DNA from: Candidatus Saccharimonadota bacterium
Lineage (GTDB): Bacteria > Patescibacteriota > Gracilibacteria > Absconditabacterales > Absconditicoccaceae
Reading direction: 5' to 3'
NCBI GenBank assembly: GCA_965231145.1
Contig: OZ246420.1
Span: 270,001-302,000, forward strand
Length of the DNA stretch: 32,000 bases
Notes under the pieces: generated by a model
The model's input: only the letters and a program-made list of their open reading frames with translations
Database searches by the model: none
Told to the model about the DNA's origin: nothing
Made by a program: the position numbers and the translations under genes
Shown: piece by piece, positions 1 to 32,000 of the stretch
Layout: the number at the start of each line of letters is the position of its first letter
How positions within the stretch are numbered: the stretch's first letter is position 1

Positions 1-1
1 G

Positions 2-2650
2 TTAAATCTCAATGGTACTGCCAATACAAGTGTAGTGACGATACAGAACACTCTGCCAGCAAGCTATACAAAAGCTGCGTGGGTAAAATTTGGTACAACC
101 AATAATGGCTCATATAGTATTTTATCAAATGGAACAACACCTTCTTCAAGTCCAGATTTTTTTTGGGTCTCCACTGGCACATATGGATGATCAGCTATCC
201 TGGGTCTCAAGGCTGGTCCTATAACGGCTGGTAATAATGCAGTGTGGAGTACAGGAGCATTTCCTACAAATACTTGGACGCATGTCGCAGTTACTTTCGA
301 TGGTTCTACTAAACAGTACAGACTCTATCAAAGTGGTGTGTTAGTCGGCCTGGCTACCGGTACTTCTTCGCATGCAAGTACTGCTCAGGCTATTGGAGCT
401 TATGCGACTACTCCTTCTGCAAATACCTTTAATTGGACAGGACAGTTAGACGATGTTCAGTTGTGGGATAGTGTATTAACAGAGGCTCAGATAGGAGAGG
501 TTATGAATCAAAATAATGGCGATGGTGTCACTCCTGCTGTTCCTGATTTCCCTACATCACTAGAAGCTTTTGCATACGATGCCAATGCCGTTTATCTTAC
601 TTGGACTGGGGTGGGAGCTACACCAGTAGTAACAGACTATCAGATAGAGTATAAGATAAACACAGGTTCTACTTGGAACGTATTTTCTGATTCGGTGAGT
701 ACAAGTACGACAGGGCTTGTGACGTGATTGATCAACAATCTTGTCTATGATTTCAGAGTGTCGGCTATCAATGCTAGCGGAACGTGACTTCCAAGCACTG
801 TAGTGTCGTGAACTGCAGTACCCTTACCGGAGCCACAATTTCTTCTTCGTTTTGAAGACACATATGACGATGTTTCGTCTCATGCAAATCACGGTACTGC
901 TACAGGAGCAATAGCAATAGTTACTGATGGAATCCGTGGCAAGGTAGCTCGTTTTATTGGTTCTATAGGTAATTATGTGACTGTTAATGTTCCCTTGGGA
1001 ACGACAGGATTTACCAAGGCGGCATGGATATATATTCCAGTTGGTACAACTATGAGTGCTCGTAATATTATCTCGAATAGCCCGTATGGAGGAAGTAACT
1101 CCAGCTTTCTTTGGGTAGATAGTTCAAAATTACAAGTTGGTCATTTCTCAGGAGCCGCGGCTCCGATCTTTGCTGCTGACCCTGCTAATATGACTTCGGG
1201 ATCCTGGGCGCATGTTGCTGTAACTTATCAGCCAGCATTGAAAAAATATATGCTTTATAGAAATGGAGCGCTTGTTGCCAGTGGCTATTCTATTCAAAAT
1301 CCAAATCCAAGTACAGGAACTATTATCTGAGCATATAATACAACCGCTGTTACATTTTCTGGATTTATGGATGATGTTGAAATGTGGAATAGCGCATTAA
1401 CTCCTGCTCAGATTCAATTAGTCTATGAGGGTAATACGTGAGTTCCGGTAGGCGTACCAGTTGCTCCTGCTAATTTTACTGGTACTACAGCAAGTAGTAA
1501 TAAAGCTACGTTAATCTGGTCGTGAGTGTCAGCTATTTTACCGGTAACTGACTATCAAATAGAGTATAAAATCAGTACCTGATCAACGTGGACGGTCTTT
1601 TCTGATGGAGTAAATACAGGTACAAGTGTCGTTGTTACAGGTCTGACGACCAATCTCTCATATGATTTTAGAGTGGCAGCGGTCAATTCTGCTGGTACTG
1701 GAGCAGTGACAAATGTTGTATCTCTCTCGCCAATTGTTGTTTCTGTGCCTCAGCCTCAATTTCTCCTGGGATTTGAAGGAAATTATGAAGATATGTCTAT
1801 CAATAGAAACAATGGAATAGCGACATGAACGCTTCCCATTATTACCGATGGCACTCGTGGGAAAGTAGTCAATATCAATGGTGTTGTAGGTAATTATGTT
1901 TGATTAAATGCCTCTCTCAATGTTTCGGGATTTACCAAAGCTGCATGGGTATATGTGGTGCCTGGTACGAATGTGGCTGCGCGTAATATATTGTCCAATG
2001 GATCCTACGGAGGAAGTAGCTCCAATTTTCTTGTCTTAGATGCGGGGGTACTGAAGGTAGGTCACTTTTCATGAGCTTCTATTGCATATTATGCGTCAGA
2101 CTCAGTAGCTTTTGGTTCATGACAATGGATACATGTAGCTACTACTTATAATTCAACTACGAAAAAATATATGCTCTATAGAAATGGAGCGCTTATTGCG
2201 AGTGGAACTGCCGTGACTGATCCTTTTGCAAGTACAGGAACTACTGTCGGAGCCTTTAATATAACAGCTGTAACATGGTCTGGATATGTGGATAATGCAG
2301 AAATGTGGGATAGTACTCTTACTCCAACTCAAGTACAGGCTGTGTATGAAGGTAATCTATGAGTGCCCGAAGATGTGCCATATGTGCCGTTAAATTTCTA
2401 TTCTCCTTCGGTAAGTACAGGAGTTGTAAATCTTATATGGTCTTGAGTTACATCTCTATTACCGGTGACTGACTATCAAATAGAGTATAAAATCAGCACC
2501 TGATCAACGTGGACAGTCTTTTCTGATGGAGTAAGTGCCAATACGACATGAGCTGTCACATGATTGATCGATAACCTTTCTTATGATTTTAGAGTGGCTG
2601 CGGTCAACTCTGCATGAACAGGTAGCTATTCAACTGTCGCTACTGCTGCG
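2..2650 (+). repeat. Three tandem coding modules of about 920 nt (about 307 aa), each LamG-like lectin + FN3; the first is truncated by the window edge.
   Basis: PQFLLRFEDTYDD at about 833 and PQFLLGFEGNYED at about 1754 are 921 nt apart. Near-identical DNA ccggt[a/g]actgactatcaaatagagtataaaatcag[t/c]acctgatcaacgtggac occurs at 1541 and 2461. Confidence 0.8.
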
Positions 2651-5600
2651 CCATGATTGTTCATTTTTTATCATATTCTTTCTAATGGTCAGAGTATTTC
2701 AGTGGGATATAACTCGACTCCTGCTCTTTCTTTGAGACAACCATATAACAATCTTGCGTTATGAGGAGGAGATCCTTTTTCGTCGTGATGACTGTTGTGA
2801 CCGCTCATAGAGTCAGGAGTAGAAAGTCCATCTGCTGGATTGGCAAACGCTTTAAGAGCGTATAGCTGAACGTTATCTCGCCCGATAATTATAGGATTGC
2901 ATGGTTTATGAGCGACATATTATTCTGATATAAAAAAGTGAACAGCGCAATATGCGAAAGGTATGGCACAGGCAGCACTGAGTAAGTCTCTTGTAGAAGC
3001 CGCGTGAGGAGTCTATCGTCCTCTTGGTGTGACGATTGAGCATGGAGAGTTTGATGCTCGGGCCTGAAATTTTATGCTGTATGAATCATATTTGGTAGAG
3101 TGGCAAAGAGATTATCAATTTGATATAAACGCACTGATGGGAACAACGGGGGTTGTTTTTCCAATGTTCTTAGATCAGGAACAATCTTCTCGAACATGAT
3201 GAGTTGCTGTAGCGCAGCTTAATGCACATAGAAATAATCCAGGAAAAATATTTCTCGTAGGTCCGAAATATCAATATTCATATGGTAGTGATAATTTGCA
3301 TCTTACTAATACGTGATCGAAATTTCTCGGCGAAATGCTAGCGAAGGTTATGTATAAGGTGGCGATACAGTGACAAACATGGAATCCGCTTATGCCTACT
3401 TCAGTCATAAGAACATGAGGTAATGCTATCCTCGTGAGTTTTAATATCCCAGTTGGAACACTCAATATCGATACGTGATCGGTAGCAGCACGTCAAAATT
3501 ATGGATTTGAATACTATCAGAGCGGAGGTACAGCTACTACAATTAGTGGAGTAAGGCTTTTGAGTTGAAATACTATGGTAGAAATAACGTTGAGTGGGGG
3601 ATTCGATGGAACTGGCCAAAAACTGCGCTATGCGTGGACGTGCTGATTTCCTGTTGTTACAGGTCAATGGGGTCATTGTGCGAATGCAAGCTCATGACTT
3701 TTTGTCGGTGGTAACATTCGTGATAGTGATTCGAGTATTTCTCCATCAGTAGATGGAACGGGACTGCCTTTATATAACTGGCTCGTCACTTTTGATGAAA
3801 GTATCATCACTCCTAGTGTTCCAAATGCGCCTACAAATGTCACAGCAGTTGCGAGTAGCTGACAAGCTATCATTTCATTTAGCTGATCGACCAATAGTGG
3901 TGGTGCAGCTATCACTGAGTATGTAGTTGTTTCCTCTCCATGATCTATTACATTTACGGGAACAGGAAGTCCTATTACGGTAACATGACTGACGAACTGA
4001 GTGAGCTATACGTTCGCAGTAGCAGCGAAGAATTATGTGGGAACAGGAACCTTCAGTAGTGCGTCAAATCCTGTAGTGCCTGCAACAATACCAACCGCAC
4101 CGACGAACGTCGCGGCGACAGCAAGCAGCTGACAAGCAGTGGTGGAATTCAGCGGCTCATCAAGTAGTTGATGGTCTACTATTTTGTATTATATAGCAAC
4201 CTCATCACCGTGAAATATAAGCTTCACCGGAACATGAAGTCCGATCACGGTAACATGATTGACGAACGGAGTCTCATATACCTTCACTGTAGAGGCATAC
4301 AATGCAATAGGAACGTGAGAAATAAGTAGTCCATCAAATGCGGTAGTTCCAGCGACAGTGCCAAATGCGCCGATCAACGTCGCGGCGACAGCAAGTAGCT
4401 GACAAGCAGTGGTAGCATTTAGCGGTTCGACTAATAGTGGTTGATCAGAGATTTTGTATTATGTGGCAACATCAACTCCGTGAAACATATCATTTACGGG
4501 GACTGGAAGTCCCATCACGGTAACGTGACTGACCAATGGAGTGAGTTATACATTCACAGTAGCAGCGGTTAATGCTATTGGTGCCGGAGCAACAGGATTA
4601 TCAAATGCTGTTATTCCTGCAACAGTACCAGGTGCGCCAACAGCTGTAAGTGCAACATCAAGTAGTGGTCAGGCGATTGTCTCATTTACCGCTCCGGCAA
4701 ATAATGGCTGAACTGGAATACTCTATTATATAGCAACCTCATCACCGTGAAATATAAGCTTCACCGGAACATGAAGTCCGATCGCGGTAACGTGATTGAC
4801 GAACGGAGTGAGTTATACATTTACAGTAGAAGCGTATAACGCGGTATGAACAGGAGCGGCAAGTAGCGCATCAAACGCAGTGATACCAGCAACGGTGCCA
4901 ACAGCACCGACGAATGCAACAGCAGTAGCATGAAGCGGACAAGCTATTATTTCATTCAGCTGATCTACCAATAGTGGGGGCTCACAGATTCTTTATTACA
5001 TCGTTACTTCATCACCAGGAAGCATCTCGCTTACGGGAAGTGAAAGCCCGATAACTATTACAGGTTTGACCAATGGCGTGAGTTATACATTTACAGTAAT
5101 AGCGGTCAATGCTATAGGAACATCATCAGCAAGTAGTGCCTCAAATGCAGTAGTTCCTGTGACACTTCCGGGTGCGCCAACAGGGGTGAATGCAACATGA
5201 GGAAATGCACAAGCTACTATTTCATTTACTCCGCCAGCAAGTAATGGAGGCACTGGTATAGTAGAATATATCGTCACATCAAATCCGTGAAACATTATAT
5301 TTACGGGGACTGAAAGTCCCATCACGGTAACGTGATTGACCAATGGAGTGAGTTATACATTTACTGTAGTAGCAAGAAATAGAGTAGGTTCGTGAGATGC
5401 AAGCGCAGTATCAAATGCTGTTATTCCTGCGACTGTCGCAAATGCACCGACGAATGTGGCAGCGACATCGAGCAGCTGACAAGCTATTGTGTCGTTTAGC
5501 TGATCGACTGATAGCGGAGGATCTGCCATCTTGTATTACATTGTAACATCAAGCACAGGAAATATTGTTGTAACATGAGCAGATAGTCCTATTACAGTCG

Positions 5601-8209
5601 CGGGATTGACGAATGGAGTTACATATGCGTTCACTGTAAGTGCTTACAATGCAGTAGGAACAGGAACAGCAAGTAGTGCTTCAAATGACGTCATGCCTAT
5701 TACGGTGCCAACAGCTCCGATCAATGTCTCCGCGACATGAGGTAATCAGCAGGCGACGATCAGATTTACTTGATCGATAAATAACGGTGGAACCTGAATC
5801 TTGTATTATGTGGCAACATCAAACCCAGGAAACATATCATTTACCGGAACATGAAGTCCGATCACGGTAACGTGATTGACTAATGGAGTGAGCTATACAT
5901 TTACCGTCGCTGCAATAAATGGAGCGGGTACGGGAGTATTGAGCAGCTCATCAAATGCTGTAATTCCAGCAACAGTAGCAAACGCACCAACCAATATCAT
6001 AGCAACAGCAAGTAGCTGACAGGCGGTTGTGTCCTTTAGTGGATCGAGTGATGATGGATGATCGACAATCCTTTATTACGTAGCGACATCAAATCCAGGA
6101 AACATTAGTTTTACTGGTACATGAACTCCAATAATTATAGAATGATTGACCAATTGAGTGTCATATACGTTTACGGTAGCTGCAAGAAATGCAGTTGGAA
6201 CCGGAGCGGCGAGTGCTGCGTCAAGCAGCGTGACACCAGTAACGATGCCATGAGTACCATCAAACATCCAGGGAGCAGGAACGCTGGGGGAAGCAATATT
6301 TGATTTTGATGCACCAGTGTATAGCGGAGGATCTGCGTTACTGTATTATACGATTAGATCAAGCACATGACAGCTAGCAAAAACTGGAGTAAATAGTCCA
6401 ATGACACTAACATGACTCACCAATGGAGTAACATATACATTCTTTATCGCAGCAGTAAATGCGCAGTGAGAAGGAACAAGCGGGGCAGTAACATTTACTG
6501 TCACAACTCCAACCACTATTCCGAGTGAGCCTACGAATATCACAGCGATAGCATGAAGTTGATCAGCATTGCTCAGTTTCAGCACCCCGACTGATAATGG
6601 AGGATTACTTATTGATTATTACGCTATTAGATCATCTACAGGTGCTCTCATAAAGACAGGAGCAAATAGCCCAATAAGGATGACATGATTACAGAATGGA
6701 ATAAGTTATGCATTTAGCGTCTCAGCAGTAAATGGAGAGTGAGAAGGTCCTAGCGACACAGTAACGATAGAGCCGATTGCTCTTATTGTAAATGGTGGTA
6801 GCATAAGTGTTATACTATGATCTACAAGTATGATAGCAAATTGGACGACAACTATTAGAGCTTCAACACAAATCCAGTATGGTATTACGACATGATATAC
6901 ATTGCAGAATACGGAAAGAGACGTATCAAATCGTGTGACCTTACATAGTGGGAATATCCAATGATTGCTTACCTGTACAAAGTATAACTACAGAATTATT
7001 GGTTCAGATGATGAAGGATATCGCTATACAGGAACAAATAGCACATTCACCACGCTAGGCTGCCCAAACAATGCGCCAATTCTCACACAAGAAGAAGAGA
7101 TTGTAGAGGTGCCAGTAGGATGAGTGTTTACTATGACATCAACATTGGGAACGACGTTAGAGCTTATTATCCCTGAGGACGTAGTACTTATCATACCAAC
7201 CCTTCTCTTCCAATGAAAACAATTGGAAGCAAGTACCGCAATTGGTTCTCTTGGCAAGCCATCTAGTGAACTTATTCAGGTGTCAGCGCTCTATGATCTC
7301 CAAGCATATAGTGGGGATACAGATCGCATGACGACCTTTGAAACAGGTCTTACGATGACGTTGAGTTATCGTGATCAGGATGTGAGTTGAGTAGATGAAA
7401 GTACATTAAAAATCTACAGTCATGATGGAACAAGCTGGTCAGAACTTGATAACTGTGTGGTAGATACAGTCAATAAGAACGTTACATGTAATACATCACA
7501 TTTCTCAGCATTCTCCATCTTTGGAGTAGCACTAGGAGTAACGCCAAGTTCTCCATCAGTATGAGGAGGTGGTGGATGAGTGTATCTGACGAAGGATGTG
7601 TGTCCAAACGGAGATTACTCACTGAGCTACTATGACAAGACATGTAGTAGTGTATGACTACCAAACATTGAACAATGAATACTTCGCCTCGCGTTGAACA
7701 AATGTACAGCACAAAATGGCGAAGAGCAGCAATCATACTGCTTCAACCGCGCGATCGGCTCTACAACGATGCCTACATTCATGCAGGCACGTTACTACGA
7801 TCAGATCACGAGAGCGCAGCTGTCGAAGATCATGGGAGAGTTTGCAAAGAATATACTCTGAAAGACTCCAGATAAGAGTAAGCAATGTACGTTTACAGGA
7901 GAAGATCCGGACGGATTAGCAGCATATATGATCCAGGCATGTCAGTTAGGACTGATGAATACAAGCAGACCAAATGACATACTGACAAGAGGAGAGTATA
8001 TGACGGTGCTTTCAAGAATGTTATATGGTAAAACGCATGAACAGACGAATGTGGAAAGTGAAGAACATCCATTCTACGAGTATCATATGGAGCAGTTGTA
8101 TAAGGAATGATTGATCAATAGAAAAGAGCCACTAGTGAAAGCACAAAGACTTGTACCATTCTTGACGCTCTACAGACTCGCACAGAAGCTAGAAAAAGAA
8201 TCAAGATAA
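2..8209 (+). CDS. Giant secreted/cell-surface adhesin-like protein, 5'-partial (2,735 aa in window, table 25). Architecture: 3x [LamG/concanavalin-like lectin + FN3], SASA/SGNH-like esterase-like domain, 11 tandem FN3, two further beta-sandwich domains, Gly linker, Cys motif, SLH-like C-terminal repeats.
   Basis: I hand-translated frame 2 codon by codon from 2 to 8209. There is no TAA or TAG until TAA at 8207-8209, and roughly 95 in-frame TGA. The four plus-strand frame-2 ORFs in the supplied track (242, 977, 2171, 7928) all lie in this frame. LamG_3-like motifs are present (LDDVQLWDSVLTEAQI, MDDVEMWNSALTPAQI, VDNAEMWDSTLTPTQV), as are FN3 motifs (TDYQIEYK...TGL..N..YDFRV.A.N..GTG). A terminator follows immediately. 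Confidence 0.85.
2650..3810 (+). other. Domain of the giant protein: putative SASA/DUF303-type (SGNH-like) carbohydrate O-acetylesterase fold.
   Basis: The ordered motifs resemble the SASA family: HILSNGQSISVGY (GQSN-like nucleophile block), GVTIEHGEFDA (QGEsD-like block) and YGSDNLHLTNTGSKFLGEMLA (D..H block). This is motif-level recognition only. Confidence 0.4.
3821..6780 (+). repeat. Array of 11 tandem FN3 domain repeats inside the giant gene, period 267-273 nt (about 90 aa).
   Basis: Repeat starts (P-x-A-P-T-N-V) are at 3821, 4091, 4361, 4628, 4898, 5168, 5438, 5708, 5978, 6248 and 6521. The consensus is ..AP.NV.AT.SSGQA.VSFSGS.NSGGS.ILYY.ATS.PGNISFTGTGSPITVTGLTNGVSYTFTV.A.NA.GTG..S..SN.V.P. 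Confidence 0.9.
7562..8209 (+). other. C-terminal anchoring module of the giant protein: GGGGGG linker, CPNGDYSLSYYDKTC motif, then SLH-like repeats.
   Basis: The translation reads ...HFSAFSIFGV..VGGGGGGVYLTKDVCPNGDYSLSYYDKTC...YCFNRAIGSTTMPTFMQARYYDQITRAQLSKIMGEFAKNILG...AAYMIQACQLGLMNTSRPNDILTRGEYMTVLSRMLYG...EQLYKEGLI. The (a..Gl......itR.e...m..r) pattern resembles S-layer-homology-type wall-binding repeats. Confidence 0.45.
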
Positions 8210-8212
8210 TAG

Positions 8213-8238
8213 AAAAACTCCCATCTAGGGAGTTTTTT
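8213..8238. terminator. Bidirectional rho-independent terminator shared by the convergent giant gene and the CHC2 gene.
   Basis: The sequence aaaaactccc-atcta-gggagtttttt forms a perfect stem (actccc/gggagt) flanked by an A-run and a T-run. The TAG stop of the minus-strand gene (8225-8227) lies in the loop. Confidence 0.8.
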
Positions 8239-8878
8239 CTTCAGAAGGAAAATTTAATTTGAGCTGATTAGGATTTGACGGCGGTGGAGGATCGAGTTGA
8301 TCTTGTCGGTATTTCCTTGTGTCTCCTAGTACCATAGAAAGAAATGTGGGTAGCGTATGAGATCGTCCACATCCAAAACATTTGACCATCCCCATGGTTT
8401 TACTGATACAACAGGAAGCTGTCTTCTCTTTGTGATGAGGACAAAGCACGTACAAGTTAGAATATGTTTCTCTGGCGATCGCATTTCATAGTCTCTCTCT
8501 CAGAAACGTGGTAATAAACTCACGGTCATAACCTGTACGCATGTCTCTATTGCGATTTTCCATGCTATGTAATCGCGCTCTCGTCTTCTTTTTTACTCCT
8601 TTATTTTTACCCGTAGGTTTTCTTCCCACACTCAAAGCTCTCGCAATTTCATTTTTTATCCTTAGTTGAATGATTTCTTTACTTCTTTTCACCCATGTAT
8701 CATACATTTCTTGATCAACCGATAAAGGAGCATCCTCATACAGAGTAAATGCGTCTTCCGGATTGTTTTTATATATCTCATATGAGTCAATTGCAGCTCT
8801 TTCCATGTTTTTTATAGAAAAACAGGAGGGCAAACCCTCCCGATAATCATAATGATCTAAAGAACATGTCTTCGTCAC
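8225..8878 (-). CDS. Hypothetical protein with a C-terminal CHC2 (DnaG-type) zinc finger, 217 aa. It is two track ORFs joined through TGA=Gly at 8486-8488.
   Basis: LCPHHKEKTASCCISKTMGMVKCFGCGRSH matches the primase zinc-finger pattern CP.H.EKT.S...(n)CFGCG. ORFs 8486..8878 and 8225..8455 are in the same frame and separated only by a TGA. The start (GTG at 8878 or an internal ATG) is uncertain. Confidence 0.6.
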
Positions 8879-8920
8879 ATTGGCCCAATTATAGAAAAAG
8901 TCAACACTGATGCAAGCGCA

Positions 8921-8943
8921 GAAAAACCCGGCTTTAGCCGGGC
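8921..8943 (-). terminator. Rho-independent terminator downstream of rlmN.
   Basis: The minus strand reads gcccggctaaagccgggtttttct (stem cccggc/gccggg, loop of 4, T-run). Confidence 0.75.
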
Positions 8944-8949
8944 TTCTGT

Positions 8950-8986
8950 ATTATATTGAGAATTTCGAATTCAACATTTCGAATTA
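8950..8986 (-). repeat. Stop-codon-abutting 37-nt conserved motif, copy A (after rlmN).
   Basis: The minus strand reads TAA TTCGAAAT GTTGAA TTCGAAAT TCTCAATATAAT. The TAA is the rlmN stop, and the terminator hairpin follows 6 nt later. Confidence 0.8.
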
Positions 8987-10165
8987 TTTTTTAAGTACTC
9001 TCAGGTTCTTCCCCGTCTCTTTAATCTCTTCACGATGTTCATATACTTTTTCATATCCCAGCTGACCGCAGGCACCTTTGACTCAGCGTCCGAGTGTATC
9101 TCTGACGGTTACCGTCACTCATCCTTTTTCAAGGATCTCTTTAAATCTCATGATCTGGTTTCTGCTTGGCTCTTCGAGGTCGATAGCGGGGTTTTCGTTG
9201 TATGGGATAAGATTGATATGTGAGTGAGCAGGTCTTGCTTTGAGGAGGTCTATGAGCTGATATGCGAGTTCTGGCTGGTCAGTCTTTCCCTTGATCATAA
9301 TGTACTCATAGAACACGCTCTTGCCTGTCTTTGTCGTATATTCATCGATCTGTGCCATGAGCTTGTCTAACGTGTACATCTTCGTGATCGTTGGGATAAG
9401 CTCGGAGCGGAGCTCCTGATTTGGTGCGTGGAGTGACAATGCAAGCATGACATCAAGATTGTCATCGATCATCTTTTGTATACCAGGAATAATTCCGCTG
9501 GTAGAGATGGTTACGTGACGACGTGAAAGTGAAAATCCGTTTTGGTCGAGGAGATAGTGTACAGTAGCTTTTACATTGTCATAGTTGAGGAGTGGTTCTC
9601 CCATACCCATGAAGACGATATTTCTGATCATGTACCATGAGTTGTCTTCTTTTTTGCCGAGCTTCTTTTTGAGGTATGCGTTTGCATAGATAACCTGTCC
9701 GATGATTGTTTGGACATCGAGGTTTTTGAGGAGTCCAAGTTTCCCCGTTACGCAGAAGATACATCCAACTGAACATCCTACTTGTGACGAGATACATAAG
9801 GTGAGACGGTTGAGTTTTTTACCGTCAACGAGGGTTGTGAACCCTTTCTTATATTCTTCTGATCCTTCGATAATTTCATGATAGTGGAACATAATTACTG
9901 ATTCGATCACGTTGCCGTCAGGGAGCTTGAAAAGAAACTTCGTTGTGTCTTCAGACTCCTGCATTTCCTGGAGCTCAAAAGGCACAATAGTGAAATTGTC
10001 CGACAATGAATCTCTCAGGTCTTTGCTGAGGGCAGTCATCTCTTGGAAATCAGTCACAGAGTTTTTAAAGATTTCGTGAAAAATCTGTTTCAGACGAAAT
10101 GGCTGAACCTTATGCAGAACTCTTCGTTCTTCTAATTTCTCTTTATCAAAAATAGAGGCTTTCAT
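8984..10165 (-). CDS. rlmN: 23S rRNA/tRNA adenine-C2 methyltransferase RlmN (radical SAM), 393 aa.
   Basis: Radical-SAM CxxxCxxC is present in GCSVGCIFCVTG, with MGMGEPLLNY also present. Reading through TGA at 9119 and 9083 recovers the conserved C-terminus VTVRDTLGRGVKGACGQLGYE (family pattern vR...G.di.AACGQL). The true stop is TAA at 8984-8986. Confidence 0.85.
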
Positions 10166-10205
10166 AGCCTCTACTATAGTGATTTTGCTCTAAAAAACAA
10201 GCTTG

Positions 10206-11231
10206 TTACAGCTGTTTTTCTATCTCTGCGTTGATCTCAGCAGCTAGGTCTTTGACTTGTGTATTGAAGTCCGGCTGCACAGGAACTTTAGCTCCGGCAG
10301 CGTACATGTGGCCGCCACCGTTGAAATGGAGTGCAACTTTCTGGACATCGATTCTTCTGCCGTCAGCCATATAGCCTGATCTGAACGATAATCCAACCTT
10401 GTCATCTGAACCTTTTCTGATGATAGCAATGACTGGTATAGCTTTCAAAGGTCTCAGATAACTAAAGATGATGGCATCTACTTCGTCTTTATCCATTCAT
10501 CGGCTTAGTATTTCTTCTGTGGTATATCGAGCATAGCAGATATGTTTTTCGCGAGTCATTCTCTGTATCATGAGCTTTGATACTTCGATAGAAGATCGGT
10601 CGCTGTTATTGAAAATATGTTGGATGACCCAATCTTTCTTTGCGCCGTATTCTATTAACCCGACTGCATTTTTCATCGTTCTGACAGAGTCTTTTTCATA
10701 CTGAAAGTTTCCCGTATCAGTCACGAGTCAGATATACCGGTAGGTCGCAATTGTCTCATCTATGAACTCTGGTCGACATTGTATACTTATCTCATAGAGG
10801 AGCTCGCAGCAACTCGAGCTGTCGACATCTTTCAGGAGAACCACCGGTTCAAAGACATCGTCTCCGATATGATGATCGATGATGAGTTTTTGTTTAGCAG
10901 TAAAATACTCCTCATGTCCTTCCGTGATCTTGTTGATGCGTCTATAGCCAGTAAAGTCTACAAATACTATCAGATCCCACGCATCGCTATAGTCAAACTC
11001 TGTACTAATTTTTTCTAGCCCCGGTATAAAATTATATGATCTTCATGGTTTTGTTGTAGTAAAATATCAGATTTCTTTCCCAAGTTTCTCTAGCAGTGTC
11101 CCAAATCCTAGCATCGAACCTATAGCATCACCATCAACGCTTTCGTGGCCAAAAATAGCGATCTTATTCGCATTGCTTATTTTCGTCTTACATTGATCGA
11201 GGAGTTCACTTGAAAACATGGTTATTTTCAT
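10206..11231 (-). CDS. nrnA: DHH/DHHA1 family phosphoesterase (NrnA-like oligoribonuclease / pAp phosphatase), about 341 aa.
   Basis: The family motifs are present: IAIFGHESVDGDAIGS, IIDHH, LVTDTGNFQY and DHHA1 GGGHMYAAGA. Four track ORF pieces share one frame and are joined by TGA at 10497, 10728, about 11043 and 11067. The start could be any of several ATGs at 11219-11261. Confidence 0.75.
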
Positions 11232-11305
11232 CAAATATAAAGAAGCAGCTAGATTATACATGATAACATTCTATATGCTATCATCTACTTGCTAACTGCT
11301 ATATG

Positions 11306-13780
11306 CTATTTGGTAATCAGTCCCTTTTCTACTAAGAACTTTGCAAGATCTCCGAAGAGTCTACCTGCAGTATATTCACCGTACTGATTTGTTCTTGGTC
11401 TACGAACGTGGATGACGACAATATATTTCAAATCATCCCTTGTAACCATGCCTACGAATGAACCATCTGTCCATCCATTTCCGTTCATATACTTTCCTTT
11501 GAAGGCAATCTGAGATGTTCCTGTTTTTCCACCTATCGTATAACCTGGGATCCCGTACATTTTTGTAAGCCCTCCATAGACGTCCTGAAAGAGAACTTCT
11601 CTGATTTTCTCACTCGTTTCTGGTTTGATAATCTGGTTTCCAACCTTAGGAGTATTCACAATATATTGCTTCGTCACGGGATCATAAATCTTATCTATGA
11701 TCGTTGGCTTTACGATATATCCGCCATTTACCAGCGCGCTATAACCTGCAGCAATCTGTACTGGTGTCGCAAGCATACCTTGTCCGAACGCATTATTATA
11801 GAATTGAGAAAGCGGGATGTTGTTTGGGCCTTCGATCTTACCCTGTGTTTCACCGGCAAGCTCTATACCTGTCTGCTTACCAAATCCAAACTTATCCATA
11901 AAGTTATAGAATACTTCTTTTCCTATTTTCTGAGCGATTCTTACCATTCCCACGTTACATGAGTAGACTACTGCATTTATCAGCGGATGAAATCCGCCGC
12001 AGTGTTTTTTGTCTGCGTTATTAATAAGCTGAACCACGCCATTTCCAATATCGAGTTTCAACTGATTGTTATCTTGGTAGTAGTCATAAAGACTTACTTC
12101 ATCGCTATCGAGACCAAAGGCCATCGTAAATGGTTTGATGATCGAACCTGGTTCGTATGGCTGCGCAATGTTTTTGTCGATAAATACCTGAGCTCCCATC
12201 TTATTTGCAGCGACATATTTTTGTAGTGATGGATCTTTTCTCTGGTCATATGTTGTCGGTATGATTTTTTCTCCCGAGAGGAAGAAGACTGGAATATCTC
12301 TATAGGTGTCGTCGTTTATAATAGTACTTTCAGTAAGGCTTAATGGCTTCAGTTTATATGCTTCCTGATAGTTGTTTGGATTAAAGGTTGGATAGTTCGC
12401 CGATGCTATGATCTTACCATTGTGAGGATCCATGATGATGGTAGATATTTCGTCAGCGTTGAATATCTTTGTATAGTATTCTTGTAGTTGCTCAAGCTTC
12501 CTCTGGATGAGAGGATCTATCGTAAGATAGACATCACGTCCATCGATAGGCTGTGTGATAGCAATATCATTTGATGCGATTTGTCCGAGGAGCGGCGTAG
12601 AAAGTCATTGTATTTCTCCTGCTTTTCCTTTGAGAAGCTCATCGAAATATTGTTCTATGCCATAGAGAGCATAGCCATCTTTTGCGTAAAACCCCAATAT
12701 GTTTGCTGCGAAGTGATTGTAAGGGTAGTATCTTGTTTCGTATTTTTCCAATCCAAGACCATGCAGTAGGGGAATGCCTTTAACGCAGTTTTCTCCTGCA
12801 TTTTCACACGTGTTTTTCACGTTATAGTTAGCATTGATGAGGTCATTGATCTTTTTCGCGAGCGTAGCATTGAGCCCATCAGCGAGCTTTACGTATCTGT
12901 TTTCCTGTTGGACAAATAAGTTAGAGATCTGTTTTTCTGAATATGCATAACTGTATTTCATGAGGATCGAGTTGATCTCTTTTTTCGCATTGACGACGTT
13001 GATTGCTTTAGGTGGTACGACATAGACGTAGTGTTTGCTTTCGATGCTTACGTATGGCAAATTCATCCCTGAGAGGTCTGCAAGAAACTGATCATTTTCA
13101 AAGTAACCGAGATAGTTTTTTTCCTTCACTCCAATGGAAATCTTATTGTCCAGGGTCGCTTTGATCATGTTCATGGCTTGATCTCCTGAGAAGGCATTGA
13201 TGATTTTCGTCCTTTCCTGGTCGATGATGCTATTTTCTTCGACGATCTGTTGCTGCATAAGATCAATTCCTGTTTGTGACCGATAGTTCTCTCCAATCTC
13301 TTGTGTATAGAAGACCGTCTTTGGAGCAGGGAGGATCTGTAGCTGAGCAAAGCGTTCAATGTTTTCTATACAACCAAGTTTATCTACATCTACTAGTCCA
13401 TTTTTTTCACACAGGTGCGCATAGATAATCGGAGAGAGGATATCTATAACTCTTGGTTTGTCCCAGACAAACTTCGGATCGATAAAGACGTTGTACATTT
13501 CCATGTTTTGGGTGAGAGCGATGGGTTTATTGCTTGCATCAGTAAGATAGATATTTCCTCTCTTCGCTTTGATGTTTGTTTTATTGAAATGCTGTGCAGT
13601 CATCACATCGCTATAGTTTTTCGCCTGTATGATCTGCAGATAGAATAGTCTGATGGTAAGTACAAGAAAAAGAAAAGAAAGGATCCATAAAAGCTGAGCT
13701 TCTCTGGTGATTTTTCTTTTACCAAGACCGAATTTTTCTAGTATCTTATGAGCGAGCTTATTTTTTTTCTCTAATAGCAT
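11306..13780 (-). CDS. Class B penicillin-binding protein (FtsI/PBP2-type peptidoglycan transpeptidase), 824 aa.
   Basis: An N-terminal TM helix (LLWILSFLFLVLTIRLFYL) and RGNIYLTD are present. The transpeptidase motifs are SIIK (SxxK), SCN (SxN) and KTGT. ORFs 12605..13780 and 11306..12433 are in frame and joined through TGA at 12605-12607 (…GEIQ-G-LSTPLLG…DVYLTIDPLIQ). Confidence 0.85.
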
Positions 13781-13897
13781 TTGTGAGCGATTTAGTGATA
13801 TGGTGAAGTTATATGAAAATAGTCGGGGTTTACAAATAATTTCCTCAATAATAGAGGAGTAAAATCAAAAATTATGATCTGATATAATGTATGTTTT

Positions 13898-14094
13898 ACT
13901 CCTGCCGGAGGGGCGTTACTTTTTAGCATATCCCTAAAAAGTAACCAAAAAGGTCTAGCCGATTGTAGCACTCTAATATGTGTAACAATCAAGCATTGAC
14001 TACGAAAGCATTTCGTCCTCACGAACTCAATGCTTTACGACAAACTACTTATCCATACACGACTCCGGAGACGTGGGGTACAATCGGCGGGAGT
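13898..14094. ncRNA. Candidate structured RNA element, copy 1 (unclassified; paralogous to 26208..26398).
   Basis: Closing stem ACTCCTG/CGGGAGT (13898-13904 with 14088-14094). Perfect 12-bp hairpin GTTACTTTTTAG/CTAAAAAGTAAC (13915-13945). 9-bp stem CCGATTGTA/TACAATCGG (13959-67 with 14079-87). Conserved core hairpin AAGCATTGA..ACGAAAgcaTTTCGT..TCAATGCTT (13991-14035). The strand is undetermined; an extended -10 (TGATATAAT at 13880-13888) favours plus. Confidence 0.5.
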
Positions 14095-14108
14095 CTGTAT
14101 GGCATATT

Positions 14109-14165
14109 AAAAAACTCGGTACTTACCGAGCTTATTATATAATAAAAAAATCGGCGGATGCCGAC
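14109..14165 (-). terminator. Two tandem rho-independent terminators after the small membrane protein gene.
   Basis: The minus strand reads gtcggcatccgccgattttttt (14144-14165) and gctcggtaagtaccgagtttttt (14109-14132). Confidence 0.75.
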
Positions 14166-14170
14166 TTTCA

Positions 14171-14569
14171 TTATGCTATAGACTGAACTACGAAGAAGAC
14201 GAGACTTACGAAGAGCCATGCAAGACCGATGAATACGAGTCCGATACCAGACTGTTTCAAGATCTTAAATCCAGCTTCATATTTCTTATCGTCACCAGCT
14301 GCAGTAACCATTTGGAAACCACCCCAGAGAAGCACAATAAGTGCGATAAGTCCGAGCAAACCAAGAAGCCAGTTGATACCGTTCTTGATAGTGAGGATGA
14401 GGCTGTCTCCAGCGAGTCCTCCTTGTGCGCCTGGTACGTCAGGATTGTATGTTGAATTCTGGTTATTAAATCCTCCTGGAGTTGTTGTACTTACTGCTAG
14501 AACATTTCCGATTAGTACAACGCTAGACACAGCACTTGCCACGATAGCATATCCTGTTTTTTTCAGCAT
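14171..14569 (-). CDS. Small secreted membrane protein, T4SS-pilin-like (TrbC/VirB2-type topology), 132 aa.
   Basis: There is an N-terminal signal/TM segment followed by two hydrophobic helices flanking a charged loop: WLLGLLGLIALIVLLWGGFQMVTAAGDDKKYEAGFKILKQSGIGLVFIGLAWLFVSLVFFVV. This is the pattern typical of the small pilin-like proteins common in CPR and Firmicutes. Confidence 0.5.
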   Translation of the reverse strand: MLKKTGYAIVASAVSSVVLIGNVLAVSTTTPGGFNNQNSTYNPDVPGAQGGLAGDSLILTIKNGINWLLGLLGLIALIVLLWGGFQMVTAAGDDKKYEAGFKILKQSGIGLVFIGLAWLFVSLVFFVVQSIA

Positions 14570-14720
14570 AGTAATCTCAAAATTTAAAAGATAAATTTAA
14601 ATGCAATAGTTAGACAAACAATGGATGAATGCAAGGGAAAAACACATTGCAGAGAGCAATGCTGCTTTACTTTTTATTAAAACATATATCCAATATCTTT
14701 TTCTCCGCATTCAGATTGCA

Positions 14721-14856
14721 ATTACACATACAAATGAATAACGTAGTTATATTCCGTGTAACAATTGTGTAGTATGGTATAACATTGTGTAAAAGCGCAT
14801 GTTCTCAATATTACACGACCTTACACAACTTTACACGACCTTACACAATATTGTGG
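14721..14856. promoter_or_regulatory. Array of TTACAC / GTGTAA hexamer repeats in the divergent promoter region (operator- or iteron-like).
   Basis: TTACAC occurs at about 14721, 14811, 14821, 14832 and 14842; the last four are tandem with 10-11 bp spacing. The inverted form GTGTAA occurs at about 14757 and 14787. The palindrome CACAATATTGTG sits at 14844-14855, directly abutting the ATG at 14857. Confidence 0.55.
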
Positions 14857-15252
14857 ATGCAAGAAAAATTTCGTCTTCGAAGTGATCTCAATGAGATATC
14901 ATTAACTGATGCAGAGATGATTGCGTTAACAGATGCATTGGAAAAATATGATACGGTAAAAGCATACCATAGATATCATTACCTTTTCAAAGGATATCAT
15001 GACCTCGCGCATGGCAAAATAGATGATGAGGCATTTTTTACGTTGGGAGATATATCTTCGGATCGTCCTGTGTTTGCAACAGCTCCTGGAGTATCTCTTG
15101 AGGCTCTCTTTTTGATAGAAGAGGATATAGCCCATAGTACGCTCTACATTGTAGAGCAAAGCGCATCTTCTTATTATAACGGAAAGAGCAAAGAAAGAGC
15201 AAAGCTAGAGAAGCTTTTAGCTGAACATAATTCAAAGTTGTTAGTTATCTAA
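14857..15252 (+). CDS. Hypothetical protein, 131 aa (the start is taken at ATG 14857 rather than the track start at 14785).
   Basis: This is an uninterrupted ORF. The upstream 72 nt of the track ORF is the TTACAC repeat array, which is more plausibly regulatory. I recognise no family. Confidence 0.45.
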   Translation: MQEKFRLRSDLNEISLTDAEMIALTDALEKYDTVKAYHRYHYLFKGYHDLAHGKIDDEAFFTLGDISSDRPVFATAPGVSLEALFLIEEDIAHSTLYIVEQSASSYYNGKSKERAKLEKLLAEHNSKLLVI

Positions 15253-15342
15253 TCTTAAAAATCAGAAAGGTTGAATGTTAAATGATAAATACCTTATTGT
15301 ATTTCACATTTAAAATTATTTTTTAGTTTGTAAGTGTATGAG

Positions 15343-16971
15343 ATGTATCGCCCATGAGGATTTCCCGAATTTAATCCACAGCAACAGGCTGTGTTCGATG
15401 CTATAGTAGAGACGCTTAACGATGTTTTCAGACAATATCACTATGAACACATCTGGACTCCAGCAGTAGAGTCTGTAGATATTTTGAAAAAAGGAGGAGA
15501 TATTATTGATAAGCAAGTGTATGGTTTATATGGTCTTGCTCAGGGAGTAGAAGATGTGAAAGACTATGCGCTTCACTTTGATCTTACGATCCCTCTCGCA
15601 AGATATATTCTCGATCATAGGAATGATCTGTCATTTCCATTTCGCAGATACCAGATGCAGCCCGTATGGCGTGGTGAAAGAACGAAAAGAGGAAGATTCA
15701 AAGAATTCCGGCAGTTTGATGTGGACGTAGTCCGGCCTTCGGAAATGAATATTGGAACGTGGTATGACACCGAAACTGTGGCTGTACTTTCGCGCGCGAT
15801 GGAAGCAGTATGTAAAAAGTTTTCTATTACGATCGATTCAGTTTTGAAGATGTCGCATATCGGATTGACGAAGGCGATGCTGGAAAGCTTTGGTGTGAAT
15901 GAGGAGACGAGAGATAAGATTCTTTGATTGCTTGATGGTTACTATAAGATAACGCATGAAGAGTTTACAGAAAAACTCAATGCATTGGCTCCACAAGAGG
16001 TTGCGGCGCTTATCCAAAAAGTTATTGCTACTAAAGATCTCTCGCTTATGGCAGATTATGAACACTATGATGCTATGAGAAATATTTTGACGGGACTCGA
16101 TGAACTCAATATTAACTATGAGTATGATATCTGTATCGTGAGAGGACATAACTACTATAAGTGAATGGTTTGTGAGTGGTTTGATAAGTCAGACATTGCA
16201 CTTGGTTCGCTTGCTGCTGGAGGAAGATATGATAACATCACCGACTTTATCGATCCGAAGCAGTCATTTAGTGGAGTGGGAACGAGCCTTGGAAGATTTG
16301 TCTATCTCGCGATTGAGAAGATTGGTCTTATACCTCCATGTGAGTCATATCTGTTTGTGAACTTTGAAGATACAAACAAAGACATTATCGCGCTTTATGG
16401 AAAATTCCTTTCTCAGTGAAAAGTATGCGAGATGTATCCAACAGCTGCGAAGCTTGCAAAACAGTTTGAATATGCTGATAAAAAAGGGCTTTCACATGTT
16501 GTTATCTTAGGAGGATCAGAGAAAGAAAAACATGTATTCAAATTAAAAAACTTACAAATAGGAGAAGAAAGAGAATATGCTATGGTCGACTGTTATGGAG
16601 CAATAGTTTTTTGTAATCATAAGGTTCTGCTCGTAAAAAATCATCAAGGAGGACGGGGGTTTCCAAAGTGAAAATGAGAGAAAGGGGAAAGTATTGATGA
16701 AAGTATTCTCAGAGAGTTAGAGGAAGAAACAGGTATTAATAAAGTAAAATTACTTTCGAGTCATCTCTCTCAGACAAGTTATTTTTATGATAATGGAGAG
16801 TTGATATTCAAAACTATTCAGTATAAAGTTTTTGAAACACCTAATGATAAAGTCTCTCTACAAAAAGAAGAACTTGCTGAATATAAGTGGGCTACTCGTG
16901 AAGAGGCATTAAAACTTCTGCCGCAAGATATGCATCATCTTATTGATCCAGTAAATAATTATTTTCTTTAA
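15343..16971 (+). CDS. hisS: Histidyl-tRNA synthetase fused to a C-terminal Nudix hydrolase domain, 542 aa.
   Basis: Class II aaRS/HisRS motifs are present: FRRYQMQPVWRGERTKRGRFKEFRQFDVDV, HNYYK-G-MVCEWF, AAGGRYD, plus an anticodon-binding domain (VVILGGSEKEK). The same frame continues without a stop into a perfect Nudix box G-KGEKG-E-SIDESIL-RELEEETGI. Five track ORFs share one frame and are joined by TGA=Gly. The N-terminus MYRPGGFPEF is recovered through TGA at 15355. Confidence 0.85.
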
Positions 16972-17006
16972 AAAAGAACCGCTCGGACATGCCGTGCGGT
17001 TTTTTA
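16972..17006. terminator. Bidirectional terminator between hisS-nudix and the lipoprotein gene.
   Basis: The sequence aaaaagAACCGCtCGGacatgCCGtGCGGTTtttt forms a stem flanked by an A-run and a T-run. Confidence 0.7.
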
Positions 17007-17027
17007 AATTACATTGTTGTACGTCTG

Positions 17028-17525
17028 TTAGTTGAGGTAGGCTGTCATGCTGGCTGCTTTTTTGCCGCTTCCTTTGAGAGGAACGACACTAGCAATGAGC
17101 CAGCCGGGACAAGCGGTAGTTATCTTATTCGTTGGAATAGTAACCGAATAGGAATTGTTCTTGATAACTACCGAGATAGGAGTCATAAGTCTATCGGCAT
17201 GAGTGGCTTCGTCGTAGAGGTTTATCTCTACGTTTACATCCGTATAGCCTGCAGGCAGCTGATCCCATTTGAGCGTCAGCTGTGCTGAGTTGCTTACAGA
17301 GAACGAACCTTTGTCCAGCCAGTTTATATTGTTTATCGTGCCCGTCAGATGCAGGAAGCTGTCTGTTGGGTTAGTGGGAGTCGTGGTAGGTGTTGTCACT
17401 CCCGGATTGGTATTTGGAGGATTAACTACCACTGTGCTGTCTTTTATCTTGTATTTGTCGTTCTTGTTGCAGCTTATTGTTATTGCTGCTATCGCTATTG
17501 CGATGAATGTGATTGTCTGTCTCAT
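17028..17525 (-). CDS. Putative lipoprotein, 165 aa.
   Basis: The signal peptide ends in a lipobox-like AITISC. A Pro/Thr-rich linker follows (NPPNTNPGVTTPTTTPTNPT). The gene ends at TAA. Confidence 0.6.
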   Translation of the reverse strand: MRQTITFIAIAIAAITISCNKNDKYKIKDSTVVVNPPNTNPGVTTPTTTPTNPTDSFLHLTGTINNINWLDKGSFSVSNSAQLTLKWDQLPAGYTDVNVEINLYDEATHADRLMTPISVVIKNNSYSVTIPTNKITTACPGWLIASVVPLKGSGKKAASMTAYLN

Positions 17526-17549
17526 AACTTGTTCTTTTGTGTTTGCGCT

Positions 17550-17966
17550 TTAGTTTGTAATAATAATGTATGCGTTATATTGTTTGCTGTTTTTTGCGGC
17601 TGAAGCATATGCTTTGAACCATCCTTTTTTAGGGCAATCAGATGATACCCACAGTAACTGATGTGAATTTTCTTCGCCATACTTTGATTGATACTTATAG
17701 CCACCAAGCGAGTCTGAGATTCGTACATATAAGGTTGCTGTTGAAGTTGTTTGCTTCCAAGAAGCTTCAATATTTAGTCCTTGAGCCGAATCTATAACAA
17801 GCGTGTCAGTTTTGGTGCCATCTAATAACCGATGATTGATGCTTACTTTGAAATTGAGTAATGAATCATTAGGTGGTGAGTTCGTCACGGTAATTGTTTC
17901 CGTTTTTGTGCACGAAGCGACAGCAAATGCTATGCTTATAAGTGCTAACTTAATGAGTGTTTTCAT
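17550..17966 (-). CDS. Putative lipoprotein, 138 aa, a distant paralog of the neighbouring lipoprotein.
   Basis: MKTLIKLALISIAFAVASC is a signal peptide plus lipobox. It shares a C-terminal CP..GW motif with 17028..17525 (CPKKGWF versus CPGWLI). The ATG at 17966 is preferred over the TTG track start at 18008. Confidence 0.55.
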   Translation of the reverse strand: MKTLIKLALISIAFAVASCTKTETITVTNSPPNDSLLNFKVSINHRLLDGTKTDTLVIDSAQGLNIEASWKQTTSTATLYVRISDSLGGYKYQSKYGEENSHQLLWVSSDCPKKGWFKAYASAAKNSKQYNAYIIITN

Positions 17967-18103
17967 AGTTTTTTTGTTTAGGCCTGTATGATACTTCTCA
18001 AAGCTCAAAAGTCAATCCTTTTTGTTGAAACCATGTGAGGAAACTGTCAGAAGAAAGGCTTGTAGTTGCCGAAGGTCTCATTACAACTACTAAACAAATA
18101 TTT

Positions 18104-18162
18104 GATACAGATGACAGATACAGATACTGTATGTAAGGGTATCAGTATCTTGTATCAGTATC
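18104..18162. promoter_or_regulatory. GATAC x3 / GTATC x4 opposed repeat array upstream of dnaB.
   Basis: GATAC occurs at 18104, 18117 and 18123. GTATC occurs at 18139, 18145, 18152 and 18158. The tandem 13-mer GTATCAGTATCTT is present twice. The array ends 26 nt before the dnaB ATG. Confidence 0.5.
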
Positions 18163-18187
18163 TTTTAGTAGTAAGTAAGTTAATTAG

Positions 18188-19534
18188 ATGGTAAGTCTCG
18201 AAGATATCAAACTGCCTCCTCATAATATAGATGCGGAAAAGTGATTGCTCTGTTGTATTCTTCTCGATAATGAGGTGATGTTTTTGTGTGACAGCATGCA
18301 CTTATTGCCGGAAGATTTCTACCAGAAAGAACACCAGATGATCTTTGAAGGTATGAAAGATCTCTGGGGGAGTCGTAAGACGATAGATATAATTACTCTC
18401 GGAGATGCTCTAGTAAAAAAGCAATATTTTGATCTTGTCGGGGGAAATGATTACCTTTATGAGATATCAACGGCAGTCATGACGACTGCAGTGGGTGGAG
18501 AGTACTCAAGGATGGTAAAGGAGAAGGCGATCCTCAGGAATGTACTTAAGGTTGCACAATGAATTATCGGAGATGTCTATGAGCATAGGGAAACGATAGA
18601 GATTATTGATACTATTCAGAAGCGTATCTTCGAGTTGACACAGTTTGACATGTCAGATTCGACAAAGCACATTAAAGAGATCTTGGAGCAGCGTGTAGAA
18701 GAGCATATGGAGCTGGTGGATAACCCAGAAAAGCTCAATGAACATAAGATTATGTCCGGGTACTTTAAGCTCGATGACTATACAAGTGGCTTTAAACCTG
18801 GAGAGTTGGTTATCCTTGCAGCCCGTCCTTCTATGGGTAAAACGGCTTTTGCCCTCAATCTTTTGCTCAATGCAGCACTCAAACATGGTAAATCGGTGGC
18901 ATTTTTTTCTCTGGAAATGGGTAGTGAGCAGATTGTAGACAGATTGTTATCAGCGGTTTCGGAGATTCATATGGCTAGAATGCAGAAGGGACAGCTCAAT
19001 GAGTCTGACTTTGCAGAGCTGGGAGAGGCTATGGAAAAGCTAGGTGATACCAGTATTTTCATCGATGATCAAGGTGGTGTTACTATCCCGGCTCTTAAGT
19101 CTAAGCTTAGAAAGCTGAAAATCGAACGTGGACGCCTCGATATGGTAGTTATCGACTACCTTCAGCTCATGAGCGGCGGCAATAGTAAGTTCGCCGGAAA
19201 CAGAGTTCAGGAGATTTCCGAGATTTCTCGTGGTCTAAAAGAGCTTGCAAGGGAGCTAAAAATCCCTATTATTGCACTCTCCCAGCTTTCACGTAATGTG
19301 GAAGCACGTGTGGACAAAAAACCACAACTTTCCGACCTCAGAGAGTCTGGGTCGATCGAACAAGATGCCGATACGGTGATCATGCTCTATAGAGACGAGT
19401 ACTATGACCCGGATACGGATAGAAAATGAACGGCAGATGTCATCATCAGGAAGAACAGAAATGGTCAGGTGGGTGAGGTTGAGCTCTCGTTCAGAGGAGA
19501 AATACAAAAATTTTATGACGTTCAAAAATCTTAA
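18188..19534 (+). CDS. dnaB: Replicative DNA helicase DnaB, 448 aa.
   Basis: The N-terminus reads LPPHNIDAEK-G-LLCCILLD. Walker A is AARPSMGKTAF. Also present are DYLQLM, SQLSR and RESGSIEQDAD, and the C-terminus DRK-G-TADVIIRKNRNGQVGEVELSF. Three in-frame TGA fall at 18242, 18560 and 19427. Confidence 0.9.
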
Positions 19535-20361
19535 TGTCTCCATCGTGTCATCCAAAGAGATGAAATATCACGATAGTGGTGCTGTTCCTTATGATAGCGT
19601 CAGGGCTTCTTGCCCTGCTGACTTTACAGTTTGTAAAGCACTTCCTTTCTTCTAGTGCTGTCTTGGATCACTACTATAAAGCCTACTATATGGCTCGTGG
19701 AGGTATGGAGGCGATGCTTACTCAAGCAAATCTTCGTGGCTATGGATTTGAATACAATCTGGCTGGCTCACCCGTAGCAGCTAACTATTACTCAGGTTGC
19801 TCTGCGCACGGAATCTGTCAGTTGCAAGGGCGTACGATCGCAAAAGGCGAAAGTATTAACGCTACGGTTCACAGCTTATCAGATCGCACATGCTCGCCAG
19901 AGGCTATGATTCTACTCCAGCCAGGGCAAACGAGCGCCTATCCACTGTTTTACGACAGGGGAGAGGGACCAACCCTCTCATTTGACCCGGTAGAAGATAC
20001 CGACTATGAGAAAAACGCCCACAATGGGTACCAAGTTACCGTGAGTGGAGGAAAATTGGCTGCGTTTTTATATGATGCAGGGATAGGGTCATTTGGCCAG
20101 ATAACTGCTACCGATTATATAGTGCCACCAAGCTCTTCACATTTGTTTAGTACACAATCTATTACATATACACACCGGCTTATTCTTTCGAATCCGGTAG
20201 ATAATCCTGTTGCTGTGTCATATTGCCTTCAAAGCGATGAGACGGCGCAAAAGCTCGTCGGGAATTTTACCACAATCAGTTCCCAGGCGACCTACGAGGA
20301 TACAACGGTCGGACTGACAGCAATGAAGAAATTTGTCTTTCCTAGTGCCTTTATCCAGTAG
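19534..20361 (+). CDS. PilX-like / pseudopilin-like membrane-anchored protein, 275 aa.
   Basis: The ATG at 19534 overlaps the dnaB stop (TAATG). The N-terminus is KR-G-NITIVVLFLMIASGLLALLTL, followed by YYKAYYMARGGMEAML, which resembles the PilX N-terminal pattern (hydrophobic helix then A..AEaG). The assignment is tentative. Confidence 0.45.
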
Positions 20362-20384
20362 CCTTTTATTACTGTTACGGTTAC

Positions 20385-21236
20385 ATGTATAAGTATTTGA
20401 AAGTTATTGTCGCAACATGAATTATCTCTACTGCTCTCTATTCTATAGCATTTGCTTATGATCTGACGGCTCATGACACCAATCTTGTCTGGCAGCTCAA
20501 TCAGGAAGTAGATAAAGCTATCCAGAGTACTGAAAGATCTCCTGTCTTCATCGAGAAAGCAGCATCAAAATTTAGTACCCTTGTGGATAGCCTGTCGGCT
20601 GATCCTAGAAAAAGGGCAATTATGAAAAATGTCTTTGAACACACGCACAATCAGCTTGTGCTCGCTACGGATACAAGTGTCCGTGCATTTAAGCAGGCGT
20701 TTGTGAACAAATATATAGATAATCTTCAGGGTGATGCCTTTGAGCTCAGGCTCCAGTGGTGTGTCCAGAAATTTGATATGGTAAATACGATTGCCAAGAA
20801 ATATGATGTTCCACCAGCTCTTATCCTTGCAACATGGTTTATGGAAGCAAGTTGTAGACAGGCAAACCCAGATAATAAAAATGGTATCTTCCAGATTACC
20901 TCTCACTACTATGAGCCAGGACCTATTGATGATGCTGAGCTTGAAGAGCAGATCATCGACTTCATAGAGTTCTCTCGTGCAAAGTGGAGCTGGTATCACA
21001 AGAGTAATCCAGATCGTCAAATAACACTTACCTATAAGAAGTGGGATCTTGAAAGTCTTGAGACTCAGGGAGCCCTCTACAATAGCGTGGGTAGTAGTAT
21101 CAATGCATGGCCACTGAGAGCTACGAACCAATACTATAACTGGGGCAATTTCTCTCCAGAGTGGAGATCGAGTGTAAAAGATGGTATGATAACTGCATTT
21201 GTGAGACTCTTAAATTGGGAACTACAGAACAGATAA
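20385..21236 (+). CDS. Lytic transglycosylase / lysozyme-like protein with N-terminal signal anchor, 283 aa.
   Basis: The N-terminus MYKYLKVIVAT-G-IISTALYSIAFA is recovered through TGA at 20418. The SLT-like catalytic block is LILATWFMEASCRQANPDNKNGIFQIT (family pattern E-S....GlmQi). Confidence 0.55.
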
Positions 21237-21270
21237 TTCGAAATGTTGAATTCGAAATTCTAAATATAAT
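21234..21270 (+). repeat. Stop-codon-abutting 37-nt conserved motif, copy B (after the transglycosylase-like gene).
   Basis: The sequence is TAA TTCGAAAT GTTGAA TTCGAAAT TCTAAATATAAT. It differs from copy A at one position and is followed by a terminator hairpin. Confidence 0.8.
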
Positions 21271-21275
21271 ATAGT

Positions 21276-21308
21276 AAAAAAACTGAGAGCGTTAGCTCCA
21301 GTTTTTTT
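21276..21308. terminator. Bidirectional terminator between the transglycosylase-like gene and murD.
   Basis: The sequence aaaaaaACTGaGAGCgttaGCTCcCAGTttttttt forms a stem with one mismatch, flanked by A and T runs. Confidence 0.7.
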
Positions 21309-21333
21309 ATATTTAATATTCAACATTTAACAT

Positions 21334-22584
21334 TTATAATTGCTGTACCGCGTGAATGAATTGATGTGCGCGGTCGAGGTAGTCTTTGAACATGTCAAAG
21401 CTGGCGCAGCCAGGGCTCATGAGAATCACATTGATATTATTATTCTTAGCGTACTCATAGGCAAGAGAAACAGCTTCTTCCATAGTTTTTGCATTGGTAT
21501 GTGCTATGCCTTGCTTCTTCGCGATCTCGGTAAATTGAGGAGCAGTAGTACCGATAAATACTCCATAGCCAAGAGTCTGCTTCATAAGATCTCCGAGTTT
21601 GCTGAAGTTATCTCCTTTGTCTGAGCCTCATGCAATAAGTACAATAGGCCCAGGGAAAGCTTCGAGTGCAACATTCAAAGCCTGTGAACTTGTTGCTTTG
21701 CTGTCATCATAGAACTTGATGCCAGATTTCTCAGCAATAAGCTGGATCCTATGATCGAGGGGCTTGATGCTGTTCATCGTCGCATGGATGATATCATCAG
21801 ATACCGAATGGATATCGCTGAGAACTGCTTTTGCTACAAGGTAGCATACTTCAAGATTCCCGGCGTTATGCTTGCCGACAAAGTGCGTATTGTCGAGTGG
21901 GTAGTCATTTCCATACATGGTGATAGGTATGGCATGAGTCAGATCGACATGGTGTTCATGGAGGATGTCCATGACACCAGGCGTTATGAACGCCTGTTTA
22001 TTGGTATGTTGTATGAGAAGATATTTTGTTGCTACATAGTCTGCCATGTCTGGATGCCAGTTGAGGTGGTCTGGCGAGAGATTTGTCCATACGCTGTAGT
22101 CAAAGCGCATATCTTTTAGTCCATAGAGGAGAAATGATGAAAGCTCCGTTACGATGATATGCTTTTTGTTCGTAAGCTCTTTATCGAGGATATGATTGAG
22201 CGTCGTTGCGATAGACTCATCGAAATTTCCGCTCAGCCAGAGATGATGATCGGGGAGGAGTCATTTGAGTAGGTTATACAATACGTGACAGGTTGTTGAT
22301 TTGCCATCGGTTCCCGTAACTCCGATAAATGACAGGTTATCTTTCCATGGCTGTTTCTCGAGAAGCTGGCCAATAAAATTGAGCTCTGAGATAGTCTTGT
22401 GGCCGTATTTTACATAGATATCGCTGTCGGGCTTTACCGCCTGGTGTACAATAATCTGATCGGCTGTATCAAATAGTTCTTCATCCCGAGCATTATAATC
22501 GATACTTTTTGACTCAATCTTAAAGTGTCTGAGTAGCTTCTGAAGTGGAACTCCGATTTTCCCTTGGCCAAAGATTGCGATCAT
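21334..22584 (-). CDS. murD: UDP-N-acetylmuramoylalanine--D-glutamate ligase MurD, 416 aa.
   Basis: GVTGTDGKSTT is the P-loop. DHLNWH, KHNAGN and LIA-G-GSDKGDNF are also present. Three track ORFs share one frame and are joined by TGA at 22261 and 21628. Confidence 0.85.
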
Positions 22585-22625
22585 ACCTTAAAGTTTATAA
22601 AGTTAAAGGTTCATAAAGTTGAAAG

Positions 22626-23390
22626 TTATTCGTAATTATAGGTCTCAAGATCAAGGCGAGAAACATCATAGAGTATTTTCTTTTCAAGGTTATACCAGCA
22701 GTTTTCATAGATGTTCTTCTTGTTTTCCAGGTTGAAGAAGTTCTTTTGCATCATATATGCAGCATGCTTCATCATGACTCATGGATAGCAAAATAAGACC
22801 CAATCTTGTCTGTCTTTTATATAATCATTTTGATGAAAGCTAATCATTCACTTTATGCCTAGATAGATCATGAGGTGTTCTTCTAGAAAGAAATGGATCT
22901 GATTTTCGTCCAATGCTTTACCAAAGAGTTGAGCATCTTCGAGCATATATTTCTGAAATAATTTGTCTTTATCATAGATCTTTCTTAATTCTCTTAGCAT
23001 TTCTGGAAATTGTAGTCCTCACTTTATATCAAGATAGAGCTGATTTCGAACTCCAAATGAAAAGAAGCCTTCTGAATATTTCTTATTTCTTTTTAATAGC
23101 TTAATAAAACCATTTTTATGTTCTATCTCTAATTGCATATATTTGTTTTTTACTTCGCTGGTAGAGGCTTGATTGTAAAGATAGAGAAAATCTGTGTAAC
23201 TGAAATGAGCGCCTATGCCATTGTCTATTCTTTGGGTGTCAGGCTTATTTCAAAAGATTTCTATATGCTCAAAGCACTTTCCCGGCAATTGTTTTGTCTG
23301 AATATTGCTGATAGAAATGCCAAACCATAGTAATCACATGCCTTTTGGCATGTTCCCTATATCAAAAAACTGATTAGTAGCTGGAGCCAT
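22626..23390 (-). CDS. Hypothetical protein, 254 aa (visible only under table 25).
   Basis: My hand translation runs from ATG at 23390 to TAA at 22626 with five in-frame TGA and no TAA or TAG. The sequence is MAPATNQFFDIGNMPKGM-G-LLWFG...LDLETYNYE. I recognise no family. Confidence 0.5.
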
Positions 23391-23422
23391 AAGAAGCCCT
23401 TATGATTAAATGCTTTGAGTAT

Positions 23423-23455
23423 AAAAAAACTCCCGCCTGTTGCAAGGTAGGAGTT
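23423..23455 (-). terminator. Rho-independent terminator downstream of gyrA.
   Basis: The minus strand reads aactcctaccttgcaacaggcgggagttttttt, an 11-position stem with one mismatch and one wobble, followed by a T-run. Confidence 0.7.
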
Positions 23456-23459
23456 CCTT

Positions 23460-23496
23460 ATTATATTGAGAATTTCGCATTTAGAATTTCGAACTA
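23460..23496 (-). repeat. Stop-codon-abutting 37-nt conserved motif, copy C (after gyrA).
   Basis: The minus strand reads TAG TTCGAAAT TCTAAA TGCGAAAT TCTCAATATAAT. The length and register match copies A and B, and the TAG is the gyrA stop. Confidence 0.75.
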
Positions 23497-26016
23497 TTCC
23501 TCGTCACTTTGAGCTTCTTCATCGGCTTTCTTTTCAGCCTTAGTTTCTGCTTTTCTTTCTTCTTTCCATGCGGTGTTTTCTGCTTTTTCTTCCCATGGTC
23601 TGTAGATCGTTTCGATAGTTCCTGTGACGATCTTTTCCATAGGAGTATCCGGCATATCGAGGAGTACCTTATCTGAGTGGATAGTCTTGAGTTCTCCTGT
23701 AGTGAGTTTAATTCTTACTGAACCTTCCACCATAGCGATACCACCGGTAATCTTATCTTTACCTTCGATCTCAGCTACCTGAACGATCTTTCCACCACGC
23801 TTACCAAACTGAGATTTGCCGAACTTGAGATCTTCAAGTGCTATCATCTTCGCAGCGTTAGTACCATTGATAAGGATAAATGGCTCGTTCTTATAGATGA
23901 ACATAGCCGCCGGTCCATCACTTTCGTCCTCCACAGAGATAGCTTTTACGCCTGCAGCAGTTTTACCCATAGGGCGACATTGCTCTTCAGGGAAGAGAGA
24001 AAGGTATCCTTTTTGTGACAGTACTCCAATCTTGTCCTGGTCTCTCACTGCTTCCACTGCGATGATCTTCTCTTTGTCCGCGAGGGTCATGACTGTTGTA
24101 GGGAATTTCTTGAATGAGAGTAACAGTTCTTTTTTAATTTTTTTGAGACTGTTCTGATTTGAAAGGAATACGAGCTCTTTGTAATCATGGAGCATAGAAC
24201 TACAGAAGATCACATTTCCCTTGAGATTCCATTGTTCTTTTGGATCAACGGCAGGGGATTTCATGTTATGAGAGCCGATGTCCTTGAGTCTTTGGATAAC
24301 AAGTTCTCCTTTGTCTGTGATGACGATCAATTTATCTTGGTTATGTGTGTAGACAAGTTCGATCGTATCTTCAGGAAGAACATTTACTCTTGACTGGTAG
24401 AGAATGCGGAACGAATGATCAGCGCCGATCCAGAGGATCACATCTTCTTTTTTAGCATCTTCCTGCTTGAGCAGCTCTTTCATGCTTCCTGAGAGATTTG
24501 CGGCCCCGCCGTCGCCAACAAGCTCTGTTCTTCTTTCATCGCCATACGTTTTCTTCATATATTTCATTTCATCCGTCACCACTTTATCGAGTTTCTTTGG
24601 ATCATTGATGATACCTTCAAGATATTCGATAAGCTTCTTTTTCTCATCCATTTCATCCAAGATCTTCTGGATTTCAAGACCCACGAGGGATTGGAGTCTC
24701 ATCTGGAGGATATATTCCGCTTGAACATCTGAGAACTCAAACTTCTTTCCCATAAGTTTATCCTTCGCTTCCTGCTTATCATTTGAATGTCTAATAGCAT
24801 GGATTACATCATCCAAGATATCAAGCGCACGCTTCAAACCTTCGAGGATGTGCATCCTGTCTTTTGCCTTTCCGAGCTGGAATACAGATCTTCTGTAAAC
24901 AACTTGTCTTCTGAAGTCAGTAAACTCAAGTAAGAGATCCTTGATGTTAAGGAGTCTTGGCTGCATACCTTTTTCTACGAGCGTTACATTATTGATGTTG
25001 AAATTTGTCTGTAGCTCTGTGTACTTAAAGATTTTTGTGAGCACCGCATTTGCATCAACTCCTTTTCTCAAAGTGATACTTACTCTCATTCTTACTCTGT
25101 TAGACTCATCACGGATGTCTGTAACACCATCGATCTTCTTGTCTACCACGAGTTCTCCGATCTTCGCTACAAGCGAAGATTTATTTACCTGGTAAGGTAT
25201 TTCATCTATAACGATAATTTTTCCGTTTTTCCCTTCTTCAATATGTGTTTTCCCTCTCACGGTAATACCACCTTTTCCTGTTTCGTATACTTTCTTGATG
25301 TTCTCTCTGTCATACATAAGACCTCCAGTAGGGAAGTCAGGACCTTTGATAATTTCCATGATATCATCTATCGTTGCATCTGGGTTATCCATCAGCAGCA
25401 AACACGCATCAATAACCTCAGTAAGATTATGTGGTGCCATATTTGTTGCCATACCTACAGCGATACCCATCGTACCATTACAGAGGTGATTTGGAAATTT
25501 CGTTGGCATCATGATCGGCTCCTGACGAGACTGATCATAATTTTCTCTCCAGTCTACTGTATCTTGATCGATATCTTCGATCATCTCTTCAGCAATCTTT
25601 GTCAGTCTCGCTTCCGTATATCTCATTGCAGCGGCGCCGTCTCCATCGATAGAACCATAGTTACCTTGTCCATCAACGAGGGGATACCTCAAAGAAAATG
25701 GTTGAGCAAGTCTTACCATAGCATCGTATACAGAGGAGTCTCCATGGGGATGGTACTTTGCCAGTACTTCACCGACTACTGCTGCAGACTTTCTATACTT
25801 AGCATTGTGCATAAGTCCGATGTCGTACATCGCGTAGAGGATACGTCTGATCACTGGTTTCATACCATCTCTTGTGTCTGGAAGTGCACGAGAAACGATA
25901 ACCGACATCGCATAGTCGATATATGACTGAGTGATTTCTTTTTCGATCGAATGAGGAGTATTGTTTTGTACTATCTCCACTGGTTCATTTTGTTCTTTTT
26001 CTTTCTTTTCAGCCAT
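23494..26016 (-). CDS. gyrA: DNA gyrase subunit A, 840 aa.
   Basis: This is an intact ORF. It carries [20 protein letters not shown] and the active-site [10 protein letters not shown], plus a C-terminal beta-pinwheel region and an acidic/lysine tail. It contains no in-frame TGA. Confidence 0.95.
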
Positions 26017-26063
26017 TTCTTCCTGAAAAACAATAACTAAAAGTGCGTTCGAATAACCAATTC

Positions 26064-26091
26064 ACTATAGAGATTTAGTATGTGTTTGCAA
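26064..26091 (-). promoter_or_regulatory. Candidate sigma70-type promoter for gyrA.
   Basis: The minus strand reads TTGCAA-16 nt-TATAGT, about 50 nt upstream of the gyrA ATG. This is sequence resemblance only. Confidence 0.3.
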
Positions 26092-26207
26092 CTGGTAATT
26101 GCGATAAAATAATAGCTTATAAAAGCCATTTTTAGCGTTTTTCATTGTATGAAAAACTCTAGCAGCGGCGACAGAATTTTACTTGTTATGCTTATATTAT
26201 GAGATGG

Positions 26208-26398
26208 TCTTTTTTCGCCTTCTACGGGACCTACTTTTGCCCCGTATTTACTACGGGGCCCAAAAGTAGGCAAAAGCGCTCTTCACCGATTTTAGCGCAT
26301 AACATGCCAGAGAAACGATTAAGCATTGACTATGAAAGCATCTCGTCCTCACAACTCAATGCTTAATGAAGGATTAGTTATTTACGTGCGGAGTAAGA
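26208..26398. ncRNA. Candidate structured RNA element, copy 2 (paralog of 13898..14094).
   Basis: Closing stem TCTTTTTTCGC/GCGGAGTAAGA (26208-18 with 26388-98). Hairpin CCTACTTTTG..CAAAAGTAGG with inner stem CCCCGT/ACGGGG (26230-26270). Conserved CAAAAG and CCGATT spacers. Core AAGCATTGACTATGAAAGCATCTCGTCCTCACAACTCAATGCTT (26321-26364), nearly identical to copy 1. Confidence 0.5.
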
Positions 26399-26409
26399 TT
26401 TTTTCTACG

Positions 26410-26433
26410 AAAAACTCGACCATAGGCCGAGCT
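26410..26433 (-). terminator. Rho-independent terminator after the acidic hypothetical gene.
   Basis: The minus strand reads gctcggcctatggtcgagtttttcg. Its sequence resembles the 14109-14132 hairpin (aagCTCGG...CCGAGttttt). Confidence 0.7.
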
Positions 26434-26459
26434 TGCATAATGTTATGGAGAATTGTATG

Positions 26460-27023
26460 TTACAGTTGACTGTATAAGTCATCGAGTTTTTCTTCTTTTT
26501 CGGCTTCAGCTTGCTGTACAGCGACTTGGTTTTCTGCGCTACTGACGACGAGTTTTCGTCTGTTGAGACGACTCTCGCGCTGAGCGAGGATAGCTTCTTT
26601 TTCTTTCTCATCTTCCTGGATAAGGATCTGGAGATTCATTTGTTCCTCGACATAGATCTCAAAGAGTCTGAGAAGCTGGAAGCCCCAAAGTTCTGATACT
26701 TTTTTCACTACTACCTGATCTCCGCTTTGTACAGAGATGACAAAATCTGGATCATCTTTATCTGTGTTGTTATCAAAAACCCCATCAGAACTGAATGAAG
26801 CTGCAACTAACTGGATAAGAACATCTCGATCAAAGTCATCCTTGATCTCTTCAGGAACGAGATATTTCATGGCTGGGAAGAGGCTTACGTACTCTTTGTA
26901 CCAGTTTTGATCTTTAATGTCTCCCTGCACAGGACCAAATAACTTTTCGTATTTTTCCACAGTCTCTTTCTTTTCATCTTTTTCTCTGAGCTCTGCTACA
27001 TACGCTTGAAAATCAAACAGCAT
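26460..27023 (-). CDS. Hypothetical acidic protein, 187 aa.
   Basis: This is an intact ORF ending at TAA, with Glu/Lys-rich termini. I recognise no family. Confidence 0.5.
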   Translation of the reverse strand: MLFDFQAYVAELREKDEKKETVEKYEKLFGPVQGDIKDQNWYKEYVSLFPAMKYLVPEEIKDDFDRDVLIQLVAASFSSDGVFDNNTDKDDPDFVISVQSGDQVVVKKVSELWGFQLLRLFEIYVEEQMNLQILIQEDEKEKEAILAQRESRLNRRKLVVSSAENQVAVQQAEAEKEEKLDDLYSQL

Positions 27024-27056
27024 AGTTGATGTACGTTATATGAGTGAAGATAAAAA

Positions 27057-27551
27057 CTATTTTTGGAGTTGTTTCTTGAGAGAGTCATACTGTTTTTTCA
27101 ACATAACAACCTTCTCTTCTATCTGATATTTATCGTTTGCTTCGTCCCGCTTTCCTTTCATCTTTTCCTGCACATCGGCAATATGATCTTGGATCATAGC
27201 ACCGATCTCTTCTGCTTTTTCATGCGCCATATCATTTGCCTTATCTTTCCATTCCATCACTTTCTCTTCAAATTCTTTCATCTTATCTTCGATCATTTCT
27301 ACTTCTTTCTGGAACCATACTTTTACATCGTCCCATGTTCCTTCATAATCAAAGTTTTTAACTTCTTCCATCATTTCCTTATTTGCTCATACCCATCCTT
27401 CGAAGAAGGCTTTTGCCTTTTGGGCAGGGCCTGAAGCTTTATGTACTTTTTTCTGAAGATTCTTGTCTTTATGCCATAAAATAGCAGCCTGTCCTATGAT
27501 GAAACCAATAATTCACCATTTCCATTTCTTTATATTCATGCTCATCGTCAT
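27057..27551 (-). CDS. YtxH-like membrane-anchored coiled-coil protein, about 164 aa.
   Basis: Track ORF 27057..27374 extends upstream through TGA at 27390-27392 and 27513-27515. This gives MNIKKWKW-G-IIGFIIGQAAILW (TM) followed by a long charged helical region. The start is one of three ATGs at 27539-27551. Confidence 0.5.
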
Positions 27552-27622
27552 CGTGGTTATGAACTAAATGGTGCGATACTCTGCAACTCATACTATCCAA
27601 TAGTAAAAAATTTGCAAGAGCA

Positions 27623-28765
27623 TTACATGAAGAACTCTTTGATGAATTCATAGATAATTCCTGCTCCAAATATGATAATAATAAGATATGAGAAAAATGT
27701 ATTATACGGGAGAATATGGGTCGATTTTTTATTGTGCTTTTTCTGAAGGATAAGATTCATGGATCCAACCATAACACAGATGAGACCCGTGAAAATAGCT
27801 CCTGAGAAGCCCAATGTGCCGACGAAGTCGCTCTCTATGTAGAGATATGCAATCAGTGGGAGCAGCACGACCGTGGTCCGGGCATCCATGCTGTGGAAGC
27901 GGAAAGATTTTTCGAGAGTTTCTTTAAGATGTTCTCCGATAATAAGATGAGGAGAAACAAGTGCGAGTATGCCGACAAGACCGCTGAGTTTCATGACCCA
28001 TGTTGGGAGAAATGCCTGTAGTCCTGAGAGCGCGTCGGGTGAGGTGGCAGCTCATGAGATGCCAACGATAGATCGTCACCAGAGGAGGACGATAGATATA
28101 CAGATGATTCAGCTCGTAATGATGACTCATGGAAGGCGTTTTTTCTCTGAGCCCATCATATCTTCAATGAGTGGAATAGTTGAAACGCCGTTCAGTGAAT
28201 AGATAAGAATACCGTAAGGAAGAAACCATTGGCTATGATCTATGACAGAGAAGTGACCTGGGCTTGTCAGCGAGAATCCATAGATGATAATAAAGAGCAA
28301 AGTACAAACGAAAATAGCAACAATAATTTTGTCATACTTCTTAATGCTGTTTATGCCATGGATGAGGAACGCACCGATGCAGAGTGAGTAGATAGCTGCA
28401 GTCGTTGCAGGATGGACAGAGTATTCAGGACCGATAAGTAAGTTAAGAAATCAACCGATGAGTGATGTATATGCAAATAGTGCAATGAAAAACTGCATGC
28501 ACGTGACAAAGAGTCCTGCAAATCAAAGTCTTCTTGGTAGCAGTTTTTTTATCATGCCAGCGAGAGGCATCTTGTCGGGCATGCTCAGTGACACCTCAGT
28601 TTGGAGTAAATTTAAGATGATAGTGATAGCCCCAATGATGAGGGTCCATATCGTTCACCGCATAACTCCTGCGTGTGCAAAAACATATGGTACGCCAAAA
28701 AGGCCCGCTCCAAGCGTGCCTCCTATGAGTGTCGCGATTCAGACAATTTGTTTTTTTGTTAACAT
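27623..28765 (-). CDS. Amino-acid permease-like multi-pass membrane transporter, 380 aa.
   Basis: I verified the codons one by one: eight in-frame TGA and no TAA or TAG. The N-terminus IATLIGGTLGAGLFGVPYVFA is typical of aromatic/amino-acid permease families, and hydrophobic segments occur throughout. The ATG lies 7 nt after the dnaE stop. Confidence 0.65.
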
Positions 28766-28772
28766 TGCGTGC

Positions 28773-31700
28773 TTATAGAATAGAACGAAGTCTTTCGATG
28801 CCCATCGGATTGAGCTGTCTTTCTATGGTCCCGATCGTTACTGTATGTTCGCCCGGATGATCCTTAATGATCTGCGCAAGAGTCTGGAGGAGAGATGGAT
28901 TGTCCGGTAAACTAAACTGCATTGGTCACATTGCCTCTTCTCCGCTAGCAGCTCCCGATGGAGTAGATTGAGCTTCACCGTTTCACATATCATTGTTTTC
29001 AGGATTGCCCGAATTGCTATCGTCCTGATCTGTTTCATCTTCATCTGTGAGTCCATCCGGAATCGTATCGGTATGCTCAATCTGAATAACTTCTCCTGTT
29101 TCTACATCTACCATTTCATCTTCCAGATCATTATTTAACGACAGGATGTTCATACCAAGTCTTGTTGTCTTCACTTCACTCACTGATTCATTGTTAAATT
29201 TGCCAGCTTTCTTCGCGTCTTCGGTAATTCTTTCAAGTGATGTCTTGACGATCTTACTGACTTTAAGCGACCTGTTTTTCCATCCCTCGATAATGAGTAT
29301 GTCAAATTTCTGTAGATCTAACGTCTCTTTCATAAATATTTCTATCTCATCAGAAAGGTCTTCGACCGAAATGAAGTATCATTTCTTTTTTGCTCTCTGG
29401 ATATTTTTGACATAACATAAGATCTTCACATTTCCAAAGGGTTGCTCTTTATCATAGTATTTGAACATACTGATAAGCGAAAAGCTTCCTTTGATGAATG
29501 GATATAAACCATCGAAAGGATGACCCGATACAAATGTTTTAAATACTTCATATTCCGTCAATAGTCTTTCCATCTTTGTGCTTTCTTCTGTCTTGGCGAG
29601 TTGCAGCGCGGGCTTTACTGAAGCCATGGCAAAGAGACTATTACTTGCGCTTTCCGATGAAGACATTTTTGTCCAGTCGATGATGCGCGCAATGTTATGG
29701 AGGATCGTTTTACGATCCATAAAACCGTTGAATGCACCAGCTTTTGCAAGTGACTCTATCGTTTTTTTATTGATGACGCCTGCACATCTCGTGAGAAAAT
29801 CTTCAAGTGACGTGTATGGTCCATTTTTGCTTCTTTCATTTTCGATCGTTTCTCCTACTTCGCTTCCGACTCCTTTTATACACTGAAATCATAGTCTGAT
29901 AGTGTCATCAATCGCAGCAACGTGAGTGAATGAATCATTGACATGAGGAGGAAGTACACGGTATCCTTGGAGCTGTAGTTCATTGATGAACTTGCTGAGC
30001 TTTTCCGTGTCTTCTTCTACCGATCTCAGGAGGGCAGCATTAAATTCGATAGGGTAATTTGCTTTCAAATATGCTGTCTGATACGAAAGCATTCCATAGG
30101 TCACTGAGTGCGACTTATTGAATGAGTAGAACGCAGCTGGTTCAATCATCTTCTCATAGACCCATCTTGAAGTCTCTTCTTTATAGTTTCTGAACGTCGC
30201 AGCTTTTTCGATAAACTGACCTTTAATCTGCTCGATAACCTCCTTAATTTTCTTACCGATACCGCGTCTGAGATTGTCCGCTTCTGCAAGTGAAAATCAT
30301 GCCATGGCTTGAACCAAGAACATGAGCTGCTCCTGATAGACGGCAATACCATAGGTGAGGCCAAGGATCGGATCAAGATCTTCTGTGAGTTTTCTTTGTT
30401 CTTCTAACGCGGTTTCTTCATCGTACTTTCCAATGAGCAGATCATAGAGTTCAGGGAGCATGTATTCAATTGGCTCTTTCCCATGCTTTCTGTCAATATA
30501 TCTTGGAATAAATTCCATAGGTCCTGGACGATACAGCGCACCCATCGCGATAATATCGTTTACGTCAGTTGGCTTTAGTTTTACCAAGAAATTTCTAATA
30601 CCATCTCATTCAAACTGAAATACTCATGATGTATCTCCTTTCTGTAACACTCTTTCAAAGGTGTTCTTATCGTCGAGCGCAGGCTCAAACACCATCGTAC
30701 GGAAATAATCTTCAAATAATTTCGGCAGCTTCTTGCCGGCTTTTGTATATTTTGCTTTCACGATCTTCATCGTGTTTTTAATAAGCGTCAGCGTTCTGAG
30801 GCCCAGGAAGTCCATCTTCAAAAGACCAATGTCTTCAAGGTCGTGTCATTCGTATTGAGTTACTAATTGTTTATGTACTTCTTCGCCTGCCTTCCCTTGT
30901 GGCTTTGGAGGATGCTGTACCGGCGCAAAGTGAGTGATGACGTCAGGTGCAATAATGATACCACATGCATGTACACCAGTTCCTCTTACCGTACCTTCGA
31001 GTTTGATCGCTTCGTCAAAAGTCTTCTTTAAGATAGGATCGTTGTCATACATGTTTTTGAGATCTTCCATCTGGTCGATAGACTCTTTGATGGTCTTTTG
31101 TGTAATGAGCGATGCGATGAAATTTGATCTGTCGAACGGTACGCCCATGGTTCTTGCAACGTCTTTAAACGCAGCACGTGCAGCCATGGTCATGTATGTT
31201 CCGATATGTGCAACTTTGTCTTTCCCGTATTTGTCTGCAACGTATTCTACTACCTTGTCTCTCTGTACGTCTTCGAAGTCGACGTCGATATCGGGCATAG
31301 ATACACGAGCAGGATTGAGAAATCTTTCGAAGAGGAGACCGTATGGAATAGGATCTACGTCGGTGATCCCTGTACAATATGCCATGAGAGAACCCGCAGC
31401 AGAACCACGACCTGGACCCACAGAAATATTGTTGTTCTTAGCCCGATTGATAAAGTCCTGTACGATAAGGAAGTATGTGTTATATCCCATTTCCTTTACC
31501 ACTTTGAGTTCATACTCTAAACGTTCGATATAACTTCCTATCGTTAGCTCGCCGTAAAATGTATTTGCATGTTTTTCAATAAACGTTTTTTTATTGTCAG
31601 TGTATGTTGCTCTTGTGAGTTCTCTGAGTTCTTCCGGTGTCGTTTCTGTCAGTTTTTTTACAAGCGTACCTGCAGAGGTAATTTCTACCATATCTAAAAG

Positions 31701-31787
31701 ATCTTGGTCTGACCAATGATTTTGTTGAAATCTTCTTCTCATGCCTGCGTAGGACAAATAACGCAGCTCAAATTCAAAAATATCCAT
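28773..31787 (-). CDS. dnaE: DNA polymerase III alpha subunit (DnaE), 1,004 aa. The ORF begins after the position of the PHP domain.
   Basis: Family motifs: YFLIVQDFINRAK, VGPGRGSAAGSLMAYCTGITDVDP, LLFERFLNPARVSMPDIDVDF, GVHACGIII, TQYE-G-HD..LLKMDFLGLRTL, TS-G-VFQFE-G-DG, AMA-G-FSLAEADNLRRGIGKK, FNKSHS and IRL-G-FQCIKGVG. Eight in-frame TGA all fall in one frame. TAG lies immediately upstream of the ATG at 31787, and the stop is TAA at 28773-28775. Confidence 0.9.
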
Positions 31788-31941
31788 CTATTCAACTTAA
31801 ATCTTAAGACTAAAACCTAAAAACTTTTATAGGTACTATCATTGATGAAAATTTCCTTAGAAAAGCTTTTAGTTTTAAAGTTTACGTTTTTAGTTCGTTA
31901 GAGCGTTTATAAAAAAATGAGAATGAAAATCTATCAATAAT

Positions 31942-31970
31942 AAAAAAATCCTCACCGATGCAGTGAGGAT
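31942..31970 (-). terminator. Rho-independent terminator of an upstream minus-strand gene that ends at the window edge.
   Basis: The minus strand reads atcctcactgcatcggtgaggattttttt (8-bp stem, T-run). Confidence 0.7.
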
Positions 31971-32000
31971 GTTGTATTGTTTGCTTAATAGATACTATGG

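Follow-up and report, generated by a model that had tools for sequence, protein, structure and literature searches.

Gene content and synteny of the window

The window (the whole 32-kb stretch of DNA analysed here) has a GC content of 41% and comprises 18 genes with homology or synteny support. A giant surface-type protein (2..8209, + strand), whose N-terminus is cut at the window start, occupies 2,735 codons with 96 in-frame TGA and a TAA stop, and is laid out as three Laminin_G_3 plus fn3 units, a central region of ~370 amino acids, 11 more fn3 domains and a C-terminal region. It is followed on the minus strand by a short protein carrying a CHC2 zinc ribbon of the DnaG type (8225..8806; Pfam PF01807; 1 TGA, 3 CGA, stop TAG), the radical-SAM rRNA/tRNA methyltransferase RlmN (8984..10165; TGA at aa349 and aa361, CGA at aa14, stop TAA), a DHH/DHHA1 phosphoesterase resembling NrnA (10206..11261; 4 TGA, 4 CGA and 1 CGG), penicillin-binding protein 2, a transpeptidase (11306..13780; 1 TGA, stop TAG), and a T4SS-pilin-like small membrane protein (14171..14569; Pfam PF18895) that also adjoins the PBP gene in relatives L008 and L009. 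On the plus strand, histidyl-tRNA synthetase and a Nudix hydrolase form an in-frame fusion (15343..16971) with TGA at aa5, 195, 274, 359, 443 and 445 and CGG at aa123, 131 (15733-35) and 438 (16654-56); the HisRS of relatives, at 430 and 419 aa, is without Nudix. The replicative helicase DnaB (18188..19534, +) has TGA at aa19, 125 and 414 and a TAA stop, and the MurD ligase (21334..22584, -) has TGA at aa108 and aa319. DNA gyrase subunit A (23494..26016, -) contains neither TGA nor CGA/CGG and is therefore called intact under any code. The remaining large minus-strand genes encode a Trp/Tyr-type amino-acid permease (27623..28765; 8 TGA, 1 CGA and 2 CGG) and a DnaE (DNA polymerase III alpha) lacking the PHP domain (28773..31787), with TGA at aa314, 388, 394, 497, 633, 803, 935 and 954 and CGG at aa115 (31443-45). 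Small or other genes using the same code lie at 14857-15252(+), 17028-17525(-), 17550-17966(-), 19534-20361(+), 20385-21236(+; SLT-like), 22626-23390(-), 26460-27023(-) and 27057-27551(-); most are conserved and syntenic in L006/L008 and L009/L010, with TGA interchanging with GGN and CGA/CGG with TGG.

Considering best matches only, DnaE and PBP find their top named matches, at 45-55% identity, in Candidatus Absconditabacterales / SR1. The window is collinear with two contigs, one of 936 kb from a metagenome-assembled genome (GCA_030429145.1) and one of 64 kb from a metagenome, and an identical Logan contig from an independent assembly matches it at 100% identity over 7.7 kb. These matches and the synteny with GCA_030429145.1 agree with the preliminary description of this DNA, made from its letters alone, which had placed the source in Gracilibacteria or Absconditabacteria.

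Open reading frames and stop codons

The longest open reading frame grows from 855 to 2,735 codons once only TAA and TAG are allowed to stop translation, whereas no comparable gain follows from making TAG (866 codons) or TAA (855 codons) sense. Re-calling genes with TGA as sense likewise yields a coding density of ~90% in frames backed by homology, with nothing comparable for the other two codons. In-frame TGA occurs in 14 of the 18 genes at 1 to 96 copies each, for a total of 140 in 9,556 codons, bearing out both the earlier statement that most housekeeping genes are shattered under the standard code and the accompanying warning about standard-code annotation, as public gene calls of the identical Logan contig are fragments. 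Five TGA codons cited at that stage, in DnaE (aa497, 30297-99, -), MurD (aa319, 21628-30, -), DnaB (aa414, 19427-29, +), HisRS (aa274, 16162-64, +) and Nudix (aa443, 16669-71, +), are each TGA on the strand given and in the frame of the gene. All 140 interruptions are TGA, with no TAA, TAG or frameshift among them; in-frame TAA and TAG are zero by construction of the ORFs, and their off-frame frequencies are 209 and 161 per 10,000, respectively. Alignments to solved structures cross the TGA codons with the frame unchanged, and ortholog alignments to relatives extend up to the final codon preceding the TAA or TAG stops. Thirteen genes end in TAA and five in TAG, with no other terminator among the 18, as expected from the earlier proposal that these two are the true stops.

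UGA as a glycine codon

Four independent tests (comparison with standard-code homologues of solved structure, substitution of residues in Pfam scoring, the paralogous FN3 domains, and interchange of TGA and GGN with three relatives) agree in supporting the reading of UGA as glycine first put forward in the preliminary description, and reject its reading as tryptophan, cysteine/selenocysteine or stop. Opposite 22 TGA sites, PDB homologues carry Gly at 19 of 52 residues, Cys at one and Trp at none, a strong enrichment for Gly over the roughly 7% expected. Gly is present in every comparator at six sites, namely DnaE aa497 and aa633 (Thermus aquaticus (Taq) and E. coli), RlmN aa349 (both PDB RlmN), HisRS aa274 and Nudix aa443 (3/3 each), and DHH aa178, which precedes the DTG motif (2/2). 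At a further five sites one or more comparators have Gly, and at 11 none does, so that the original claim that TGA always falls on a conserved Gly holds for about half of the sites only. Two of its examples fail: the DnaE 'FQFE-x-DG' position (aa394, 30606-08) is Ser in both Taq and E. coli, and the RlmN 'GR-x-VKGACGQL' position (aa361, 9083-9085) is a conserved Asp in the comparators and GGA/GGG in relatives. The DnaB comparators have A/A/S, S/S/E and N/N/G at aa19, 125 and 414, respectively.

Substitution into a chimera of housekeeping genes (27 TGA sites, four residues scored with Pfam) gave 1006.4 bits for G, 996.4 for S, 975.9 for C and 963.0 for W. For fn3 (26 TGA sites, eight residues scored), the corresponding values were G 162.7, D 159.4, N 158.1, S 149.7, A 143.4, T 139.6, C 123.6 and W 102.6 bits; Asp and Asn here come within 3-5 bits of Gly. 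For the permease, Ser scores above Gly in the same type of substitution. Among the 14 FN3 repeats, TGA and GGN occupy common columns, and the T-G-L turn remarked on in the preliminary description has 11 TGA and 3 Gly codons.

Codon interchange between genomes gave a similar picture. In 210 pairs of TGA with a non-TGA codon in two syntenic relatives, the partner was GGN in 140, Ser in 13 and Ala in 12, and a Trp, Cys or Arg codon in none; in the named SR1 genome RAAC1_SR1_1, it was GGN in 44 of 61 TGA pairs. The MurD motif 'LIA-GG-SDKG' illustrates this exchange, being encoded with TGA-GGC in the window versus GGT-TGA in relative L006. Twenty TGA positions are common to relatives with a DnaE identity of 56-78% (12 with GCA_030429145.1 and 8 with a JGI contig), and sequence conservation persists downstream of them.

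CGA and CGG as probable tryptophan codons

CGA and CGG very probably encode tryptophan rather than arginine in the source organism, judging from the alignments. The window contains 28 of these codons (15.7 CGA and 13.6 CGG per 10,000 codons), amounting to ~25% of the inferred Trp codons (28/111). Where they differ from relatives (n=59), the partner is TGG in 34 cases, Leu in 6, Tyr in 4, and Phe and Arg in 3 each, while AGR and CGY codons have an Arg or Lys partner in roughly 85-95% of cases. Two CGG codons fall on residues that are Trp in 5/5 PDB comparators, DnaE aa115 (Trp in Taq and E. coli, and TGG in relative L006) and Nudix aa438 (Trp in 3/3 Nudix structures). Pfam substitution at 13 CGA/CGG sites ranked W first (531.1 bits), followed by F (527.1), L (522.8), K (520.6) and R (519.0). 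In that substitution W lies only 4 bits above F. The DHH phosphoesterase sites are opposite N/L, F/P, Y/K, H/F and G/D, and never Arg. Arg does stand opposite HisRS aa123 and RlmN aa14, each in a single PDB comparator.

Assignment of the genetic code

NCBI table 25 is the Candidate Division SR1 and Gracilibacteria code (Campbell et al., 2013; Rinke et al., 2013; both as cited in PMC8629427). The window resembles it in having UGA as sense at Gly positions, UAA and UAG as the only stops, an SR1 lineage and fragmented standard-code calls, and departs from it in that table 25 keeps CGA and CGG as Arg. The code predicted by Codetta for Absconditabacteria (Shulgina and Eddy, 2021; PMC8629427), and recovered again by KACI (preprint 10.64898/2026.04.02.715157), includes CGA and CGG as Trp and is shared with the window in all three changes (UGA to Gly, CGA to Trp and CGG to Trp), in the rarity of CGA and CGG and their pairing with TGG, and in the retention of CGU, CGC and AGR as Arg. 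They differ in composition, as this one 32-kb window has 41% GC versus the 26-38% reported for CGA/CGG-reassigned clades, and its use of CGG is also higher.

A source with plain table 25, in which the pairing with TGG reflects real Arg-Trp substitutions at tolerant sites, is an improbable alternative. The Arg and Trp codons in such pairs are on this account one nucleotide apart, the codons concerned number only 28, two comparators have Arg at such a site, and the Pfam margin of W over R is just 12 bits across 13 sites. Against it are TGG in 34 versus Arg codons in 3 of the 59 changes, the regular pairing of AGR and CGY with Arg and Lys, the CGG codons on invariant Trp of DnaE and Nudix, and the agreement of Codetta's independent prediction for the clade. 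The original assignment of table 25 throughout is thus retained for UGA and would mistranslate the 28 CGA and CGG codons, which behave as Trp.

Table 4 of Mycoplasma and Spiroplasma also turns UGA from stop to sense and opens the same ORFs; it differs in giving Trp, whereas UGA behaved as Gly in every test on the window. UGA to Trp is the commonest UGA reassignment in bacteria, found in Mycoplasmatales and some insect endosymbionts, and some pipelines apply table 4 to such contigs, a PBP homologue being labelled 'uncultured bacterium (gcode 4)'. With Trp opposite TGA at 0 of 52 comparator residues, TGG at 0 of 210 changes, and W below G by 43 bits (housekeeping) and 60 bits (fn3), table 4 is refuted by the alignments and retains very little probability. 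Equally slight is the chance that the fragment derives from a code-25 phage or mobile element rather than a cell; phages of such CPR bacteria exist and can have the code of their host, according to PMC10746230, but the content is that of chromosomal housekeeping (GyrA, DnaE, DnaB, MurD, PBP2, HisRS and RlmN) and is collinear with the two contigs above. Selenocysteine recoding expects rare UGA at Cys/Sec positions together with a SECIS element, and was rejected given 140 UGA codons, Cys opposite a single comparator residue and no SECIS or other Rfam match in the window. The standard code, with the TGA codons explained as lesions in pseudogenes, errors of sequencing or assembly, selenocysteine sites or leaky read-through, has only the presence of in-frame TGA in its favour and is vanishingly improbable, being already refuted by the exclusive use of TGA among the interruptions, the identical independent assembly, the 20 TGA positions shared with relatives with conservation persisting downstream, and Pfam scores of Cys 30-39 bits below Gly.

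We are confident in reading the window as part of the chromosome of an uncultured bacterium of the Absconditabacterales (SR1) lineage that uses UGA as Gly and stops at UAA and UAG only, with CGA and CGG very probably Trp. UGA to Gly has been on record in this clade since 2013 and is in itself ordinary here, a known code in a known clade. For a BD1-5/SN-2 bacterium, on the BD1-5/Gracilibacteria side and thus of another lineage, UGA to Gly was similarly inferred via conserved genes and has peptide evidence, with 97 peptides unique to a Gly database versus 3 for a Trp database (Hanke et al., 2014; PMC4032931), whereas the window is known from sequence alone.

Proposed decoding and implications

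On this reading UGA has been reassigned from stop to Gly, leaving termination to UAA and UAG alone. The genes that discriminate the UGA to Gly code of Absconditabacteria and Gracilibacteria are a tRNA-UCA(Gly) and release factor 2 (PMC8629427). If the organism resembles its characterised relatives, UGA would be read by a tRNA-Gly of its own, with anticodon UCA, and release factor 2 would have been lost. CGA and CGG may be decoded by tRNA(UCG) and tRNA(CCG) bearing Trp identity elements (G73, no A20). Under code 25, the UCA-anticodon tRNA is expected to carry the Gly identity elements G1:C72, C2:G71, G3:C70 and U73. Neither the window nor six related loci (L001, L006-L010) yielded a tRNA gene, and the 32-kb window contains no release-factor gene.

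The lineage likely uses a three-change code that lies outside every official translation table, at 41% GC. Standard-code (table 11) calling leaves the contig fragmented, with 14 of 18 genes shattered; the public calls on the identical contig are already in this state. Table 25 restores the ORFs yet would put Arg at the 28 CGA and CGG codons, which probably encode Trp and include functionally conserved Trp positions in DnaE and Nudix. Reassignment of CGA and CGG to Trp has hitherto been a computational prediction only, for which the window offers codon-level support that is independent because codon interchange needs no profile HMMs.

Uneven use of reassigned codons

The reassigned codons are used unevenly, from gene to gene as well as from one close relative to the next. 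Within the window, TGA accounts for 30.6% of the Gly codons of the giant protein versus 9.8% in the other genes. Compared over the same set of genes, closely related genomes have TGA at 8%, 13% and 30% of Gly codons. If the three-change code is correct, with the reassigned Arg codons already at about a quarter of Trp codons and usage differing widely between close genomes, the window and its relatives would represent a natural series of reassigned codons rebounding after capture. In the nearest relative, CGA is used and CGG is absent in the aligned genes.

Reading frames and termination

When TGA is read as sense, the window (32,000 bp, 41% GC) resolves into 18 analysed genes and two more small ones at a coding density of 90%, and the longest stop-to-stop ORF is 2,735 codons with TAA and TAG only versus 855 with the three standard stops; in control readings, TAG as sense gave a longest ORF of 866 codons and TAA as sense 855. 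In-frame TGA occurs in 14 of the 18 genes (140 TGA in 9,556 codons), in keeping with the preliminary description, which had most housekeeping genes broken under the standard code and located five such codons, in DnaE (30297-30299), MurD (21628-21630), DnaB (19427-19429), HisRS (16162-16164) and the Nudix box (16669-16671), all of which are TGA triplets on the given strand and in the gene frame. Public standard-code gene calls on a Logan contig from run ERR4405439 (L001), an independent assembly with 100% identity to window positions 21380-29105, are likewise fragmentary: MurD is split into calls of 160 and 68 aa and the permease region into calls of 123 and 104 aa, and the sole intact call is GyrA, which has no TGA. 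These calls are a direct example of how large collections misannotate such contigs. Alignments with solved structures cross the TGAs without change of frame which, together with the identical independent assembly, excludes sequencing error and pseudogenisation.

The 18 genes end in TAA (13) or TAG (5) with no other terminator, and orthologue alignments with relatives extend to the final codon ahead of these stops, as expected from the earlier claim that only TAA and TAG are true stops. Nothing points to TGA as a residual stop at some gene ends, since all orthologue alignments continue to TAA or TAG and sequence beyond C-terminal TGAs (DnaE aa954) is conserved.

Pfam identified DnaE, DnaB, GyrA, MurD, PBP2, RlmN, a DHH/DHHA1 phosphoesterase, a HisRS-Nudix fusion (15343-16971, +), a Trp/Tyr-type permease, a DnaG-type zinc-ribbon protein, a giant Laminin_G_3/fn3 repeat protein (2-8209) and a T4SS-pilin-like small membrane protein (14171-14569, -; PF18895). 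The last gene adjoins PBP2, an arrangement kept in L008 and L009 (loci of the two syntenic relatives introduced below), and the SR1 genome RAAC1_SR1_1 (L007) likewise has a T4SS_pilin gene near a PBP. The products of two genes at 17028-17525 and 17550-17966 are lipoprotein-like in appearance.

Identity of the UGA amino acid

Codon interchange between related genomes is independent of any database's translation, and was counted on real genes only, leaving out spurious off-frame ORFs. Two relatives are syntenic with the window: GCA_030429145.1 (936-kb contig, L006 and L008; DnaE identity 78%) and JGI 3300078830 Ga0654416_0000093 (L009 and L010; DnaE identity 56%). Among 210 pairs of TGA with a non-TGA codon in these two, the partner was GGN in 140, Ser in 13 and Ala in 12, and never Trp, Cys or Arg; in the third comparator, the named SR1 genome RAAC1_SR1_1, GGN was the partner at 44 of 61 such positions. 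The MurD motif LIA-GG-SDKG is encoded with TGA-GGC in the window versus GGT-TGA in a relative.

Standard-code comparators give a consistent picture. At 22 TGA sites in DnaE, DnaB, MurD, RlmN, HisRS, Nudix and the DHH protein, each compared with two to three solved-structure homologues, 19 of the 52 residues opposite TGA are Gly (~7% expected), one is Cys and none is Trp. Gly is present in all comparators at six sites (DnaE aa497 and aa633, RlmN aa349, HisRS aa274, Nudix-box aa443 and DHH aa178) and in at least one at five further sites. The assertion that TGA coincides with a conserved Gly in every recognisable family therefore holds for about half of the sites and fails for the 11 of 22 with no Gly in any comparator. 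Two of its examples are incorrect, DnaE FQFE-x-DG (aa394, 30606-30608) being Ser in Thermus aquaticus and Escherichia coli, and RlmN GR-x-VKGACGQL (aa361, 9083-9085, -) being the conserved Asp of the G-x-D-I-x-A-A-C-G-Q-L motif, while the DnaB example has Gly in one comparator and Asn in two. RlmN aa361 is a clade-specific Gly, since the window's TGA is GGA or GGG in both relatives.

We also set all TGA codons to one amino acid at a time and summed Pfam bit scores, using models that derive nearly wholly from standard-code sequences. Gly scored highest for a chimera of housekeeping domains (27 sites, 12 families: G 1006.4, S 996.4, C 975.9, W 963.0) and for six fn3 repeats (26 sites: G 162.7, D 159.4, N 158.1, S 149.7, A 143.4, T 139.6, C 123.6, W 102.6). 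TGA also shares columns with GGN across the 14 fn3 repeats of the giant protein, with TGA/Gly counts of 11/3, 4/10, 3/10, 2/9, 1/12 and 1/10.

Comparators, Pfam scores, fn3 columns and codon interchange together reject UGA as Trp, Cys/Sec or stop, and indicate that UGA is Gly, which is thereby established as firmly as sequence analysis permits. The analysis thus shows UGA to be translated, overwhelmingly at Gly positions, with UAA and UAG terminating. By analogy with the clade literature (PMC8629427), a tRNA-Gly(UCA) with Gly identity elements would decode UGA and RF2 would have been lost. ARAGORN found no tRNA gene in the window or in six related loci (L001 and L006-L010), and an Rfam search of the window found no family. 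Protein-level proof of UGA as Gly comes from a BD1-5 bacterium, in which 97 unique peptides matched a Gly database versus 3 a Trp database (PMC4032931).

Assignment of CGA and CGG

The preliminary description named table 25 as the code, which is correct for UGA but misses the behaviour of CGA and CGG, the window holding 15 CGA, 13 CGG and 83 TGG codons. Of 59 CGA/CGG changes relative to the two syntenic relatives, 34 are exchanges with TGG and just 3 with an Arg codon, while Leu (6), Tyr (4) and Phe (3) also occur as partners. Window TGG is often opposite CGA of the relatives, and window CGA opposite their TGG; the partners of AGR and CGY codons are overwhelmingly Arg or Lys. DnaE aa115 (CGG, 31443-31445, -) lies opposite the Trp of vqdyinW (T. 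aquaticus) and efiqW (E. coli), and Nudix aa438 (CGG, 16654-16656, +) opposite the Trp of W-x-F-P-K-G in three Nudix structures. At five CGA/CGG sites of the DHH protein the comparators have N/L, F/P, Y/K, H/F and G/D, with Arg at none. Pfam substitution at 13 domain-covered sites ranked Trp first (W 531.1, F 527.1, L 522.8, K 520.6, R 519.0 bits). CGA and CGG thus sit at Trp positions and behave as Trp, not Arg, and table 25 therefore very probably falls short of the contig's full code. HisRS aa131 (15733-15735, +), the closing Gly of motif 2, is Trp here, encoded by CGG in the window and TGG in both relatives; like the Gly at RlmN aa361, it is a clade-specific replacement of an otherwise conserved residue.

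We know of no protein-level proof of CGA or CGG as Trp. Codetta predicted both reassignments beside UGA as Gly in Absconditabacteria, a code that the window resembles in both respects; the prediction awaits experimental confirmation according to its own paper, and decoding would involve tRNA(UCG) and tRNA(CCG) with Trp identity (PMC8629427). These reassignments were also recovered in the KACI preprint (10.64898/2026.04.02.715157). The finding of the preliminary description is real and its main interpretation correct, but as the UGA-Gly code was described in 2013 (cited in PMC8629427) and is known in the clade where expected, it is a rediscovery. The added value lies in the annotation warning, the incompleteness of table 25 and the independent codon-substitution evidence for CGA and CGG as Trp.

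Uneven use of reassigned codons

In the giant fn3/LamG protein 30.6% of Gly codons are TGA, versus 9.8% elsewhere (Fisher p = 6e-13), an excess owed in part to amplification of one TGA-bearing fn3 unit 11 to 14 times; GyrA has 0 TGA among 55 Gly codons and PBP 1 among 63. The reassigned codons are used to very different extents by close relatives. Over one set of aligned genes, the TGA share of Gly codons is 8.6% in the window, 13.2% in GCA_030429145.1 and 30.3% in the JGI contig, and GCA_030429145.1 has 22 CGA and no CGG where the window has 9 CGA and 10 CGG. TGA sites are less conserved than GGN sites relative to the more distant relative (55% vs 76%, p = 0.01).

Source and domain architecture

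The best named matches of DnaE and PBP (45 to 55% identity) belong to Candidatus Absconditabacterales, Absconditicoccaceae or candidate division SR1, as the proposed SR1/Gracilibacteria source would have it, and identity to the two nearest sequences is 74 to 79%. The CGA and CGG signal points to the Absconditabacteria side of this pair. A GyrA search of genome contigs returned distant Chloroflexota and Thermotogota genes only and no close relative. Gene order is common to the window, the 936-kb MAG contig and the JGI contig, and the fragment is chromosomal, not phage. Clades with CGA/CGG reassignment have a reported GC content of 26 to 38%, below the window's 41% (PMC8629427); GC is 40 to 41% in the closest relative and 30% at the RAAC1_SR1_1 locus.

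DnaE (28773-31787, -) begins at position 7 of Pfam DNA_pol3_alpha without a PHP domain, and PHP annotation is absent from all 120 of the closest DnaE homologues listed (876 to 1,105 aa). The closest relative has a separate 274-aa PHP-domain gene (L006 4593-5417) ~4.6 kb upstream. The pattern suggests a DnaE that is split, or lacks PHP, across the clade. HisRS reads through to a Nudix hydrolase in the same frame, no stop intervening (junction ...GEEREYAMVDCYG...); in the two syntenic relatives HisRS stands alone (430 and 419 aa), and the locus has no Nudix gene. The HisRS-Nudix fusion, or stop loss, is peculiar to the window's lineage.

What the first reader, a model, noticed from the sequence alone, without database searches (positions are those of the whole stretch)
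2..8209. Giant multi-domain surface protein hidden from standard-code ORF calling
A single frame-2 reading frame runs from the window edge to 8209 (more than 2,735 aa, N-terminus missing). It combines three lectin-type LamG modules, 14+ FN3-type domains, a putative glycan esterase domain and a wall-anchor-like C-terminus. The supplied ORF track shows only four short plus-strand pieces in this frame, plus many long antisense shadow ORFs. Published Gracilibacteria and SR1 biology describes these organisms as epibionts or predators of other bacteria. A protein combining lectin, enzyme, spacer stalk and anchor is therefore a plausible host-attachment or host-surface-remodelling device. The specific domain order does not match anything I can name.
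Basis: partly seen in the sequence, partly recalled or inferred. Interest (0 to 1): 0.75.

Follow-up and report, generated by a model that had tools for sequence, protein, structure and literature searches.

The report
Wall-anchored giant surface esterase of SR1
This is a real 2,817-residue secreted surface protein of a TGA-recoded SR1/Absconditabacteria bacterium, carrying sugar-binding-type heads and a phage-tail-fibre-like sugar deacetylase on a long stalk anchored to its own cell wall; it is a good candidate host-contact device, but it belongs to a kind of protein already reported for this group.

Summary
Frame 2 is open from base 2 to a TAA at 8207-8209. It contains 96 in-frame TGA codons and no TAA or TAG. 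TGA columns align with Gly in the paralogous repeats, which fits code 25.

An independent assembly supplies the missing start: 82 more residues with a Sec signal peptide, giving 2,817 aa in total.

The architecture, from N to C terminus:
- signal peptide;
- three LamG-FN3 pairs;
- a 387-aa SGNH/SASA-type O-acetylesterase with its β-sandwich;
- eleven FN3 domains and one FN3-like domain;
- a β-domain, a Gly6 linker and a Cys-loop;
- a divergent triple SLH module.

The "wall anchor" is therefore SLH-type, not sortase-type. The esterase keeps the GQS, HGE-D and D-x-x-H motifs. Its strongest family match is a phage tail-fibre family (PHROG 4201, E 2e-68), and its closest fold is a cyanophage tailspike.

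GyrA places the organism in Absconditabacteria/SR1. The SLH-like module recurs on many recoded surface proteins with different passenger domains.

Standard-code metagenome loci encode comparable giants: FN3 arrays, the same esterase module, and a C-terminal SLH or PG_binding_1 domain. Published work already reports SLH proteins and giant FN3/ConA surface proteins in Absconditicoccaceae.

Verdict: a new member of a known kind. A role in host contact is plausible but untested.

The parts
2..8209 (+). Giant ORF (code 25), C-terminal 2,735 of 2,817 codons plus the stop. The first 82 codons lie upstream of the window (L005 9515-9760) and encode a Sec signal peptide, MKISKPSTFFGRASLGVYCFQIFFALLITVMPSMTEKAYA|AV.
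2..511 (+). LamG-1 (Laminin_G_3 / concanavalin-A-like). It becomes complete when the upstream 82 aa are added.
   Evidence: Pfam PF13385 E 9e-18 on the reconstructed N-terminus, profile positions 11-150 of 151
551..811 (+). FN3-1
   Evidence: Pfam fn3
836..1441 (+). LamG-2
   Evidence: Pfam PF13385, best stretch aa 323-472 covering profile 4-151 of 151
1463..1720 (+). FN3-2
   Evidence: Pfam fn3, aa 488-573
1754..2359 (+). LamG-3, a paralogue of LamG-2
   Evidence: third Laminin_G_3 stretch; coordinates set by the paralogous motif PQFLLGFEG
2375..2656 (+). FN3-3
   Evidence: third fn3 stretch in the N-terminal third; coordinates
2657..3817 (+). SGNH/SASA-type carbohydrate O-acetylesterase module with a C-terminal β-sandwich (387 aa). 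Putative catalytic residues: Ser898 (nt 2693-2695, GQS motif), Gly1015 (H-G-E-x-D motif), Asp1097 and His1100 (nt 3290-3301, D-x-x-H motif).
   Evidence: 84 homologues, many carrying PF03629. Motifs invariant or nearly invariant across the family and present here. PHROG 4201 tail fibre, E 2e-68. PDB sequence hit to 9vyh tailspike. Proxy model and Foldseek searches.
3818..6787 (+). Tandem array of 11 FN3 domains (about 90 aa each), the presumed stalk
   Evidence: Pfam fn3, 11 stretches, E 2.8e-85. Tandem Repeats Finder period 270. Units 55-73% identical at the DNA level.
6821..7051 (+). FN3-like domain of the purple-acid-phosphatase N-terminal type
   Evidence: Pfam PF16656 E 7.6e-5, below the gathering score. 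The same domain type passes the cut-off in homologous giants L049, L042 and L045; in L049 and L042 it lies right after the esterase.
7067..7561 (+). β-rich domain of unknown family that precedes the anchor cassette. It is shared with P0085.
   Evidence: No Pfam or PHROG hit. Faint TIGR04213 PGF-pre-PGF match, E 0.0068, below cut-off. P0085 matches 52% of the 380-residue query that starts at this domain, E 2.9e-20; its own sequence shows the matching layout of β-domain, Gly run, Cys-loops and SLH-like module.
7562..7579 (+). Gly6 linker
   Evidence: Sequence. Comparable G/S-rich linkers precede the module in many related loci.
7601..7645 (+). Cys-loop motif CPNGDYSLSYYDKTC
   Evidence: The motif CPxGDxSxSxYDxxC recurs in 1-3 copies before the SLH-like module in SR1 loci L009, L017, L031 and L034.
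7715..8206 (+). Divergent triple SLH-like cell-wall-binding module, with TRAE-type motifs ITRAQ (aa 2603), LTRGE (aa 2662) and VKAQR (aa 2713)
   Evidence: Profile hits to SLH S-layer proteins SbsB and Sap. Pfam SLH in 5 of 5 members, best E 1.5e-11, with the window copy at 14.4 bits. Homologous modules score above the gathering score. The A3 profile hits the canonical SLH region of L049. 26 recoded loci carry the module.
8213..8237 (.). Palindromic hairpin flanked by an A-run and a T-run, 4 nt after the double stop TAA-TAG. It looks like a bidirectional terminator shared with the convergent gene at 8225-8806(-).
   Evidence: consensus match only

Best explanation
What it is. This is one intact gene of an SR1/Absconditabacteria bacterium that reads TGA as glycine. 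Its product is a 2,817-aa Sec-exported protein that stays attached to the producer's own cell wall.

What is shown:
- the signal peptide;
- the domain identities;
- the conserved esterase catalytic motifs;
- homology of the C-terminal module to SLH domains;
- reuse of that module as a terminal cassette on many other recoded surface proteins.

What is inferred, in three steps:
1. The C-terminal triple SLH module binds non-covalently to a peptidoglycan-associated polymer.
2. The 11-12 tandem FN3 domains form a stalk of roughly 40 nm or more. Through it the wall-bound C-terminus holds the N-terminal working end away from the cell.
3. The working end consists of three LamG (concanavalin-A-like) lectin-type heads and an SGNH/SASA O-acetylesterase. 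The heads bind a surface polysaccharide of another cell, and the esterase strips its O-acetyl groups.

Closest functional analogy. The esterase module is of the type that phage tail fibres and tailspikes use as receptor-binding, receptor-modifying enzymes. The most likely role is therefore recognition and editing of host/prey envelope glycans (LPS O-antigen, capsule or EPS) during epibiotic attachment.
For: Gene reality and genetic code.

Export: the signal peptide is found upstream, and Logan's own gene call starts at the same ATG.

LamG and FN3: Pfam hits above the gathering score.

Esterase:
- The GQS, H-G-E-x-D and D-x-x-H motifs are invariant or nearly invariant across 47 family members and are retained here.
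- Homologues carry PF03629 SASA.
- The module hits PHROG 4201 'tail fiber protein' at E 2e-68 over residues 5-384.
- A model of a 50%-identical homologue (pLDDT 86.5) matches the cyanophage Pan3 tailspike (E 7e-23), mammalian sialate O-acetylesterase, XAC1771/CE20 acetylesterases and NanS.
- The same model matches Vi-phage tailspikes and phage SGNH esterases.

Anchor:
- 26 recoded loci carry the module at the extreme C-terminus, or sometimes the N-terminus, behind a G/S linker and with varied passenger domains.
- Homologous giant esterase proteins end in canonical SLH x3 or in PG_binding_1. The C-terminal position is thus filled by interchangeable wall-binding domains.

Lineage and lifestyle:
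- The best named GyrA hits are Ca. Absconditicoccus praedator, Absconditabacterales and SR1.
- Cultured relatives are epibiotic predators or parasites with fibrous surfaces, giant FN3/ConA surface proteins and 8-10 SLH proteins per genome (PMC8080830; PMC13059738).
- Phage SGNH receptor-binding proteins are experimentally shown to be deacetylases needed for adsorption (PMC13123978).
Against: - No expression, localisation, enzymatic or binding data exist for this protein.
- The window's esterase block gets no Pfam hit on its own.
- The window's SLH copy is the most divergent of its family: 14.4 bits against a 20.8-bit cut-off. Its third motif has Lys in place of the key Arg.
- Whether the organism makes a pyruvylated or otherwise anionic wall polymer could not be checked.
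- Comparable architectures occur in standard-code organisms of unknown lifestyle, so the design is not specific to predators.
- The substrate could equally be an environmental glycan or the cell's own glycan.
- Window 4217-8062 lacks independent assembly support.
Confidence: 0.55

Rival explanations
1. Wall-anchored carbohydrate-active enzyme used for nutrient scavenging. In this reading the protein works like the SLH-anchored xylanases and esterases of Gram-positive polymer degraders. It deacetylates environmental or detrital polysaccharides (acetylated xylan, EPS, sialoglycans) so that other enzymes or neighbouring organisms can use them. It has no role in host recognition.
For: Fold relatives include acetylxylan-type and carbohydrate acetylesterases (1zmb, 7kmm, 9ega). 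Many homologues are secreted enzymes of Bacteroidota and Myxococcota, some with T9SS tails, and one is labelled as a xylanase. Similar giants exist in standard-code organisms.
Against: No glycoside hydrolase or sugar-uptake genes lie nearby; the neighbours are housekeeping genes. Published Absconditabacteria have minimal carbohydrate metabolism and live off host cells. A stalk of 12 FN3 domains plus triple lectin heads is more elaborate than a scavenging esterase needs. The strongest family match is to phage tail fibres, not to CAZyme families.
Confidence: 0.2
2. Structural envelope component. In this reading the protein is part of the fibrous or S-layer-like coat, or a cell-cell cohesion fibre that holds stacked epibiont cells together. 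The esterase edits the producer's own wall glycans, for example O-acetylated peptidoglycan or secondary wall polymer.
For: SLH modules classically anchor S-layer proteins. L013 has the S-layer-like layout, with an N-terminal SLH module followed by a large β-rich body. Vampirococcus shows a fibrous surface and stacked cells.
Against: The catalytic module sits about 1,300-1,460 residues and 12 β-sandwich domains away from the anchor module. That is poor geometry for acting on the cell's own wall. Nothing suggests a lattice-forming domain. The LamG heads and the tail-fibre-type esterase point outward towards a foreign ligand.
Confidence: 0.15
3. Non-functional or artefactual locus. In this reading the long frame is a decaying pseudogene, or partly an assembly construct of FN3 repeats, and no full-length protein is made.
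For: Window 4217-8062 could not be confirmed in independent assemblies. Short-read contigs break at 4216 and 8063. The share of TGA among Gly codons is unusually high at 31%.
Against: There are 2,817 codons without a TAA, TAG or frameshift (about 1e-52 by chance). Every segment has coherent domain homology. The catalytic motifs are intact. The repeats have diverged to 55-73% DNA identity while protein motifs are conserved. All three strain differences are synonymous. Signal peptide, double stop and terminator-like hairpin are all in place.
Confidence: 0.04

Closest known systems
Giant surface proteins and SLH-domain proteins of Absconditicoccaceae (Vampirococcus lugosii, Absconditicoccus praedator, Strigamonas methylophilicida)
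   Same: Same lineage by GyrA and the same TGA recoding. Members are >1,500 aa, carry a signal peptide, and contain FN3 and concanavalin-A-type domains. SLH proteins are present in several copies per genome, and the authors propose them as host-contact machinery (PMC8080830; PMC13059738).
   Different: Those papers list domains only at the genome-survey level. In the texts I searched, none describes an embedded SGNH/SASA esterase, a tail-fibre relationship, or the combination of LamG heads, esterase, FN3 stalk and SLH in one polypeptide.
Phage tail-fibre / tailspike SGNH esterases (PHROG 4201; cyanopodophage Pan3 tailspike 9vyh; G7C gp63.1; Vi-phage tailspikes; Klebsiella prophage SGNH tail fibres)
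   Same: The whole 387-aa esterase plus β-sandwich module is homologous to PHROG 4201 (E 2e-68) and gives a PDB sequence hit to 9vyh. The folds also match (E 7e-23 against PDB; 1e-30 to 1e-32 against BFVD). The GQS and D-x-x-H motifs align. In phages this module type deacetylates host LPS or capsule as the adsorption step.
   Different: Only the distal part of the PHROG profile (positions 276-674 of 676) is matched; the virion-attachment part is absent. The gene sits among chromosomal housekeeping genes and is not in a prophage. The module is embedded in a Sec-exported, wall-anchored protein. The closest relatives, at about 50% identity, lie in loci whose flanking genes give no phage structural matches.
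Uncharacterised giant proteins with FN3 arrays, this esterase module and a wall-binding C-terminus, from standard-code metagenome loci (L049, L042, L044, L045)
   Same: They are 1.6-2.9 k aa long and have multiple FN3 domains. The same esterase module is 42-50% identical. A PAP-N-type FN3 domain is present. The C-terminus is a wall-binding domain: canonical SLH x3 in L049 and PG_binding_1 in the others.
   Different: They use the standard genetic code. They have no LamG heads; instead they carry Gly_rich_2, IG_AIR9 or SCAB-Ig domains. In L049 and L042 the PAP-N-type FN3 follows the esterase directly. The organisms are unknown, and none of these proteins is characterised.
SLH-anchored surface proteins and enzymes of Firmicutes (Sap and SbsB S-layer proteins; SpaA and SlhA of Paenibacillus alvei)
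   Same: They share three tandem SLH-type motifs with TRAE-like motifs. The window has TRAQ and TRGE, and SpaA itself has TRAE/TVEE/TRAQ. Profile-level homology is detectable. The module occupies a terminal position in a secreted protein.
   Different: The module here is very divergent: the window copy falls below the Pfam cut-off, and its third motif has KAQ. A lineage-specific Cys-loop and a Gly linker precede it. The wall ligand in SR1 is unknown.
SASA / CE6 / CE20-type carbohydrate O-acetylesterases (SIAE, XAC1771, PpCE20, NanS, At4g34215)
   Same: They share the SGNH-like α/β fold with an accessory β-sandwich and the Ser-His-Asp motif blocks.
   Different: Sequence identity is only 10-16%. 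The window sequence gets no direct Pfam SASA hit. The substrate is unknown.

Membership tests
Genetic code 25 (SR1/Gracilibacteria, TGA = Gly) | In-frame TGA in conserved genes, at positions that are Gly in homologues or paralogues | tested here: met
   96 TGA codons in the ORF face Gly 155 times against Trp 2 times in paralogous FN3 columns. Most neighbouring genes, including RlmN, HisRS, DnaB, MurD and DnaE, contain in-frame TGA.
Genetic code 25 (SR1/Gracilibacteria, TGA = Gly) | tRNA-Gly with anticodon UCA, and loss of release factor 2 | not testable with these tools
   No tRNA gene lies in the 32-kb window. The rest of the genome is not available.
Absconditabacteria / SR1 lineage | Housekeeping markers closest to named SR1/Absconditabacteria genomes | tested here: met
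   The best named GyrA hits are Ca. Absconditicoccus praedator (72%), Absconditabacterales, Absconditicoccaceae and SR1 (68-70%). A single hit is labelled 'Gracilibacteria'. This rests on one marker only; no phylogeny was built.
Laminin_G_3 (concanavalin-A-like lectin/glucanase) | Full-length match to PF13385 above the gathering score | tested here: met
   Three stretches, E 1.8e-51, 174.7 bits against a 27.6-bit cut-off. The first copy is complete once the upstream residues are added. Sugar binding itself was not tested.
Fibronectin type III | Match to PF00041 above the gathering score; tandem β-sandwich repeats | tested here: met
   3 + 11 stretches, E 6e-23 and 2.8e-85. The array has a 270-nt period.
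SGNH/SASA carbohydrate O-acetylesterase | Block I nucleophile Ser in a G-x-S motif, oxyanion Gly block, and block V D-x-x-H | tested here: met
   GQS (Ser898), H-G-E-x-D (Gly1015) and D-N-L-H (Asp1097/His1100) are present in the window protein. They are invariant or nearly invariant in 47- and 8-member alignments.
SGNH/SASA carbohydrate O-acetylesterase | Direct match of the window sequence to Pfam PF03629 (SASA) | tested here: not met
   No Pfam hit even at E <= 10. Membership is transitive: many homologues at 34-42% identity carry PF03629, and L044 scores 27 bits against a 24.8-bit cut-off.
SGNH/SASA carbohydrate O-acetylesterase | α/β SGNH-like fold with an accessory β-sandwich | tested here: met
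   Tested by proxy only. The model of P0001 (50% identical, pLDDT 86.5) matches SIAE 8f9p (3e-16), XAC1771 7kmm (3e-15), CE20 9ega, 2apj, 1zmb and NanS 3pt5. The window sequence itself could not be modelled.
SGNH/SASA carbohydrate O-acetylesterase | Esterase activity on O-acetylated glycans | not testable with these tools
   This needs a biochemical assay.
Phage tail fibre / tailspike (PHROG 4201) | Match to the family profile | tested here: met
   E 2e-68, 232.7 bits; residues 5-384 against profile positions 276-674 of 676.
Phage tail fibre / tailspike (PHROG 4201) | N-terminal virion-attachment part of the profile, and a phage or prophage gene context | tested here: not met
   Profile positions 1-275 are not matched. 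The neighbours are RlmN, PBP2, HisRS, DnaB, MurD, GyrA and DnaE. It shares a module with tail fibres but is not itself a tail fibre.
SLH (S-layer homology) wall-binding domain | Three tandem ~55-aa SLH motifs at a protein terminus | tested here: met
   Three motifs are aligned across 5 members. The module is terminal in 26 recoded loci.
SLH (S-layer homology) wall-binding domain | Pfam PF00395 match above the gathering score | tested here: inconclusive
   The window copy scores 14.4 bits against 20.8 (E 0.037). Homologous modules score 21.2-30.8 bits, with a best E of 1.5e-11. The module profile hits SbsB and Sap in PDB (E 1.4e-3 to 3.9e-3). It also hits the canonical SLH region of L049 (E 1.4e-9).
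SLH (S-layer homology) wall-binding domain | TRAE motif with the ligand-binding Arg (SLH-Arg43), and a GIIxG-type motif | tested here: inconclusive
   The Arg is kept in motifs 1 (ITRAQ) and 2 (LTRGE). Motif 3 has VKAQR. SpaA tolerates TRAE/TVEE/TRAQ. The GIIxG equivalents are degenerate: 'AIGST', 'LGLMN' and 'EGLIN'.
SLH (S-layer homology) wall-binding domain | Three-pronged spindle fold, and binding to a pyruvylated or anionic wall polymer (CsaB present) | not tested
The genome outside the window is unavailable, and binding requires an experiment.
Sortase-dependent LPXTG wall anchor | C-terminal LPXTG, followed by a hydrophobic segment and a basic tail | tested here: not met
   The C-terminus is hydrophilic (...LYRLAQKLEKESR) and has no LPXTG or hydrophobic tail (sequence).

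The most novel reading that the evidence does not exclude
SR1/Absconditabacteria epibiotic predators recognise prey in the way phages recognise hosts. A phage-tail-fibre-type O-acetylesterase and lectin heads, held on a long FN3 stalk rooted in the predator's wall by a lineage-specific SLH cassette, bind and deacetylate the prey's O-antigen or capsule. Under this reading the protein acts as a host-range determinant, and its receptor-binding module has been exchanged with phages.
Probability: 0.3. Interest if true: 0.65.

Novelty: new member of a known kind. Interest (0 to 1): 0.4.

Why it matters
Very few CPR/Patescibacteria host-recognition molecules are known beyond type IV pili. This gene gives a concrete, testable candidate with a defined enzymatic module (catalytic Ser898, Asp1097 and His1100), lectin-type heads and a defined anchor.

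If the esterase acts on host envelope glycans, a predatory bacterium would be linked to the receptor-modifying strategy of phage tailspikes. That could help predict the hosts of uncultured SR1 bacteria.

There is also a practical lesson. In public short-read assemblies the gene is shredded into table-11 fragments of 161 aa or less. Public homologues of its anchor look mistranslated with table 4. Surface proteomes of recoded lineages are therefore systematically under-annotated. The SLH-like cassette (alignment A3) is a handy marker for retrieving them.

Tried and rejected
1. Exact-match search for the first 40 nt of the window in the GTDB genome collection found nothing.

I modelled the 50%-identical homologue P0001 instead.

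3. Pfam and NCBIfam searches on the esterase block alone gave no hits, even at E 10 for Pfam.

4. The β-domain at aa 2356-2520 got only a sub-threshold PGF-pre-PGF hint. It is left unassigned.

5. I rejected a prophage or phage origin for the locus. The neighbours are housekeeping genes. Genes flanking the closest homologues P0001 and P0003 give no phage structural matches.

6. I rejected a sortase/LPXTG anchor on the C-terminal sequence.

7. I rejected table 4 (TGA = Trp) on the basis.

8. A single-protein metagenome scan found no close orthologue. The 47-sequence alignment was too diverse to search with. An 8-sequence alignment worked.

9. Four attempts to find independent assemblies covering window 4217-8062 through table-11 ORFs found nothing on record.

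10. No tRNA or Rfam element lies in the window.

11. Searches for the run accessions and for 'Absconditabacteria + SGNH/acetylesterase' in the paper library found nothing relevant.

12. The antisense 'shadow' ORFs (for example 4598-6337 on the minus strand under table 25) are treated as by-products of the repeat composition. The sense frame carries strong domain matches, and the strain differences are synonymous in it.

Full report
**Observation**

Frame 2 of window 2..8209 holds 2,735 sense codons under table 25. It contains 96 in-frame TGA codons and no TAA or TAG until the TAA at 8207-8209, which is immediately followed by a TAG. At this base composition, a TAA/TAG-free run of that length has a probability of about 1e-52.

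The meaning of TGA can be tested inside the gene itself. When the paralogous FN3 units are aligned, TGA columns face Gly 155 times and Trp twice. So TGA is Gly (code 25), not Trp (code 4).

Most other credible genes in the window also contain in-frame TGA codons. These include RlmN, a DHH phosphoesterase, PBP2, HisRS-NUDIX, DnaB, MurD and DnaE. Under table 11 the giant gene breaks into small plus-strand fragments and antisense ORFs. Public Logan assemblies record exactly those fragments as genes.

**N-terminus and sequence quality**

The table-11 fragment at 242-727 led to Logan contigs from four sequencing runs. Two of them (L005, L006) are identical to window 1-4216. Two others (L037, L038) are identical to window 8063-13933 and 8081-13752.

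In L005 the frame continues 264 nt upstream of the window. The first in-frame ATG adds 82 residues, and Logan's own gene call starts at that same ATG. The sequence begins MKISKPSTFFGRASLGVYCFQIFFALLITVMPSMTEKAYA|AVPSP. This has a basic n-region, a hydrophobic core and an A-x-A site, which makes it a Sec signal peptide. The full protein is therefore 2,817 aa.

A slightly different strain (L007) differs at 3 of 1,189 shared bases, and all three changes are synonymous in frame 2.

The stretch 4217-8062 could not be confirmed independently. However, the FN3 units are only 55-73% identical at the DNA level and share no exact repeat longer than about 60 bp. A repeat-driven misassembly is therefore unlikely.

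A palindromic, terminator-like hairpin lies 4 nt after the stop codons.

**Architecture**

Pfam gives three Laminin_G_3 domains, each followed by an fn3 domain. It also gives an array of eleven fn3 domains and one further FN3-like domain of the purple-acid-phosphatase N-terminal type.

Between the third FN3 and the array lies a 387-aa block with no Pfam hit. This block nevertheless has 84 homologues in the protein collection, many of which carry PF03629 (SASA, sialate/carbohydrate O-acetylesterase).

Across the family, three motifs are invariant or nearly invariant, and the window protein keeps all of them:
- G-Q-S, with Ser898 as the likely nucleophile;
- H-G-E-x-D, with Gly1015;
- D-x-x-H, with Asp1097 and His1100.

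The best family match of the block is PHROG 4201 'tail fiber protein', at E 2e-68 over its whole length. The only PDB sequence hit is the cyanopodophage Pan3 tailspike 9vyh.

The structure tool rejects code-25 translations. I therefore modelled P0001, a 50%-identical FN3-plus-esterase homologue (pLDDT 86.5). Its closest solved folds are listed below:
- the Pan3 tailspike (E 7e-23);
- mammalian sialate O-acetylesterases;
- XAC1771 and CE20 acetylesterases;
- the phage N4 tail complex;
- At4g34215, a Clostridium acetylxylan esterase, and NanS.

Among predicted viral structures, the model matches three unnamed proteins at E 1e-30 to 1e-32. It also matches Vi-phage tailspikes and several phage SGNH esterases.

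**The C-terminus**

After the FN3 array comes an unassigned β-domain, then a Gly6 linker, then a Cys-loop (CPNGDYSLSYYDKTC), then a final module of about 165 aa.

Four database homologues share this tail. Three of them are visibly rich in Trp where Gly is expected, which suggests table-4 mistranslation of recoded genomes.

An alignment of the module (A3) shows three SLH-like motifs. The evidence that it is SLH-related is as follows:
- All five members hit Pfam SLH, with a best E of 1.5e-11. The window copy alone scores 14.4 bits, below the 20.8-bit cut-off.
- The profile's top five PDB hits are the SLH-bearing S-layer proteins SbsB and Sap.
- A genome scan found the module in 26 loci of Absconditabacterales, SR1 (including RAAC1_SR1_1), 'Peribacteria' and Patescibacteria MAGs, plus two weak Firmicutes hits.
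- All 26 ORFs carry 10-64 in-frame TGA codons.

The loci I read in full begin with a signal peptide and carry different passenger domains: DUF285/BspA-type LRRs, Listeria-Bacteroides repeats, LamG, and Fib_succ_major. In most of the 26 ORFs the module sits at the extreme C-terminus, often behind a G/S-rich linker; in five it lies near the N-terminus. When those ORFs are translated directly from DNA with table 25, SLH scores exceed the Pfam cut-off at 21.2-30.8 bits.

The window protein keeps the key Arg in two TRAE-type motifs (ITRAQ and LTRGE) and has VKAQR in the third. The well-studied SpaA SLH trimer itself has TRAE/TVEE/TRAQ (PMC6081394).

There is no LPXTG signal. The 'wall-anchor-like C-terminus' is thus a divergent, lineage-typical SLH cassette.

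**Relatives with the same design**

A metagenome scan with an 8-sequence alignment of the esterase module found standard-code loci that encode very large proteins built on the same plan:

| Locus | Length | Features | C-terminus |
|---|---|---|---|
| L049 | 2,637 aa | FN3 x7, Ig-like domains, esterase module, PAP-N FN3 | canonical SLH x3 (E 2e-33) |
| L042 | at least 2,922 aa | FN3 arrays, esterase module | PG_binding_1 |
| L044 | 1,649 aa | FN3 arrays, esterase module | PG_binding_1 |
| L045 | 1,671 aa | FN3 arrays, esterase module | PG_binding_1 |

The A3 profile also hits L049's SLH region (E 1.4e-9). This ties the divergent SR1 module to canonical SLH.

Interchangeable wall-binding domains in the same terminal position are strong comparative support for the anchor reading. 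They also show that the overall design is not unique to this organism.

**Organism and literature**

The best named GyrA hits are Ca. Absconditicoccus praedator (72%), Absconditabacterales, Absconditicoccaceae and SR1. Unnamed relatives reach 86-93%.

Published work reports the following:
- Vampirococcus lugosii is an epibiotic predator with a fibrous surface. Its ten longest proteins (1,392-4,163 aa) are membrane/surface proteins with fibronectin and other adhesion domains (PMC8080830).
- Strigamonas methylophilicida, like A. praedator, has 8-10 SLH-domain proteins. It also has surface-targeted proteins over 1,500 aa with FN3 and concanavalin-A domains, and sits less than about 20 nm from its host (PMC13059738).
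- Phage SGNH tail fibres are experimentally shown to be esterases that deacetylate LPS or capsule. For phage G7C this step is essential for infection (PMC13123978).

I found no paper that links Absconditabacteria or Patescibacteria to SGNH esterases or acetylesterases.

**Mechanism**

Shown: the signal peptide; the domain identities; intact catalytic motifs; SLH homology; and modular reuse of the anchor cassette.

Inferred: the protein is exported by Sec. Its C-terminal SLH trimer binds a peptidoglycan-associated polymer. The 12 FN3-type domains form a stalk. From general knowledge that one FN3 domain is about 3.5-4 nm long, this gives roughly 40 nm or more, enough to span the reported epibiont-host gap.

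The stalk holds the esterase and the three LamG heads out towards a foreign cell. There, lectin-type binding and O-deacetylation of surface polysaccharide would mediate recognition, adhesion or envelope conditioning.

I give this 0.55. The rivals are listed below:
- a scavenging, wall-anchored CAZyme (0.2);
- a structural or self-wall-editing coat protein (0.15);
- a non-functional or artefactual locus (0.04).

**Verdict**

The functional interpretation is plausible but untested.

The protein is a new member of a known kind: the giant SLH/FN3/ConA surface proteins of Absconditabacteria. More broadly, it belongs with wall-anchored, FN3-stalked esterases that also occur in standard-code organisms.

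Its most interesting feature is the phage-tail-fibre-type receptor-modifying esterase. Interest: 0.4.

Noticed in passing
window 2-8206 compared with the other genes in the window: TGA supplies 31% of Gly codons in the giant gene (96 of 314). In the named housekeeping genes of the window it supplies only 0-16% (GyrA 0 of 55, PBP2 1 of 63), although three small or membrane ORFs reach 21-29%. This skew is why the gene is especially invisible to standard-code gene callers. The cause is unknown; expression level, translational accuracy and gene age are all possible.
   Followed up: partly
window 7601-7645; also L009, L017 (three copies), L031 (RAAC1_SR1_1) and L034: A conserved Cys-loop motif, CPxGDxSxSxYDxxC, lies between the Gly-rich linker and the SLH-like module in several SR1 surface proteins. 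It occurs in one to three tandem copies. Its function is unknown.
   Followed up: partly
window 8225-8806 (-): A stand-alone 193-aa protein carries a DnaG-type CHC2 zinc ribbon (PF01807, E 2.4e-8) but no primase catalytic domain. It is convergent with the giant gene and shares the hairpin at 8213-8237.
   Followed up: no
window 15343-16971 (+): A histidyl-tRNA synthetase is fused to a C-terminal NUDIX hydrolase domain in a single ORF with 6 in-frame TGA codons.
   Followed up: no
proteins P0085, P0087, P0088 (public database entries): Homologues of the anchor cassette have Trp runs where Gly is expected, for example 'NWWGGGWGWW'. This suggests that the source records were translated with table 4 instead of table 25.
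   Followed up: partly
L049 5528-13441; L042 1-8769; L044 7736-12685; L045 428-5443: Standard-code metagenome contigs encode uncharacterised giant proteins of 1.6-2.9 k aa. Each has FN3 arrays, the same tail-fibre-type esterase module, and a C-terminal SLH x3 or PG_binding_1 domain. The organisms are unknown.
   Followed up: partly
L013 9860-13021: A recoded protein has the SLH-like module at the N-terminus directly after its signal peptide. A β-rich body of about 870 aa with no Pfam match follows. This is the layout of a classical S-layer protein, making it a candidate S-layer subunit of a recoded Patescibacteria-type lineage; the source record is labelled only 'uncultured bacterium'.
   Followed up: no
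window 4216 and 8063 (contig ends of L005/L006 and L037/L038): Independent short-read assemblies of the same organism, from runs ERR4405439, ERR4405440 and ERR4405441, all break inside this gene. L005 and L006 end at window 4216; L037 and L038 end at 8063 and 8081. The repeats are only 55-73% identical, so the reason for the breaks was not determined; coverage and strain variation are possible.
   Followed up: partly
window 19426-20361 (+) and 20385-21236 (+): Two adjacent ORFs each have an N-terminal hydrophobic segment. The second has a weak, sub-threshold SLT_2 transglycosylase match (E 9e-4), and the first has no Pfam hit. They may be further envelope proteins.
   Followed up: no

What the first reader, a model, noticed from the sequence alone, without database searches (positions are those of the whole stretch)
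8950..8986. 37-nt conserved motif that starts exactly at the stop codon of three unrelated genes
The three copies are:
- rlmN (8950-8986, minus): TAA TTCGAAAT GTTGAA TTCGAAAT TCTCAATATAAT.
- The transglycosylase-like gene (21234-21270, plus): TAA TTCGAAAT GTTGAA TTCGAAAT TCTAAATATAAT.
- gyrA (23460-23496, minus): TAG TTCGAAAT TCTAAA TGCGAAAT TCTCAATATAAT.

Length and register are identical. The protein C-termini before the stops are unrelated. Each copy is followed within 5-8 nt by a different terminator hairpin. The element has two 8-mers on a 14-nt period and ends in TATAAT. A fixed phase relative to the stop codon is unusual for REP/BIME-type repeats. It hints at a role in termination of translation or transcription, in 3'-end processing, or as a protein-binding site. 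In an organism with only UAA/UAG stops this deserves a look.
Basis: seen in the sequence. Interest (0 to 1): 0.7.

Follow-up and report, generated by a model that had tools for sequence, protein, structure and literature searches.

The report
Heptamer repeat arrays after stop codons
The 37-base "motif" is real, but it is one recently copied family of short 7-base tandem repeats that fill the gap between stop codon and terminator in a small group of Absconditabacteria (SR1), and it is probably not a conserved termination signal.

Summary
Three near-identical copies (30-34 of 35 bases) start directly after the stop codons of rlmN, an SLT-like gene and gyrA. Each lies in the sense orientation upstream of a different terminator hairpin. 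The genome reads TGA as sense and belongs to the Absconditabacteria/SR1.

The motif is five degenerate heptamers in phase with the stop codon (xxxxTAA|TTCGAAA|TGTTGAA|TTCGAAA|TTCTCAA|TATAATA), with AAT every 7 bases. It has no RNA structure above shuffles, no Rfam match and no credible promoter call.

It is not conserved in relatives. The gyrA site is empty in three related genomes. At the rlmN stop, four close relatives each carry a different 5-unit heptamer array in the same slot, upstream of a hairpin that is shared by three of them. Other array families sit after other stops, and some recur at different genes in different genomes.

Period-7 arrays occur at 14-29% of gene ends in this subclade. 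Base-shuffled copies of the same sequences give 1.3%, and more distant relatives give 0-6%.

My best reading is simple-sequence DNA made by replication slippage and copied between gene ends. The stop codon and the terminator bound the DNA that is free to vary. A HutP-like protein platform or a stop-targeting mini-element is not excluded. This is a new variant of a known kind and of moderate interest.

The parts
8949..8986 (-). Family F1 copy 1: the rlmN stop TAA (8984-8986) plus a 35-nt array of 5 heptamers, TTCGAAA TGTTGAA TTCGAAA TTCTCAA TATAATA.
   Evidence: Identical in L143 and L144.
8917..8947 (-). Intrinsic terminator of rlmN (CAGAAGCCCGGC-UAAA-GCCGGGUUUUUCUG). It is homologous to the hairpin after rlmN in genomes B and C.
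   Evidence: Fold -22.9 kcal/mol, z -3.1; alignment with L147 and L145.
21234..21271 (+). Family F1 copy 2: the stop TAA of the SLT-like gene plus a 35-nt array that differs from copy 1 at one base (TTCTAAA).
21274..21310 (+). Two-way terminator shared with the convergent Mur-ligase gene.
   Evidence: Fold -22.5 kcal/mol, z -5.5; terminator scan.
23459..23496 (-). Family F1 copy 3: the gyrA stop TAG plus the array TTCGAAA TTCTAAA TGCGAAA TTCTCAA TATAATA. It is a 35-nt insertion relative to genomes B, D and F.
23422..23458 (-). Intrinsic terminator of gyrA. It is homologous to the hairpin that directly follows the gyrA stop in L133 and L132.
21306..21333 (-). Related array (F5) directly after the Mur-ligase stop: ATGTTAA ATGTTGA ATATTAA ATATAAA. 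It shares the AAT-N4 skeleton and the 11-mer AAATGTTGAAT with F1.
   Evidence: (lag-7 score 0.61).
15253..15293 (+). Related array (F5b) after the stop of ORF 14857-15252: …AAGGTTG AATGTTA AATGATA AATACC.
   Evidence: (lag-7 score 0.55).
11244..11308 (-). Family F4: the stop TAG of the penicillin-binding-protein gene plus (NNNNTAG)x5 (CATATAG CAGTTAG CAAGTAG ATGATAG CATATAG). This array forms the 5' arm of a long hairpin followed by a U-rich tail.
   Evidence: -26 kcal/mol, z -3.05. The same family occurs in L147 (6 units) and L156.
22585..22625 (-). Short-period (7/9/16 nt) array filling the whole spacer between the stop of ORF 22626-23390 and the Mur-ligase start.
   Evidence: The same unit family occurs after gyrB in L153.

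Best explanation
The motif is a non-coding, degenerate array of five heptanucleotide units. It is simple-sequence, minisatellite-like DNA of the heptamer class already known from other bacteria. It belongs to one family (F1) among several that occupy the spacer between stop codon and terminator in one subclade of Absconditabacteria.

Proposed mechanism:
1. Arrays arise and are kept periodic by slipped-strand replication of 7-nt units.
2. They persist through speciation while their sequence turns over quickly.
3. They are occasionally copied, without exchange, to other gene ends in the same genome. The likely route is template switching or short-patch gene conversion between arrays. This produced the three near-identical F1 copies.
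4. The exact register with the stop codon arises because the stop is the 5' limit of what selection tolerates, and in the empty sites seen the terminator begins almost at once. The only permissive place is therefore flush with the stop.
5. In several families the stop codon is itself in phase with the repeat unit (TAA/AAT or TAG every 7 nt).

The specific sequence is not a termination or processing signal.

Shown: the anatomy, the periodicity, the enrichment after stops, the lack of conservation, the copying within one genome, and the absence of structure or promoter.

Inferred: slippage as the generator, the copying mechanism, and the absence of a sequence-specific function.
For: - Period 7 is real. 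Tandem Repeats Finder gives period 7. Lag 7 is the best lag at 8 of the window's gene ends.
- Enrichment after stops. Period-7 windows number 14 in 3.1 kb of post-stop DNA, 7 in 10.5 kb of other intergenic DNA and 13 in 89 kb of coding DNA. Other lags give 0-3 after stops.
- Restriction to a subclade. Gene ends with a lag-7 score of at least 0.5: A 5/26, B 6/40, C 4/14, E 1/7, against D 1/37, F 0/10, G 1/17. The shuffle null is 1.3%.
- The sequence is not conserved.
  - The gyrA site is empty in B, D and F, where the homologous (B, D) or a different (F) terminator starts 0-14 nt after the stop.
  - The rlmN slot holds TTCGAAA-type (A), AAAGAGC-type (B), TTAACAA-type (C) and TTCACAA-type (E) arrays. 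In A, B and C they are 35-36 nt long and precede a homologous hairpin.
  - Slot identity between genomes is 15-24 of 35, against 42-53 of 60 in the flanking coding sequence.
- Copying within genomes. F1 copies are 30-34 of 35 identical while their flanks are unrelated.
- Copying or movement between genes. The AAAGAGC family lies after rlmN, the SLT-like gene and HisRS in B, but after the PBP and DHH genes in C, with a core 27 of 28 identical.
- Unit-number change. F4 has 5 units in A and 6 in B.
- Several unrelated families coexist in one genome. What they share is the period and the position, not the sequence.
- No RNA structure (z -0.5, -0.95, 0.02), no Rfam family, no promoter call for copies 1 and 3.
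- Published background. Heptanucleotide units are the commonest class of long simple-sequence repeats in prokaryotes, and polymerase slippage was proposed as their source (Mrazek 2007, as summarised in PMC4679880).
Against: - Copying a 35-nt block into a site with no flanking homology (the gyrA site) is not a well-documented outcome of slippage or gene conversion. No mechanism was demonstrated here.
- The strong preference for post-stop DNA over other intergenic DNA, the fixed sense orientation (8 of 8 copies for F1 plus the AAAGAGC family), and the maintained length of about 5 units at rlmN in three or four lineages could equally reflect selection for a function.
- In array-free gene ends the median distance from stop to hairpin is 17 nt. 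The 'no room' argument therefore holds for gyrA but not for every site. The F4 insertion after the trigger-factor gene in B is flush with the stop even though room was available.
- Only about 150 kb from 7 genomes could be examined. No whole genome was scanned.
Confidence: 0.5

Rival explanations
1. The arrays are binding platforms on the mRNA for an oligomeric RNA-binding protein. The protein would read one triplet every 7 nt, using HutP/TRAP-like logic. Binding just 5' of the terminator stem would modulate termination (antitermination) or 3'-end stability.
For: - Five arrays in the window share an invariant AAT every 7 nt with 4 variable bases between.
- F4 is UAG-N4 repeated 5-6 times and forms the 5' arm of terminator-like hairpins.
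- HutP binds XAG triplets separated by 4-nt spacers. Its site I is single-stranded and lies 5' of the GC-rich terminator stem (PMC2425495).
- The arrays lie in the sense orientation directly upstream of terminators.
- The period is maintained despite sequence turnover.
Against: - The triplet differs between families in the same genome (AAU, UAG, purine-rich ARA), so one reader cannot explain them all.
- F1 has no XAG triplets and no second site 3' of the stem.
- The SLT-like copy precedes a convergent gene, so antitermination there has nothing to read into.
- Orthologous genes in relatives do without arrays.
- No HutP, TRAP or similar family appears among the Pfam hits listed for the called genes of the fetched loci. 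These cover only a small part of each genome.
Confidence: 0.15
2. F1, and perhaps the other families, is a non-autonomous mobile mini-element. An enzyme encoded elsewhere would insert it, with a target preference for TAA/TAG or for the junction between stop codon and terminator.
For: - Near-identical copies have unrelated flanks.
- There are clean filled-versus-empty sites: gyrA in A against B, D and F; trigger factor in B against C, D and G.
- Insertions are flush with the stop even where more room exists.
- The same family sits at different genes in different genomes.
- In F1 and in some AAAGAGC and TTAACAA copies a second in-frame TAA/TAG lies at the 3' edge of the array. This could be a 3-nt duplication.
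- Precedent: MIRUs are described as mobile repeats that insert at start codons in a fixed register (PMC12548453).
Against: - There are no terminal inverted repeats and no hairpin in F1.
- At 35 nt it is shorter than typical MITEs.
- The putative TAA duplication is absent at the trigger-factor insertion and inconsistent across copies.
- The internal 7-nt periodicity, and the graded similarity of the rlmN arrays between genomes (15-24 of 35), fit divergence in place better than repeated replacement.
- No transposase was seen next to any copy.
Confidence: 0.15
3. The arrays are selected as passive, unstructured spacers of arbitrary sequence. They would move the terminator hairpin about 35 nt away from the stop codon, so that a ribosome waiting on UAA/UAG does not cover the 5' arm of the hairpin. 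These organisms are expected to have RF1 only.
For: - Array-bearing ends have the stem 34-47 nt from the stop, against a median of 17 nt (many 0-10 nt) without arrays.
- The arrays are A-rich and predicted to be unstructured.
- The sequence is free to vary while the length at rlmN stays at 35-36 nt in three lineages.
Against: - Many genes in the same genomes keep terminators 0-10 nt from the stop.
- Arrays also occur between co-directional genes with no separate terminator.
- This idea does not explain the 7-nt period or the copying of one sequence.
Confidence: 0.08
4. The motif encodes a C-terminal extension added when the stop codon is read through. The frame stays open for 10 codons, FEMLNSKFSI / FEILNAKFSI, and then reaches TAA. 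The extension could act, for example, as a degradation tag.
For: In copies 1 and 3 the 30 nt after the stop are open in frame and end in TAA. The Leu codon difference TTG/CTA is synonymous.
Against: - Copy 2 has an in-frame TAA after 8 codons.
- The orthologous rlmN slots give unrelated peptides, and one has a stop at codon 6.
- The differences between copies are swaps of whole heptamer types rather than codon-wise changes.
- An open 10-codon stretch is expected by chance in more than half of such sequences.
Confidence: 0.02
5. The terminal TATAAT is a -10 promoter element that drives a short transcript or the downstream gene.
For: A perfect TATAAT ends all three copies. Copy 2 gives a 9-of-12 promoter-like match using TTGAAT and the following TATAGT.
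Against: - No acceptable -35 lies at 16-18 nt in copies 1 and 3, and promoter-like hits in the region are not above shuffles (39 against 47.9).
- Transcription would run straight into a terminator 1-8 nt away.
- The rlmN downstream gene has its own TTGCAT-16-TATAAT promoter after the terminator.
Confidence: 0.03

Closest known systems
Long simple-sequence repeats with heptanucleotide units (Mrazek 2007), including the intergenic TAACTGA direct repeats of Beggiatoaceae, Cyanobacteria and Bacteroidetes (MacGregor 2015, PMC4679880)
   Same: - Short tandem arrays of 7-nt units (2-6 copies).
- Confined to intergenic DNA next to gene boundaries.
- Patchy, lineage-specific distribution.
- No known function; slippage was proposed as the source.
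   Different: - These arrays are degenerate, with units about 50-70% alike rather than perfect repeats.
- They sit after stop codons rather than before start codons.
- Several sequence families coexist.
- Whole arrays are copied between genes.
HutP binding site of the Bacillus subtilis hut terminator (and, more loosely, TRAP sites)
   Same: Triplets repeated every 7 nt (XAG-N4). The site lies 5' of a GC-rich terminator stem (PMC2425495). F4 is literally UAG-N4 repeated 5-6 times.
   Different: - F1 carries AAU, not XAG.
- No second site was seen 3' of the stem.
- No HutP homologue was seen.
- Many genes are affected rather than one operon, and the sequences are not conserved between relatives.
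MIRUs (mycobacterial interspersed repetitive units)
   Same: Dispersed short repeats that sit in a fixed register with the boundary codon of a neighbouring gene and are thought to be mobile (PMC12548453).
   Different: MIRUs are described there as inserting at start codons, with an internal ORF that becomes translationally coupled to the gene. F1 is 35 nt, lies at stop codons, has no coupled ORF and is internally 7-nt periodic.
REP/BIME and MITE-type intergenic repeats
   Same: Dispersed, short, intergenic, at 3' ends of genes and often next to terminators.
   Different: F1 is not palindromic and has no terminal inverted repeats. The F4 arrays, in contrast, do form hairpins.

Membership tests
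Heptanucleotide simple-sequence (tandem) repeat | Head-to-tail units of 7 nt | tested here: met
   Tandem Repeats Finder gives period 7, 4.1-4.4 copies and 72-73% matches at 21235-21265 and 23465-23493. Lag-7 scores are 0.47-0.55 and lag 7 is the best lag. The arrays are degenerate, so they sit at the weak end of the class.
Heptanucleotide simple-sequence (tandem) repeat | Non-coding location and unit-number variation between relatives | tested here: met
   The arrays are enriched after stops. F4 has 5 units in genome A and 6 in genome B. No unit-number variant of F1 itself was available.
REP/BIME | Imperfect palindrome able to form a stem-loop | tested here: not met
   The 37-mers fold at -4.1, -4.1 and -1.5 kcal/mol, with z -0.54, -0.95 and 0.02 against shuffles. 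The 6-bp UUCGAA pairing is lost in copy 3.
MITE | Terminal inverted repeats and a consistent target-site duplication | tested here: not met
   The ends TTCGAAAT… and …CAATATAATA are not inverted repeats. A possible TAA duplication is inconsistent across sites.
HutP/TRAP-type triplet-repeat RNA site | At least 3 XAG triplets with 4-nt (HutP) or 2-3-nt (TRAP) spacers | tested here: not met
   F1 has AAU (once AGU) every 7 nt and no XAG triplet. The neighbouring family F4 does meet this feature.
HutP/TRAP-type triplet-repeat RNA site | A cognate oligomeric RNA-binding protein encoded in the genome | not testable with these tools
   Only about 42 kb of this genome could be read. No such Pfam family appears on the called genes of the fetched loci.
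Sigma-70 promoter | -35 and -10 hexamers 16-18 nt apart | tested here: not met
   There is no call for copies 1 and 3. Copy 2 gets a 9-of-12 match only by using the TATAGT beyond the motif. Hits in the region are not above shuffles.
Known structured RNA (Rfam) | Match to a covariance model at its gathering score | tested here: not met
   No matches in the whole window.
MIRU-like codon-registered repeat | An internal ORF coupled to the neighbouring gene at its boundary codon | tested here: not met
   The frame after the stop closes after 8-10 codons, well before any downstream start, and two copies have no co-directional downstream gene nearby.

The most novel reading that the evidence does not exclude
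In this Absconditabacteria subclade, which reads TGA as a sense codon, the DNA immediately 3' of stop codons is written or rewritten by a dedicated process. That process could be a stop-codon-targeting copy-and-paste element. Alternatively, there could be selection for arrays with one triplet every 7 nt that are read by an oligomeric HutP-like RNA-binding protein. In the second case the arrays would form a genome-wide layer of terminator or 3'-end control whose recognition sequence co-evolves rapidly between species.
Probability: 0.15. Interest if true: 0.7.

Novelty: new variant of a known kind. Interest (0 to 1): 0.4.

Why it matters
If the arrays are only slippage products, they are still useful.
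- They mark the one stretch of neutral DNA in very compact candidate-phyla-radiation genomes.
- They evolve fast enough to serve as strain markers.
- They warn annotators not to read a repeated post-stop sequence as a regulatory motif.

Two features are not predicted by simple slippage: the copying between gene ends, and the strict placement after the stop in the sense orientation. They point either to an unrecognised way of moving about 35 nt of DNA, or to an RNA-level function next to terminators. I found no paper that mentions heptamers together with Absconditabacteria.

Tried and rejected
- **Genome-collection scan** with TTCGAAATNNNNAATNCGAAATTCT. It returned almost only plain (TTCGAAA)n-type heptamer repeats from many phyla (Acidobacteriota, Patescibacteria, Chloroflexota and others). 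None was this element, and the window's own genome was not reached.
- **Metagenome scan** and **viral scan** with the 3' half of the motif. The metagenome hits had unrelated flanks and are chance matches. The viral hits were not inspected.
- **Rfam**, at gathering score over the whole window. Nothing found.
- **tRNA/tmRNA search.** None found.
- **RNA structure of the motif.** Not different from shuffles.
- **Promoter reading.** Not supported.
- **Read-through peptide.** Rejected because copy 2 and the orthologous arrays have early stops and give unrelated peptides.
- **Stops in all three frames every 7 nt.** True for F4 and for the TTAACAA array, but not for F1, which has only the one in-frame TAA (worked out from the sequences).
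- **Target-site duplication (TA or TAA).** Inconsistent across sites.
- **Antisense partner of F1.** None in the 42 kb of genome A that could be read.
- **Reaching the 1.1-Mb NCBI contig of this genome.** This failed; the look-ups returned only Logan contigs of 5-32 kb.

Full report
**1. The observation**

The three sites read exactly as reported. A search for TTCGAAAT-N6-TKCGAAATTCT, allowing 3 mismatches, finds only these three sites in 32 kb. Dinucleotide-preserving shuffles give 0.06.

The window reads TGA as a sense codon. With only TAA and TAG as stops, the fragmented table-11 ORFs join into full-length genes, and one 2724-aa ORF holds 96 in-frame TGA codons. GyrA and RlmN homologues carry the source names Absconditabacterales or candidate division SR1. 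From general knowledge this lineage uses genetic code 25.

Pfam confirms RlmN and GyrA. The third gene has only a sub-threshold SLT_2 hit.

In each case the block starts at the base after the stop. The last 60 coding bases are unrelated between copies (19-22 of 60), the next 35 bases are 30-34 of 35 identical, and the following 30 bases are unrelated again.

A different strong hairpin with a U-tract follows each copy. The same sequences occur in independent assemblies of three sequencing runs.

**2. Anatomy**

The motif is a row of five degenerate heptamers in phase with the stop codon: xxxxTAA | TTCGAAA | TGTTGAA | TTCGAAA | TTCTCAA | TATAATA. In the gyrA copy the units are TTCGAAA | TTCTAAA | TGCGAAA | TTCTCAA | TATAATA. 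Tandem Repeats Finder reports period 7.

The differences between copies are swaps of heptamer types, not scattered point changes.

- The 37-mers have no RNA structure beyond shuffles (z -0.54, -0.95, 0.02). The 6-bp UUCGAA/UUCGAA pairing of copies 1 and 2 is broken in copy 3.
- There is no Rfam match.
- There is no acceptable -35 element for the terminal TATAAT in copies 1 and 3.

**3. It is one of many such arrays**

Other gene ends in the window carry period-7 arrays that also start at the stop:

- after the penicillin-binding-protein gene: TAG CATATAG CAGTTAG CAAGTAG ATGATAG CATATAG (family F4);
- after the Mur-ligase gene: TAA ATGTTAA ATGTTGA ATATTAA ATATAAA;
- after ORF 14857-15252;
- after ORF 22626-23390.

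Aligning the three F1 copies with the Mur-ligase and ORF 14857 arrays shows an invariant AAT every 7 nt, with four variable bases between.

Across about 103 kb from six loci in five related genomes:

| Location | Period-7 windows (35 nt) | DNA scanned |
|---|---|---|
| 45 nt after stops | 14 | 3.1 kb |
| other intergenic | 7 | 10.5 kb |
| coding | 13 | 89 kb |

Lags 5, 6, 8 and 9 give 0-3 windows after stops.

**4. Comparison with relatives**

I reached relatives by searching for GyrA, RlmN and trigger-factor homologues and fetching the contigs that encode them. I label them as follows:

| Label | Source loci | Relatedness to the window |
|---|---|---|
| A | window, L121, L143, L144, L153 | same genome |
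| B | L133, L147, L156 (one sample; assumed one genome) | RlmN 99%, GyrA 94% |
| C | L145, L146 | RlmN 97% |
| E | L150-L152 | RlmN 94% |
| D | L132, L148 (GCA_030429145.1) | RlmN 88%, GyrA 84% |
| F | L134 | GyrA 88% |
| G | L157, L158 | reached through trigger factor |

*gyrA.* B, D and F have no array. In B and D the homologous terminator follows the stop after 1-14 nt. In F a different terminator follows directly. The copy in A is therefore a 35-nt insertion, or else the others lost it precisely.

*rlmN.* A, B, C and E each carry a different heptamer array that starts at the stop. In A, B and C the array fills a 35-36-nt slot upstream of a homologous hairpin. E lacks that hairpin.

- A: TTCGAAA-type
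- B: CTCAAAAATCAAAGAGCAGAGAGCAAAATTACATAA
- C: TTACTAA TTAACAG TTAATAA TTAACAA TTCAATAG
- E: TTCACAA CTCATAG TTCACAA TTCACAA …
- D: the stop abuts an unrelated terminator

Slot identity between genomes is 15-24 of 35 (33% expected from composition). The adjacent coding sequence is 42-53 of 60 identical. The rlmN arrays therefore look like fast-diverging descendants of one ancestral array. Each has kept its 7-nt period, which implies continuing homogenisation within arrays.

*SLT-like gene.* A has F1. B has the AAAGAGC family. D has nothing comparable.

*Families recur at non-orthologous genes.*
- The AAAGAGC family lies after rlmN, the SLT-like gene and HisRS in B, but after the PBP and DHH genes in C. 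The core is 27 of 28 identical.
- F4 lies after the PBP gene in A (5 units) and B (6 units). It also lies after the trigger-factor gene in B, where C, D and G have none.

*Frequency.* Gene ends with a lag-7 score of at least 0.5:

| Genome | Gene ends with array |
|---|---|
| A | 5/26 |
| B | 6/40 |
| C | 4/14 |
| E | 1/7 |
| D | 1/37 |
| F | 0/10 |
| G | 1/17 |

Mononucleotide shuffles give 1.3%, and random coding positions give 0.25%.

**5. What this means for the stop-codon register**

The register is real, and other families share it. The sequence is not conserved, so it is not a sequence-specific signal.

Two ordinary constraints explain much of the register.
- The coding sequence sets a hard 5' limit.
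- At the empty gyrA sites (B, F) and at rlmN in D, the terminator starts 0-5 nt after the stop. An insertion that spares both must therefore sit flush with the stop.

In several families the stop codon is also in phase with the unit: TAG every 7 nt in F4, and TAA+T forming the first AAT in F1. In F4 the last 7 coding bases (CAAATAG) already resemble the unit, which fits seeding by slippage at the stop.

The constraint argument is incomplete.
- Array-free gene ends have a median stop-to-stem distance of 17 nt.
- The F4 insertion after the trigger-factor gene in B is flush although room existed.

**6. Mechanism**

*Best-supported (about 0.5).* The arrays are heptanucleotide simple-sequence DNA. 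Slipped-strand replication generates them and keeps them periodic. This is the class reported as the commonest long simple-sequence repeat in prokaryotes (Mrazek 2007, as summarised in PMC4679880). They are tolerated only in the spacer between stop and terminator of these compact genomes. Now and then they are copied to other gene ends by template switching or short-patch conversion.
- Shown: period, position, turnover, copying within a genome, lack of structure, lack of a promoter.
- Inferred: the generating and copying mechanisms, and the absence of a sequence-specific function.

*Rivals.*
- A platform for an oligomeric RNA-binding protein that reads one triplet every 7 nt. HutP binds XAG-N4 repeats 5' of the GC-rich terminator stem (PMC2425495). 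F4 is UAG-N4 repeated 5-6 times and forms the 5' arm of terminator-like hairpins. Against this, F1 carries AAU, the families differ within one genome, and relatives manage without arrays.
- A stop-targeting mobile mini-element. The MIRU precedent is of this kind (PMC12548453). Against this, there are no inverted ends and no consistent duplication.
- A passive spacer that keeps the hairpin clear of a terminating ribosome.
- A read-through peptide. The evidence is against it.
- A promoter. The evidence is against it.

**7. Known relatives and novelty**

The nearest known kinds are heptamer simple-sequence repeats such as the intergenic TAACTGA repeats of Beggiatoaceae, Cyanobacteria and Bacteroidetes (PMC4679880).

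These arrays differ from them in several ways. They are degenerate. They lie after the stop rather than before the start. They come in several co-existing families. Whole arrays are copied between gene ends.

I found no paper that mentions heptamers together with Absconditabacteria. I rate this a new variant of a known kind, with interest 0.4.

The most novel reading still open is a dedicated writing process, or a rapidly co-evolving protein-RNA layer at terminators. I put this at about 0.15.

**8. Limits**

- Only about 42 kb of genome A and about 110 kb of relatives were read.
- Gene calls outside the window come from my own simple code 25 ORF caller.
- No expression data exist.

Noticed in passing
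window 13781-14170 and 26017-26459 (core about 13984-14045 and 26300-26365, read on the - strand): Two long intergenic regions share a nearly identical core of about 65 nt: TAAGCATTGAGTT(C)GTGAGGACGA(A/G)ATGCTTTC(G/A)TAGTCAATGCTT. It forms an imperfect hairpin. There is no credible Rfam match. It may be an unannotated structured RNA or a repeat element.
   Followed up: partly
window 11228-11308 (-); L156 865-952 (-); L156 10177-10262 (+): UAG-N4 heptamer arrays (F4) pair with an inverted partial copy downstream. They form long hairpins (-25 to -29 kcal/mol, z -3 to -5.6); at the first two sites a U-rich tail follows, so these look like terminators built from arrays. The ATG at 11261, which I took as the start of the DHH-family gene, lies inside this hairpin, so the true start may be further downstream.
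   Followed up: partly
L156 about 12712-12737 (-), inside the Der/EngA gene of genome B: A 31-nt stretch that is 29 of 31 identical to the AAAGAGC-family array after rlmN lies in frame inside the Lys/Glu-rich C-terminal tail of Der (…TQKSKSKEQNQ…). Array sequence can therefore be coding, or can be copied from coding low-complexity tails.
   Followed up: partly
L153 about 6975-7061 (after gyrB, genome A) and window 22585-22625: A 9-nt-period array (AGTTCATAA AGTTTATAA AGTTCGTAA AGTT) follows gyrB and is itself followed by its inverted copy. The same unit family fills the spacer between ORF 22626-23390 and the Mur-ligase start.
   Followed up: no
L001-L120, e.g. L007, L033, L050, L071, L073, L077, L081, L083, L091: Tandem arrays of (TTCGAAA)n, (AATCCGA)n and (AATTCGC)n type are common in intergenic DNA of many phyla (Acidobacteriota, Chloroflexota, Planctomycetota, Patescibacteria). 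In Patescibacteria they form long inverted repeats with arms such as TTCGAAA TTCTAAA TACGAAA TTCTAAA CAAAT. This looks like a recurrent class of heptamer-built hairpins that I have not seen described.
   Followed up: partly
window 35-8209 (+): A giant ORF runs off the left end of the window. It is more than 2724 aa long, has 96 in-frame TGA codons, and contains a 270-nt tandem repeat of 3.3 copies at 3959-4833.
   Followed up: no
window 19426-19534: The DnaB ORF (18188-19534) and the next ORF (19426-20361) overlap by 109 nt in my code 25 ORF list. The start of the second gene is probably further downstream; the orthologue in L132 abuts dnaB.
   Followed up: no

What the first reader, a model, noticed from the sequence alone, without database searches (positions are those of the whole stretch)
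13898..14135. Unclassified structured RNA-like element, copy 1 of a paralogous pair
The 390-bp gap between the PBP gene and the pilin-like gene contains a nested set of stems:
- 7-bp closing stem (13898-904 with 14088-94).
- 12-bp perfect hairpin (13915-45).
- 9-bp perfect long-range stem (13959-67 with 14079-87).
- Two-tier core hairpin (13991-14035).

The same architecture recurs at 26208-26398 with different stem sequences. The core AAGCATTGACTAyGAAAGCATyTCGTCCTCAC(GA)ACTCAATGCTT is nearly invariant between the copies. I could not match it to any riboswitch, RNase P, tmRNA, SRP, 6S or ribozyme consensus I know. Track ORF 13792..14022 overlapping it has no coding support.
Basis: seen in the sequence. 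Interest (0 to 1): 0.75.

Follow-up and report, generated by a model that had tools for sequence, protein, structure and literature searches.

The report
Strain-specific hairpin-rich intergenic repeat pair
Two related hairpin-rich non-coding inserts of about 200 bases sit between genes in one SR1/Absconditabacteria genome; they are real and match no known RNA family, but the closest relatives lack them, so they look like a young small-RNA gene pair or a recombining repeat, not a conserved structured RNA.

Summary
All the stems in copy 1 and the near-invariant 45-nt core are real. The core is 42/44 identical between 13991-14035 and 26321-26364, with 0 matches expected by chance.

- **No known family.** Rfam 15 gives nothing. 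The core is absent from 596 Gb of genomes, the JGI metagenomes, IMG/VR, phages and plasmids.
- **Host.** A TGA-sense (code 25) SR1/Absconditabacteria genome.
- **Architecture only partly shared.** Copy 2 keeps the 5' hairpin H1 (two compensatory pairs), a weaker closing stem and the core. It has no partner for the 9-bp long-range stem, and its 3' part is unrelated to copy 1.
- **Insertion polymorphism.** Both copies are missing from the same sites in relatives with 84-94% identical flanking proteins.
  - One sister strain carries a rearranged variant at site 1, without the core.
  - That strain has an orphan protein gene at site 2.
  - Copy 2 shares that gene's + strand promoter and leader.
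- **Not a leader.** The PBP and gyrA promoters lie between the element and those genes, so it is not their 5' UTR.

Best reading (about 0.4): two sibling, species-restricted + strand small-RNA genes with a C-rich anti-ribosome-binding-site loop. Main rival (about 0.3): a MITE-like or recombining palindromic repeat with no RNA function. Interest is modest.

The parts
13880..13888 (+). Extended -10-like box TGATATAAT, 6-9 nt upstream of the first hairpin of copy 1
   Evidence: Read directly from the sequence. The consensus scan, which requires a -35, did not report it. The sister-strain ortholog reads TGGTATCTT.
13898..13907 (+). 5' arm of the closing stem or terminal inverted repeat (ACTCCTGCCG). 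It pairs with 14085-14094.
   Evidence: 10 bp with one U.G on the + strand. The arms resemble the gyrA terminator stem at 23429-23454.
13899..13910 (+). Small hairpin CTCC-TGCC-GGAG
   Evidence: In the sister-strain ortholog it reads CTGC-TGCC-GCAG, a compensatory C-G to G-C change.
13915..13945 (+). Hairpin H1: perfect 12-bp stem with a 7-nt loop
   Evidence: There are two compensatory pairs against copy 2 and one (A-T to G-C) against the sister strain. Logan contigs of three samples abut at 13933|13935.
13946..13969 (+). Conserved single-stranded blocks CAAAAAGGTCTAG and CCGATTGTAGC
   Evidence: Both are kept in the sister-strain variant. CCGATTTTAGC is kept in copy 2.
13959..13967 (+). 5' strand of long-range stem P2, paired with 14079-14087. 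Specific to copy 1.
   Evidence: Perfect 9-10 bp. No partner exists in copy 2 or in the sister-strain variant.
13991..14035 (+). 45-nt core hairpin: 9-bp outer stem, 6-bp inner stem and a 10-nt 3' internal loop CCUCACGAAC
   Evidence: 42/44 identical to 26321-26364. No covariation.
14079..14094 (+). 3' strands of P2 (TACAATCGG) and of the closing stem (CGGCGGGAGT)
14112..14133 (.). Bidirectional terminator hairpin T2 (AAAAAACTCGGTACTTACCGAG). The better U-tract is on the minus strand. A counterpart sits at the same place in relative L007.
   Evidence: It belongs to the generic AAAAACTC...GAGTTTTT terminator type seen across the clade.
14146..14169 (-). Terminator T1 of the pilin-like gene
   Evidence: Conserved in L007 and the sister strain.
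26152..26174 (-). Decayed remnant of the original terminator of the 187-aa gene, now on the far side of copy 2
   Evidence: It aligns to the intact terminators AAAAACTCTAGC..GCTAGAGTTTTTT of L007, L089 and L090.
26168..26200 (+). Weakened + strand promoter of copy 2: GCGACA, 19 nt, TATATT
   Evidence: Window 26170-26242 is significantly similar to the TTGACA-17-TATAAT promoter plus leader of a + strand gene at this site in the sister strain. Score 42 against a null of 22.5+-4, with 0/300 shuffles as high.
26208..26219 (+). 5' arm of the weak closing stem of copy 2. It pairs with 26387-26398.
   Evidence: 10 of 12 positions pair, two of them as G.U on the + strand.
26230..26270 (+). H1 of copy 2: 10-bp outer stem with a nested 19-nt hairpin (26240-26258)
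   Evidence: The 19-nt hairpin recurs in inverted orientation at another position in the sister-strain variant.
26286..26296 (+). Conserved block CCGATTTTAGC, with no pairing partner
26321..26364 (+). Core hairpin of copy 2
26415..26431 (.). Terminator hairpin of copy 2 (CTCGACC-ATA-GGCCGAG). It is the only terminator left for the 187-aa gene.
   Evidence: The fifth pair is A.C on the + strand and G.U on the minus strand. The hairpin is followed by a T-run on the minus strand.

Best explanation
Two sibling copies of a young, species-restricted small non-coding RNA gene, transcribed from the + strand. Predicted transcripts run roughly 13895-14135 and 26207-26432.

Each unit has four parts:
1. 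A sigma-70-type -10 box.
2. A 5' module of local hairpins (small hairpin and H1).
3. A conserved 45-nt hairpin. Its inner stem-loop and 10-nt internal loop expose GCAU...UCGUCCUCAC, the exact complement of a Shine-Dalgarno sequence, spacer and AUG (GUGAGGACGAAAUGC).
4. A variable 3' part that runs into the bidirectional terminator shared with the convergent upstream gene.

**Inferred mechanism.** The C-rich loop pairs with ribosome-binding sites of target mRNAs and blocks translation, as anti-SD small RNAs do. Targets are unknown.

**Shown:** sequence anatomy, paralogy, non-coding nature, position outside the 5' UTRs of the flanking genes, promoter homology for copy 2, and restriction to one lineage.

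**Inferred:** transcription, strand, ends and the base-pairing mechanism.
For: 1. **Uneven conservation.** The core is 42/44 identical and the homologous 5' flank 74/104 (Fisher p = 0.0008). This is the pattern of sibling sRNAs with a conserved seed.
2. **Promoter, copy 1.** A perfect extended -10 box, TGATATAAT, lies just upstream.
3. **Promoter, copy 2.** Its left junction and leader are significantly homologous to a consensus TTGACA-17-TATAAT promoter and leader. That promoter drives a + strand gene at the same site in the sister strain.
4. **Terminators.** Both units end at A-tract/hairpin/T-rich terminators.
5. **Not leaders.** The promoters of PBP (TTGTAA-16-TATAAC, 13835->13808) and gyrA (TTGCAA-16-TATAGT, 26091->26064, conserved in relatives) lie between the element and those genes. 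No + strand gene follows either copy.
6. **Hairpins maintained.** H1 has 2 compensatory pairs against copy 2 and 1 against the sister strain. The small hairpin has 1.
7. **Strand.** Non-Watson-Crick pairs in the body helices are mostly G.U on the + strand (4) and rarely on the minus strand (1).
8. **Composition.** Body GC is 0.43, against 0.28-0.32 for flanking intergenic DNA.
9. **No coding signal.** + strand ORFs are in different frames in the two copies. There is no Pfam hit and no protein family.
Against: - There are no expression data.
- The copy 2 promoter is degraded relative to its homolog: -35 GCGACA and a 19-nt spacer.
- The + strand U-tracts after the terminators are poor. The hairpins terminate better on the minus strand.
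- The orthologous site-1 element of the sister strain lacks the core. There, CCUCAC is paired with an upstream GUGAGG.
- No target stands out among the 32 kb available.
- Apparent compensatory changes in perfect palindromes can arise by intrastrand template switching without selection on RNA.
- Only 2-3 homologs exist, so covariation cannot be tested.
- The terminal inverted repeat and the insertion polymorphism fit a mobile DNA element equally well.
Confidence: 0.4

Rival explanations
1. A non-autonomous mobile or recombining palindromic DNA repeat (MITE-like, or built from terminator-like hairpin modules). It spreads or rearranges at the DNA level in hypervariable intergenic slots. Any transcription is incidental.
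For: - **Insertion polymorphism at both sites.** Relatives with 84-94% identical flanking proteins have empty sites, and at site 2 their original terminator is intact. The window keeps only a decayed remnant of that terminator beyond the element.
- **Terminal inverted repeat.** 10 bp, 9/10 (ACTCCTGCCG/CGGCGGGAGT).
- **Possible target-site duplication.** A 6-bp direct repeat TGATAG-type match, TGTATG, occurs at 13888-93 and 14096-101, next to the insertion boundaries inferred from L007.
- **Modular hairpin turnover.** A 19-nt hairpin appears at different positions and orientations in copy 2 and in the sister strain.
- **Terminator-like arms.** The repeat arms are near-identical to the gyrA terminator stem.
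- **Assembly breaks.** Assemblies break inside the element.
Against: - Only two copies occur in about 52 kb of this genome.
- None occurs in about 177 kb of related loci or in any public collection scanned.
- The centre is the best conserved part and the ends the worst. This is the reverse of a transposase-recognised element.
- The inverted repeat of the younger copy 2 is degenerate (8/12 identical arms), and no convincing duplication flanks it.
- The left part of copy 2 is native promoter and leader sequence of that site, which fits recombination better than transposition.
- No transposase is in view.
Confidence: 0.3
2. Functionless debris. The intergenic slots between a terminator and the next promoter accumulate duplicated terminator-like hairpins and leftovers of lost cassettes. 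The high core identity reflects recent gene conversion between the two loci, not selection.
For: - Site 2 is a variable slot. It is empty in five relatives and holds a fast-evolving orphan 221-234-aa gene in three others.
- Copy 2 is a chimera of that slot's promoter and leader with a body like copy 1.
- The sister strain has replaced the core.
- The 3' parts of the two copies are unrelated.
Against: - Compensatory changes keep three different hairpins intact.
- Conversion limited to exactly the 45-nt hairpin is ad hoc.
- There were no substitutions in copy 2 in a strain that shows 15 SNPs in the adjacent 1.8 kb. This is weak evidence, since the interval is only about 640 nt.
Confidence: 0.2
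3. A minus-strand coding or translational element. Two versions were considered:
- A small protein starting at the GTG in the core (76 aa and 33 aa; type I toxin-like locus with an antisense + strand RNA).
- The 3-codon mini-ORF GAGGA-N4-AUG CUU UCR UAG.
For: - Both minus-strand ORFs begin MRT(K/R)CF(R/H)SQCLIV.
- The indels between the copies inside this frame are +3 and +12 nt. The only frame-breaking 1-nt indel lies just upstream of the GTG (read).
- The mini-ORF keeps Met-Leu-Ser-stop through a synonymous TCG/TCA change.
- Type I toxin loci are typically duplicated, highly structured and narrowly distributed (own knowledge).
Against: - There is no Shine-Dalgarno sequence before the GTG.
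- The ORFs differ in length and diverge after the core.
- There is no Pfam hit.
- Only one marginal hit (E 1e-4, a 25-residue stretch) was found among 1.84 billion representatives.
- The frame is broken by stops and the core is absent in the sister-strain ortholog.
- The element lies after the upstream gene's terminators, with no clear minus-strand promoter or terminator of its own.
Confidence: 0.07
4. A member of a widespread class of structured RNA (riboswitch, ribozyme, RNase P, 6S, SRP or tmRNA relative) that is too divergent for the current models.
For: - Strong predicted folding.
- CPR bacteria often have divergent housekeeping RNAs (own knowledge).
Against: - There is no Rfam match even at E<=10 and no tmRNA.
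- There are two copies.
- It is absent from close relatives at both sites.
- The core is absent from 596 Gb of genomes and from the JGI metagenomes.
- It is not upstream of any gene on its own strand.
Confidence: 0.03

Closest known systems
Sibling trans-acting sRNAs with C-rich anti-Shine-Dalgarno loops (streptococcal csRNAs, staphylococcal RsaE/RNAIII-type UCCC motifs, Qrr-type paralog sets). Comparison from own knowledge.
   Same: - Stand-alone intergenic units with their own promoter and terminator.
- Several paralogs sharing one nearly invariant segment while the other stem-loops drift.
- That segment is complementary to SD plus AUG.
- Narrow phylogenetic range.
   Different: - At about 200-240 nt it is longer than csRNAs.
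- The C-rich motif sits in an internal loop rather than between two hairpins.
- No expression or target evidence exists.
- No sequence or Rfam similarity was found.
- The host is a code-25 CPR bacterium in which no sRNA regulators are characterised.
Bacterial MITEs such as Correia/NEMIS, RUP, ERIC/IRU (own knowledge; reviewed in PMC3184786, which I listed but did not read)
   Same: - Size of 100-300 bp, non-coding and intergenic.
- Terminal inverted repeats that can fold as a long hairpin.
- Insertion polymorphism between strains.
- Can carry promoters or terminators.
   Different: - Only two copies were seen.
- The ends are less conserved than the centre.
- Target-site duplication is unconvincing.
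- No cognate IS is known.
- Copy 2 is a chimera with local promoter sequence.
REP/BIME-type extragenic palindromes
   Same: - Small GC-rich hairpins downstream of genes.
- The hairpins occur in both orientations and combine into mosaics. The 19-nt CCCCGTA..TACGGGG module behaves this way.
   Different: - Not abundant: no further copy in about 100 kb of this and the sister strain.
- No RAYT transposase was seen.
- The element is much larger than a REP.
Type I toxin-antitoxin loci (hok/sok-like long-range 5'-3' pairing). Own knowledge.
   Same: - Duplicated, strain-specific and highly structured.
- A closing 5'-3' helix.
- Small ORFs are present, with possible transcription of both strands.
   Different: - No conserved hydrophobic toxin ORF.
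- No family hits.
- The ORF is broken in the sister strain.

Membership tests
Any Rfam 15 family | Covariance-model score at or above the gathering threshold | tested here: not met
   There were 0 matches in the whole window at gathering thresholds. At E<=10 the only hits were weak ones to terminator-like sRNA models lying over T1/T2 and unrelated noise.
tmRNA / tRNA-like | tRNA-like domain or tag ORF detectable by ARAGORN | tested here: not met
   No gene was found in the window.
Riboswitch / cis-regulatory 5' leader | Lies between the promoter and the start codon of a gene on the same strand | tested here: not met
   On the minus strand, the promoters of PBP and gyrA lie between the element and the genes. 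On the + strand, only the 3' ends of convergent genes follow.
Trans-acting sRNA gene | Own promoter | tested here: inconclusive
   Copy 1 has an extended -10 box, TGATATAAT. The copy 2 promoter is homologous to a consensus promoter in the sister strain but is weakened. This is sequence evidence only.
Trans-acting sRNA gene | Intrinsic terminator at the 3' end | tested here: inconclusive
   Hairpins with an upstream A-tract are present, but the U-tract is good only on the minus strand.
Trans-acting sRNA gene | Detectable transcript of defined size and strand | not testable with these tools
   No transcriptome data are available.
Trans-acting sRNA gene | Conserved seed complementary to target mRNAs | tested here: inconclusive
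   The seed-like core is conserved between the paralogs. A duplex scan of the 32-kb window found no site at a gene start that stands out.
MITE | Terminal inverted repeats | tested here: inconclusive
   Copy 1 has 9/10 matching arms. Copy 2 has about 8/12. The sister-strain variant is interrupted. The same sequences can equally be read as an RNA closing helix.
MITE | Target-site duplication | tested here: inconclusive
   TGTATG occurs at 13888-93 and 14096-101, but 4 nt and 1 nt away from the repeat ends. Nothing convincing flanks copy 2.
MITE | Many copies per genome | tested here: inconclusive
   There are two copies in about 52 kb. The remaining 1.05 Mb of the genome could not be scanned.
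MITE | Presence/absence polymorphism at orthologous sites | tested here: met
   Sites are empty in L005, L006, L007, L089, L090 and L092.
MITE | Cognate autonomous IS with the same ends | not testable with these tools
Type I toxin-antitoxin | Conserved small hydrophobic toxin ORF | tested here: not met
   The ORFs differ in length and sequence beyond the core. There was no family hit, and the ORF is broken in the sister strain.
Intrinsic terminator (for the outer stem) | GC-rich stem directly followed by a U-tract | tested here: not met
   The outer stem matches the gyrA terminator stem in sequence. It is followed by CUGUAUGG on the + strand and AAAAC on the minus strand, and it encloses a 177-nt 'loop'.

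The most novel reading that the evidence does not exclude
The element is a new, Absconditabacteria-specific regulatory RNA cassette (promoter, hairpin module, anti-RBS hairpin, bidirectional terminator). It can be recombined into hypervariable intergenic 'slots' in place of orphan protein genes. That would make it a mobile sRNA gene whose 45-nt core mimics the complement of a translation-initiation region.
Probability: 0.12. Interest if true: 0.55.

Novelty: new member of a known kind. Interest (0 to 1): 0.3.

Why it matters
If it is transcribed, it would be one of the first candidate base-pairing small RNAs in a code-25 CPR bacterium with a genome of about 1.1 Mb. Post-transcriptional regulators are essentially uncharted in such organisms. 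It would also show how new sRNA genes arise by recombination into variable intergenic slots.

If it is only a palindromic repeat, it is ordinary. Its main practical interest is then as a marker of strain-level genome plasticity and as a cause of assembly breaks.

Either way it is not a broadly conserved structured RNA class.

Tried and rejected
- **Rfam.** Nothing at gathering or permissive thresholds.
- **Exact-pattern scans for the core.**
  - Genome contigs: 4 hits.
  - Metagenome contigs: 42 hits.
  - Viral contigs.
  - Every hit lacked the flanking stem and was judged chance.
- **Other viral scans.** The outer stem with any interior gave 42 unrelated hairpins. The 5' blocks gave 0 hits.
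- **BLAST against phages and plasmids.** Nothing.
- **Covariance model of linker plus core.** It found only the two copies in about 177 kb of related loci.
- **5' UTR or riboswitch of PBP or gyrA.** Rejected from the promoter positions.
- **attL/attR of a 12-kb island between the copies.** Rejected, because the intervening genes (hisS, dnaB, murein ligase, gyrA) are syntenic in relatives.
- **Pseudogene remnant of the slot gene.** tblastn found only noise.
- **Protein-coding readings.** Rejected.
- **Integron attC, dif/Xer, IS200/IS605 ends, DnaA boxes.** Considered from memory only. The motifs do not fit in orientation or number.
- **Target search in the window.** No convincing site. A 12-nt match inside dnaE and a 17/19 match inside gyrB are at chance level.

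Full report
**Context**

The window comes from a bacterium that reads TGA as sense.
- Only with TGA as sense does a 2735-codon ORF open at 2-8206.
- The penicillin-binding protein is split at an in-frame TGA in table 11.
- The nearest GyrA homologs that carry a source-given name are labelled candidate division SR1 / Absconditabacterales / Gracilibacteria.
- The window is 100% identical to Logan contigs from ERR4405439-41. Its proteins also occur on a 1,107,293-bp NCBI contig.

**Observation**

- The 7-bp closing stem has one U.G and extends to 10 bp.
- The 13915-45 hairpin is a perfect 12-bp stem.
- The long-range stem has 9-10 perfect pairs.
- The core at 13991-14035 is a two-tier hairpin.

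The region folds far better than shuffles on either strand. That is expected for DNA palindromes and does not identify a strand.

The core motif occurs exactly twice in 32 kb, with 0 expected. It is 42/44 identical, with a single-G indel.

Homology between the copies covers three zones:
- The 5' part (hairpin H1, a CAAAAG linker and a CCGATTNTAGC block): 74/104 identical, z 5.7.
- The core.
- Nothing significant in the 3' part.

The claim that the same architecture recurs is only partly true.
- H1 recurs with two compensatory pairs and a nested extra hairpin.
- A weaker closing stem recurs, with two G.U pairs.
- Copy 2 has no partner for the CCGATT block.
- The alternative long-range pairing in copy 2 competes with its closing stem.
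- The core itself shows no covariation.

**What it is not**

- No Rfam 15 family matches, at curated or at permissive thresholds.
- No tRNA or tmRNA is present.
- The core is absent from all public collections scanned.
  - One genome per GTDB species, 596 Gb.
  - The JGI metagenome collection.
  - IMG/VR.
  - GenBank phages and PLSDB plasmids.
- It is not a 5' leader. The gyrA promoter (TTGCAA-16-TATAGT, conserved in relatives) and a similar PBP promoter lie between the element and those genes. No + strand gene follows either copy.
- Protein-coding readings fail.
  - The + strand ORFs use different frames in the two copies.
  - The minus-strand ORFs share only the residues encoded by the core.
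  - There is no Pfam hit and no family among 1.84 billion representatives.
  - Indels in the minus-strand frame are multiples of three (+3, +12). I record this as a curiosity. The frame is broken in the sister strain.

**Comparative evidence**

I recovered the two intergenic sites from relatives through the flanking proteins.

*Site 2 (187-aa gene to gyrA)*
- It is empty in L007 (GyrA 94% identical), L006 (88%), L089 and L090 (187-aa protein 94% identical, adjacent intergenic DNA nearly identical) and L092.
- In the sequences aligned (L007, L089, L090), the 187-aa gene keeps an intact bidirectional terminator.
- In the window that terminator survives only as a decayed remnant (26152-26174) on the far side of the element.
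- In L005, L091 and the sister strain from SRR24524665 (L093), the site holds a fast-evolving orphan gene of 221-234 aa on the + strand. In L093 a consensus TTGACA-17-TATAAT promoter precedes it.
- Window 26170-26242, the left junction and leader of copy 2, is significantly similar to that promoter and leader. The score is 42 against a null of 22.5+-4, with 0/300 shuffles as high.
- The element carries no remnant of the gene.
- So copy 2 is a chimera: the local + strand promoter and leader joined to a body like copy 1.

*Site 1 (pilin gene to PBP)*
- L007 and L005 lack the element.
- L007 has a hairpin at the position of T2. Terminators of the form AAAAACTC...GAGTTTTT are generic in this clade. 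T2 is therefore best regarded as a shared bidirectional terminator, not as part of the repeat.
- The sister strain has identical pilin protein and a PBP fragment 93% identical. It carries an orthologous but rearranged element. I reconstructed it from two contigs that end inside it, and the 7-nt join is my assumption.
- What that variant keeps:
  - The small 5' hairpin, through a C-G to G-C swap.
  - The top of H1, through an A-T to G-C swap.
  - The CAAAAAGGTCTAG and CCGATTGTAG blocks.
- What that variant changes:
  - It gains the 19-nt CCCCGTA..TACGGGG hairpin of copy 2, in inverted orientation and at another position.
  - It lacks the P2 partner and T2.
  - The 45-nt core is replaced by a palindrome, GGGTGAGGT...ACCTCACCC, flanked by two CCCTCTCC..GGAGAGGG hairpins.

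*Copy number*
- No further copy exists within about 10 kb on either side of the window.
- A covariance model of linker plus core finds nothing else in about 177 kb of related loci.

**Interpretation**

The element is young (species level), insertion-polymorphic and modular. Local hairpins are preserved and long-range helices are not.

Two readings remain.

*Reading I favour slightly: a pair of sibling + strand small-RNA genes.* Its support:
- The steep contrast between core and flank identity (p = 0.0008).
- The promoter evidence at both copies.
- The convergent arrangement on shared terminators.
- The excess of G.U over A.C in + strand helices.
- GC of 0.43 inside AT-rich spacers.
- A core whose unpaired parts are the exact complement of SD, spacer and AUG.

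Its weaknesses:
- There are no expression data.
- The copy 2 promoter is weakened.
- The + strand U-tracts are poor.
- The sister strain has lost the core.
- No target was found in the little sequence available.

*Rival: a MITE-like or recombining palindromic repeat.* It has three kinds of support:
- The 10-bp terminal inverted repeat, whose arms match the gyrA terminator stem.
- A possible TGTATG duplication.
- The presence/absence pattern.

It is undermined by four points:
- The low copy number seen.
- Ends that are less conserved than the centre.
- The chimeric origin of copy 2.
- The lack of any transposase.

Compensatory changes in perfect palindromes can also come from template switching, so they do not prove RNA function.

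**Verdict**

The interpretation as an unclassified structured RNA is only partly supported. This is a lineage-restricted orphan, a candidate sRNA pair or a palindromic repeat, and not a new widespread RNA class. Interest is modest.

Noticed in passing
window 1-8206 (also 3794-6442 and 599-2622): TGA is read as sense (code 25/4). An ORF of more than 2735 codons runs off the left edge. It contains ten 270-bp tandem repeats and three repeats of about 918 bp. Logan gene calls on its fragments carry Laminin_G_3 domains, and assemblies break inside it.
   Followed up: partly
window 8944-8988, 23454-23498 (weaker copy at 21300-21344): A motif of about 42 nt, TTCGAAAT..CGAAATTCTCAATATAATA on the minus strand, is 84-95% identical at two places. 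It appears to cover the stop codon and the first 40 nt of 3' UTR of both rlmN and gyrA, just before their terminators. Its function is unknown.
   Followed up: no
window 13933-13935: In three independent Logan assemblies, the contig from the left ends at 13933 and the contig from the right starts at 13935. This is the signature of an unresolved single-base polymorphism, or a systematic sequencing error, at 13934. That base closes the H1 loop.
   Followed up: partly
window 26240-26258; L088 111-129: A 19-nt hairpin, CCCCGTA-TTTAC-TACGGGG, is nested in the tip of H1 in copy 2. In the sister strain's site-1 element it lies after H1 with its loop inverted. It behaves like a tiny movable or invertible palindrome.
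   Followed up: partly
window 26017-26459; L005 8322-10000; L091 10565-11545; L093 7886-8803: The spacer between the 187-aa gene and gyrA is a hypervariable slot. It is empty in five relatives. In three others it holds a fast-evolving orphan 221-234-aa gene with no Pfam match; a consensus TTGACA-N17-TATAAT promoter was read upstream of it in L091 and L093. In this genome it holds copy 2.
   Followed up: partly
window 23429-23454 (minus strand): The stem of the gyrA intrinsic terminator, AACTCCTACCT..AGGCGGGAGTT+T7, is almost the same sequence as the closing stem or inverted repeat of copy 1. It has the same T.G wobble. L005 has a similar gyrA terminator.
   Followed up: partly
window 8213-8237; L007 4030, 8100; L088 7046; L091 10566, 16213; L093 13700: Bidirectional terminators across this clade share the frame AAAAACTC-N-GAGTTTTT. 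Similarity between terminator hairpins is therefore not evidence of homology.
   Followed up: yes
window 13792-14022 and 26251-26352 (minus strand): ORFs starting at the GTG inside the core share MRT(K/R)CF(R/H)SQCLIV. The indels between the copies in this frame are +3 and +12 nt, and the single 1-nt indel lies just upstream of the GTG. No homologs were found, and the frame is broken in the sister strain.
   Followed up: partly
L075 760-939 and L088 1-100: In the sister strain, the contigs on both sides end inside a large imperfect palindrome of about 120 nt. It consists of two CCCTCTCC..GGAGAGGG hairpins around GGGTGAGGT..AAGCTT..ACCTCACCC, and it replaces the core.
   Followed up: partly

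What the first reader, a model, noticed from the sequence alone, without database searches (positions are those of the whole stretch)
15343..16971. HisRS fused in frame to a complete Nudix hydrolase (Ap4A-hydrolase-like)
The anticodon-binding domain of HisRS (…VVILGGSEKEKHVFKLKNLQIGEEREYAM) runs without any stop into a Nudix domain of about 125 aa (16582-16971). That domain has a canonical box, GFPK-G-K-G-EKGESIDESILRELEEETGI. The FPKG context resembles the Ap4A/NUDT2-type subfamily. The junction lies inside a single track ORF (16432..16671), so the fusion does not depend on the code-25 interpretation. Aminoacyl-tRNA synthetases produce diadenosine polyphosphates as side products. A covalently attached Np4N hydrolase would be a neat way to remove or tune that alarmone in a genome too small for separate regulation. 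I do not know of this fusion being described.
Basis: partly seen in the sequence, partly recalled or inferred. Interest (0 to 1): 0.7.

Follow-up and report, generated by a model that had tools for sequence, protein, structure and literature searches.

The report
HisRS fused to Ap4A-type Nudix hydrolase
In this TGA-recoded candidate-phylum bacterium, the enzyme that loads histidine onto tRNA carries at its end a complete, conserved hydrolase of the kind that destroys diadenosine tetraphosphate (a by-product such enzymes make); the fusion is real, recurs in related uncultured bacteria, and I found no paper describing it.

Summary
Window 15343-16971 (+) is one 542-aa ORF, interrupted only by six TGA codons and ended by TAA plus a hairpin terminator. 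Pfam finds tRNA-synt_His, HGTP_anticodon and NUDIX in a row, with no linker. TGA=Gly is shown directly. The junction lies in a TGA-free stretch and is reproduced at 100% identity in contigs from two separate sequencing runs. A 72%-identical, gapless homolog from another MAG has it too. About 30 of 195 sampled SR1/Absconditabacteria HisRS are fused, and none outside that lineage were found. Fused clades are interleaved with unfused ones that share the same gene order. One pair has HisRS halves 81% identical but Nudix halves only 30% identical, so the module was swapped or re-acquired. Both halves are under equal purifying selection, and the REx2EE core is invariant. The closest solved homologs are Ap4A/ApnA hydrolases (aq_158, CT771, Ndx1), and the ApnA-type X-loop Tyr is present. 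In other SR1 genomes the same Nudix is fused to a HIT domain or follows serS. Most likely this is a bifunctional HisRS that hydrolyses the Np4N it makes. That function is inferred, not tested. A rival role on RNA or tRNA 5' ends remains open. It is a new variant of known kinds, of moderate-to-high interest.

The parts
15343..16971 (+). hisS-nudix fusion gene: 542 codons plus the TAA stop, read with TGA=Gly (code 25)
   Evidence: 100% identical in contigs from two separate sequencing runs. Gapless 72%-identical homolog in L002.
15358..16290 (+). Class II HisRS catalytic core (Pfam tRNA-synt_His, aa 6-316). It contains motif 2 (aa 100-130, nt 15640-15732), the HisA signature VRGHNYYKG (nt 16138-16164) and the HisB signature AAGGRYD (nt 16213-16233). 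Motif 3 (nt 16273-16305) spans the 3' boundary of the Pfam match.
   Evidence: R110, E112, R118, R267, Y271, Y272 and Y296 are invariant in alignment A1.
16384..16578 (+). Anticodon-binding domain (Pfam HGTP_anticodon, aa 348-412)
   Evidence: Aligns to the end of solved HisRS chains 3net and 6nhi.
16540..16611 (+). Linker-less junction: ...KLKNLQIGEEREYAM | VDCYGAIVF...; no stop codon of any kind in this stretch
   Evidence: Same boundary in all fused homologs. The AF2 model of the fused homolog P0044 (not the window protein) shows a continuous strand at its residues 410-426 across the junction.
16582..16968 (+). Nudix hydrolase domain (aa 414-542; Pfam NUDIX match aa 420-530 = nt 16600-16932)
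   Evidence: pN against L002 is 0.17, versus 0.19 for the HisRS half.
16669..16737 (+). Nudix box GX5EX7REUXEEXGU (aa 443-465). G443 and G445 are TGA codons. The catalytic R457, E458, E461 and E462 lie at nt 16711-16728.
   Evidence: R, E, E, E are invariant in 33 of 33 aligned domains.
16777..16791 (+). X-loop SYFYD, with Tyr at +15 and +17 after the Nudix box (ApnA-hydrolase specificity marker)
   Evidence: this column is Tyr in 27 of 33 and Phe in 4 of 33. The marker is defined in PMC5389931.
16973..17005 (.). Hairpin terminator (A-tract / GC stem / U-tract) between the fusion gene and the convergent minus-strand gene that ends at 17028; could act in both directions
   Evidence: dG -17.8 kcal/mol, z = -4.8, 0 of 200 shuffles fold as well.

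Best explanation
This is the cell's working histidyl-tRNA synthetase with a catalytically competent Nudix pyrophosphohydrolase of the Ap4A/ApnA-hydrolase type (aq_158 / CT771 / NUDT2-like) welded directly to the end of its anticodon-binding domain. Shown: one ORF, three intact domains, all catalytic signatures conserved, both halves under equal purifying selection, and recurrence of the architecture in related genomes. Inferred: when uncharged tRNA-His is scarce, the HisRS active site lets histidyl-AMP react with ATP (or another NTP) to give Ap4A/Np4N. The attached Nudix domain then cleaves these asymmetrically to ATP + AMP. This keeps the dinucleotide, and possibly Np4-capped RNA derived from it, low, and ties the amount of degrader one-to-one to the amount of producer. 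I found no evidence for substrate channelling, so the benefit may be stoichiometric co-expression and co-localisation only.
For: - Architecture and integrity.
- The HisRS half aligns end to end with solved HisRS and keeps motif 2, HisA and HisB. No assembly contributes a second hisS among the 80 GTDB loci kept.
- The Nudix half keeps REx2EE in 33 of 33 sequences and the X-loop Tyr or Phe in 31 of 33.
- The best solved homologs are aq_158 Ap4A hydrolase (E 2e-10), CT771 (asymmetric Ap4A hydrolase) and Ndx1.
- The Nudix profile falls in a large family that several sources name bis(5'-nucleosyl)-tetraphosphatase.
- HisRS is placed with PheRS and LysRS in the 'high' class of Ap4A producers (Goerlich 1982, cited in PMC10148737).
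- Selection: window versus L002 gives pN 0.19 (HisRS) and 0.17 (Nudix), with synonymous sites saturated.
- The link is repeatedly re-made. Thirty of 195 SR1 HisRS are fused, in interleaved clades with at least 9 state changes on the tree. P0044 and P0051 have HisRS 81% identical but Nudix only 30% identical, attached at the same boundary.
- Independent genomic links exist between the same Nudix and adenylate or ApnA chemistry. It is fused to a HIT domain 1 kb downstream of hisS in oral SR1 (L042/L049), and it stands alone directly after serS, 3 kb downstream of hisS, in L021/L063.
Against: - There is no biochemical evidence. Nudix enzymes are notoriously promiscuous, and the nearest homolog aq_158 also removes ppp, pp and many caps from RNA.
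- Similarity to characterised Ap4A hydrolases is modest, and no NCBIfam equivalog cut-off is reached.
- Most SR1 genomes, including the closest relatives with the same gene order (L082, L083, L003), have a plain HisRS with no Nudix remnant nearby. The fusion is therefore dispensable.
- The AF2 model gives pTM 0.55, so no defined inter-domain geometry supports channelling.
- Whether the fused genomes lack another Ap4A hydrolase could not be checked.
Confidence: 0.5

Rival explanations
1. The Nudix domain works on RNA 5' ends rather than on free dinucleotides. HisRS holds the acceptor end of tRNA-His and recognises G-1 and its 5' phosphate. The attached domain could convert a 5'-triphosphate or an Np4/other cap on tRNA-His (or nearby RNAs) into the 5'-monophosphate that HisRS needs. 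It could also undo Np4-capping that the synthetase's own adenylate causes on ppp-RNA.
For: The nearest solved homolog aq_158 efficiently removes triphosphates, diphosphates, and m7G, NAD, FAD and Np4 caps, even from base-paired 5' ends (PMC13145063). A synthetase (LysU) can install Np4 caps on ppp-RNA. The HIT partner in L042 also gives a weak DcpS_C (scavenger decapping) match. ApnA hydrolases and decapping Nudix enzymes are evolutionarily close.
Against: The one SR1 tRNA-His gene seen (L024, an unfused genome) is a standard bacterial type with encoded G-1, C73 and CCA. RNase P processing of such a gene would already leave a 5' monophosphate (the RNase P step is established knowledge). No tRNA gene lies in the window. 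RppH and YtkD equivalog scores are far below cut-off. The serS adjacency and the HIT fusion do not point to tRNA-His specifically.
Confidence: 0.17
2. Mechanistically neutral fusion. A general house-cleaning Nudix gene that happened to lie near hisS became fused by loss of a stop codon in a streamlined genome. The two activities are unrelated, and the fusion only secures expression.
For: In some unfused SR1 genomes the homologous Nudix gene lies 1-3 kb downstream of hisS on the same strand, so proximity could have seeded a fusion. The fusion is patchy and dispensable. No fixed domain geometry is predicted.
Against: The same boundary carries two very different Nudix modules on nearly identical HisRS (81% versus 30% identity), which implies repeated selection for the combination. 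The Nudix half is as constrained as the HisRS half. The partners seen elsewhere (a HIT domain, and SerRS as neighbour) all belong to adenylate or ApnA chemistry. In none of the unfused loci examined is the Nudix gene the immediate downstream neighbour of hisS, so a simple stop-codon loss is not a one-step route.
Confidence: 0.25
3. The Nudix domain is a sensor or regulator. It binds Ap4A or another nucleotide and modulates HisRS activity, rather than acting mainly as a hydrolase.
For: Non-enzymatic Nudix domains exist (PMC5389931). A predicted continuous strand across the junction, seen in the AF2 model of the fused homolog P0044, could transmit conformational change.
Against: All catalytic Nudix-box residues (R, E, E, E, and E7 in 31 of 33) are conserved. 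That is expected for an active hydrolase and not required for a mere binder.
Confidence: 0.05
4. Artefact: mis-assembly, a frameshift, or two genes wrongly read through a real stop codon.
For: None found. The only formal weakness is that I had no read-level data.
Against: The junction is in a stretch with no stop of any kind. Contigs from two separate runs are 100% identical to the window. Homologs with the same junction occur in about 30 independent assemblies. TGA=Gly is demonstrated.
Confidence: 0.01

Closest known systems
Aquifex aeolicus aq_158 (PDB 3I7U/3I7V), Ap4A/Ap5A/Ap6A hydrolase, recently renamed 'Omnivore RNA pyrophosphatase'
   Same: Best solved homolog of the Nudix half (E 2e-10, aligned over about 105 residues). 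Same size (about 130 aa), same FPKG context before the Nudix box, same Tyr-containing X-loop, and the same IFKT strand.
   Different: aq_158 is a free-standing 134-aa protein. The window's domain is the C-terminal extension of an aminoacyl-tRNA synthetase. Activity is known for aq_158 and unknown here.
Chlamydia trachomatis CT771/NudH and animal NUDT2-type asymmetric Ap4A hydrolases
   Same: Second-best solved homolog (4ilq, E 1.7e-7). 1kt9 (C. elegans) and 5cfi also match. Shared GFPKGH-type motif and the conserved X-loop tyrosine that contacts adenine.
   Different: Those are stand-alone enzymes. In the window the His after PKG is Lys (FPKGK), as in its closest relatives, whereas most other SR1 fused domains have FPKGH.
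Canonical bacterial HisRS (e.g. Nostoc 3NET, Elizabethkingia 6NHI)
   Same: Residues 3-413 align end to end with 3NET (E 1.2e-49). Motif 2, HisA, HisB, motif 3 and the anticodon-binding domain are conserved. Foldseek finds only HisRS chains for the N-terminal 410 residues.
   Different: No solved HisRS, and none of the non-SR1 HisRS among the top hits of an exhaustive search, carries a C-terminal Nudix domain. The TIGR00442 score (259.9) is just under its cut-off (286.75).
HIT-Nudix fusion protein of oral SR1 genomes (L042/L049, found here)
   Same: Its Nudix half is homologous to the window's (E 3e-27 against the fused-Nudix profile) and it lies about 1 kb downstream of hisS on the same strand. 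HIT enzymes also act on ApnA and acyl-adenylates (established knowledge; FHIT and Ap3A).
   Different: The partner is a HIT domain, not a synthetase. HisRS in those genomes is unfused.
Mammalian LysRS-Ap4A-NUDT2 circuit and E. coli LysU/ApaH (own knowledge)
   Same: The same logic of an aaRS as producer and a dedicated hydrolase as terminator of Ap4A/Np4N.
   Different: There the producer and the degrader are separate proteins, and the degrader in E. coli (ApaH) is not a Nudix enzyme. Here they are one polypeptide.

Membership tests
Nudix hydrolase superfamily (PF00293) | Nudix box GX5EX7REUXEEXGU with the catalytic REx2EE glutamates | tested here: met
   GKGEKGESIDESILRELEEETGI at aa 443-465. 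R, E, E, E are invariant in 33 of 33 related domains.
Nudix hydrolase superfamily (PF00293) | Profile match above the curated threshold, and a complete domain of about 130 aa | tested here: met
   60.6 bits against a cut-off of 21.1, profile positions 8-127 of 134. The AF2 model of the fused homolog P0044 has pLDDT 80-93 over this domain.
Ap4A/ApnA hydrolase-type Nudix (NUDT2 / aq_158 / CT771-like) | Closest characterised relatives are ApnA hydrolases | tested here: met
   The top three PDB matches are 3i7u (named Ap4A hydrolase), 4ilq (CT771) and 1vc8 (Ndx1). Functions come; Ndx1 as an Ap6A hydrolase is from my own knowledge.
Ap4A/ApnA hydrolase-type Nudix (NUDT2 / aq_158 / CT771-like) | Conserved tyrosine in the X-loop, about 17 residues after the Nudix motif | tested here: met
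   Tyr at +15 and +17 in the window. The aligned column is Tyr in 27 of 33 and Phe in 4 of 33. The marker is defined in PMC5389931.
Ap4A/ApnA hydrolase-type Nudix (NUDT2 / aq_158 / CT771-like) | Asymmetric hydrolysis of Ap4A to ATP + AMP | not testable with these tools
   Needs an enzyme assay.
Histidyl-tRNA synthetase (class IIa) | Class II motifs 2 and 3 plus the HisRS-specific HisA (RG.xYY.G) and HisB (GGRYD) signatures | tested here: met
   Motif 2 at aa 100-130, VRGHNYYKG at 266-274, AAGGRYD at 291-297, GVGTSLGR at 311-318. These are invariant in alignment A1.
Histidyl-tRNA synthetase (class IIa) | C-terminal HGTP-type anticodon-binding domain | tested here: met
   PF03129, 24.3 bits against a cut-off of 21. 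Aligns to the end of 3NET and 6NHI.
Histidyl-tRNA synthetase (class IIa) | Equivalog-level profile score (TIGR00442 hisS) | tested here: inconclusive
   259.9 bits against a cut-off of 286.75. It is the best family by far and covers profile positions 3-404 of 406. Divergent CPR sequences commonly fall just short (my inference).
HisZ (ATP-PRT regulatory subunit, a HisRS paralog) | Equivalog score; lacks an anticodon-binding domain | tested here: not met
   TIGR00443 gives 103 bits against a cut-off of 271.65, and an anticodon-binding domain is present.
RppH / YtkD RNA pyrophosphohydrolases | Equivalog-level profile score | tested here: not met
   YtkD 32.7 against 154.4; RppH 31.5 against 118. 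This does not exclude RNA 5'-end activity (see aq_158).

The most novel reading that the evidence does not exclude
The fused Nudix domain is a built-in RNA 5'-end deprotection module. HisRS is the one synthetase that reads the 5' end of its tRNA (G-1 and its phosphate). In these lineages it would carry an 'omnivore'-type pyrophosphatase that converts ppp- or Np4-capped tRNA-His (or RNAs capped by the synthetase's own adenylate) to the 5'-monophosphate form. That would be a new kind of substrate-maturation or repair step built into an aminoacyl-tRNA synthetase.
Probability: 0.12. Interest if true: 0.85.

Novelty: new variant of a known kind. Interest (0 to 1): 0.6.

Why it matters
Whether Ap4A is a true alarmone or a damage by-product of synthetases is still debated. 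Here nature has joined one of the strongest Ap4A-forming synthetases to an Ap4A-type hydrolase. It has done so repeatedly, with two different Nudix modules and with a HIT-domain alternative in sister lineages. That argues that, at least in these minimal, host-dependent bacteria, synthetase-made Np4N is something to be removed at source. The fusion gives a simple, testable system: compare the wild-type protein, a Nudix-dead mutant and a truncated protein for net Ap4A output and Np4-capping. It also adds a new catalytic appendage to the catalogue of aminoacyl-tRNA synthetase architectures. For annotation, such genes are split into fragments or translated with Trp at TGA in most public gene calls.

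Tried and rejected
- Assembly or annotation artefact: rejected.
- Internal start at ATG 16582 producing a separate Nudix protein: the Met is not conserved (ATA/Ile in L002, none in other fused proteins). The AGGAG at 16560-16564 lies 17 nt upstream of the ATG, and the purine run encodes IGEERE (read). Not excluded, but not required.
- Simple fission, i.e. unfused relatives having the Nudix as the next gene: rejected for the closest relatives. L001/L003 have NDK downstream. L082 and L083 have small ORFs or DnaB. There is no Nudix remnant even at E <= 10.
- Single ancient fusion with purely vertical descent: not sufficient. Mantel r = 0.72 shows overall co-divergence, but P0044 and P0051 (81% versus 30%) show a module swap, and parsimony needs at least 9 changes.
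- HisZ paralog: rejected.
- Fusion outside SR1: none among the top 150 of an exhaustive profile search or its long hits.
I used database homologs and the TGA-free 79-aa ORF instead.
- The Foldseek search of the full model returned only HisRS chains, so it gave no structural ranking for the Nudix half.
- The AF2 model was of the homolog P0044, which has Trp at its TGA positions. That probably lowered confidence in the catalytic core.
- A search for a tRNA-His gene in fused loci found none.
Full report

Yes. The frame that starts at ATG 15343 runs to TAA 16969-16971. It has no TAA or TAG and six in-frame TGA codons, at 15355, 15925, 16162, 16417, 16669 and 16675. Under code 11 it falls into five ORFs plus a short tail.

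Read with TGA=Gly it gives a 542-aa protein. Pfam places tRNA-synt_His at aa 6-316, HGTP_anticodon at aa 348-412 and NUDIX at aa 420-530, each above its gathering score. NCBIfam's best family is hisS (TIGR00442) at 259.9 bits, just under its 286.75 cut-off. No Nudix equivalog is reached.

The fusion therefore does not depend on how TGA is read. A strong hairpin with an A-tract and a U-tract follows the stop at 16973-17005 (dG -17.8 kcal/mol, z -4.8). It sits between this gene and the convergent gene that ends at 17028.

**2. The genetic code**

The whole window is TGA-recoded. One ORF (35..8209) has 96 in-frame TGA codons, and most long ORFs have several.

I took 728 TGA codons in hisS genes of related genomes and looked at the same alignment columns in 12 standard-code HisRS. 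Gly makes up 61% of those residues, against a background of 8%. Trp does not appear among the eight commonest residues.

In the window's own gene, TGA falls on the invariant Gly of the HisA motif (YYKG, codon 274), on a conserved Gly at codon 359, and on the first Gly of the Nudix box (FPKG, codon 443). This is code 25, which is typical of SR1/Absconditabacteria and Gracilibacteria. Public names on homologs say Absconditabacterales or SR1.

**3. Could it be an artefact?**

No.
- The TGA-free 79-aa ORF that spans the junction occurs exactly in three contigs.
- Two of them, from separate sequencing runs, are 100% identical to the window. ERR4405439 matches over 5,737 bp that include the whole gene. 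ERR4405441 matches over 1,386 bp that include the junction.
- A different MAG (L002, JAGOPC010000003.1) encodes a gapless 542-aa homolog, 72% identical, with the same junction.
- P0209 is a fragment of a third relative that carries the anticodon-binding-domain tail plus the Nudix domain.

**4. Both halves look functional**

The HisRS part aligns over residues 3-413 with Nostoc HisRS (3NET, E 1.2e-49). It keeps motif 2, HisA (VRGHNYYKG), HisB (AAGGRYD) and motif 3. These residues are invariant in the family alignment. It is not HisZ. Among the 80 GTDB loci kept, no assembly contributes a second hisS.

The Nudix part has a canonical box. R, E, E, E of REx2EE are invariant in 33 of 33 related domains.

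Between the window and L002, non-synonymous divergence is the same in the two halves (pN 0.19 versus 0.17), while synonymous sites are saturated (pS 0.72-0.76). The Nudix half is therefore as constrained as the synthetase.

The codon that is Met414 in the window is ATA (Ile) in L002, and there is no Met there in other fused proteins. A separately initiated Nudix protein is therefore not a conserved feature.

**5. What kind of Nudix is it?**

The three best solved homologs are Aquifex aq_158 'AP4A hydrolase' (3I7U, E 2e-10), Chlamydia CT771 (4ILQ) and Thermus Ndx1 (1VC8). C. elegans and other Ap4A hydrolases also match.
- aq_158 hydrolyses Ap4A, Ap5A and Ap6A.
- CT771 is an asymmetric Ap4A hydrolase (Barta 2014, cited).
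- Ndx1 as an Ap6A hydrolase is from my own knowledge.

A profile of the SR1 domains lands in a very large family of stand-alone proteins of about 140 aa, which several sources label bis(5'-nucleosyl)-tetraphosphatase.

Srouji et al. describe a specificity marker for ApnA hydrolases: a conserved Tyr in the 'X-loop', about 17 residues after the Nudix motif. The window has SYFYD, with Tyr at +15 and +17. That column is Tyr in 27 and Phe in 4 of 33 sequences.

**6. Distribution and history**

Of 195 related HisRS, drawn from GTDB loci translated with code 25 plus database proteins, 30 carry the Nudix domain. All fused ones are from the TGA-recoded SR1 lineage.

An exhaustive profile search of 1.84 billion cluster representatives found only five fused 50%-identity clusters. 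No fused protein from another lineage appeared among the top 150 hits or among the long hits I checked. No solved structure combines the two domains.

On a neighbour-joining HisRS tree the fused clades are interleaved with unfused ones. Parsimony needs at least 9 gains or losses.

The window and L002 are sister to an unfused clade (P0001-P0003). The unfused relatives L082 (P0001) and L083 (P0019) share the window's gene order: RlmN - DHH - PBP - pilin-like - small ORF - hisS - ... - DnaB. They have no trace of a Nudix sequence after hisS. In L001/L003 the next gene is ndk.

Distances in the two halves correlate overall (Mantel r = 0.72; 0 of 2000 permutations reach it). One pair breaks this pattern clearly. 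P0044 and P0051 have HisRS halves 81% identical but Nudix halves only 30% identical, joined at the same boundary. Each type is seen in more than one assembly (P0044, P0046 and P0060 versus P0051 and P0069). The module has therefore been exchanged or re-acquired, which is hard to explain without selection for the combination.

**7. Independent genomic links**

Scanning the flanks of unfused hisS genes with the fused-Nudix profile found the same Nudix in two other arrangements.
- In oral SR1 MAGs (L042, L049) it forms the C-terminal half of a HIT-Nudix protein about 1 kb downstream of hisS. Pfam scores are HIT 2.4e-10, DcpS_C 3e-5 and NUDIX 1.4e-16.
- In L021 and L063 it is a stand-alone gene directly after serS, about 3 kb downstream of hisS on the same strand.

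HIT enzymes and class II synthetases both deal with adenylates and ApnA (FHIT and seryl-tRNA synthetase).

**8. Mechanism**

Established knowledge: when no tRNA is bound, a synthetase can let its aminoacyl-adenylate react with ATP to give Ap4A. Goerlich et al. classed the Phe, Lys and His enzymes as the high producers (PMC10148737). Nudix enzymes cleave Ap4A asymmetrically to ATP + AMP.

The best-supported reading is therefore a producer-degrader fusion. HisRS makes Np4N as a side reaction, and its own C-terminal domain destroys it. This step is inferred, not shown.

The AF2 model of the fused homolog P0044 gives a confident Nudix fold (pLDDT about 80-93) and a continuous β-strand across the junction. 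Its pTM is only 0.55, so nothing can be said about channelling.

**9. Rivals**

- RNA 5'-end rival (about 0.17). In 2026 aq_158 was shown to strip triphosphates, diphosphates and many caps, including Np4 caps, from RNA 5' ends, even base-paired ones (PMC13145063). LysU can cap ppp-RNA with Np4. HisRS reads the 5' end of its tRNA, so a role on tRNA-His or capped RNA is a genuine alternative. Against it, the only SR1 tRNA-His gene I saw (L024, unfused) is a standard bacterial type with encoded G-1, C73 and CCA.
- Mechanistically neutral fusion (about 0.25). This fits the patchy distribution but not the module swap or the equal constraint on both halves.
- Purely regulatory Nudix (about 0.05). 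Unlikely, given the intact catalytic residues.
- Artefact (about 0.01).

**10. Novelty**

Four full-text searches found no paper that describes a HisRS-Nudix fusion. The architecture is nevertheless present, unremarked, in public protein sets, often with Trp at TGA positions or split into code-11 fragments.

Both parts belong to well-known families. The combination, its recurrence and the module swap are new. I rate it a new variant of a known kind, with interest 0.6.

Noticed in passing
L042 6297-7205 and L049 6297-7205 (oral SR1 MAGs): A 301-aa HIT-Nudix fusion protein (HxHxH motif DHLHFHLIP; Pfam HIT, weak DcpS_C, NUDIX) lies about 1 kb downstream of an unfused hisS. Its Nudix half is homologous to the window's.
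   Followed up: partly
L063 7185-8936 and L021 6819-8530: A stand-alone homologous Nudix gene (136-146 aa) lies directly after serS (Seryl_tRNA_N + tRNA-synt_2b), about 3 kb downstream of hisS on the same strand. This is a second class II synthetase neighbour for this Nudix family.
   Followed up: partly
P0044 vs P0051 (database proteins; alignment A1): HisRS halves are 81% identical but Nudix halves only 30% identical, joined at the same boundary. The 'short' type (FPKGK/LPKGK, about 127 aa) and the 'long' type (FPKGH, about 140 aa) are each seen in several assemblies.
   Followed up: partly
window 35-8209 (+): Giant ORF of 2725 aa with 96 in-frame TGA codons. By eye it is a repeat-rich surface protein with many Ig/FN3-like 'ITVTGLTNGVSYTF' repeats. 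No domain search was run.
   Followed up: no
window 23494-26016 (-), 11306-13780 (-) versus 35-8209 (+): TGA(Gly) usage is very uneven. An 841-aa ORF that looks like GyrA by eye (not scanned) has 0 TGA, and the 825-aa ORF syntenic with the PBP/transpeptidase genes of L082 and L083 has 1. The giant surface ORF has 96, about 3.5% of its codons. This may reflect expression level or the recent origin of the repeats.
   Followed up: no
L001/L003 7317-7883 (locus L001 coordinates): In the close unfused relative (GCA_041674565.1), a nucleoside-diphosphate kinase gene directly follows hisS at the position where the window has the Nudix domain. It is another nucleotide-metabolism neighbour.
   Followed up: no
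L024 1171-1247: tRNA-His with encoded G-1, C73 and CCA. A TTAAAT hexamer ends 5 nt before G-1, so transcription could start at or near G-1. This bears on the RNA 5'-end rival, but it is a single, unfused genome.
   Followed up: no
window 8984-19534; L082; L083: The gene order RlmN - DHH/DHHA1 phosphoesterase - PBP - pilin-like (PF18895 in relatives) - small ORF - hisS - small lipoprotein-like ORFs - DnaB is conserved across lineages whose HisRS is only 61-68% identical. The DHH/DHHA1 protein (10206-11261, -) is itself a candidate nucleotide or nanoRNA phosphoesterase.
   Followed up: partly
L084/L085 (Logan ERR4405439, ERR4405441) and proteins P0001-P0120: Public gene calls for this lineage either split the gene at TGA under code 11 (pieces of 178, 78, 84 and 79 aa) or translate TGA as Trp ('MYRPWWFPE', 'FPKWH'). 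The fusion and its Nudix box are therefore obscured in databases.
   Followed up: yes
window 28773-31787 (-): A 1005-aa ORF with 8 TGA codons that looks like the DNA polymerase III alpha subunit (DnaE) by eye. Not scanned.
   Followed up: no

What the first reader, a model, noticed from the sequence alone, without database searches (positions are those of the whole stretch)
26208..26436. Copy 2 of the structured element: compensatory changes support RNA-level selection
Comparison with copy 1:
- The closing stem changes completely (ACTCCTG/CGGGAGT becomes TCTTTTTTCGC/GCGGAGTAAGA) but still pairs.
- The second hairpin keeps TACTTTT/AAAAGTA while its flanks covary (GT..AC becomes CC..GG) and gains an inner CCCCGT/ACGGGG stem.
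- The single-stranded CAAAAG and CCGATT spacers and the 45-nt core are conserved.

Both copies sit just beyond a similar terminator hairpin (aagCTCGG..CCGAGttttt) of the preceding minus-strand gene. Both are preceded on the plus strand by a -10-like box (TGATATAAT in copy 1, TATTAT in copy 2). Copy 2 is followed on the plus strand by TTTTTT right after the closing stem. A separate gyrA promoter candidate lies downstream, so this is probably not the gyrA leader. Two diverged but structure-preserving copies in 12 kb suggest a functional sRNA or cis-element family.
Basis: seen in the sequence. Interest (0 to 1): 0.7.

Follow-up and report, generated by a model that had tools for sequence, protein, structure and literature searches.

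The report
Lineage-specific structured intergenic repeat element
A roughly 200-base, hairpin-rich sequence sits in two diverged copies between genes of an uncultured SR1 (Absconditabacterales) bacterium and is missing from its relatives; it is probably a young small-RNA gene family or a small mobile repeat, matches no described RNA family, and has no known function.

Summary
Copy 2 (26208-26404, plus a hairpin at 26415-31) and copy 1 (13898-14094) share paired ends (P1), a hairpin (H2) with compensatory changes, two short spacers and a 45-nt core that is about 90% identical.

The genome reads UGA as glycine (code 25, Absconditabacterales). Six syntenic relatives lack the element at both sites where their contigs cover them, so it is an insertion. 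The conserved gyrA and PBP promoters lie between the element and those genes, so it is not their leader.

A sister strain has an ortholog of copy 1. It keeps P1, H2 and the spacers, but a different GC-rich three-hairpin centre replaces the core. The core is therefore not universally conserved, and gene conversion could explain its similarity between copies 1 and 2.

Across the three sequences, 5 of 12 H2 pairs covary and none breaks. All G·U pairs fall on the + strand, and P1 is more stable on the + strand in all three.

There was no Rfam, phage, plasmid, genome or metagenome match, and no further copy in 185 kb. No target-site duplication was found.

Best reading: a + strand sRNA of about 200 nt (confidence 0.4). 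Main rival: a MITE-like selfish repeat (0.27). Interest is modest.

The parts
26208..26218 (+). Copy 2, P1 5' arm (TCTTTTTTCGC).
   Evidence: Read. Pairs with 26388-26398 (10 of 11 pairs, 2 of them G·U). Duplex energy -11.7 kcal/mol on the + strand and -5.6 on the - strand. The insertion boundary relative to L002/L003 falls within 3-4 nt of 26208.
26230..26270 (+). Copy 2, hairpin H2 (CCTACTTTTG ... CAAAAGTAGG), with a nested GC-rich palindromic module at its apex.
   Evidence: The outer pairs covary with copy 1 and strain S (and the alignments).
26240..26258 (.). 19-nt palindromic module CCCCGT-ATTTACT-ACGGGG.
   Evidence: Found only here and, in inverted orientation, in the 3' arm of H2 of strain S (L046:111-129).
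26271..26291 (+). Conserved spacers CAAAAG (26271-26276) and CCGATT (26286-26291).
   Evidence: Invariant between copies. Also present in strain S as CAAAAAGGTCTAG and CCGATTGTAG.
26321..26364 (+). Copy 2 core: 9-bp stem AAGCATTGA/TCAATGCTT enclosing a 26-nt loop (CTATGAAAGCATCTCGTCCTCACAAC).
   Evidence: Repeat families D7 and D10. The arms are unique to the two copies. Differs from copy 1 by 2 transitions and 1 single-base indel. Replaced by a different domain in strain S.
26388..26404 (+). Copy 2, P1 3' arm GCGGAGTAAGA (26388-26398) followed by T6 (26399-26404).
26415..26459 (.). Hairpin CTCGACC-ATA-GGCCGAG (26415-26431) plus 28 nt up to the stop codon of ORF 26460-27023. On the minus strand it reads hairpin + T5, a terminator for that ORF.
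   Evidence: Absent from L002 and L003, where the host sequence follows the stop codon directly. It therefore arrived with copy 2. It resembles the hairpin next to copy 1 (AAGCTCGG..CGAGTTTTT).
26193..26200 (+). -10-like TATATTAT upstream of copy 2.
   Evidence: Lies in sequence homologous to L002/L003. The consensus promoter scan did not call it.
26064..26091 (-). Context: host gyrA promoter TTGCAA-16-TATAGT, located between the element and gyrA.
   Evidence: Conserved in L002/L003, which lack the element.
13898..14094 (+). Copy 1, whole element. P1 arms 13898-13908 and 14084-14094; H2 13915-13945; spacers 13946-13953 and 13959-13964; core 13991-14035; extra hairpin 14061-14076.
   Evidence: Its insertion boundaries relative to L002 coincide with the P1 arms. 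An ortholog is present in strain S.
13880..13888 (+). Extended -10 TGATATAAT, ending 9 nt before P1 of copy 1.
   Evidence: The TGATA part is host-homologous and the rest lies at the junction. Strain S has the weaker TGGTATCTT at this position.
14115..14130 (.). Hairpin CTCGGTACTTACCGAG next to copy 1, terminator-like on both strands.
   Evidence: Belongs to the host: L002 has a covarying hairpin (CTCTGCA..TGCAGAG) at the same place without the element. Deleted in strain S.

Best explanation
The element is a young, lineage-specific family of structured small-RNA genes read from the + strand. Each copy lies in the gap between the terminator of one minus-strand gene and the promoter of the next.

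Proposed mechanism (inferred):
- Transcription starts a few bases after a -10 box.
- It yields an RNA of about 190-270 nt whose 5' and 3' ends pair (P1).
- The RNA also carries hairpin H2, short A-rich and CCGAUU single-stranded spacers, and a variable central domain.
- In the two window copies, that central domain is a 9-bp stem presenting a 26-27-nt loop (GAAAGCAUYUCGUCCUCAC).

Proposed history (inferred):
- The family entered this lineage after its split from the nearest sequenced relatives.
- It first landed at the pilin/PBP site.
- It was then copied, together with the adjacent terminator hairpin, to the site upstream of gyrA.
- Since then it has evolved by indels, by insertion of small palindromic modules at loops and bulges, and probably by exchange between copies.

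Shown: presence/absence among relatives, insertion boundaries, pairing-preserving substitutions, the strand asymmetry of G·U pairs, and position outside the flanking mRNAs. Inferred: transcription, RNA ends, and any trans-acting role.
For: - Position. The conserved promoters of gyrA (alignment) and of PBP (alignments) lie downstream of the element on the minus strand. Terminators of the upstream genes lie before it. Minus-strand transcription is therefore not expected, and a + strand unit fits.
- H2 pairing is kept through change. Across copy 1, strain S and copy 2, pairs 1, 2, 3, 10 and 11 of 12 change (G-C/C-G; U-A/U·G/C-G; U-A/C-G; U-A/G-C; A-U/G-C) with no broken pair on the + strand (sequences; folds).
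- Strand asymmetry. Every non-Watson-Crick pair in P1 and H2, apart from one strand-symmetric T·T mismatch in copy 2's P1, is G·U on the + strand, which would be C·A on the minus strand. The P1 duplex is more stable on + in all three sequences: -20.0 vs -16.6, -11.7 vs -5.6 and -12.3 vs -9.7 kcal/mol. Whole-element z-scores are slightly better on + in all three.
- Promoter. A perfect extended -10 (TGATATAAT) ends 9 nt before P1 of copy 1. A -10-like box sits at the same distance in copy 2.
- Constraint. Between the window and sister strain S, the 5' domain is 41/47 identical. The flanking host intergenic DNA is clearly less conserved, roughly 65-70% by eye.
- The unit duplicated to the gyrA site runs from the 5' end of P1 to just past the hairpin, which is the size of the predicted transcript.
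Against: - No expression data are available.
- The -10 of copy 2 pre-exists in relatives that lack the element. Copy 1's -10 is degraded in strain S to TGGTATCTT.
- The + strand 'terminators' have poor U-tracts (CTTATTAT, CTTGCATA). Only copy 2 has a U-run after P1.
- The global fold is not conserved (structure conservation index 0.2-0.33).
- The 45-nt core is replaced in strain S. Its 90% identity between the two window copies could therefore come from gene conversion rather than selection.
- The element is absent from all six syntenic relatives where covered, so it is dispensable at the clade level.
- Five structure-preserving changes in H2 between strains about 93% identical is fast. This could reflect palindrome-templated correction or exchange with paralogs rather than selection on an RNA.
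- No complementary target was found in the window. Shine-Dalgarno motifs are rare upstream of the window's genes, which weakens an anti-SD seed model.
Confidence: 0.4

Rival explanations
1. The element is a MITE-like or REP-like non-autonomous selfish DNA element. It is a short palindrome-rich repeat with inverted termini that inserts into intergenic DNA near terminators. It persists and diversifies by recombination between copies. Its hairpins matter at the DNA (or single-stranded DNA) level, and any transcription is incidental.
For: - Presence/absence polymorphism: six syntenic relatives lack it where their contigs cover the sites.
- Copy 1's insertion boundaries coincide with its 11-bp inverted termini.
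- It is multi-copy, modular and mosaic. Copy 1 and S share the 5' domain, copies 1 and 2 share the core, and copy 2 and S share a 19-nt palindromic module in opposite orientations and at different positions.
- Strain S has gained further GC-rich hairpins with identical stems (CCCTCTCC/GGAGAGGG, twice).
- It lies next to terminators, as Correia, ERIC, BIME and RUP elements do (own knowledge).
- The fast 'compensatory' change fits palindrome-templated repair.
Against: - No target-site duplication at either copy (p = 0.07 and 0.96 against shuffles).
- The terminal repeats are the least conserved part between copies rather than the best conserved.
- Only two copies were found in about 51 kb of this genome, and none in 185 kb of held sequence beyond the known three.
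- The copies are old and diverged.
- Copy 2's inserted unit extends about 60 nt beyond the terminal repeat and carries a host-type terminator, which is not what terminus-defined transposition would give.
- No transposase or related IS end is known. No phage or plasmid match.
- The G·U strand bias is unexplained by a DNA-only model.
Confidence: 0.27
2. The element is neutral debris. A piece of foreign or rearranged DNA was inserted once and duplicated segmentally. It has no function, and its apparent conservation comes from recent gene conversion between the copies and from the intrinsic persistence of palindromes.
For: - The core is not conserved in the orthologous strain S copy.
- The global fold is not conserved.
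- Promoter and terminator signals are weak.
- The element is dispensable in relatives.
Against: - The 5' domain is more conserved between strains than the flanking intergenic DNA.
- Eleven or so substitutions in H2 across three sequences all preserve pairing.
- P1 is re-established by new outer pairs in copy 2 and in S.
- A 1.1-Mb streamlined genome (contig length) rarely keeps 200-290 nt of junk at two sites.
Confidence: 0.15
3. The element is a minus-strand cis-regulatory RNA: a leader or riboswitch of gyrA and of the PBP gene, or a structured 3' UTR of the upstream genes.
For: Both copies lie upstream of essential minus-strand genes. Both strands fold well. A mini-ORF preceded by GAGGA (ATG CTT TCR TAG) sits in the core loop on the minus strand in both copies (for the motif; read).
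Against: - The conserved host promoters lie downstream of the element, so it is not in either 5' UTR.
- Terminator hairpins with T-runs precede it.
- On the minus strand the non-canonical pairs become C·A mismatches and P1 is weaker.
- Relatives regulate the same genes without it.
- No Rfam riboswitch or leader match.
Confidence: 0.04
4. The element encodes a small protein.
For: Short ORFs overlap both copies on both strands.
Against: - A 1-nt indel inside the core shifts the frame between copies.
- Peptide similarity ends where the nucleotide core ends.
- There is no shared start codon.
- None of these ORFs is present in the 15-billion-protein collection.
Confidence: 0.02

Closest known systems
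Sibling (multicopy) base-pairing sRNAs, e.g. LhrC1-5 of Listeria (PMC5880928) and NgncR_162/163 of Neisseria (PMC9973317)
   Same: Several diverged paralogs sit in intergenic regions of one genome. A short, highly conserved segment is presented in a loop while the rest diverges. The loop is CU-rich (UCGUCCUCAC), like the CU-rich loops LhrC4 uses to pair with Shine-Dalgarno regions (PMC5880928). Each copy is an independent unit ending at a hairpin.
   Different: No expression or target is known. The element is longer (about 200-270 nt) and multi-branched, with paired ends. The conserved loop is missing from the strain S ortholog. Shine-Dalgarno motifs are rare in this genome's genes. There is no sequence homology to these sRNAs.
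Bacterial MITEs and mosaic intergenic repeats (Correia/NEMIS, ERIC, RUP, BOX, REP/BIME); comparison from own knowledge
   Same: Size of 100-300 bp, inverted termini, intergenic location near terminators, presence/absence between close relatives, modular or mosaic variants, folding into stable RNA hairpins when transcribed, and the ability to create or carry promoters.
   Different: No target-site duplication. The termini are poorly conserved between copies. Copy number is very low in the sequence available. No cognate transposase is known. One copy moved together with flanking host sequence.
Mobile GC-rich palindromic clusters of AT-rich genomes (yeast mitochondrial GC clusters, Rickettsia palindromic elements); comparison from own knowledge
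   Same: The 19-nt CCCCGT-loop-ACGGGG module and the CCCTCTCC/GGAGAGGG hairpins are GC-rich palindromes. They appear at different places and in different orientations inside an AT-rich host sequence.
   Different: They are much shorter than Rickettsia palindromic elements. They were seen only inside this element family. Mobility is inferred from two occurrences only.
Bacterial class C group II introns (insert just after terminator hairpins); comparison from own knowledge
   Same: On the minus strand both copies begin 13-15 nt after a terminator-like hairpin plus T-run.
   Different: The element is far too short. It has no GUGYG 5' end, no domain V and no Rfam intron hit. The hairpin next to copy 2 arrived with the element rather than being its target.

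Membership tests
Any Rfam 15 family (riboswitches, leaders, 6S, SRP, RNase P, tmRNA, ribozymes, group II intron domains, HEARO and others) | Covariance-model score at or above the family's gathering threshold. | tested here: not met
   No hit at gathering score in the whole window. Permissive scans of both copies and of the strain S loci gave only chance-level hits far below threshold. No tRNA or tmRNA was found.
Independent sRNA gene (+ strand) | Own promoter placed so that transcription starts at the element. | tested here: inconclusive
   Copy 1 has a perfect extended -10 TGATATAAT ending 9 nt before P1. Copy 2 has only TATATT/TATTAT, in pre-existing host sequence. Strain S has TGGTATCTT. 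The consensus scan calls none of them because there is no -35.
Independent sRNA gene (+ strand) | Intrinsic terminator or defined 3' end on the same strand. | tested here: inconclusive
   Copy 1's hairpin at 14115-14130 is called terminator-like on the + strand with tail CTTATTATAT. Nothing is called for copy 2. T6 directly follows P1 only in copy 2.
Independent sRNA gene (+ strand) | Base pairs maintained by compensatory change. | tested here: met
   In H2, 5 of 12 pairs covary across three sequences with no broken pair. P1 is retained through G·U pairs and new outer pairs. The sample is only three sequences and the alignment was made by hand.
Independent sRNA gene (+ strand) | Detected transcript. 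| not testable with these tools
   No transcriptome data are accessible.
MITE (non-autonomous DNA transposon) | Terminal inverted repeats at the exact insertion boundaries. | tested here: inconclusive
   Met for copy 1: 11-bp arms at the boundaries relative to L002. Not met for copy 2, whose insertion extends about 60 nt past the 3' arm.
MITE (non-autonomous DNA transposon) | Target-site duplication flanking the element. | tested here: not met
   Flank-to-flank local alignments are no better than shuffles (p = 0.07 and 0.96).
MITE (non-autonomous DNA transposon) | Many similar copies, and a parent IS with matching ends. | tested here: inconclusive
   Only two copies were found in about 51 kb of this genome and none elsewhere in 185 kb held. 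The rest of the 1.1-Mb genome could not be read, and no transposase lies in the window.
5' leader or riboswitch of gyrA / PBP (minus strand) | Lies between the gene's promoter and its start codon. | tested here: not met
   The gyrA promoter at 26091-26064 and the PBP promoter lie downstream of the element. Both are conserved in relatives without the element.
Class C group II intron or fragment | GUGYG 5' end, domain V, and insertion after a pre-existing terminator. | tested here: not met
   No intron model hit. The ends read ACUCC.../...GGAGU. Copy 2's adjacent hairpin is absent from the empty sites.
Small protein gene | Reading frame conserved between copies. | tested here: not met
   A frame-shifting indel lies in the core, and there is no shared start codon. 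The ORFs are absent from the protein collection.

The most novel reading that the evidence does not exclude
The element is a self-propagating structured RNA gene. The unit copied to the gyrA site runs from the predicted transcription start (5' end of P1) to just past the terminator hairpin, which is transcript-sized. This would fit RNA-mediated (retroposition-like) duplication of an sRNA in an ultra-small CPR genome. The RNA would additionally act as a landing pad for tiny GC-rich palindromic modules that insert in either orientation at its loops.
Probability: 0.07. Interest if true: 0.7.

Novelty: new member of a known kind. Interest (0 to 1): 0.35.

Why it matters
Almost nothing is known about non-coding RNAs or small mobile repeats in Absconditabacterales (SR1), a code-25 lineage of episymbiotic or predatory ultra-small bacteria with genomes of about 1 Mb. 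If it is transcribed, this would be a lineage-specific sRNA family caught shortly after birth. Its empty sites, a duplicated sibling and a rapidly remodelled ortholog are all visible, which makes it a useful case for how new sRNA genes arise and diversify. If it is selfish DNA, it shows that streamlined CPR genomes still host palindromic repeat elements, and that these supply terminators and possibly promoters next to essential genes (gyrA, ftsI-like PBP). Either way the find is local: three sequences, one species-level lineage and no functional link.

Tried and rejected
Searches for more copies:
1. Exact and degenerate core patterns in genome contigs and metagenome contigs. Result: nothing, or GC-rich chance hits.
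2. Viral contigs with four patterns. Result: only chance matches.
3. BLAST and nhmmer for further copies in syntenic loci of six relatives and in about 19 kb of extra flanks of the same genome. Result: none.
4. Phage and plasmid collections. Result: none.
5. A protein search with the FN3 repeats of the giant surface protein, hoping to reach paralogs elsewhere in this genome. It returned unrelated FN3 proteins and wasted a search.
6. Looking for spurious ORFs over the element in the protein collection as a route to more copies. Result: absent.

Hypotheses tested and dropped:
7. Structure conservation index from MAFFT alignments. It is low because the stems are out of register, so it was not used as positive evidence.
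8. Target-site duplication test. Negative.
9. Search for a complementary target of the core loop in the window. None found.
10. Anti-Shine-Dalgarno seed idea. Weakened because Shine-Dalgarno motifs are rare upstream of the window's genes.
11. 6S, SRP, RNase P, tmRNA, Y RNA, retron msr/msd, ribozymes, DGR template/variable repeats and DnaA boxes were considered by eye and rejected. Reasons: defining motifs lacking, no Rfam hit, no adjacent reverse transcriptase, and differences that are not adenine-specific.
12. A covariance model was not built. MAFFT could not place the H2 arms in register, and too little searchable sequence was left to make it worthwhile.

Full report
**Setting.** The window comes from an Absconditabacterales (SR1) bacterium that reads UGA as a sense codon.
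- With TGA read through, fragmented ORFs fuse into whole genes: a 2736-codon surface protein, an 870-codon open frame holding the PBP gene, and DnaE.
- In DnaE alignments, the TGA codons of relatives face glycine in the window in 54 of 73 non-TGA cases. This indicates code 25.
- GyrA's best hits are uncultured SR1/Absconditabacterales proteins.
- The same strain occurs in Logan assemblies ERR4405439-41 and ERR7850080. It also occurs on a 1,107,293-bp contig.

**The observation.** Reading the sequence and aligning the two loci confirms two homologous elements. Copy 1 spans 13898-14094. Copy 2 spans 26208-26404, followed by a hairpin at 26415-26431. Both have the following parts:
- Paired ends (P1). 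Copy 1: ACTCCTGCCGG/TCGGCGGGAGT. Copy 2: TCTTTTTTCGC/GCGGAGTAAGA.
- A G-rich joiner.
- A perfect hairpin H2.
- The spacers CAAAA(A)G and CCGATT.
- A core made of a 9-bp stem (AAGCATTGA/TCAATGCTT) around a 26-27-nt loop.

The core is about 90% identical between copies, whereas the copies as wholes are only 62-63% identical at aligned positions. The stem arms occur nowhere else in the window. Each copy folds far better than its shuffles, but on both strands.

The 3' arms share CGG(G)AGT. Copy 2's 5' arm differs mainly by C-to-T changes that leave G·U pairs, and four new outer pairs are added. The overall architecture is not conserved, with a structure conservation index of 0.2-0.33 on sequence alignments.

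**What it is not.**
- No Rfam family matches, at gathering thresholds or permissively. No tRNA or tmRNA was found.
- It is not coding. An indel in the core shifts the frame, and peptide similarity ends with the nucleotide core.
- It is not the leader of gyrA or of the PBP gene. The gyrA promoter TTGCAA-16-TATAGT (26091-26064, minus strand) and the PBP promoter are conserved in relatives and lie between the element and the genes. Terminator hairpins of the upstream genes precede the element on the minus strand.

**It is an insertion.** I fetched the syntenic region of six relatives. Their GyrA identities are 94, 88, 84, 76, 75 and 71% (loci L002, L003, L001, L041, L042, L043). The gyrA DNA identities of the three closest are 85, 80 and 78%.
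- Wherever their contigs cover the two sites, the relatives lack the element there, and none has it anywhere else in the 13-22 kb fetched for each.
- At the pilin/PBP site, the filled and empty sites differ exactly by the stretch bounded by the P1 arms. The neighbouring hairpin CTCGGTA..TACCGAG is host sequence, because L002 has a covarying hairpin there.
- At the gyrA site, the inserted stretch runs from the 5' arm of P1 (about 26208) to the stop codon of ORF 26460-27023. It therefore includes a CTCGG..CGAG + T5 hairpin and 28 nt that L002/L003 lack. The old terminator further downstream has decayed.
- This hairpin and about 15 nt beyond it resemble the host hairpin beside copy 1. Copy 2 therefore most likely arose by copying a segment of the copy-1 locus, not by terminus-defined transposition.
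- No target-site duplication is detectable at either copy.

**A third member.** A sister strain (Logan SRR24524665) has an identical pilin protein and 93% DNA identity there. It carries an ortholog of copy 1, split over two contigs, L045 and L046. The join rests on a 7-nt overlap and is therefore uncertain.
- It keeps the inner P1 stem (CUGCCG/CGGCGG), the joiner, H2, CAAAAAGGTCTAG and CCGATTGTAG.
- This 5' domain is 41/47 identical to copy 1. The surrounding host intergenic DNA is clearly less conserved, roughly 65-70%.
- In place of the 45-nt core it has three GC-rich hairpins, two of them with identical stems (CCCTCTCC/GGAGAGGG). Only faint traces of the core remain (AAGC..AAGCA..CCUCAC).
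- It also has a 19-nt insertion between the spacers.
- A CCCCGT-loop-ACG(T)GG module sits in the 3' arm of H2. The same module sits at the apex of H2 in copy 2, with its loop inverted.

The family is thus mosaic, and the core is not universally conserved. Gene conversion between copies 1 and 2 is a live alternative to purifying selection for the core's 90% identity.

**Evidence for structure-level constraint and for the strand.** The H2 stems of the three sequences were laid side by side by hand.

| H2 pair | Copy 1 | Strain S | Copy 2 |
|---|---|---|---|
| 1 | G-C | G-C | C-G |
| 2 | U-A | U·G | C-G |
| 3 | U-A | C-G | U-A |
| 10 | U-A | U-A | G-C |
| 11 | A-U | G-C | replaced by the module stem |

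- The other pairs are invariant, and no pair is broken on the + strand.
- P1 is re-formed in copy 2 and in S by different outer pairs (TCTT/AAGA, TTCT/AGAA).
- Apart from one strand-symmetric T·T mismatch in copy 2's P1, every non-canonical pair in P1 and H2 is G·U on the + strand. Each of these would be a C·A mismatch on the minus strand.
- Accordingly, the P1 duplex is more stable on the + strand in all three sequences: -20.0/-16.6, -11.7/-5.6 and -12.3/-9.7 kcal/mol.
- Whole-element z-scores also lean to the + strand.
- These are few and partly non-independent events, perhaps four or five. The strand call is therefore suggestive, not proven.
- Five pairing-preserving changes in H2 between strains only about 7% apart is fast. 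This is also what palindrome-templated correction or exchange with unseen paralogs would give.

**Transcription signals.**
- Copy 1 is preceded by a perfect extended -10 (TGATATAAT, 13880-13888), 9 nt before P1. This box is partly host sequence and partly junction, and it is weaker in strain S (TGGTATCTT).
- Copy 2's TATATT/TATTAT lies at the same distance from P1 but in pre-existing host sequence.
- No -35 is present, and the consensus scan calls neither box.
- On the + strand the downstream hairpins have poor U-tracts. Only copy 2 has T6 right after P1.

**Search for more members.** The following all failed:
- Pattern scans of the genome, metagenome and viral collections.
- BLAST/nhmmer over 185 kb of held loci.
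- Phage and plasmid BLAST.

The family is so far confined to this species-level lineage: two paralogs and one ortholog.

**Interpretation.** The most economical reading is a young, lineage-specific, + strand structured sRNA gene family, or "sibling sRNAs" (confidence 0.4). It was born by insertion at the pilin/PBP site and duplicated as a transcript-sized unit to the gyrA site. It is now diversifying by indels, module insertions at loops and bulges, and exchange between copies. Its loop (GAAAGCAUYUCGUCCUCAC) resembles the CU-rich seed loops of LhrC-type sRNAs (PMC5880928). However, Shine-Dalgarno motifs are rare in this genome's genes and no target lies in the window, so the target mechanism remains open.

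The main rival is a MITE-like or REP-like selfish palindromic repeat (confidence 0.27). It is favoured by the presence/absence pattern, the inverted termini at copy 1's boundaries and the mosaicism. It is disfavoured by the lack of target-site duplications, the poorly conserved termini, the low copy number, the co-transfer of flanking sequence and the G·U strand bias. The two readings are not exclusive, since Correia-type elements are both mobile and transcribed.

Neutral debris (0.15), a minus-strand leader (0.04) and a small protein (0.02) are less likely.

**Verdict.** The feature is real and the description mostly accurate. The RNA-level interpretation is plausible but unproven, and the "conserved core" argument is weakened by the sister-strain ortholog. 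It is a new, small, local family of a known general kind, and interest is modest.

Noticed in passing
whole window; e.g. 12605-12607 (in-frame TGA inside the PBP gene), 28773-31787: UGA is a sense codon. Table-11 ORF lists fragment most genes. With TGA read through, a 2736-codon surface protein (2-8209, running off the window start), an 870-codon open frame holding the PBP gene (11306-13915) and DnaE (28773-31787) become whole. In DnaE alignments, TGA faces Gly (54 of 73), which indicates code 25.
   Followed up: yes
8944-8997 (+), 23454-23498 (+), 21223-21274 (inverted), weaker at 21300-21344 and 15263-15325: A second repeat family of about 45-52 nt (…TATTATATTGAGAATTTCGAATTCAACATTTCGAATTATT…) with two TTCGAA palindromes. 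Read on the opposite strand it ends in TATAAT. It sits in intergenic gaps just upstream of minus-strand genes (after RlmN, after gyrA), and once faces antisense into murD. It may be a shared promoter/operator module or a terminator.
   Followed up: partly
26240-26258; L046:111-129: A 19-nt GC-rich palindrome CCCCGT-ATTTACT-ACGGGG occurs at the apex of H2 in copy 2. It also occurs, with its loop inverted and at a different position (the 3' arm of H2), in the sister strain's copy-1 ortholog, and nowhere else in 185 kb. It may be a tiny mobile hairpin or a product of template switching.
   Followed up: partly
L045:870-939 + L046:1-60 (strain S): The sister strain's element carries two hairpins with identical GC-rich stems (CCCTCTCC/GGAGAGGG). 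They flank a third hairpin (GGGTGAGGT/ACCTCACCC) whose loop contains the perfect palindrome GCTTATAAGC. The Logan contigs break exactly there, so the junction is uncertain.
   Followed up: partly
3794-6442 and 599-2622: The giant surface-protein gene contains ten tandem 270-nt units (FN3 domains, 61-73% identical) and three units of about 918 nt (LamG-like plus FN3). The FN3 part resembles proteins from many phyla.
   Followed up: no
about 21000-23500: Cumulative GC skew peaks near 22-23 kb, and gene orientation switches from mostly + to all - there. This is terminus-like or simply a convergent gene boundary. The two element copies lie on either side in the same orientation.
   Followed up: no
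13935 and about 13927-13933: Several Logan contigs of the same strain end inside hairpin H2 of copy 1, which is a 31-nt near-palindrome equal to the assembler's k-mer length. The break is an assembly artefact rather than a sign of extra copies.
   Followed up: yes
26142-26175 (minus strand): The ancestral terminator of ORF 26460-27023 is intact in L002 as CTCTAGCAGTTGCTAGAG + T6. In the window it survives only as a degraded hairpin (TTCTGTCGCCGCTGCTAGAG + T5). It was apparently superseded by the terminator hairpin that arrived with copy 2.
   Followed up: partly

What the first reader, a model, noticed from the sequence alone, without database searches (positions are those of the whole stretch)
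28773..31970. DnaE ORF lacks the entire N-terminal PHP domain (split or truncated Pol III alpha)
The ORF begins at ATG 31787 with MDIFEFELRYLSYAGMRRRF, and a TAG lies immediately upstream. The first family-conserved block (RLEYELKVVKEMGYNTYFLIVQDF) lies only about 90 aa in, whereas in E. coli-type DnaE it is near residue 330. The PHP domain of about 280 aa is therefore missing from this ORF. The 5' flank is an AT-rich spacer of about 160 nt preceded by a strong minus-strand terminator (31942-31970) that belongs to a gene ending at the window edge. Three explanations remain: the PHP module is encoded as a separate polypeptide (possibly that upstream gene), it is encoded elsewhere, or it has been lost. 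PHP contributes to Pol III stability and, in some lineages, to proofreading, so any of these is noteworthy.
Basis: partly seen in the sequence, partly recalled or inferred. Interest (0 to 1): 0.65.

Follow-up and report, generated by a model that had tools for sequence, protein, structure and literature searches.

The report
Replicative polymerase split into two genes
In this TGA-recoded bacterium (order Absconditabacterales/SR1) the main DNA-replication polymerase is encoded by two genes, a 305-aa PHP piece and a 1004-aa polymerase core, and the split is shared by the whole order, which gives a natural system for asking what the PHP domain does.

Summary
Read with code 25 (TGA = Gly), window 28773-31787 (-) encodes a 1004-aa DnaE with palm, fingers and HhH domains but no PHP domain, and it first aligns with E. 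coli alpha at residue 320.

The PHP domain is not lost. I extended the contig through identical public assemblies. A 305-aa DnaE-type PHP gene lies 4 kb upstream on the same strand, outside the window. A RuvA-like gene, gyrB and a histidine-phosphatase-family gene lie between the two pieces. The gene at the window edge is that phosphatase-family gene, not the PHP gene.

The two pieces cover one DnaE family model end to end without overlap. No intein or intron is present.

The split is old and conserved. 51 of 80 related species-level loci carry a stand-alone PHP piece of about 305-320 aa. In 24 of the 26 loci with at least 9 kb on both sides, no polymerase core is nearby. Core pieces all begin at the same motif, M..EFELRY. 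Standard-code relatives, and at least one TGA-recoded relative, have a fused gene. The break lies in a roughly 20-aa insertion loop.

All split PHP pieces have lost 3-6 of the nine metal ligands, so the domain is probably structural.

The most likely mechanism, which is inferred, is a non-covalent two-chain alpha subunit. I rate this a new variant of a known kind. I could not check the literature fully.

The parts
28773..31787 (-). dnaE-C: the polymerase-core piece of a split DnaE. It is 1004 aa under code 25, with 8 in-frame TGA = Gly codons and a TAA stop at 28773-28775.
   Evidence: The ORF and its TGA positions are. It aligns with Taq alpha 377-1047 and E. coli alpha 320-969. It matches NCBIfam NF004226 positions 307-1068.
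31533..31787 (-). N-terminal head of dnaE-C (aa 1-85), beginning MDIFEFELRYLSY. It is the start of the palm region just after the break point.
   Evidence: The start M..EFELRY is conserved in homologues at 45-80% identity. It aligns with the segment YLRxLxxxGLxxRF plus a lineage-specific insertion in fused relatives. AlphaFold2 predicts it as helical with pLDDT above 90.
30801..31580 (-). Palm (NTPase) domain, aa 70-329. It contains the catalytic aspartates D166 and D168 (PDIDVDF, 31275-31295) and D326 (KMDFLGL, 30798-30818).
   Evidence: PF07733, E = 3e-92. These columns are invariant in alignment A3. The aspartates align with the corresponding Taq residues.
30198..30794 (-). Fingers domain, aa 332-530.
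   Evidence: PF17657, E = 1.5e-47.
29709..29966 (-). (HhH)2 DNA-binding domain, aa 608-693.
   Evidence: PF14579, E = 1.4e-26.
31788..31937 (-). AT-rich intergenic spacer upstream of dnaE-C. It is presumed to hold the gene's own promoter. No PHP remnant is present.
   Evidence: The spacer 31788-31947 is 22.5% GC against 41% for the gene. All three frames are full of stops. The sigma-70 scan reported no site in the spacer.
31938..31970 (-). Intrinsic-terminator-like hairpin (ATCCTCACTGCATCGGTGAGGAT) plus a T run. It ends the upstream gene and uncouples dnaE-C from upstream transcription.
   Evidence: L001 9818-9850; window coordinate = 41788 minus L001 coordinate.
31995..32000 (-). Last sense codon (CCA) and TAG stop of the upstream 196-aa histidine-phosphatase-family gene. 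This is not the PHP gene.
   Evidence: Sequence. The ORF is L001 9203-9793. Pfam His_Phos_1, E = 3e-5.

Best explanation
The alpha subunit of the replicative polymerase (DnaE) has undergone gene fission.

- **dnaE-N.** This gene lies outside the window at L001 5035-5952. That would be window-equivalent 35836-36753, about 4 kb upstream on the same strand. It encodes a 305-aa DnaE-type PHP domain plus a short C-terminal helix.
- **dnaE-C.** This gene is window 28773-31787 (-). It encodes the 1004-aa remainder, from the first palm helix through fingers, (HhH)2 and the C-terminal region.
- **Expression.** Each gene has its own start and stop and, most likely, its own promoter.
- **Break point.** The break lies in a roughly 20-aa lineage-specific insertion loop. 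The loop sits between the conserved LFPxYxSP motif (E. coli 279-285) and the YLRxLxxxGL helix.
- **Age.** The fission is ancestral to the Absconditabacterales (SR1) lineages sampled here.
- **Inferred mechanism.** The two polypeptides probably reassemble non-covalently through the normal PHP-palm/thumb interface into a two-chain alpha subunit.
- **Inferred role of PHP.** The PHP piece has lost part of its metal site. It probably acts as a structural stabiliser or docking module, for example for a DnaQ-type proofreader, and not as an exonuclease.
For: **Shown**
- The core ORF lacks PHP.
- A 305-aa ORF on the same contig scores PF02811 at 92.6 bits and aligns with E. coli alpha residues 6-284.
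- The AlphaFold2 model of its 71%-identical homologue superposes on the PHP domain of Taq, M. tuberculosis and E. coli alpha with TMq 0.77-0.80. Free-standing PHP phosphoesterases reach only about 0.4.
- The two pieces cover NCBIfam DnaE model NF004226 at positions 6-291 and 307-1068.
- Of 80 species-level loci found with the PHP-piece profile, 51 have a stand-alone 305-320-aa ORF, all TGA-recoded, and 24 have a fused full-length DnaE. Of the 26 stand-alone loci with at least 9 kb on both sides, 24 have no core nearby.
- In a search of 1.84 billion protein representatives, the top roughly 60 clusters are almost all stand-alone pieces. Full-length proteins begin only below 213 bits.
- Core homologues at 45-80% identity all start at M..EFELRY. 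In distant relatives they have no PHP gene within 10 kb upstream.
- Both pieces are under purifying selection. pN/pS is 0.19-0.26 for N and 0.14-0.17 for C, with synonymous sites saturated.
- The junction alignment places the break in an insertion that is shared with fused TGA-recoded relatives and absent from standard-code relatives.
- The catalytic aspartates of the core are intact.

**Inferred**
- Non-covalent assembly of the two chains.
- A structural or docking role for PHP. This rests on the loss of 3-6 of nine metal ligands in every split piece and on the established role of E. coli PHP in binding epsilon (PMC3919608).
Against: - There is no direct evidence that the two proteins bind each other. 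The available tools could not model a complex.
- In most lineages the two genes are unlinked, so no operon-level coupling supports a complex.
- I could not scan whole genomes for a second, intact DnaE or a PolC. I therefore have not shown that the split enzyme is the sole replicase.
- A degenerate PHP metal site is also a hallmark of DnaE3, which accompanies PolC.
- Neither gene has an obvious Shine-Dalgarno sequence.
Confidence: 0.8

Rival explanations
1. The PHP piece no longer belongs to the polymerase. The core works as a PHP-less alpha subunit. The free 305-aa protein has taken on an independent or only transient role, for example as an exchangeable adaptor or regulator or in another DNA transaction.
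For: The two genes are unlinked in most lineages. The PHP gene often sits next to uvrD/pcrA, not next to replication genes. Its metal site is degenerate.
Against: The piece keeps DnaE-specific features beyond the PHP barrel. These include the LFPxYxSP motif and the following helix, which normally lead into the palm. It resembles alpha-subunit PHP far more than free-standing PHP enzymes. With a dead metal site an independent enzymatic role is unlikely. It is under purifying selection.
Confidence: 0.13
2. The two pieces are joined after transcription or translation, by a split intein as in cyanobacterial DnaE or by trans-splicing of an intron.
For: Precedent only. Cyanobacterial dnaE is split and re-joined by a split intein (cited in PMC3919608).
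Against: - The N piece ends 15-25 aa after a conserved DnaE motif, and the C piece begins directly with conserved DnaE sequence. No space is left for intein halves.
- Pfam finds no Hint or intein domain.
- Rfam at a permissive threshold finds no intron or ribozyme between or beside the pieces.
- The intervening genes are on the opposite strand, and in most species the pieces are more than 10 kb apart or on other contigs.
- The split site, near E. coli residue 290, differs from the cyanobacterial one, which is represented by separate NCBIfam models of 876 and 449 positions.
Confidence: 0.02
3. The split is an assembly or sequencing artefact, or a decaying pseudogene, in this one genome.
For: MAG-derived sequences often contain breaks. 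One relative (L076) and L057 do show frameshift-like fragmentation.
Against: Three independent assemblies carry the identical sequence. The same piece boundaries occur in 51 species-level genomes, including a complete genome, CP006913.1. Start and stop positions are conserved. Both pieces are under purifying selection.
Confidence: 0.01

Closest known systems
Canonical single-chain DnaE1 (Pol III alpha; E. coli, Thermus aquaticus, M. tuberculosis; NCBIfam NF004226 / TIGR00594)
   Same: It has the same domains in the same order: PHP, palm, thumb, fingers, (HhH)2, then the C-terminal region. The catalytic aspartates are intact. The best PDB matches are Taq alpha (518 bits for the core) and the alpha-subunit PHP domain (TMq 0.8 for the PHP piece).
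   Different: Here the chain is broken between PHP and palm into two genes, which are unlinked in most members. The core alone scores 772 bits, below the NF004226 equivalog cutoff of 1002. Four of the nine PHP metal ligands are replaced in the window organism.
Cyanobacterial split dnaE (dnaE-n / dnaE-c with the naturally split DnaE intein)
   Same: The replicative alpha subunit is encoded by two separate genes that can lie far apart on the chromosome.
   Different: The cyanobacterial split lies far downstream in the polymerase and is repaired by protein trans-splicing. The split here is at the PHP/palm boundary, has no intein halves, and must work as two chains.
E. coli-type and DnaE3-type degenerate PHP domains (metal site lost; PHP acts as a structural and epsilon-binding module)
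   Same: Several of the nine metal ligands are replaced. In the window organism the pattern is H H Q Y E Y G N H, against the consensus H H D H E H C D H. This implies a non-catalytic PHP.
   Different: In those enzymes the PHP is still covalently part of alpha. I could not test whether a DnaQ or PolC partner exists in this lineage.
Intein-free split family-B polymerase of Methanothermobacter thermautotrophicus (PolB1/PolB2). I cite this from memory and did not check it here.
   Same: A replicative-type polymerase naturally encoded as two polypeptides that assemble non-covalently.
   Different: It belongs to an unrelated polymerase family in an archaeon, and the split site is different.

Membership tests
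DnaE-type Pol III alpha (C-family polymerase) | Palm (PF07733), fingers (PF17657) and (HhH)2 (PF14579) domains in canonical order | tested here: met
   E = 3e-92, 1.5e-47 and 1.4e-26; collinear alignment with Taq 377-1047.
DnaE-type Pol III alpha (C-family polymerase) | Catalytic aspartates (E. coli D401, D403, D555; also D405) | tested here: met
   D166, D168 and D170 in PDIDVDF, and D326 in KMDFLGL. D166, D168 and D170 are invariant columns in A3. All four align with the corresponding Taq residues.
DnaE-type Pol III alpha (C-family polymerase) | N-terminal PHP domain on the same polypeptide | tested here: not met
   There is no PHP in the 1004-aa ORF or anywhere in the window. PHP is supplied by a separate 305-aa gene 4 kb upstream.
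DnaE-type Pol III alpha (C-family polymerase) | Whole-protein score above the NCBIfam cutoff | tested here: inconclusive
   The core passes the TIGR00594 superfamily cutoff (743.8 against 434). It fails the NF004226 equivalog cutoff (772 against 1002). N and C together give about 924 bits and cover positions 6-291 and 307-1068.
DnaE-type Pol III alpha (C-family polymerase) | Beta-clamp-binding motif and OB / tau-binding C-terminal region | tested here: inconclusive
   A candidate clamp motif, NSLFAM, lies at aa 716-721, in the same position relative to the HhH domain as in Taq. The OB region aligns only weakly. The last roughly 130 aa, including an acidic low-complexity stretch, have no match.
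DnaE-type PHP domain (PF02811 as found in alpha subunits) | Pfam gathering score and the alpha-subunit PHP fold | tested here: met
   92.6 bits against a cutoff of 26.4. The model of homologue P0002 (pLDDT 86) reaches TMq 0.77-0.80 against Taq, M. tuberculosis and E. coli alpha PHP.
DnaE-type PHP domain (PF02811 as found in alpha subunits) | Nine metal-binding residues (H,H,D,H,E,H,C,D,H), the active exonuclease type | tested here: not met
   The window piece has H H Q Y E Y G N H. All 12 other split pieces examined lack 3-6 ligands. 10 of the 11 fused standard-code relatives keep all nine, and the eleventh (L074) has H at the C position.
Split-intein DnaE (cyanobacterial type) | Intein N-half at the end of the first piece and C-half at the start of the second | tested here: not met
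   The piece ends abut conserved DnaE sequence and leave no extra 100-aa and 35-aa segments. No Hint domain is found.
DnaE3 (PolC-accompanying DnaE with a defective PHP) | Co-occurrence with PolC in the same genome | not testable with these tools
   No whole-genome access was available.

The most novel reading that the evidence does not exclude
Across the whole order Absconditabacterales the replicative polymerase alpha subunit is an obligate two-chain enzyme. A catalytically dead PHP subunit has been freed from the polymerase core. It could therefore act as an exchangeable or regulated module, for example one that recruits a proofreader or controls core stability. This would be the first natural intein-free split of a bacterial C-family replicase at the PHP/palm boundary.
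Probability: 0.7. Interest if true: 0.6.

Novelty: new variant of a known kind. Interest (0 to 1): 0.55.

Why it matters
The role of the PHP domain in Pol III alpha has long been debated. It may be a proofreading exonuclease, a structural stabiliser or a platform for epsilon, and it is hard to study because deleting it from single-chain enzymes destabilises them.

A whole bacterial order that has kept PHP as a separate, conserved, catalytically degenerate polypeptide offers a natural separation-of-function system. The pieces can be expressed separately, mixed and measured.

There are also practical consequences:
- Annotation pipelines and domain-architecture surveys will miscall these genes as 'PHP domain-containing protein' and as 'partial' or 'hypothetical' DnaE, as source names already do.
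- Completeness and marker-gene tools that expect a single dnaE may be affected.
- The finding adds a second lineage-defining molecular trait to SR1, beside the UGA = Gly code.

Tried and rejected
- **Upstream gene as the PHP gene.** Rejected. It is a histidine-phosphatase-family (His_Phos_1) protein.
- **Degenerate PHP in the first 85 aa of the core.** Rejected. These residues align with post-PHP sequence in fused relatives and are predicted as a helical palm start.
- **Split intein.** Rejected on size and sequence and on the absence of a Hint domain.
- **Intron or trans-splicing.** A permissive Rfam scan of L001 4700-10300 gave only sub-threshold chance hits at terminator hairpins, to the Phe_leader and RNAI families.
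- **Short duplicated helix at the junction.** I considered that the tail of the N piece and the head of the C piece were copies of one helix, which would indicate fission by partial duplication. Rejected. Fused TGA-recoded relatives (L094, P0047, P0062, P0214) contain both segments in series, separated by a variable loop.
- **A conserved small partner gene downstream of dnaE-N.** None found. The neighbours vary, although uvrD/pcrA is frequent.
- **Whether the 4-kb linkage in the window lineage is ancestral.** This cannot be polarised. Only the closest relatives (L008, L009) share it.
- **Rate estimate.** dN/dS could only be given as pN/pS because synonymous sites are saturated.
- **Tool failures.** Every paper search failed, as did DOI and PubMed-id look-ups for two papers. 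The novelty check therefore rests on only three papers read by identifier (two by PMC id, one by DOI): PMC3919608, PMC3812714 and PMC8080830.
Full report
**1. The observation**

The minus strand of window 28773-31787 is one reading frame only if TGA is read as a sense codon. Under table 11 it breaks into eight pieces. Under table 25 it is a single 1004-aa ORF with eight in-frame TGA codons. These fall where homologues have glycine, for example TS-G-VFQFE-G-DG.

The ORF starts at ATG 31787, with TAG directly upstream and a TAA two codons further up. Pfam finds DNA_pol3_alpha at aa 70-329, DNA_pol3_finger at 332-530 and HHH_6 at 608-693, and no PHP domain. Against solved structures the alignment begins at query residue 80-85, which corresponds to Taq alpha 377 and E. 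coli alpha 320.

The 160-nt upstream spacer is 22.5% GC, against 41% for the gene. It is preceded by a hairpin plus T run at window 31938-31970. No PHP homologue is detectable anywhere in the window, by BLASTP or by a profile of the PHP-piece family.

**2. Where the PHP domain is**

The 313-aa table-11 fragment of the ORF occurs on four public contigs. Three were returned (L001-L003). L001 is identical to the window over 11155 bases and extends 10 kb beyond its end. The conversion is: window coordinate = 41788 minus L001 coordinate.

In L001 the gene that ends at the window edge is a 196-aa protein of the histidine phosphatase superfamily (L001 9203-9793). Further upstream, on the opposite strand, come gyrB (7062-9074) and a 183-aa RuvA-like HhH protein (6415-6966).

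At L001 5035-5952, on the same strand as dnaE, lies a 305-aa ORF beginning MFNHIHGHSHYSLL. It contains three in-frame TGA codons. It scores 92.6 bits on Pfam PHP, against a cutoff of 26.4. Its family profile aligns with E. coli alpha residues 6-284, including the motif LFPxYxSP, which matches E. coli LPQFPTG.

An AlphaFold2 model of its 71%-identical homologue P0002 has pLDDT 86 and pTM 0.84. It superposes on the PHP domain of Taq, M. tuberculosis and E. coli alpha with TMq 0.77-0.80. Free-standing PHP phosphoesterases reach only about 0.4.

On the NCBIfam DnaE equivalog NF004226 the small protein covers model positions 6-291 and the large one covers 307-1068. Together the two genes therefore encode one complete DnaE, without overlap or gap.

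**3. The split is real, old and conserved**

The PHP piece has a family of stand-alone homologues of 305-327 aa, down to 36% identity. All of them end 15-25 residues after LFPxYxSPxxIxxLY.

A scan of one genome per GTDB species with this family's profile returned 80 loci. I re-called ORFs under tables 25 and 11 and ran BLASTP with both pieces. The results were:
- 51 loci have a stand-alone PHP ORF. All are TGA-recoded, and they are labelled Absconditabacterales, Absconditabacteria, SR1 or unclassified. They include the complete genome CP006913.1.
- 24 loci have a fused full-length DnaE of 1118-1260 aa. These are labelled Peregrinibacteria, Peribacteria, Planctomycetota and similar, and use the standard code.
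- 5 loci are partial.
- Of the 26 stand-alone loci with at least 9 kb on both sides, 24 have no polymerase core in the locus. The two exceptions, L008 and L009, are the window's closest relatives and share its layout, with the pieces 4.2-4.6 kb apart.

A profile search of 1.84 billion representative proteins gives the same picture. The top roughly 60 clusters, at 222 bits or more, are nearly all 280-336 aa long. Full-length DnaE proteins start at 213 bits.

Homologues of the core piece at 45-80% identity all begin at M..(F/H)EFELRY..Y.GL. In distant relatives they have no PHP gene within 10 kb upstream.

Among the window lineage, L008 and L009, pN/pS is 0.19-0.26 for the PHP piece and 0.14-0.17 for the core, with synonymous sites saturated. 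Both pieces are therefore under purifying selection.

**4. Anatomy of the break**

I aligned pseudo-joined N and C pieces with fused relatives. Standard-code DnaE proteins read ...LIPSYPTPQNEK-ADVYLRMLCEEGLKERF.... TGA-recoded fused relatives carry an extra variable segment of about 20 residues between the FP.P motif and the YLR helix. These relatives are:
- L094, about 1317 aa with 7 in-frame TGA codons.
- P0047, from an NCBI record labelled Gracilibacteria.
- P0062 and P0214.

They also carry a second insertion of about 45 residues after GL..RF.

The split proteins end and restart inside the first insertion. The N piece keeps the short helix SPxxIxxLY, and the C piece starts with EFELRY. The most economical history is loop insertion in the recoded ancestor, followed by fission within that loop in the lineage leading to Absconditabacterales.

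I had considered that the two ends were duplicates of one helix. I rejected this because fused relatives have both segments in series.

The first 100 residues of the core are predicted with pLDDT above 90 as helices (3-19, 27-34, 51-60, 64-72 and 83-100). This model matches only Pol III alpha structures.

**5. State of the PHP active site**

I mapped the nine metal ligands of Taq alpha (H, H, D, H, E, H, C, D, H) through an alignment. The rationale follows PMC3919608.
- 10 of the 11 fused standard-code relatives examined keep all nine ligands. The eleventh (L074) has H in place of the C.
- The window's PHP piece has H H Q Y E Y G N H.
- All 12 other split pieces lack 3-6 ligands. H4 is never retained (Y in most, F or L in two), H6 is Y, N or S, and C7 is always G.
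- The fused recoded L094 protein is also degenerate (HLRSRSH..., TDEGN, SGNY), so ligand loss probably preceded fission.

By analogy with E. coli DnaE1 and with DnaE3, the domain is unlikely to be an exonuclease. It more probably serves as a structural or docking module (PMC3919608). The polymerase catalytic aspartates of the core are intact.

**6. Mechanism**

Shown:
- There are two separate genes with conserved boundaries.
- A terminator and an AT-rich spacer precede dnaE-C.
- Opposite-strand genes lie between the pieces.
- The pieces are unlinked in most species.

Excluded:
- Split inteins. There is no room at either end and no Hint domain.
- Intron-based joining. There are no Rfam hits, and the intervening genes run in the opposite direction.
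- Artefact or pseudogene.

Inferred: the two chains assemble non-covalently through the usual PHP-palm/thumb interface into a two-chain alpha subunit. I put this at about 0.8.

The main rival, at about 0.13, is that the PHP protein has become functionally independent of the core. I could not test for physical interaction. I also could not test whether these genomes carry a PolC, a second DnaE or a DnaQ.

**7. Comparison with what is known**

The closest known system is ordinary DnaE1, and the two pieces are its parts. The only split dnaE I found in the papers I could read is the cyanobacterial one. It is split elsewhere in the protein and is re-joined by a split intein (PMC3919608).

That survey of about 2000 genomes reports no PHP-less or PHP-split DnaE. 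The papers on the SR1 RAAC1 genome and on Vampirococcus do not mention it either.

The full-text search tool failed throughout the session. An earlier description therefore cannot be excluded. Source annotations already call the pieces 'PHP domain-containing protein' and 'DNA polymerase III subunit alpha' or 'hypothetical protein'.

**8. Verdict**

The thing itself is a conserved, order-wide, intein-free fission of the replicative polymerase alpha subunit at the PHP/palm boundary, with a catalytically degenerate PHP subunit.

It is a new variant of a known kind, not a new kind of system. Its interest lies mainly in offering a natural handle on PHP function and in the consequences for annotation. 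I score interest at 0.55.

Noticed in passing
window 15334-16971 (+): A histidyl-tRNA synthetase (tRNA-synt_His plus HGTP_anticodon) is fused at its C-terminus to a NUDIX hydrolase domain (aa 420-530). Kantor et al. 2013 (PMC3812714) reported a nudix insertion in an SR1 isoleucyl-tRNA synthetase.
   Followed up: partly
window 2-8209 (+): A giant ORF of at least 2735 aa under code 25 runs off the start of the window. I did not characterise it.
   Followed up: no
window 18188-19534 (+), 23494-26064 (-); L001 6415-9074 (-): Replication and topology genes cluster around dnaE-C. A DnaB-like helicase (judged by eye from its N-terminal motif) and gyrA (PF00521) lie inside the window. gyrB and a RuvA-like HhH protein lie between the two dnaE pieces just outside it.
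   Followed up: partly
window 28908-29150 (-), about aa 880-960 of dnaE-C: A long acidic, low-complexity insertion (DLEDEMVDVETGE...DEDETDQDDSNSGNPENND...) lies between the OB-like region and a conserved C-terminal tail (FSLPDNPSLLQTL...). It has no match in solved alpha subunits.
   Followed up: no
L001 5976-6107 and about 6233-6353 (+): Two very small, highly acidic ORFs lie directly downstream of dnaE-N (for example MFTNAELERHGFHIESENIGLEDNLKARNGENEEEEYEEEETR). It is unknown whether they are conserved or expressed.
   Followed up: no
L004, L007, L001 (upstream of dnaE-N); L018, L022, L030, L031, L036, L038, L045, L060 (downstream): dnaE-N has partly conserved neighbours across the order. 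A divergently oriented Amidase_2 (cell-wall amidase) gene lies upstream. In many lineages uvrD/pcrA lies downstream, sometimes with a roughly 120-aa ORF in between.
   Followed up: partly
L090 5636-12844 and 13160-20368: One metagenome scaffold carries a block of about 7.5 kb, including dnaE-C, twice in tandem. This is probably an assembly artefact of a repeat or a circular contig, but I did not check.
   Followed up: no
P0158 (653 aa): One representative has the PHP piece running on in frame into a downstream membrane protein. This is probably a lost stop codon or a gene-calling read-through. It is the only long outlier among the top roughly 60 stand-alone clusters.
   Followed up: no
L093 5227-8245 (GCA_030949885.1, labelled Gracilibacteria): The fused TGA-recoded dnaE of this MAG is itself interrupted. 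The PHP part lies in other frames and there is an in-frame stop near 7551. The gene is flanked by ISL3 transposase fragments. This may be decay or MAG errors.
   Followed up: no
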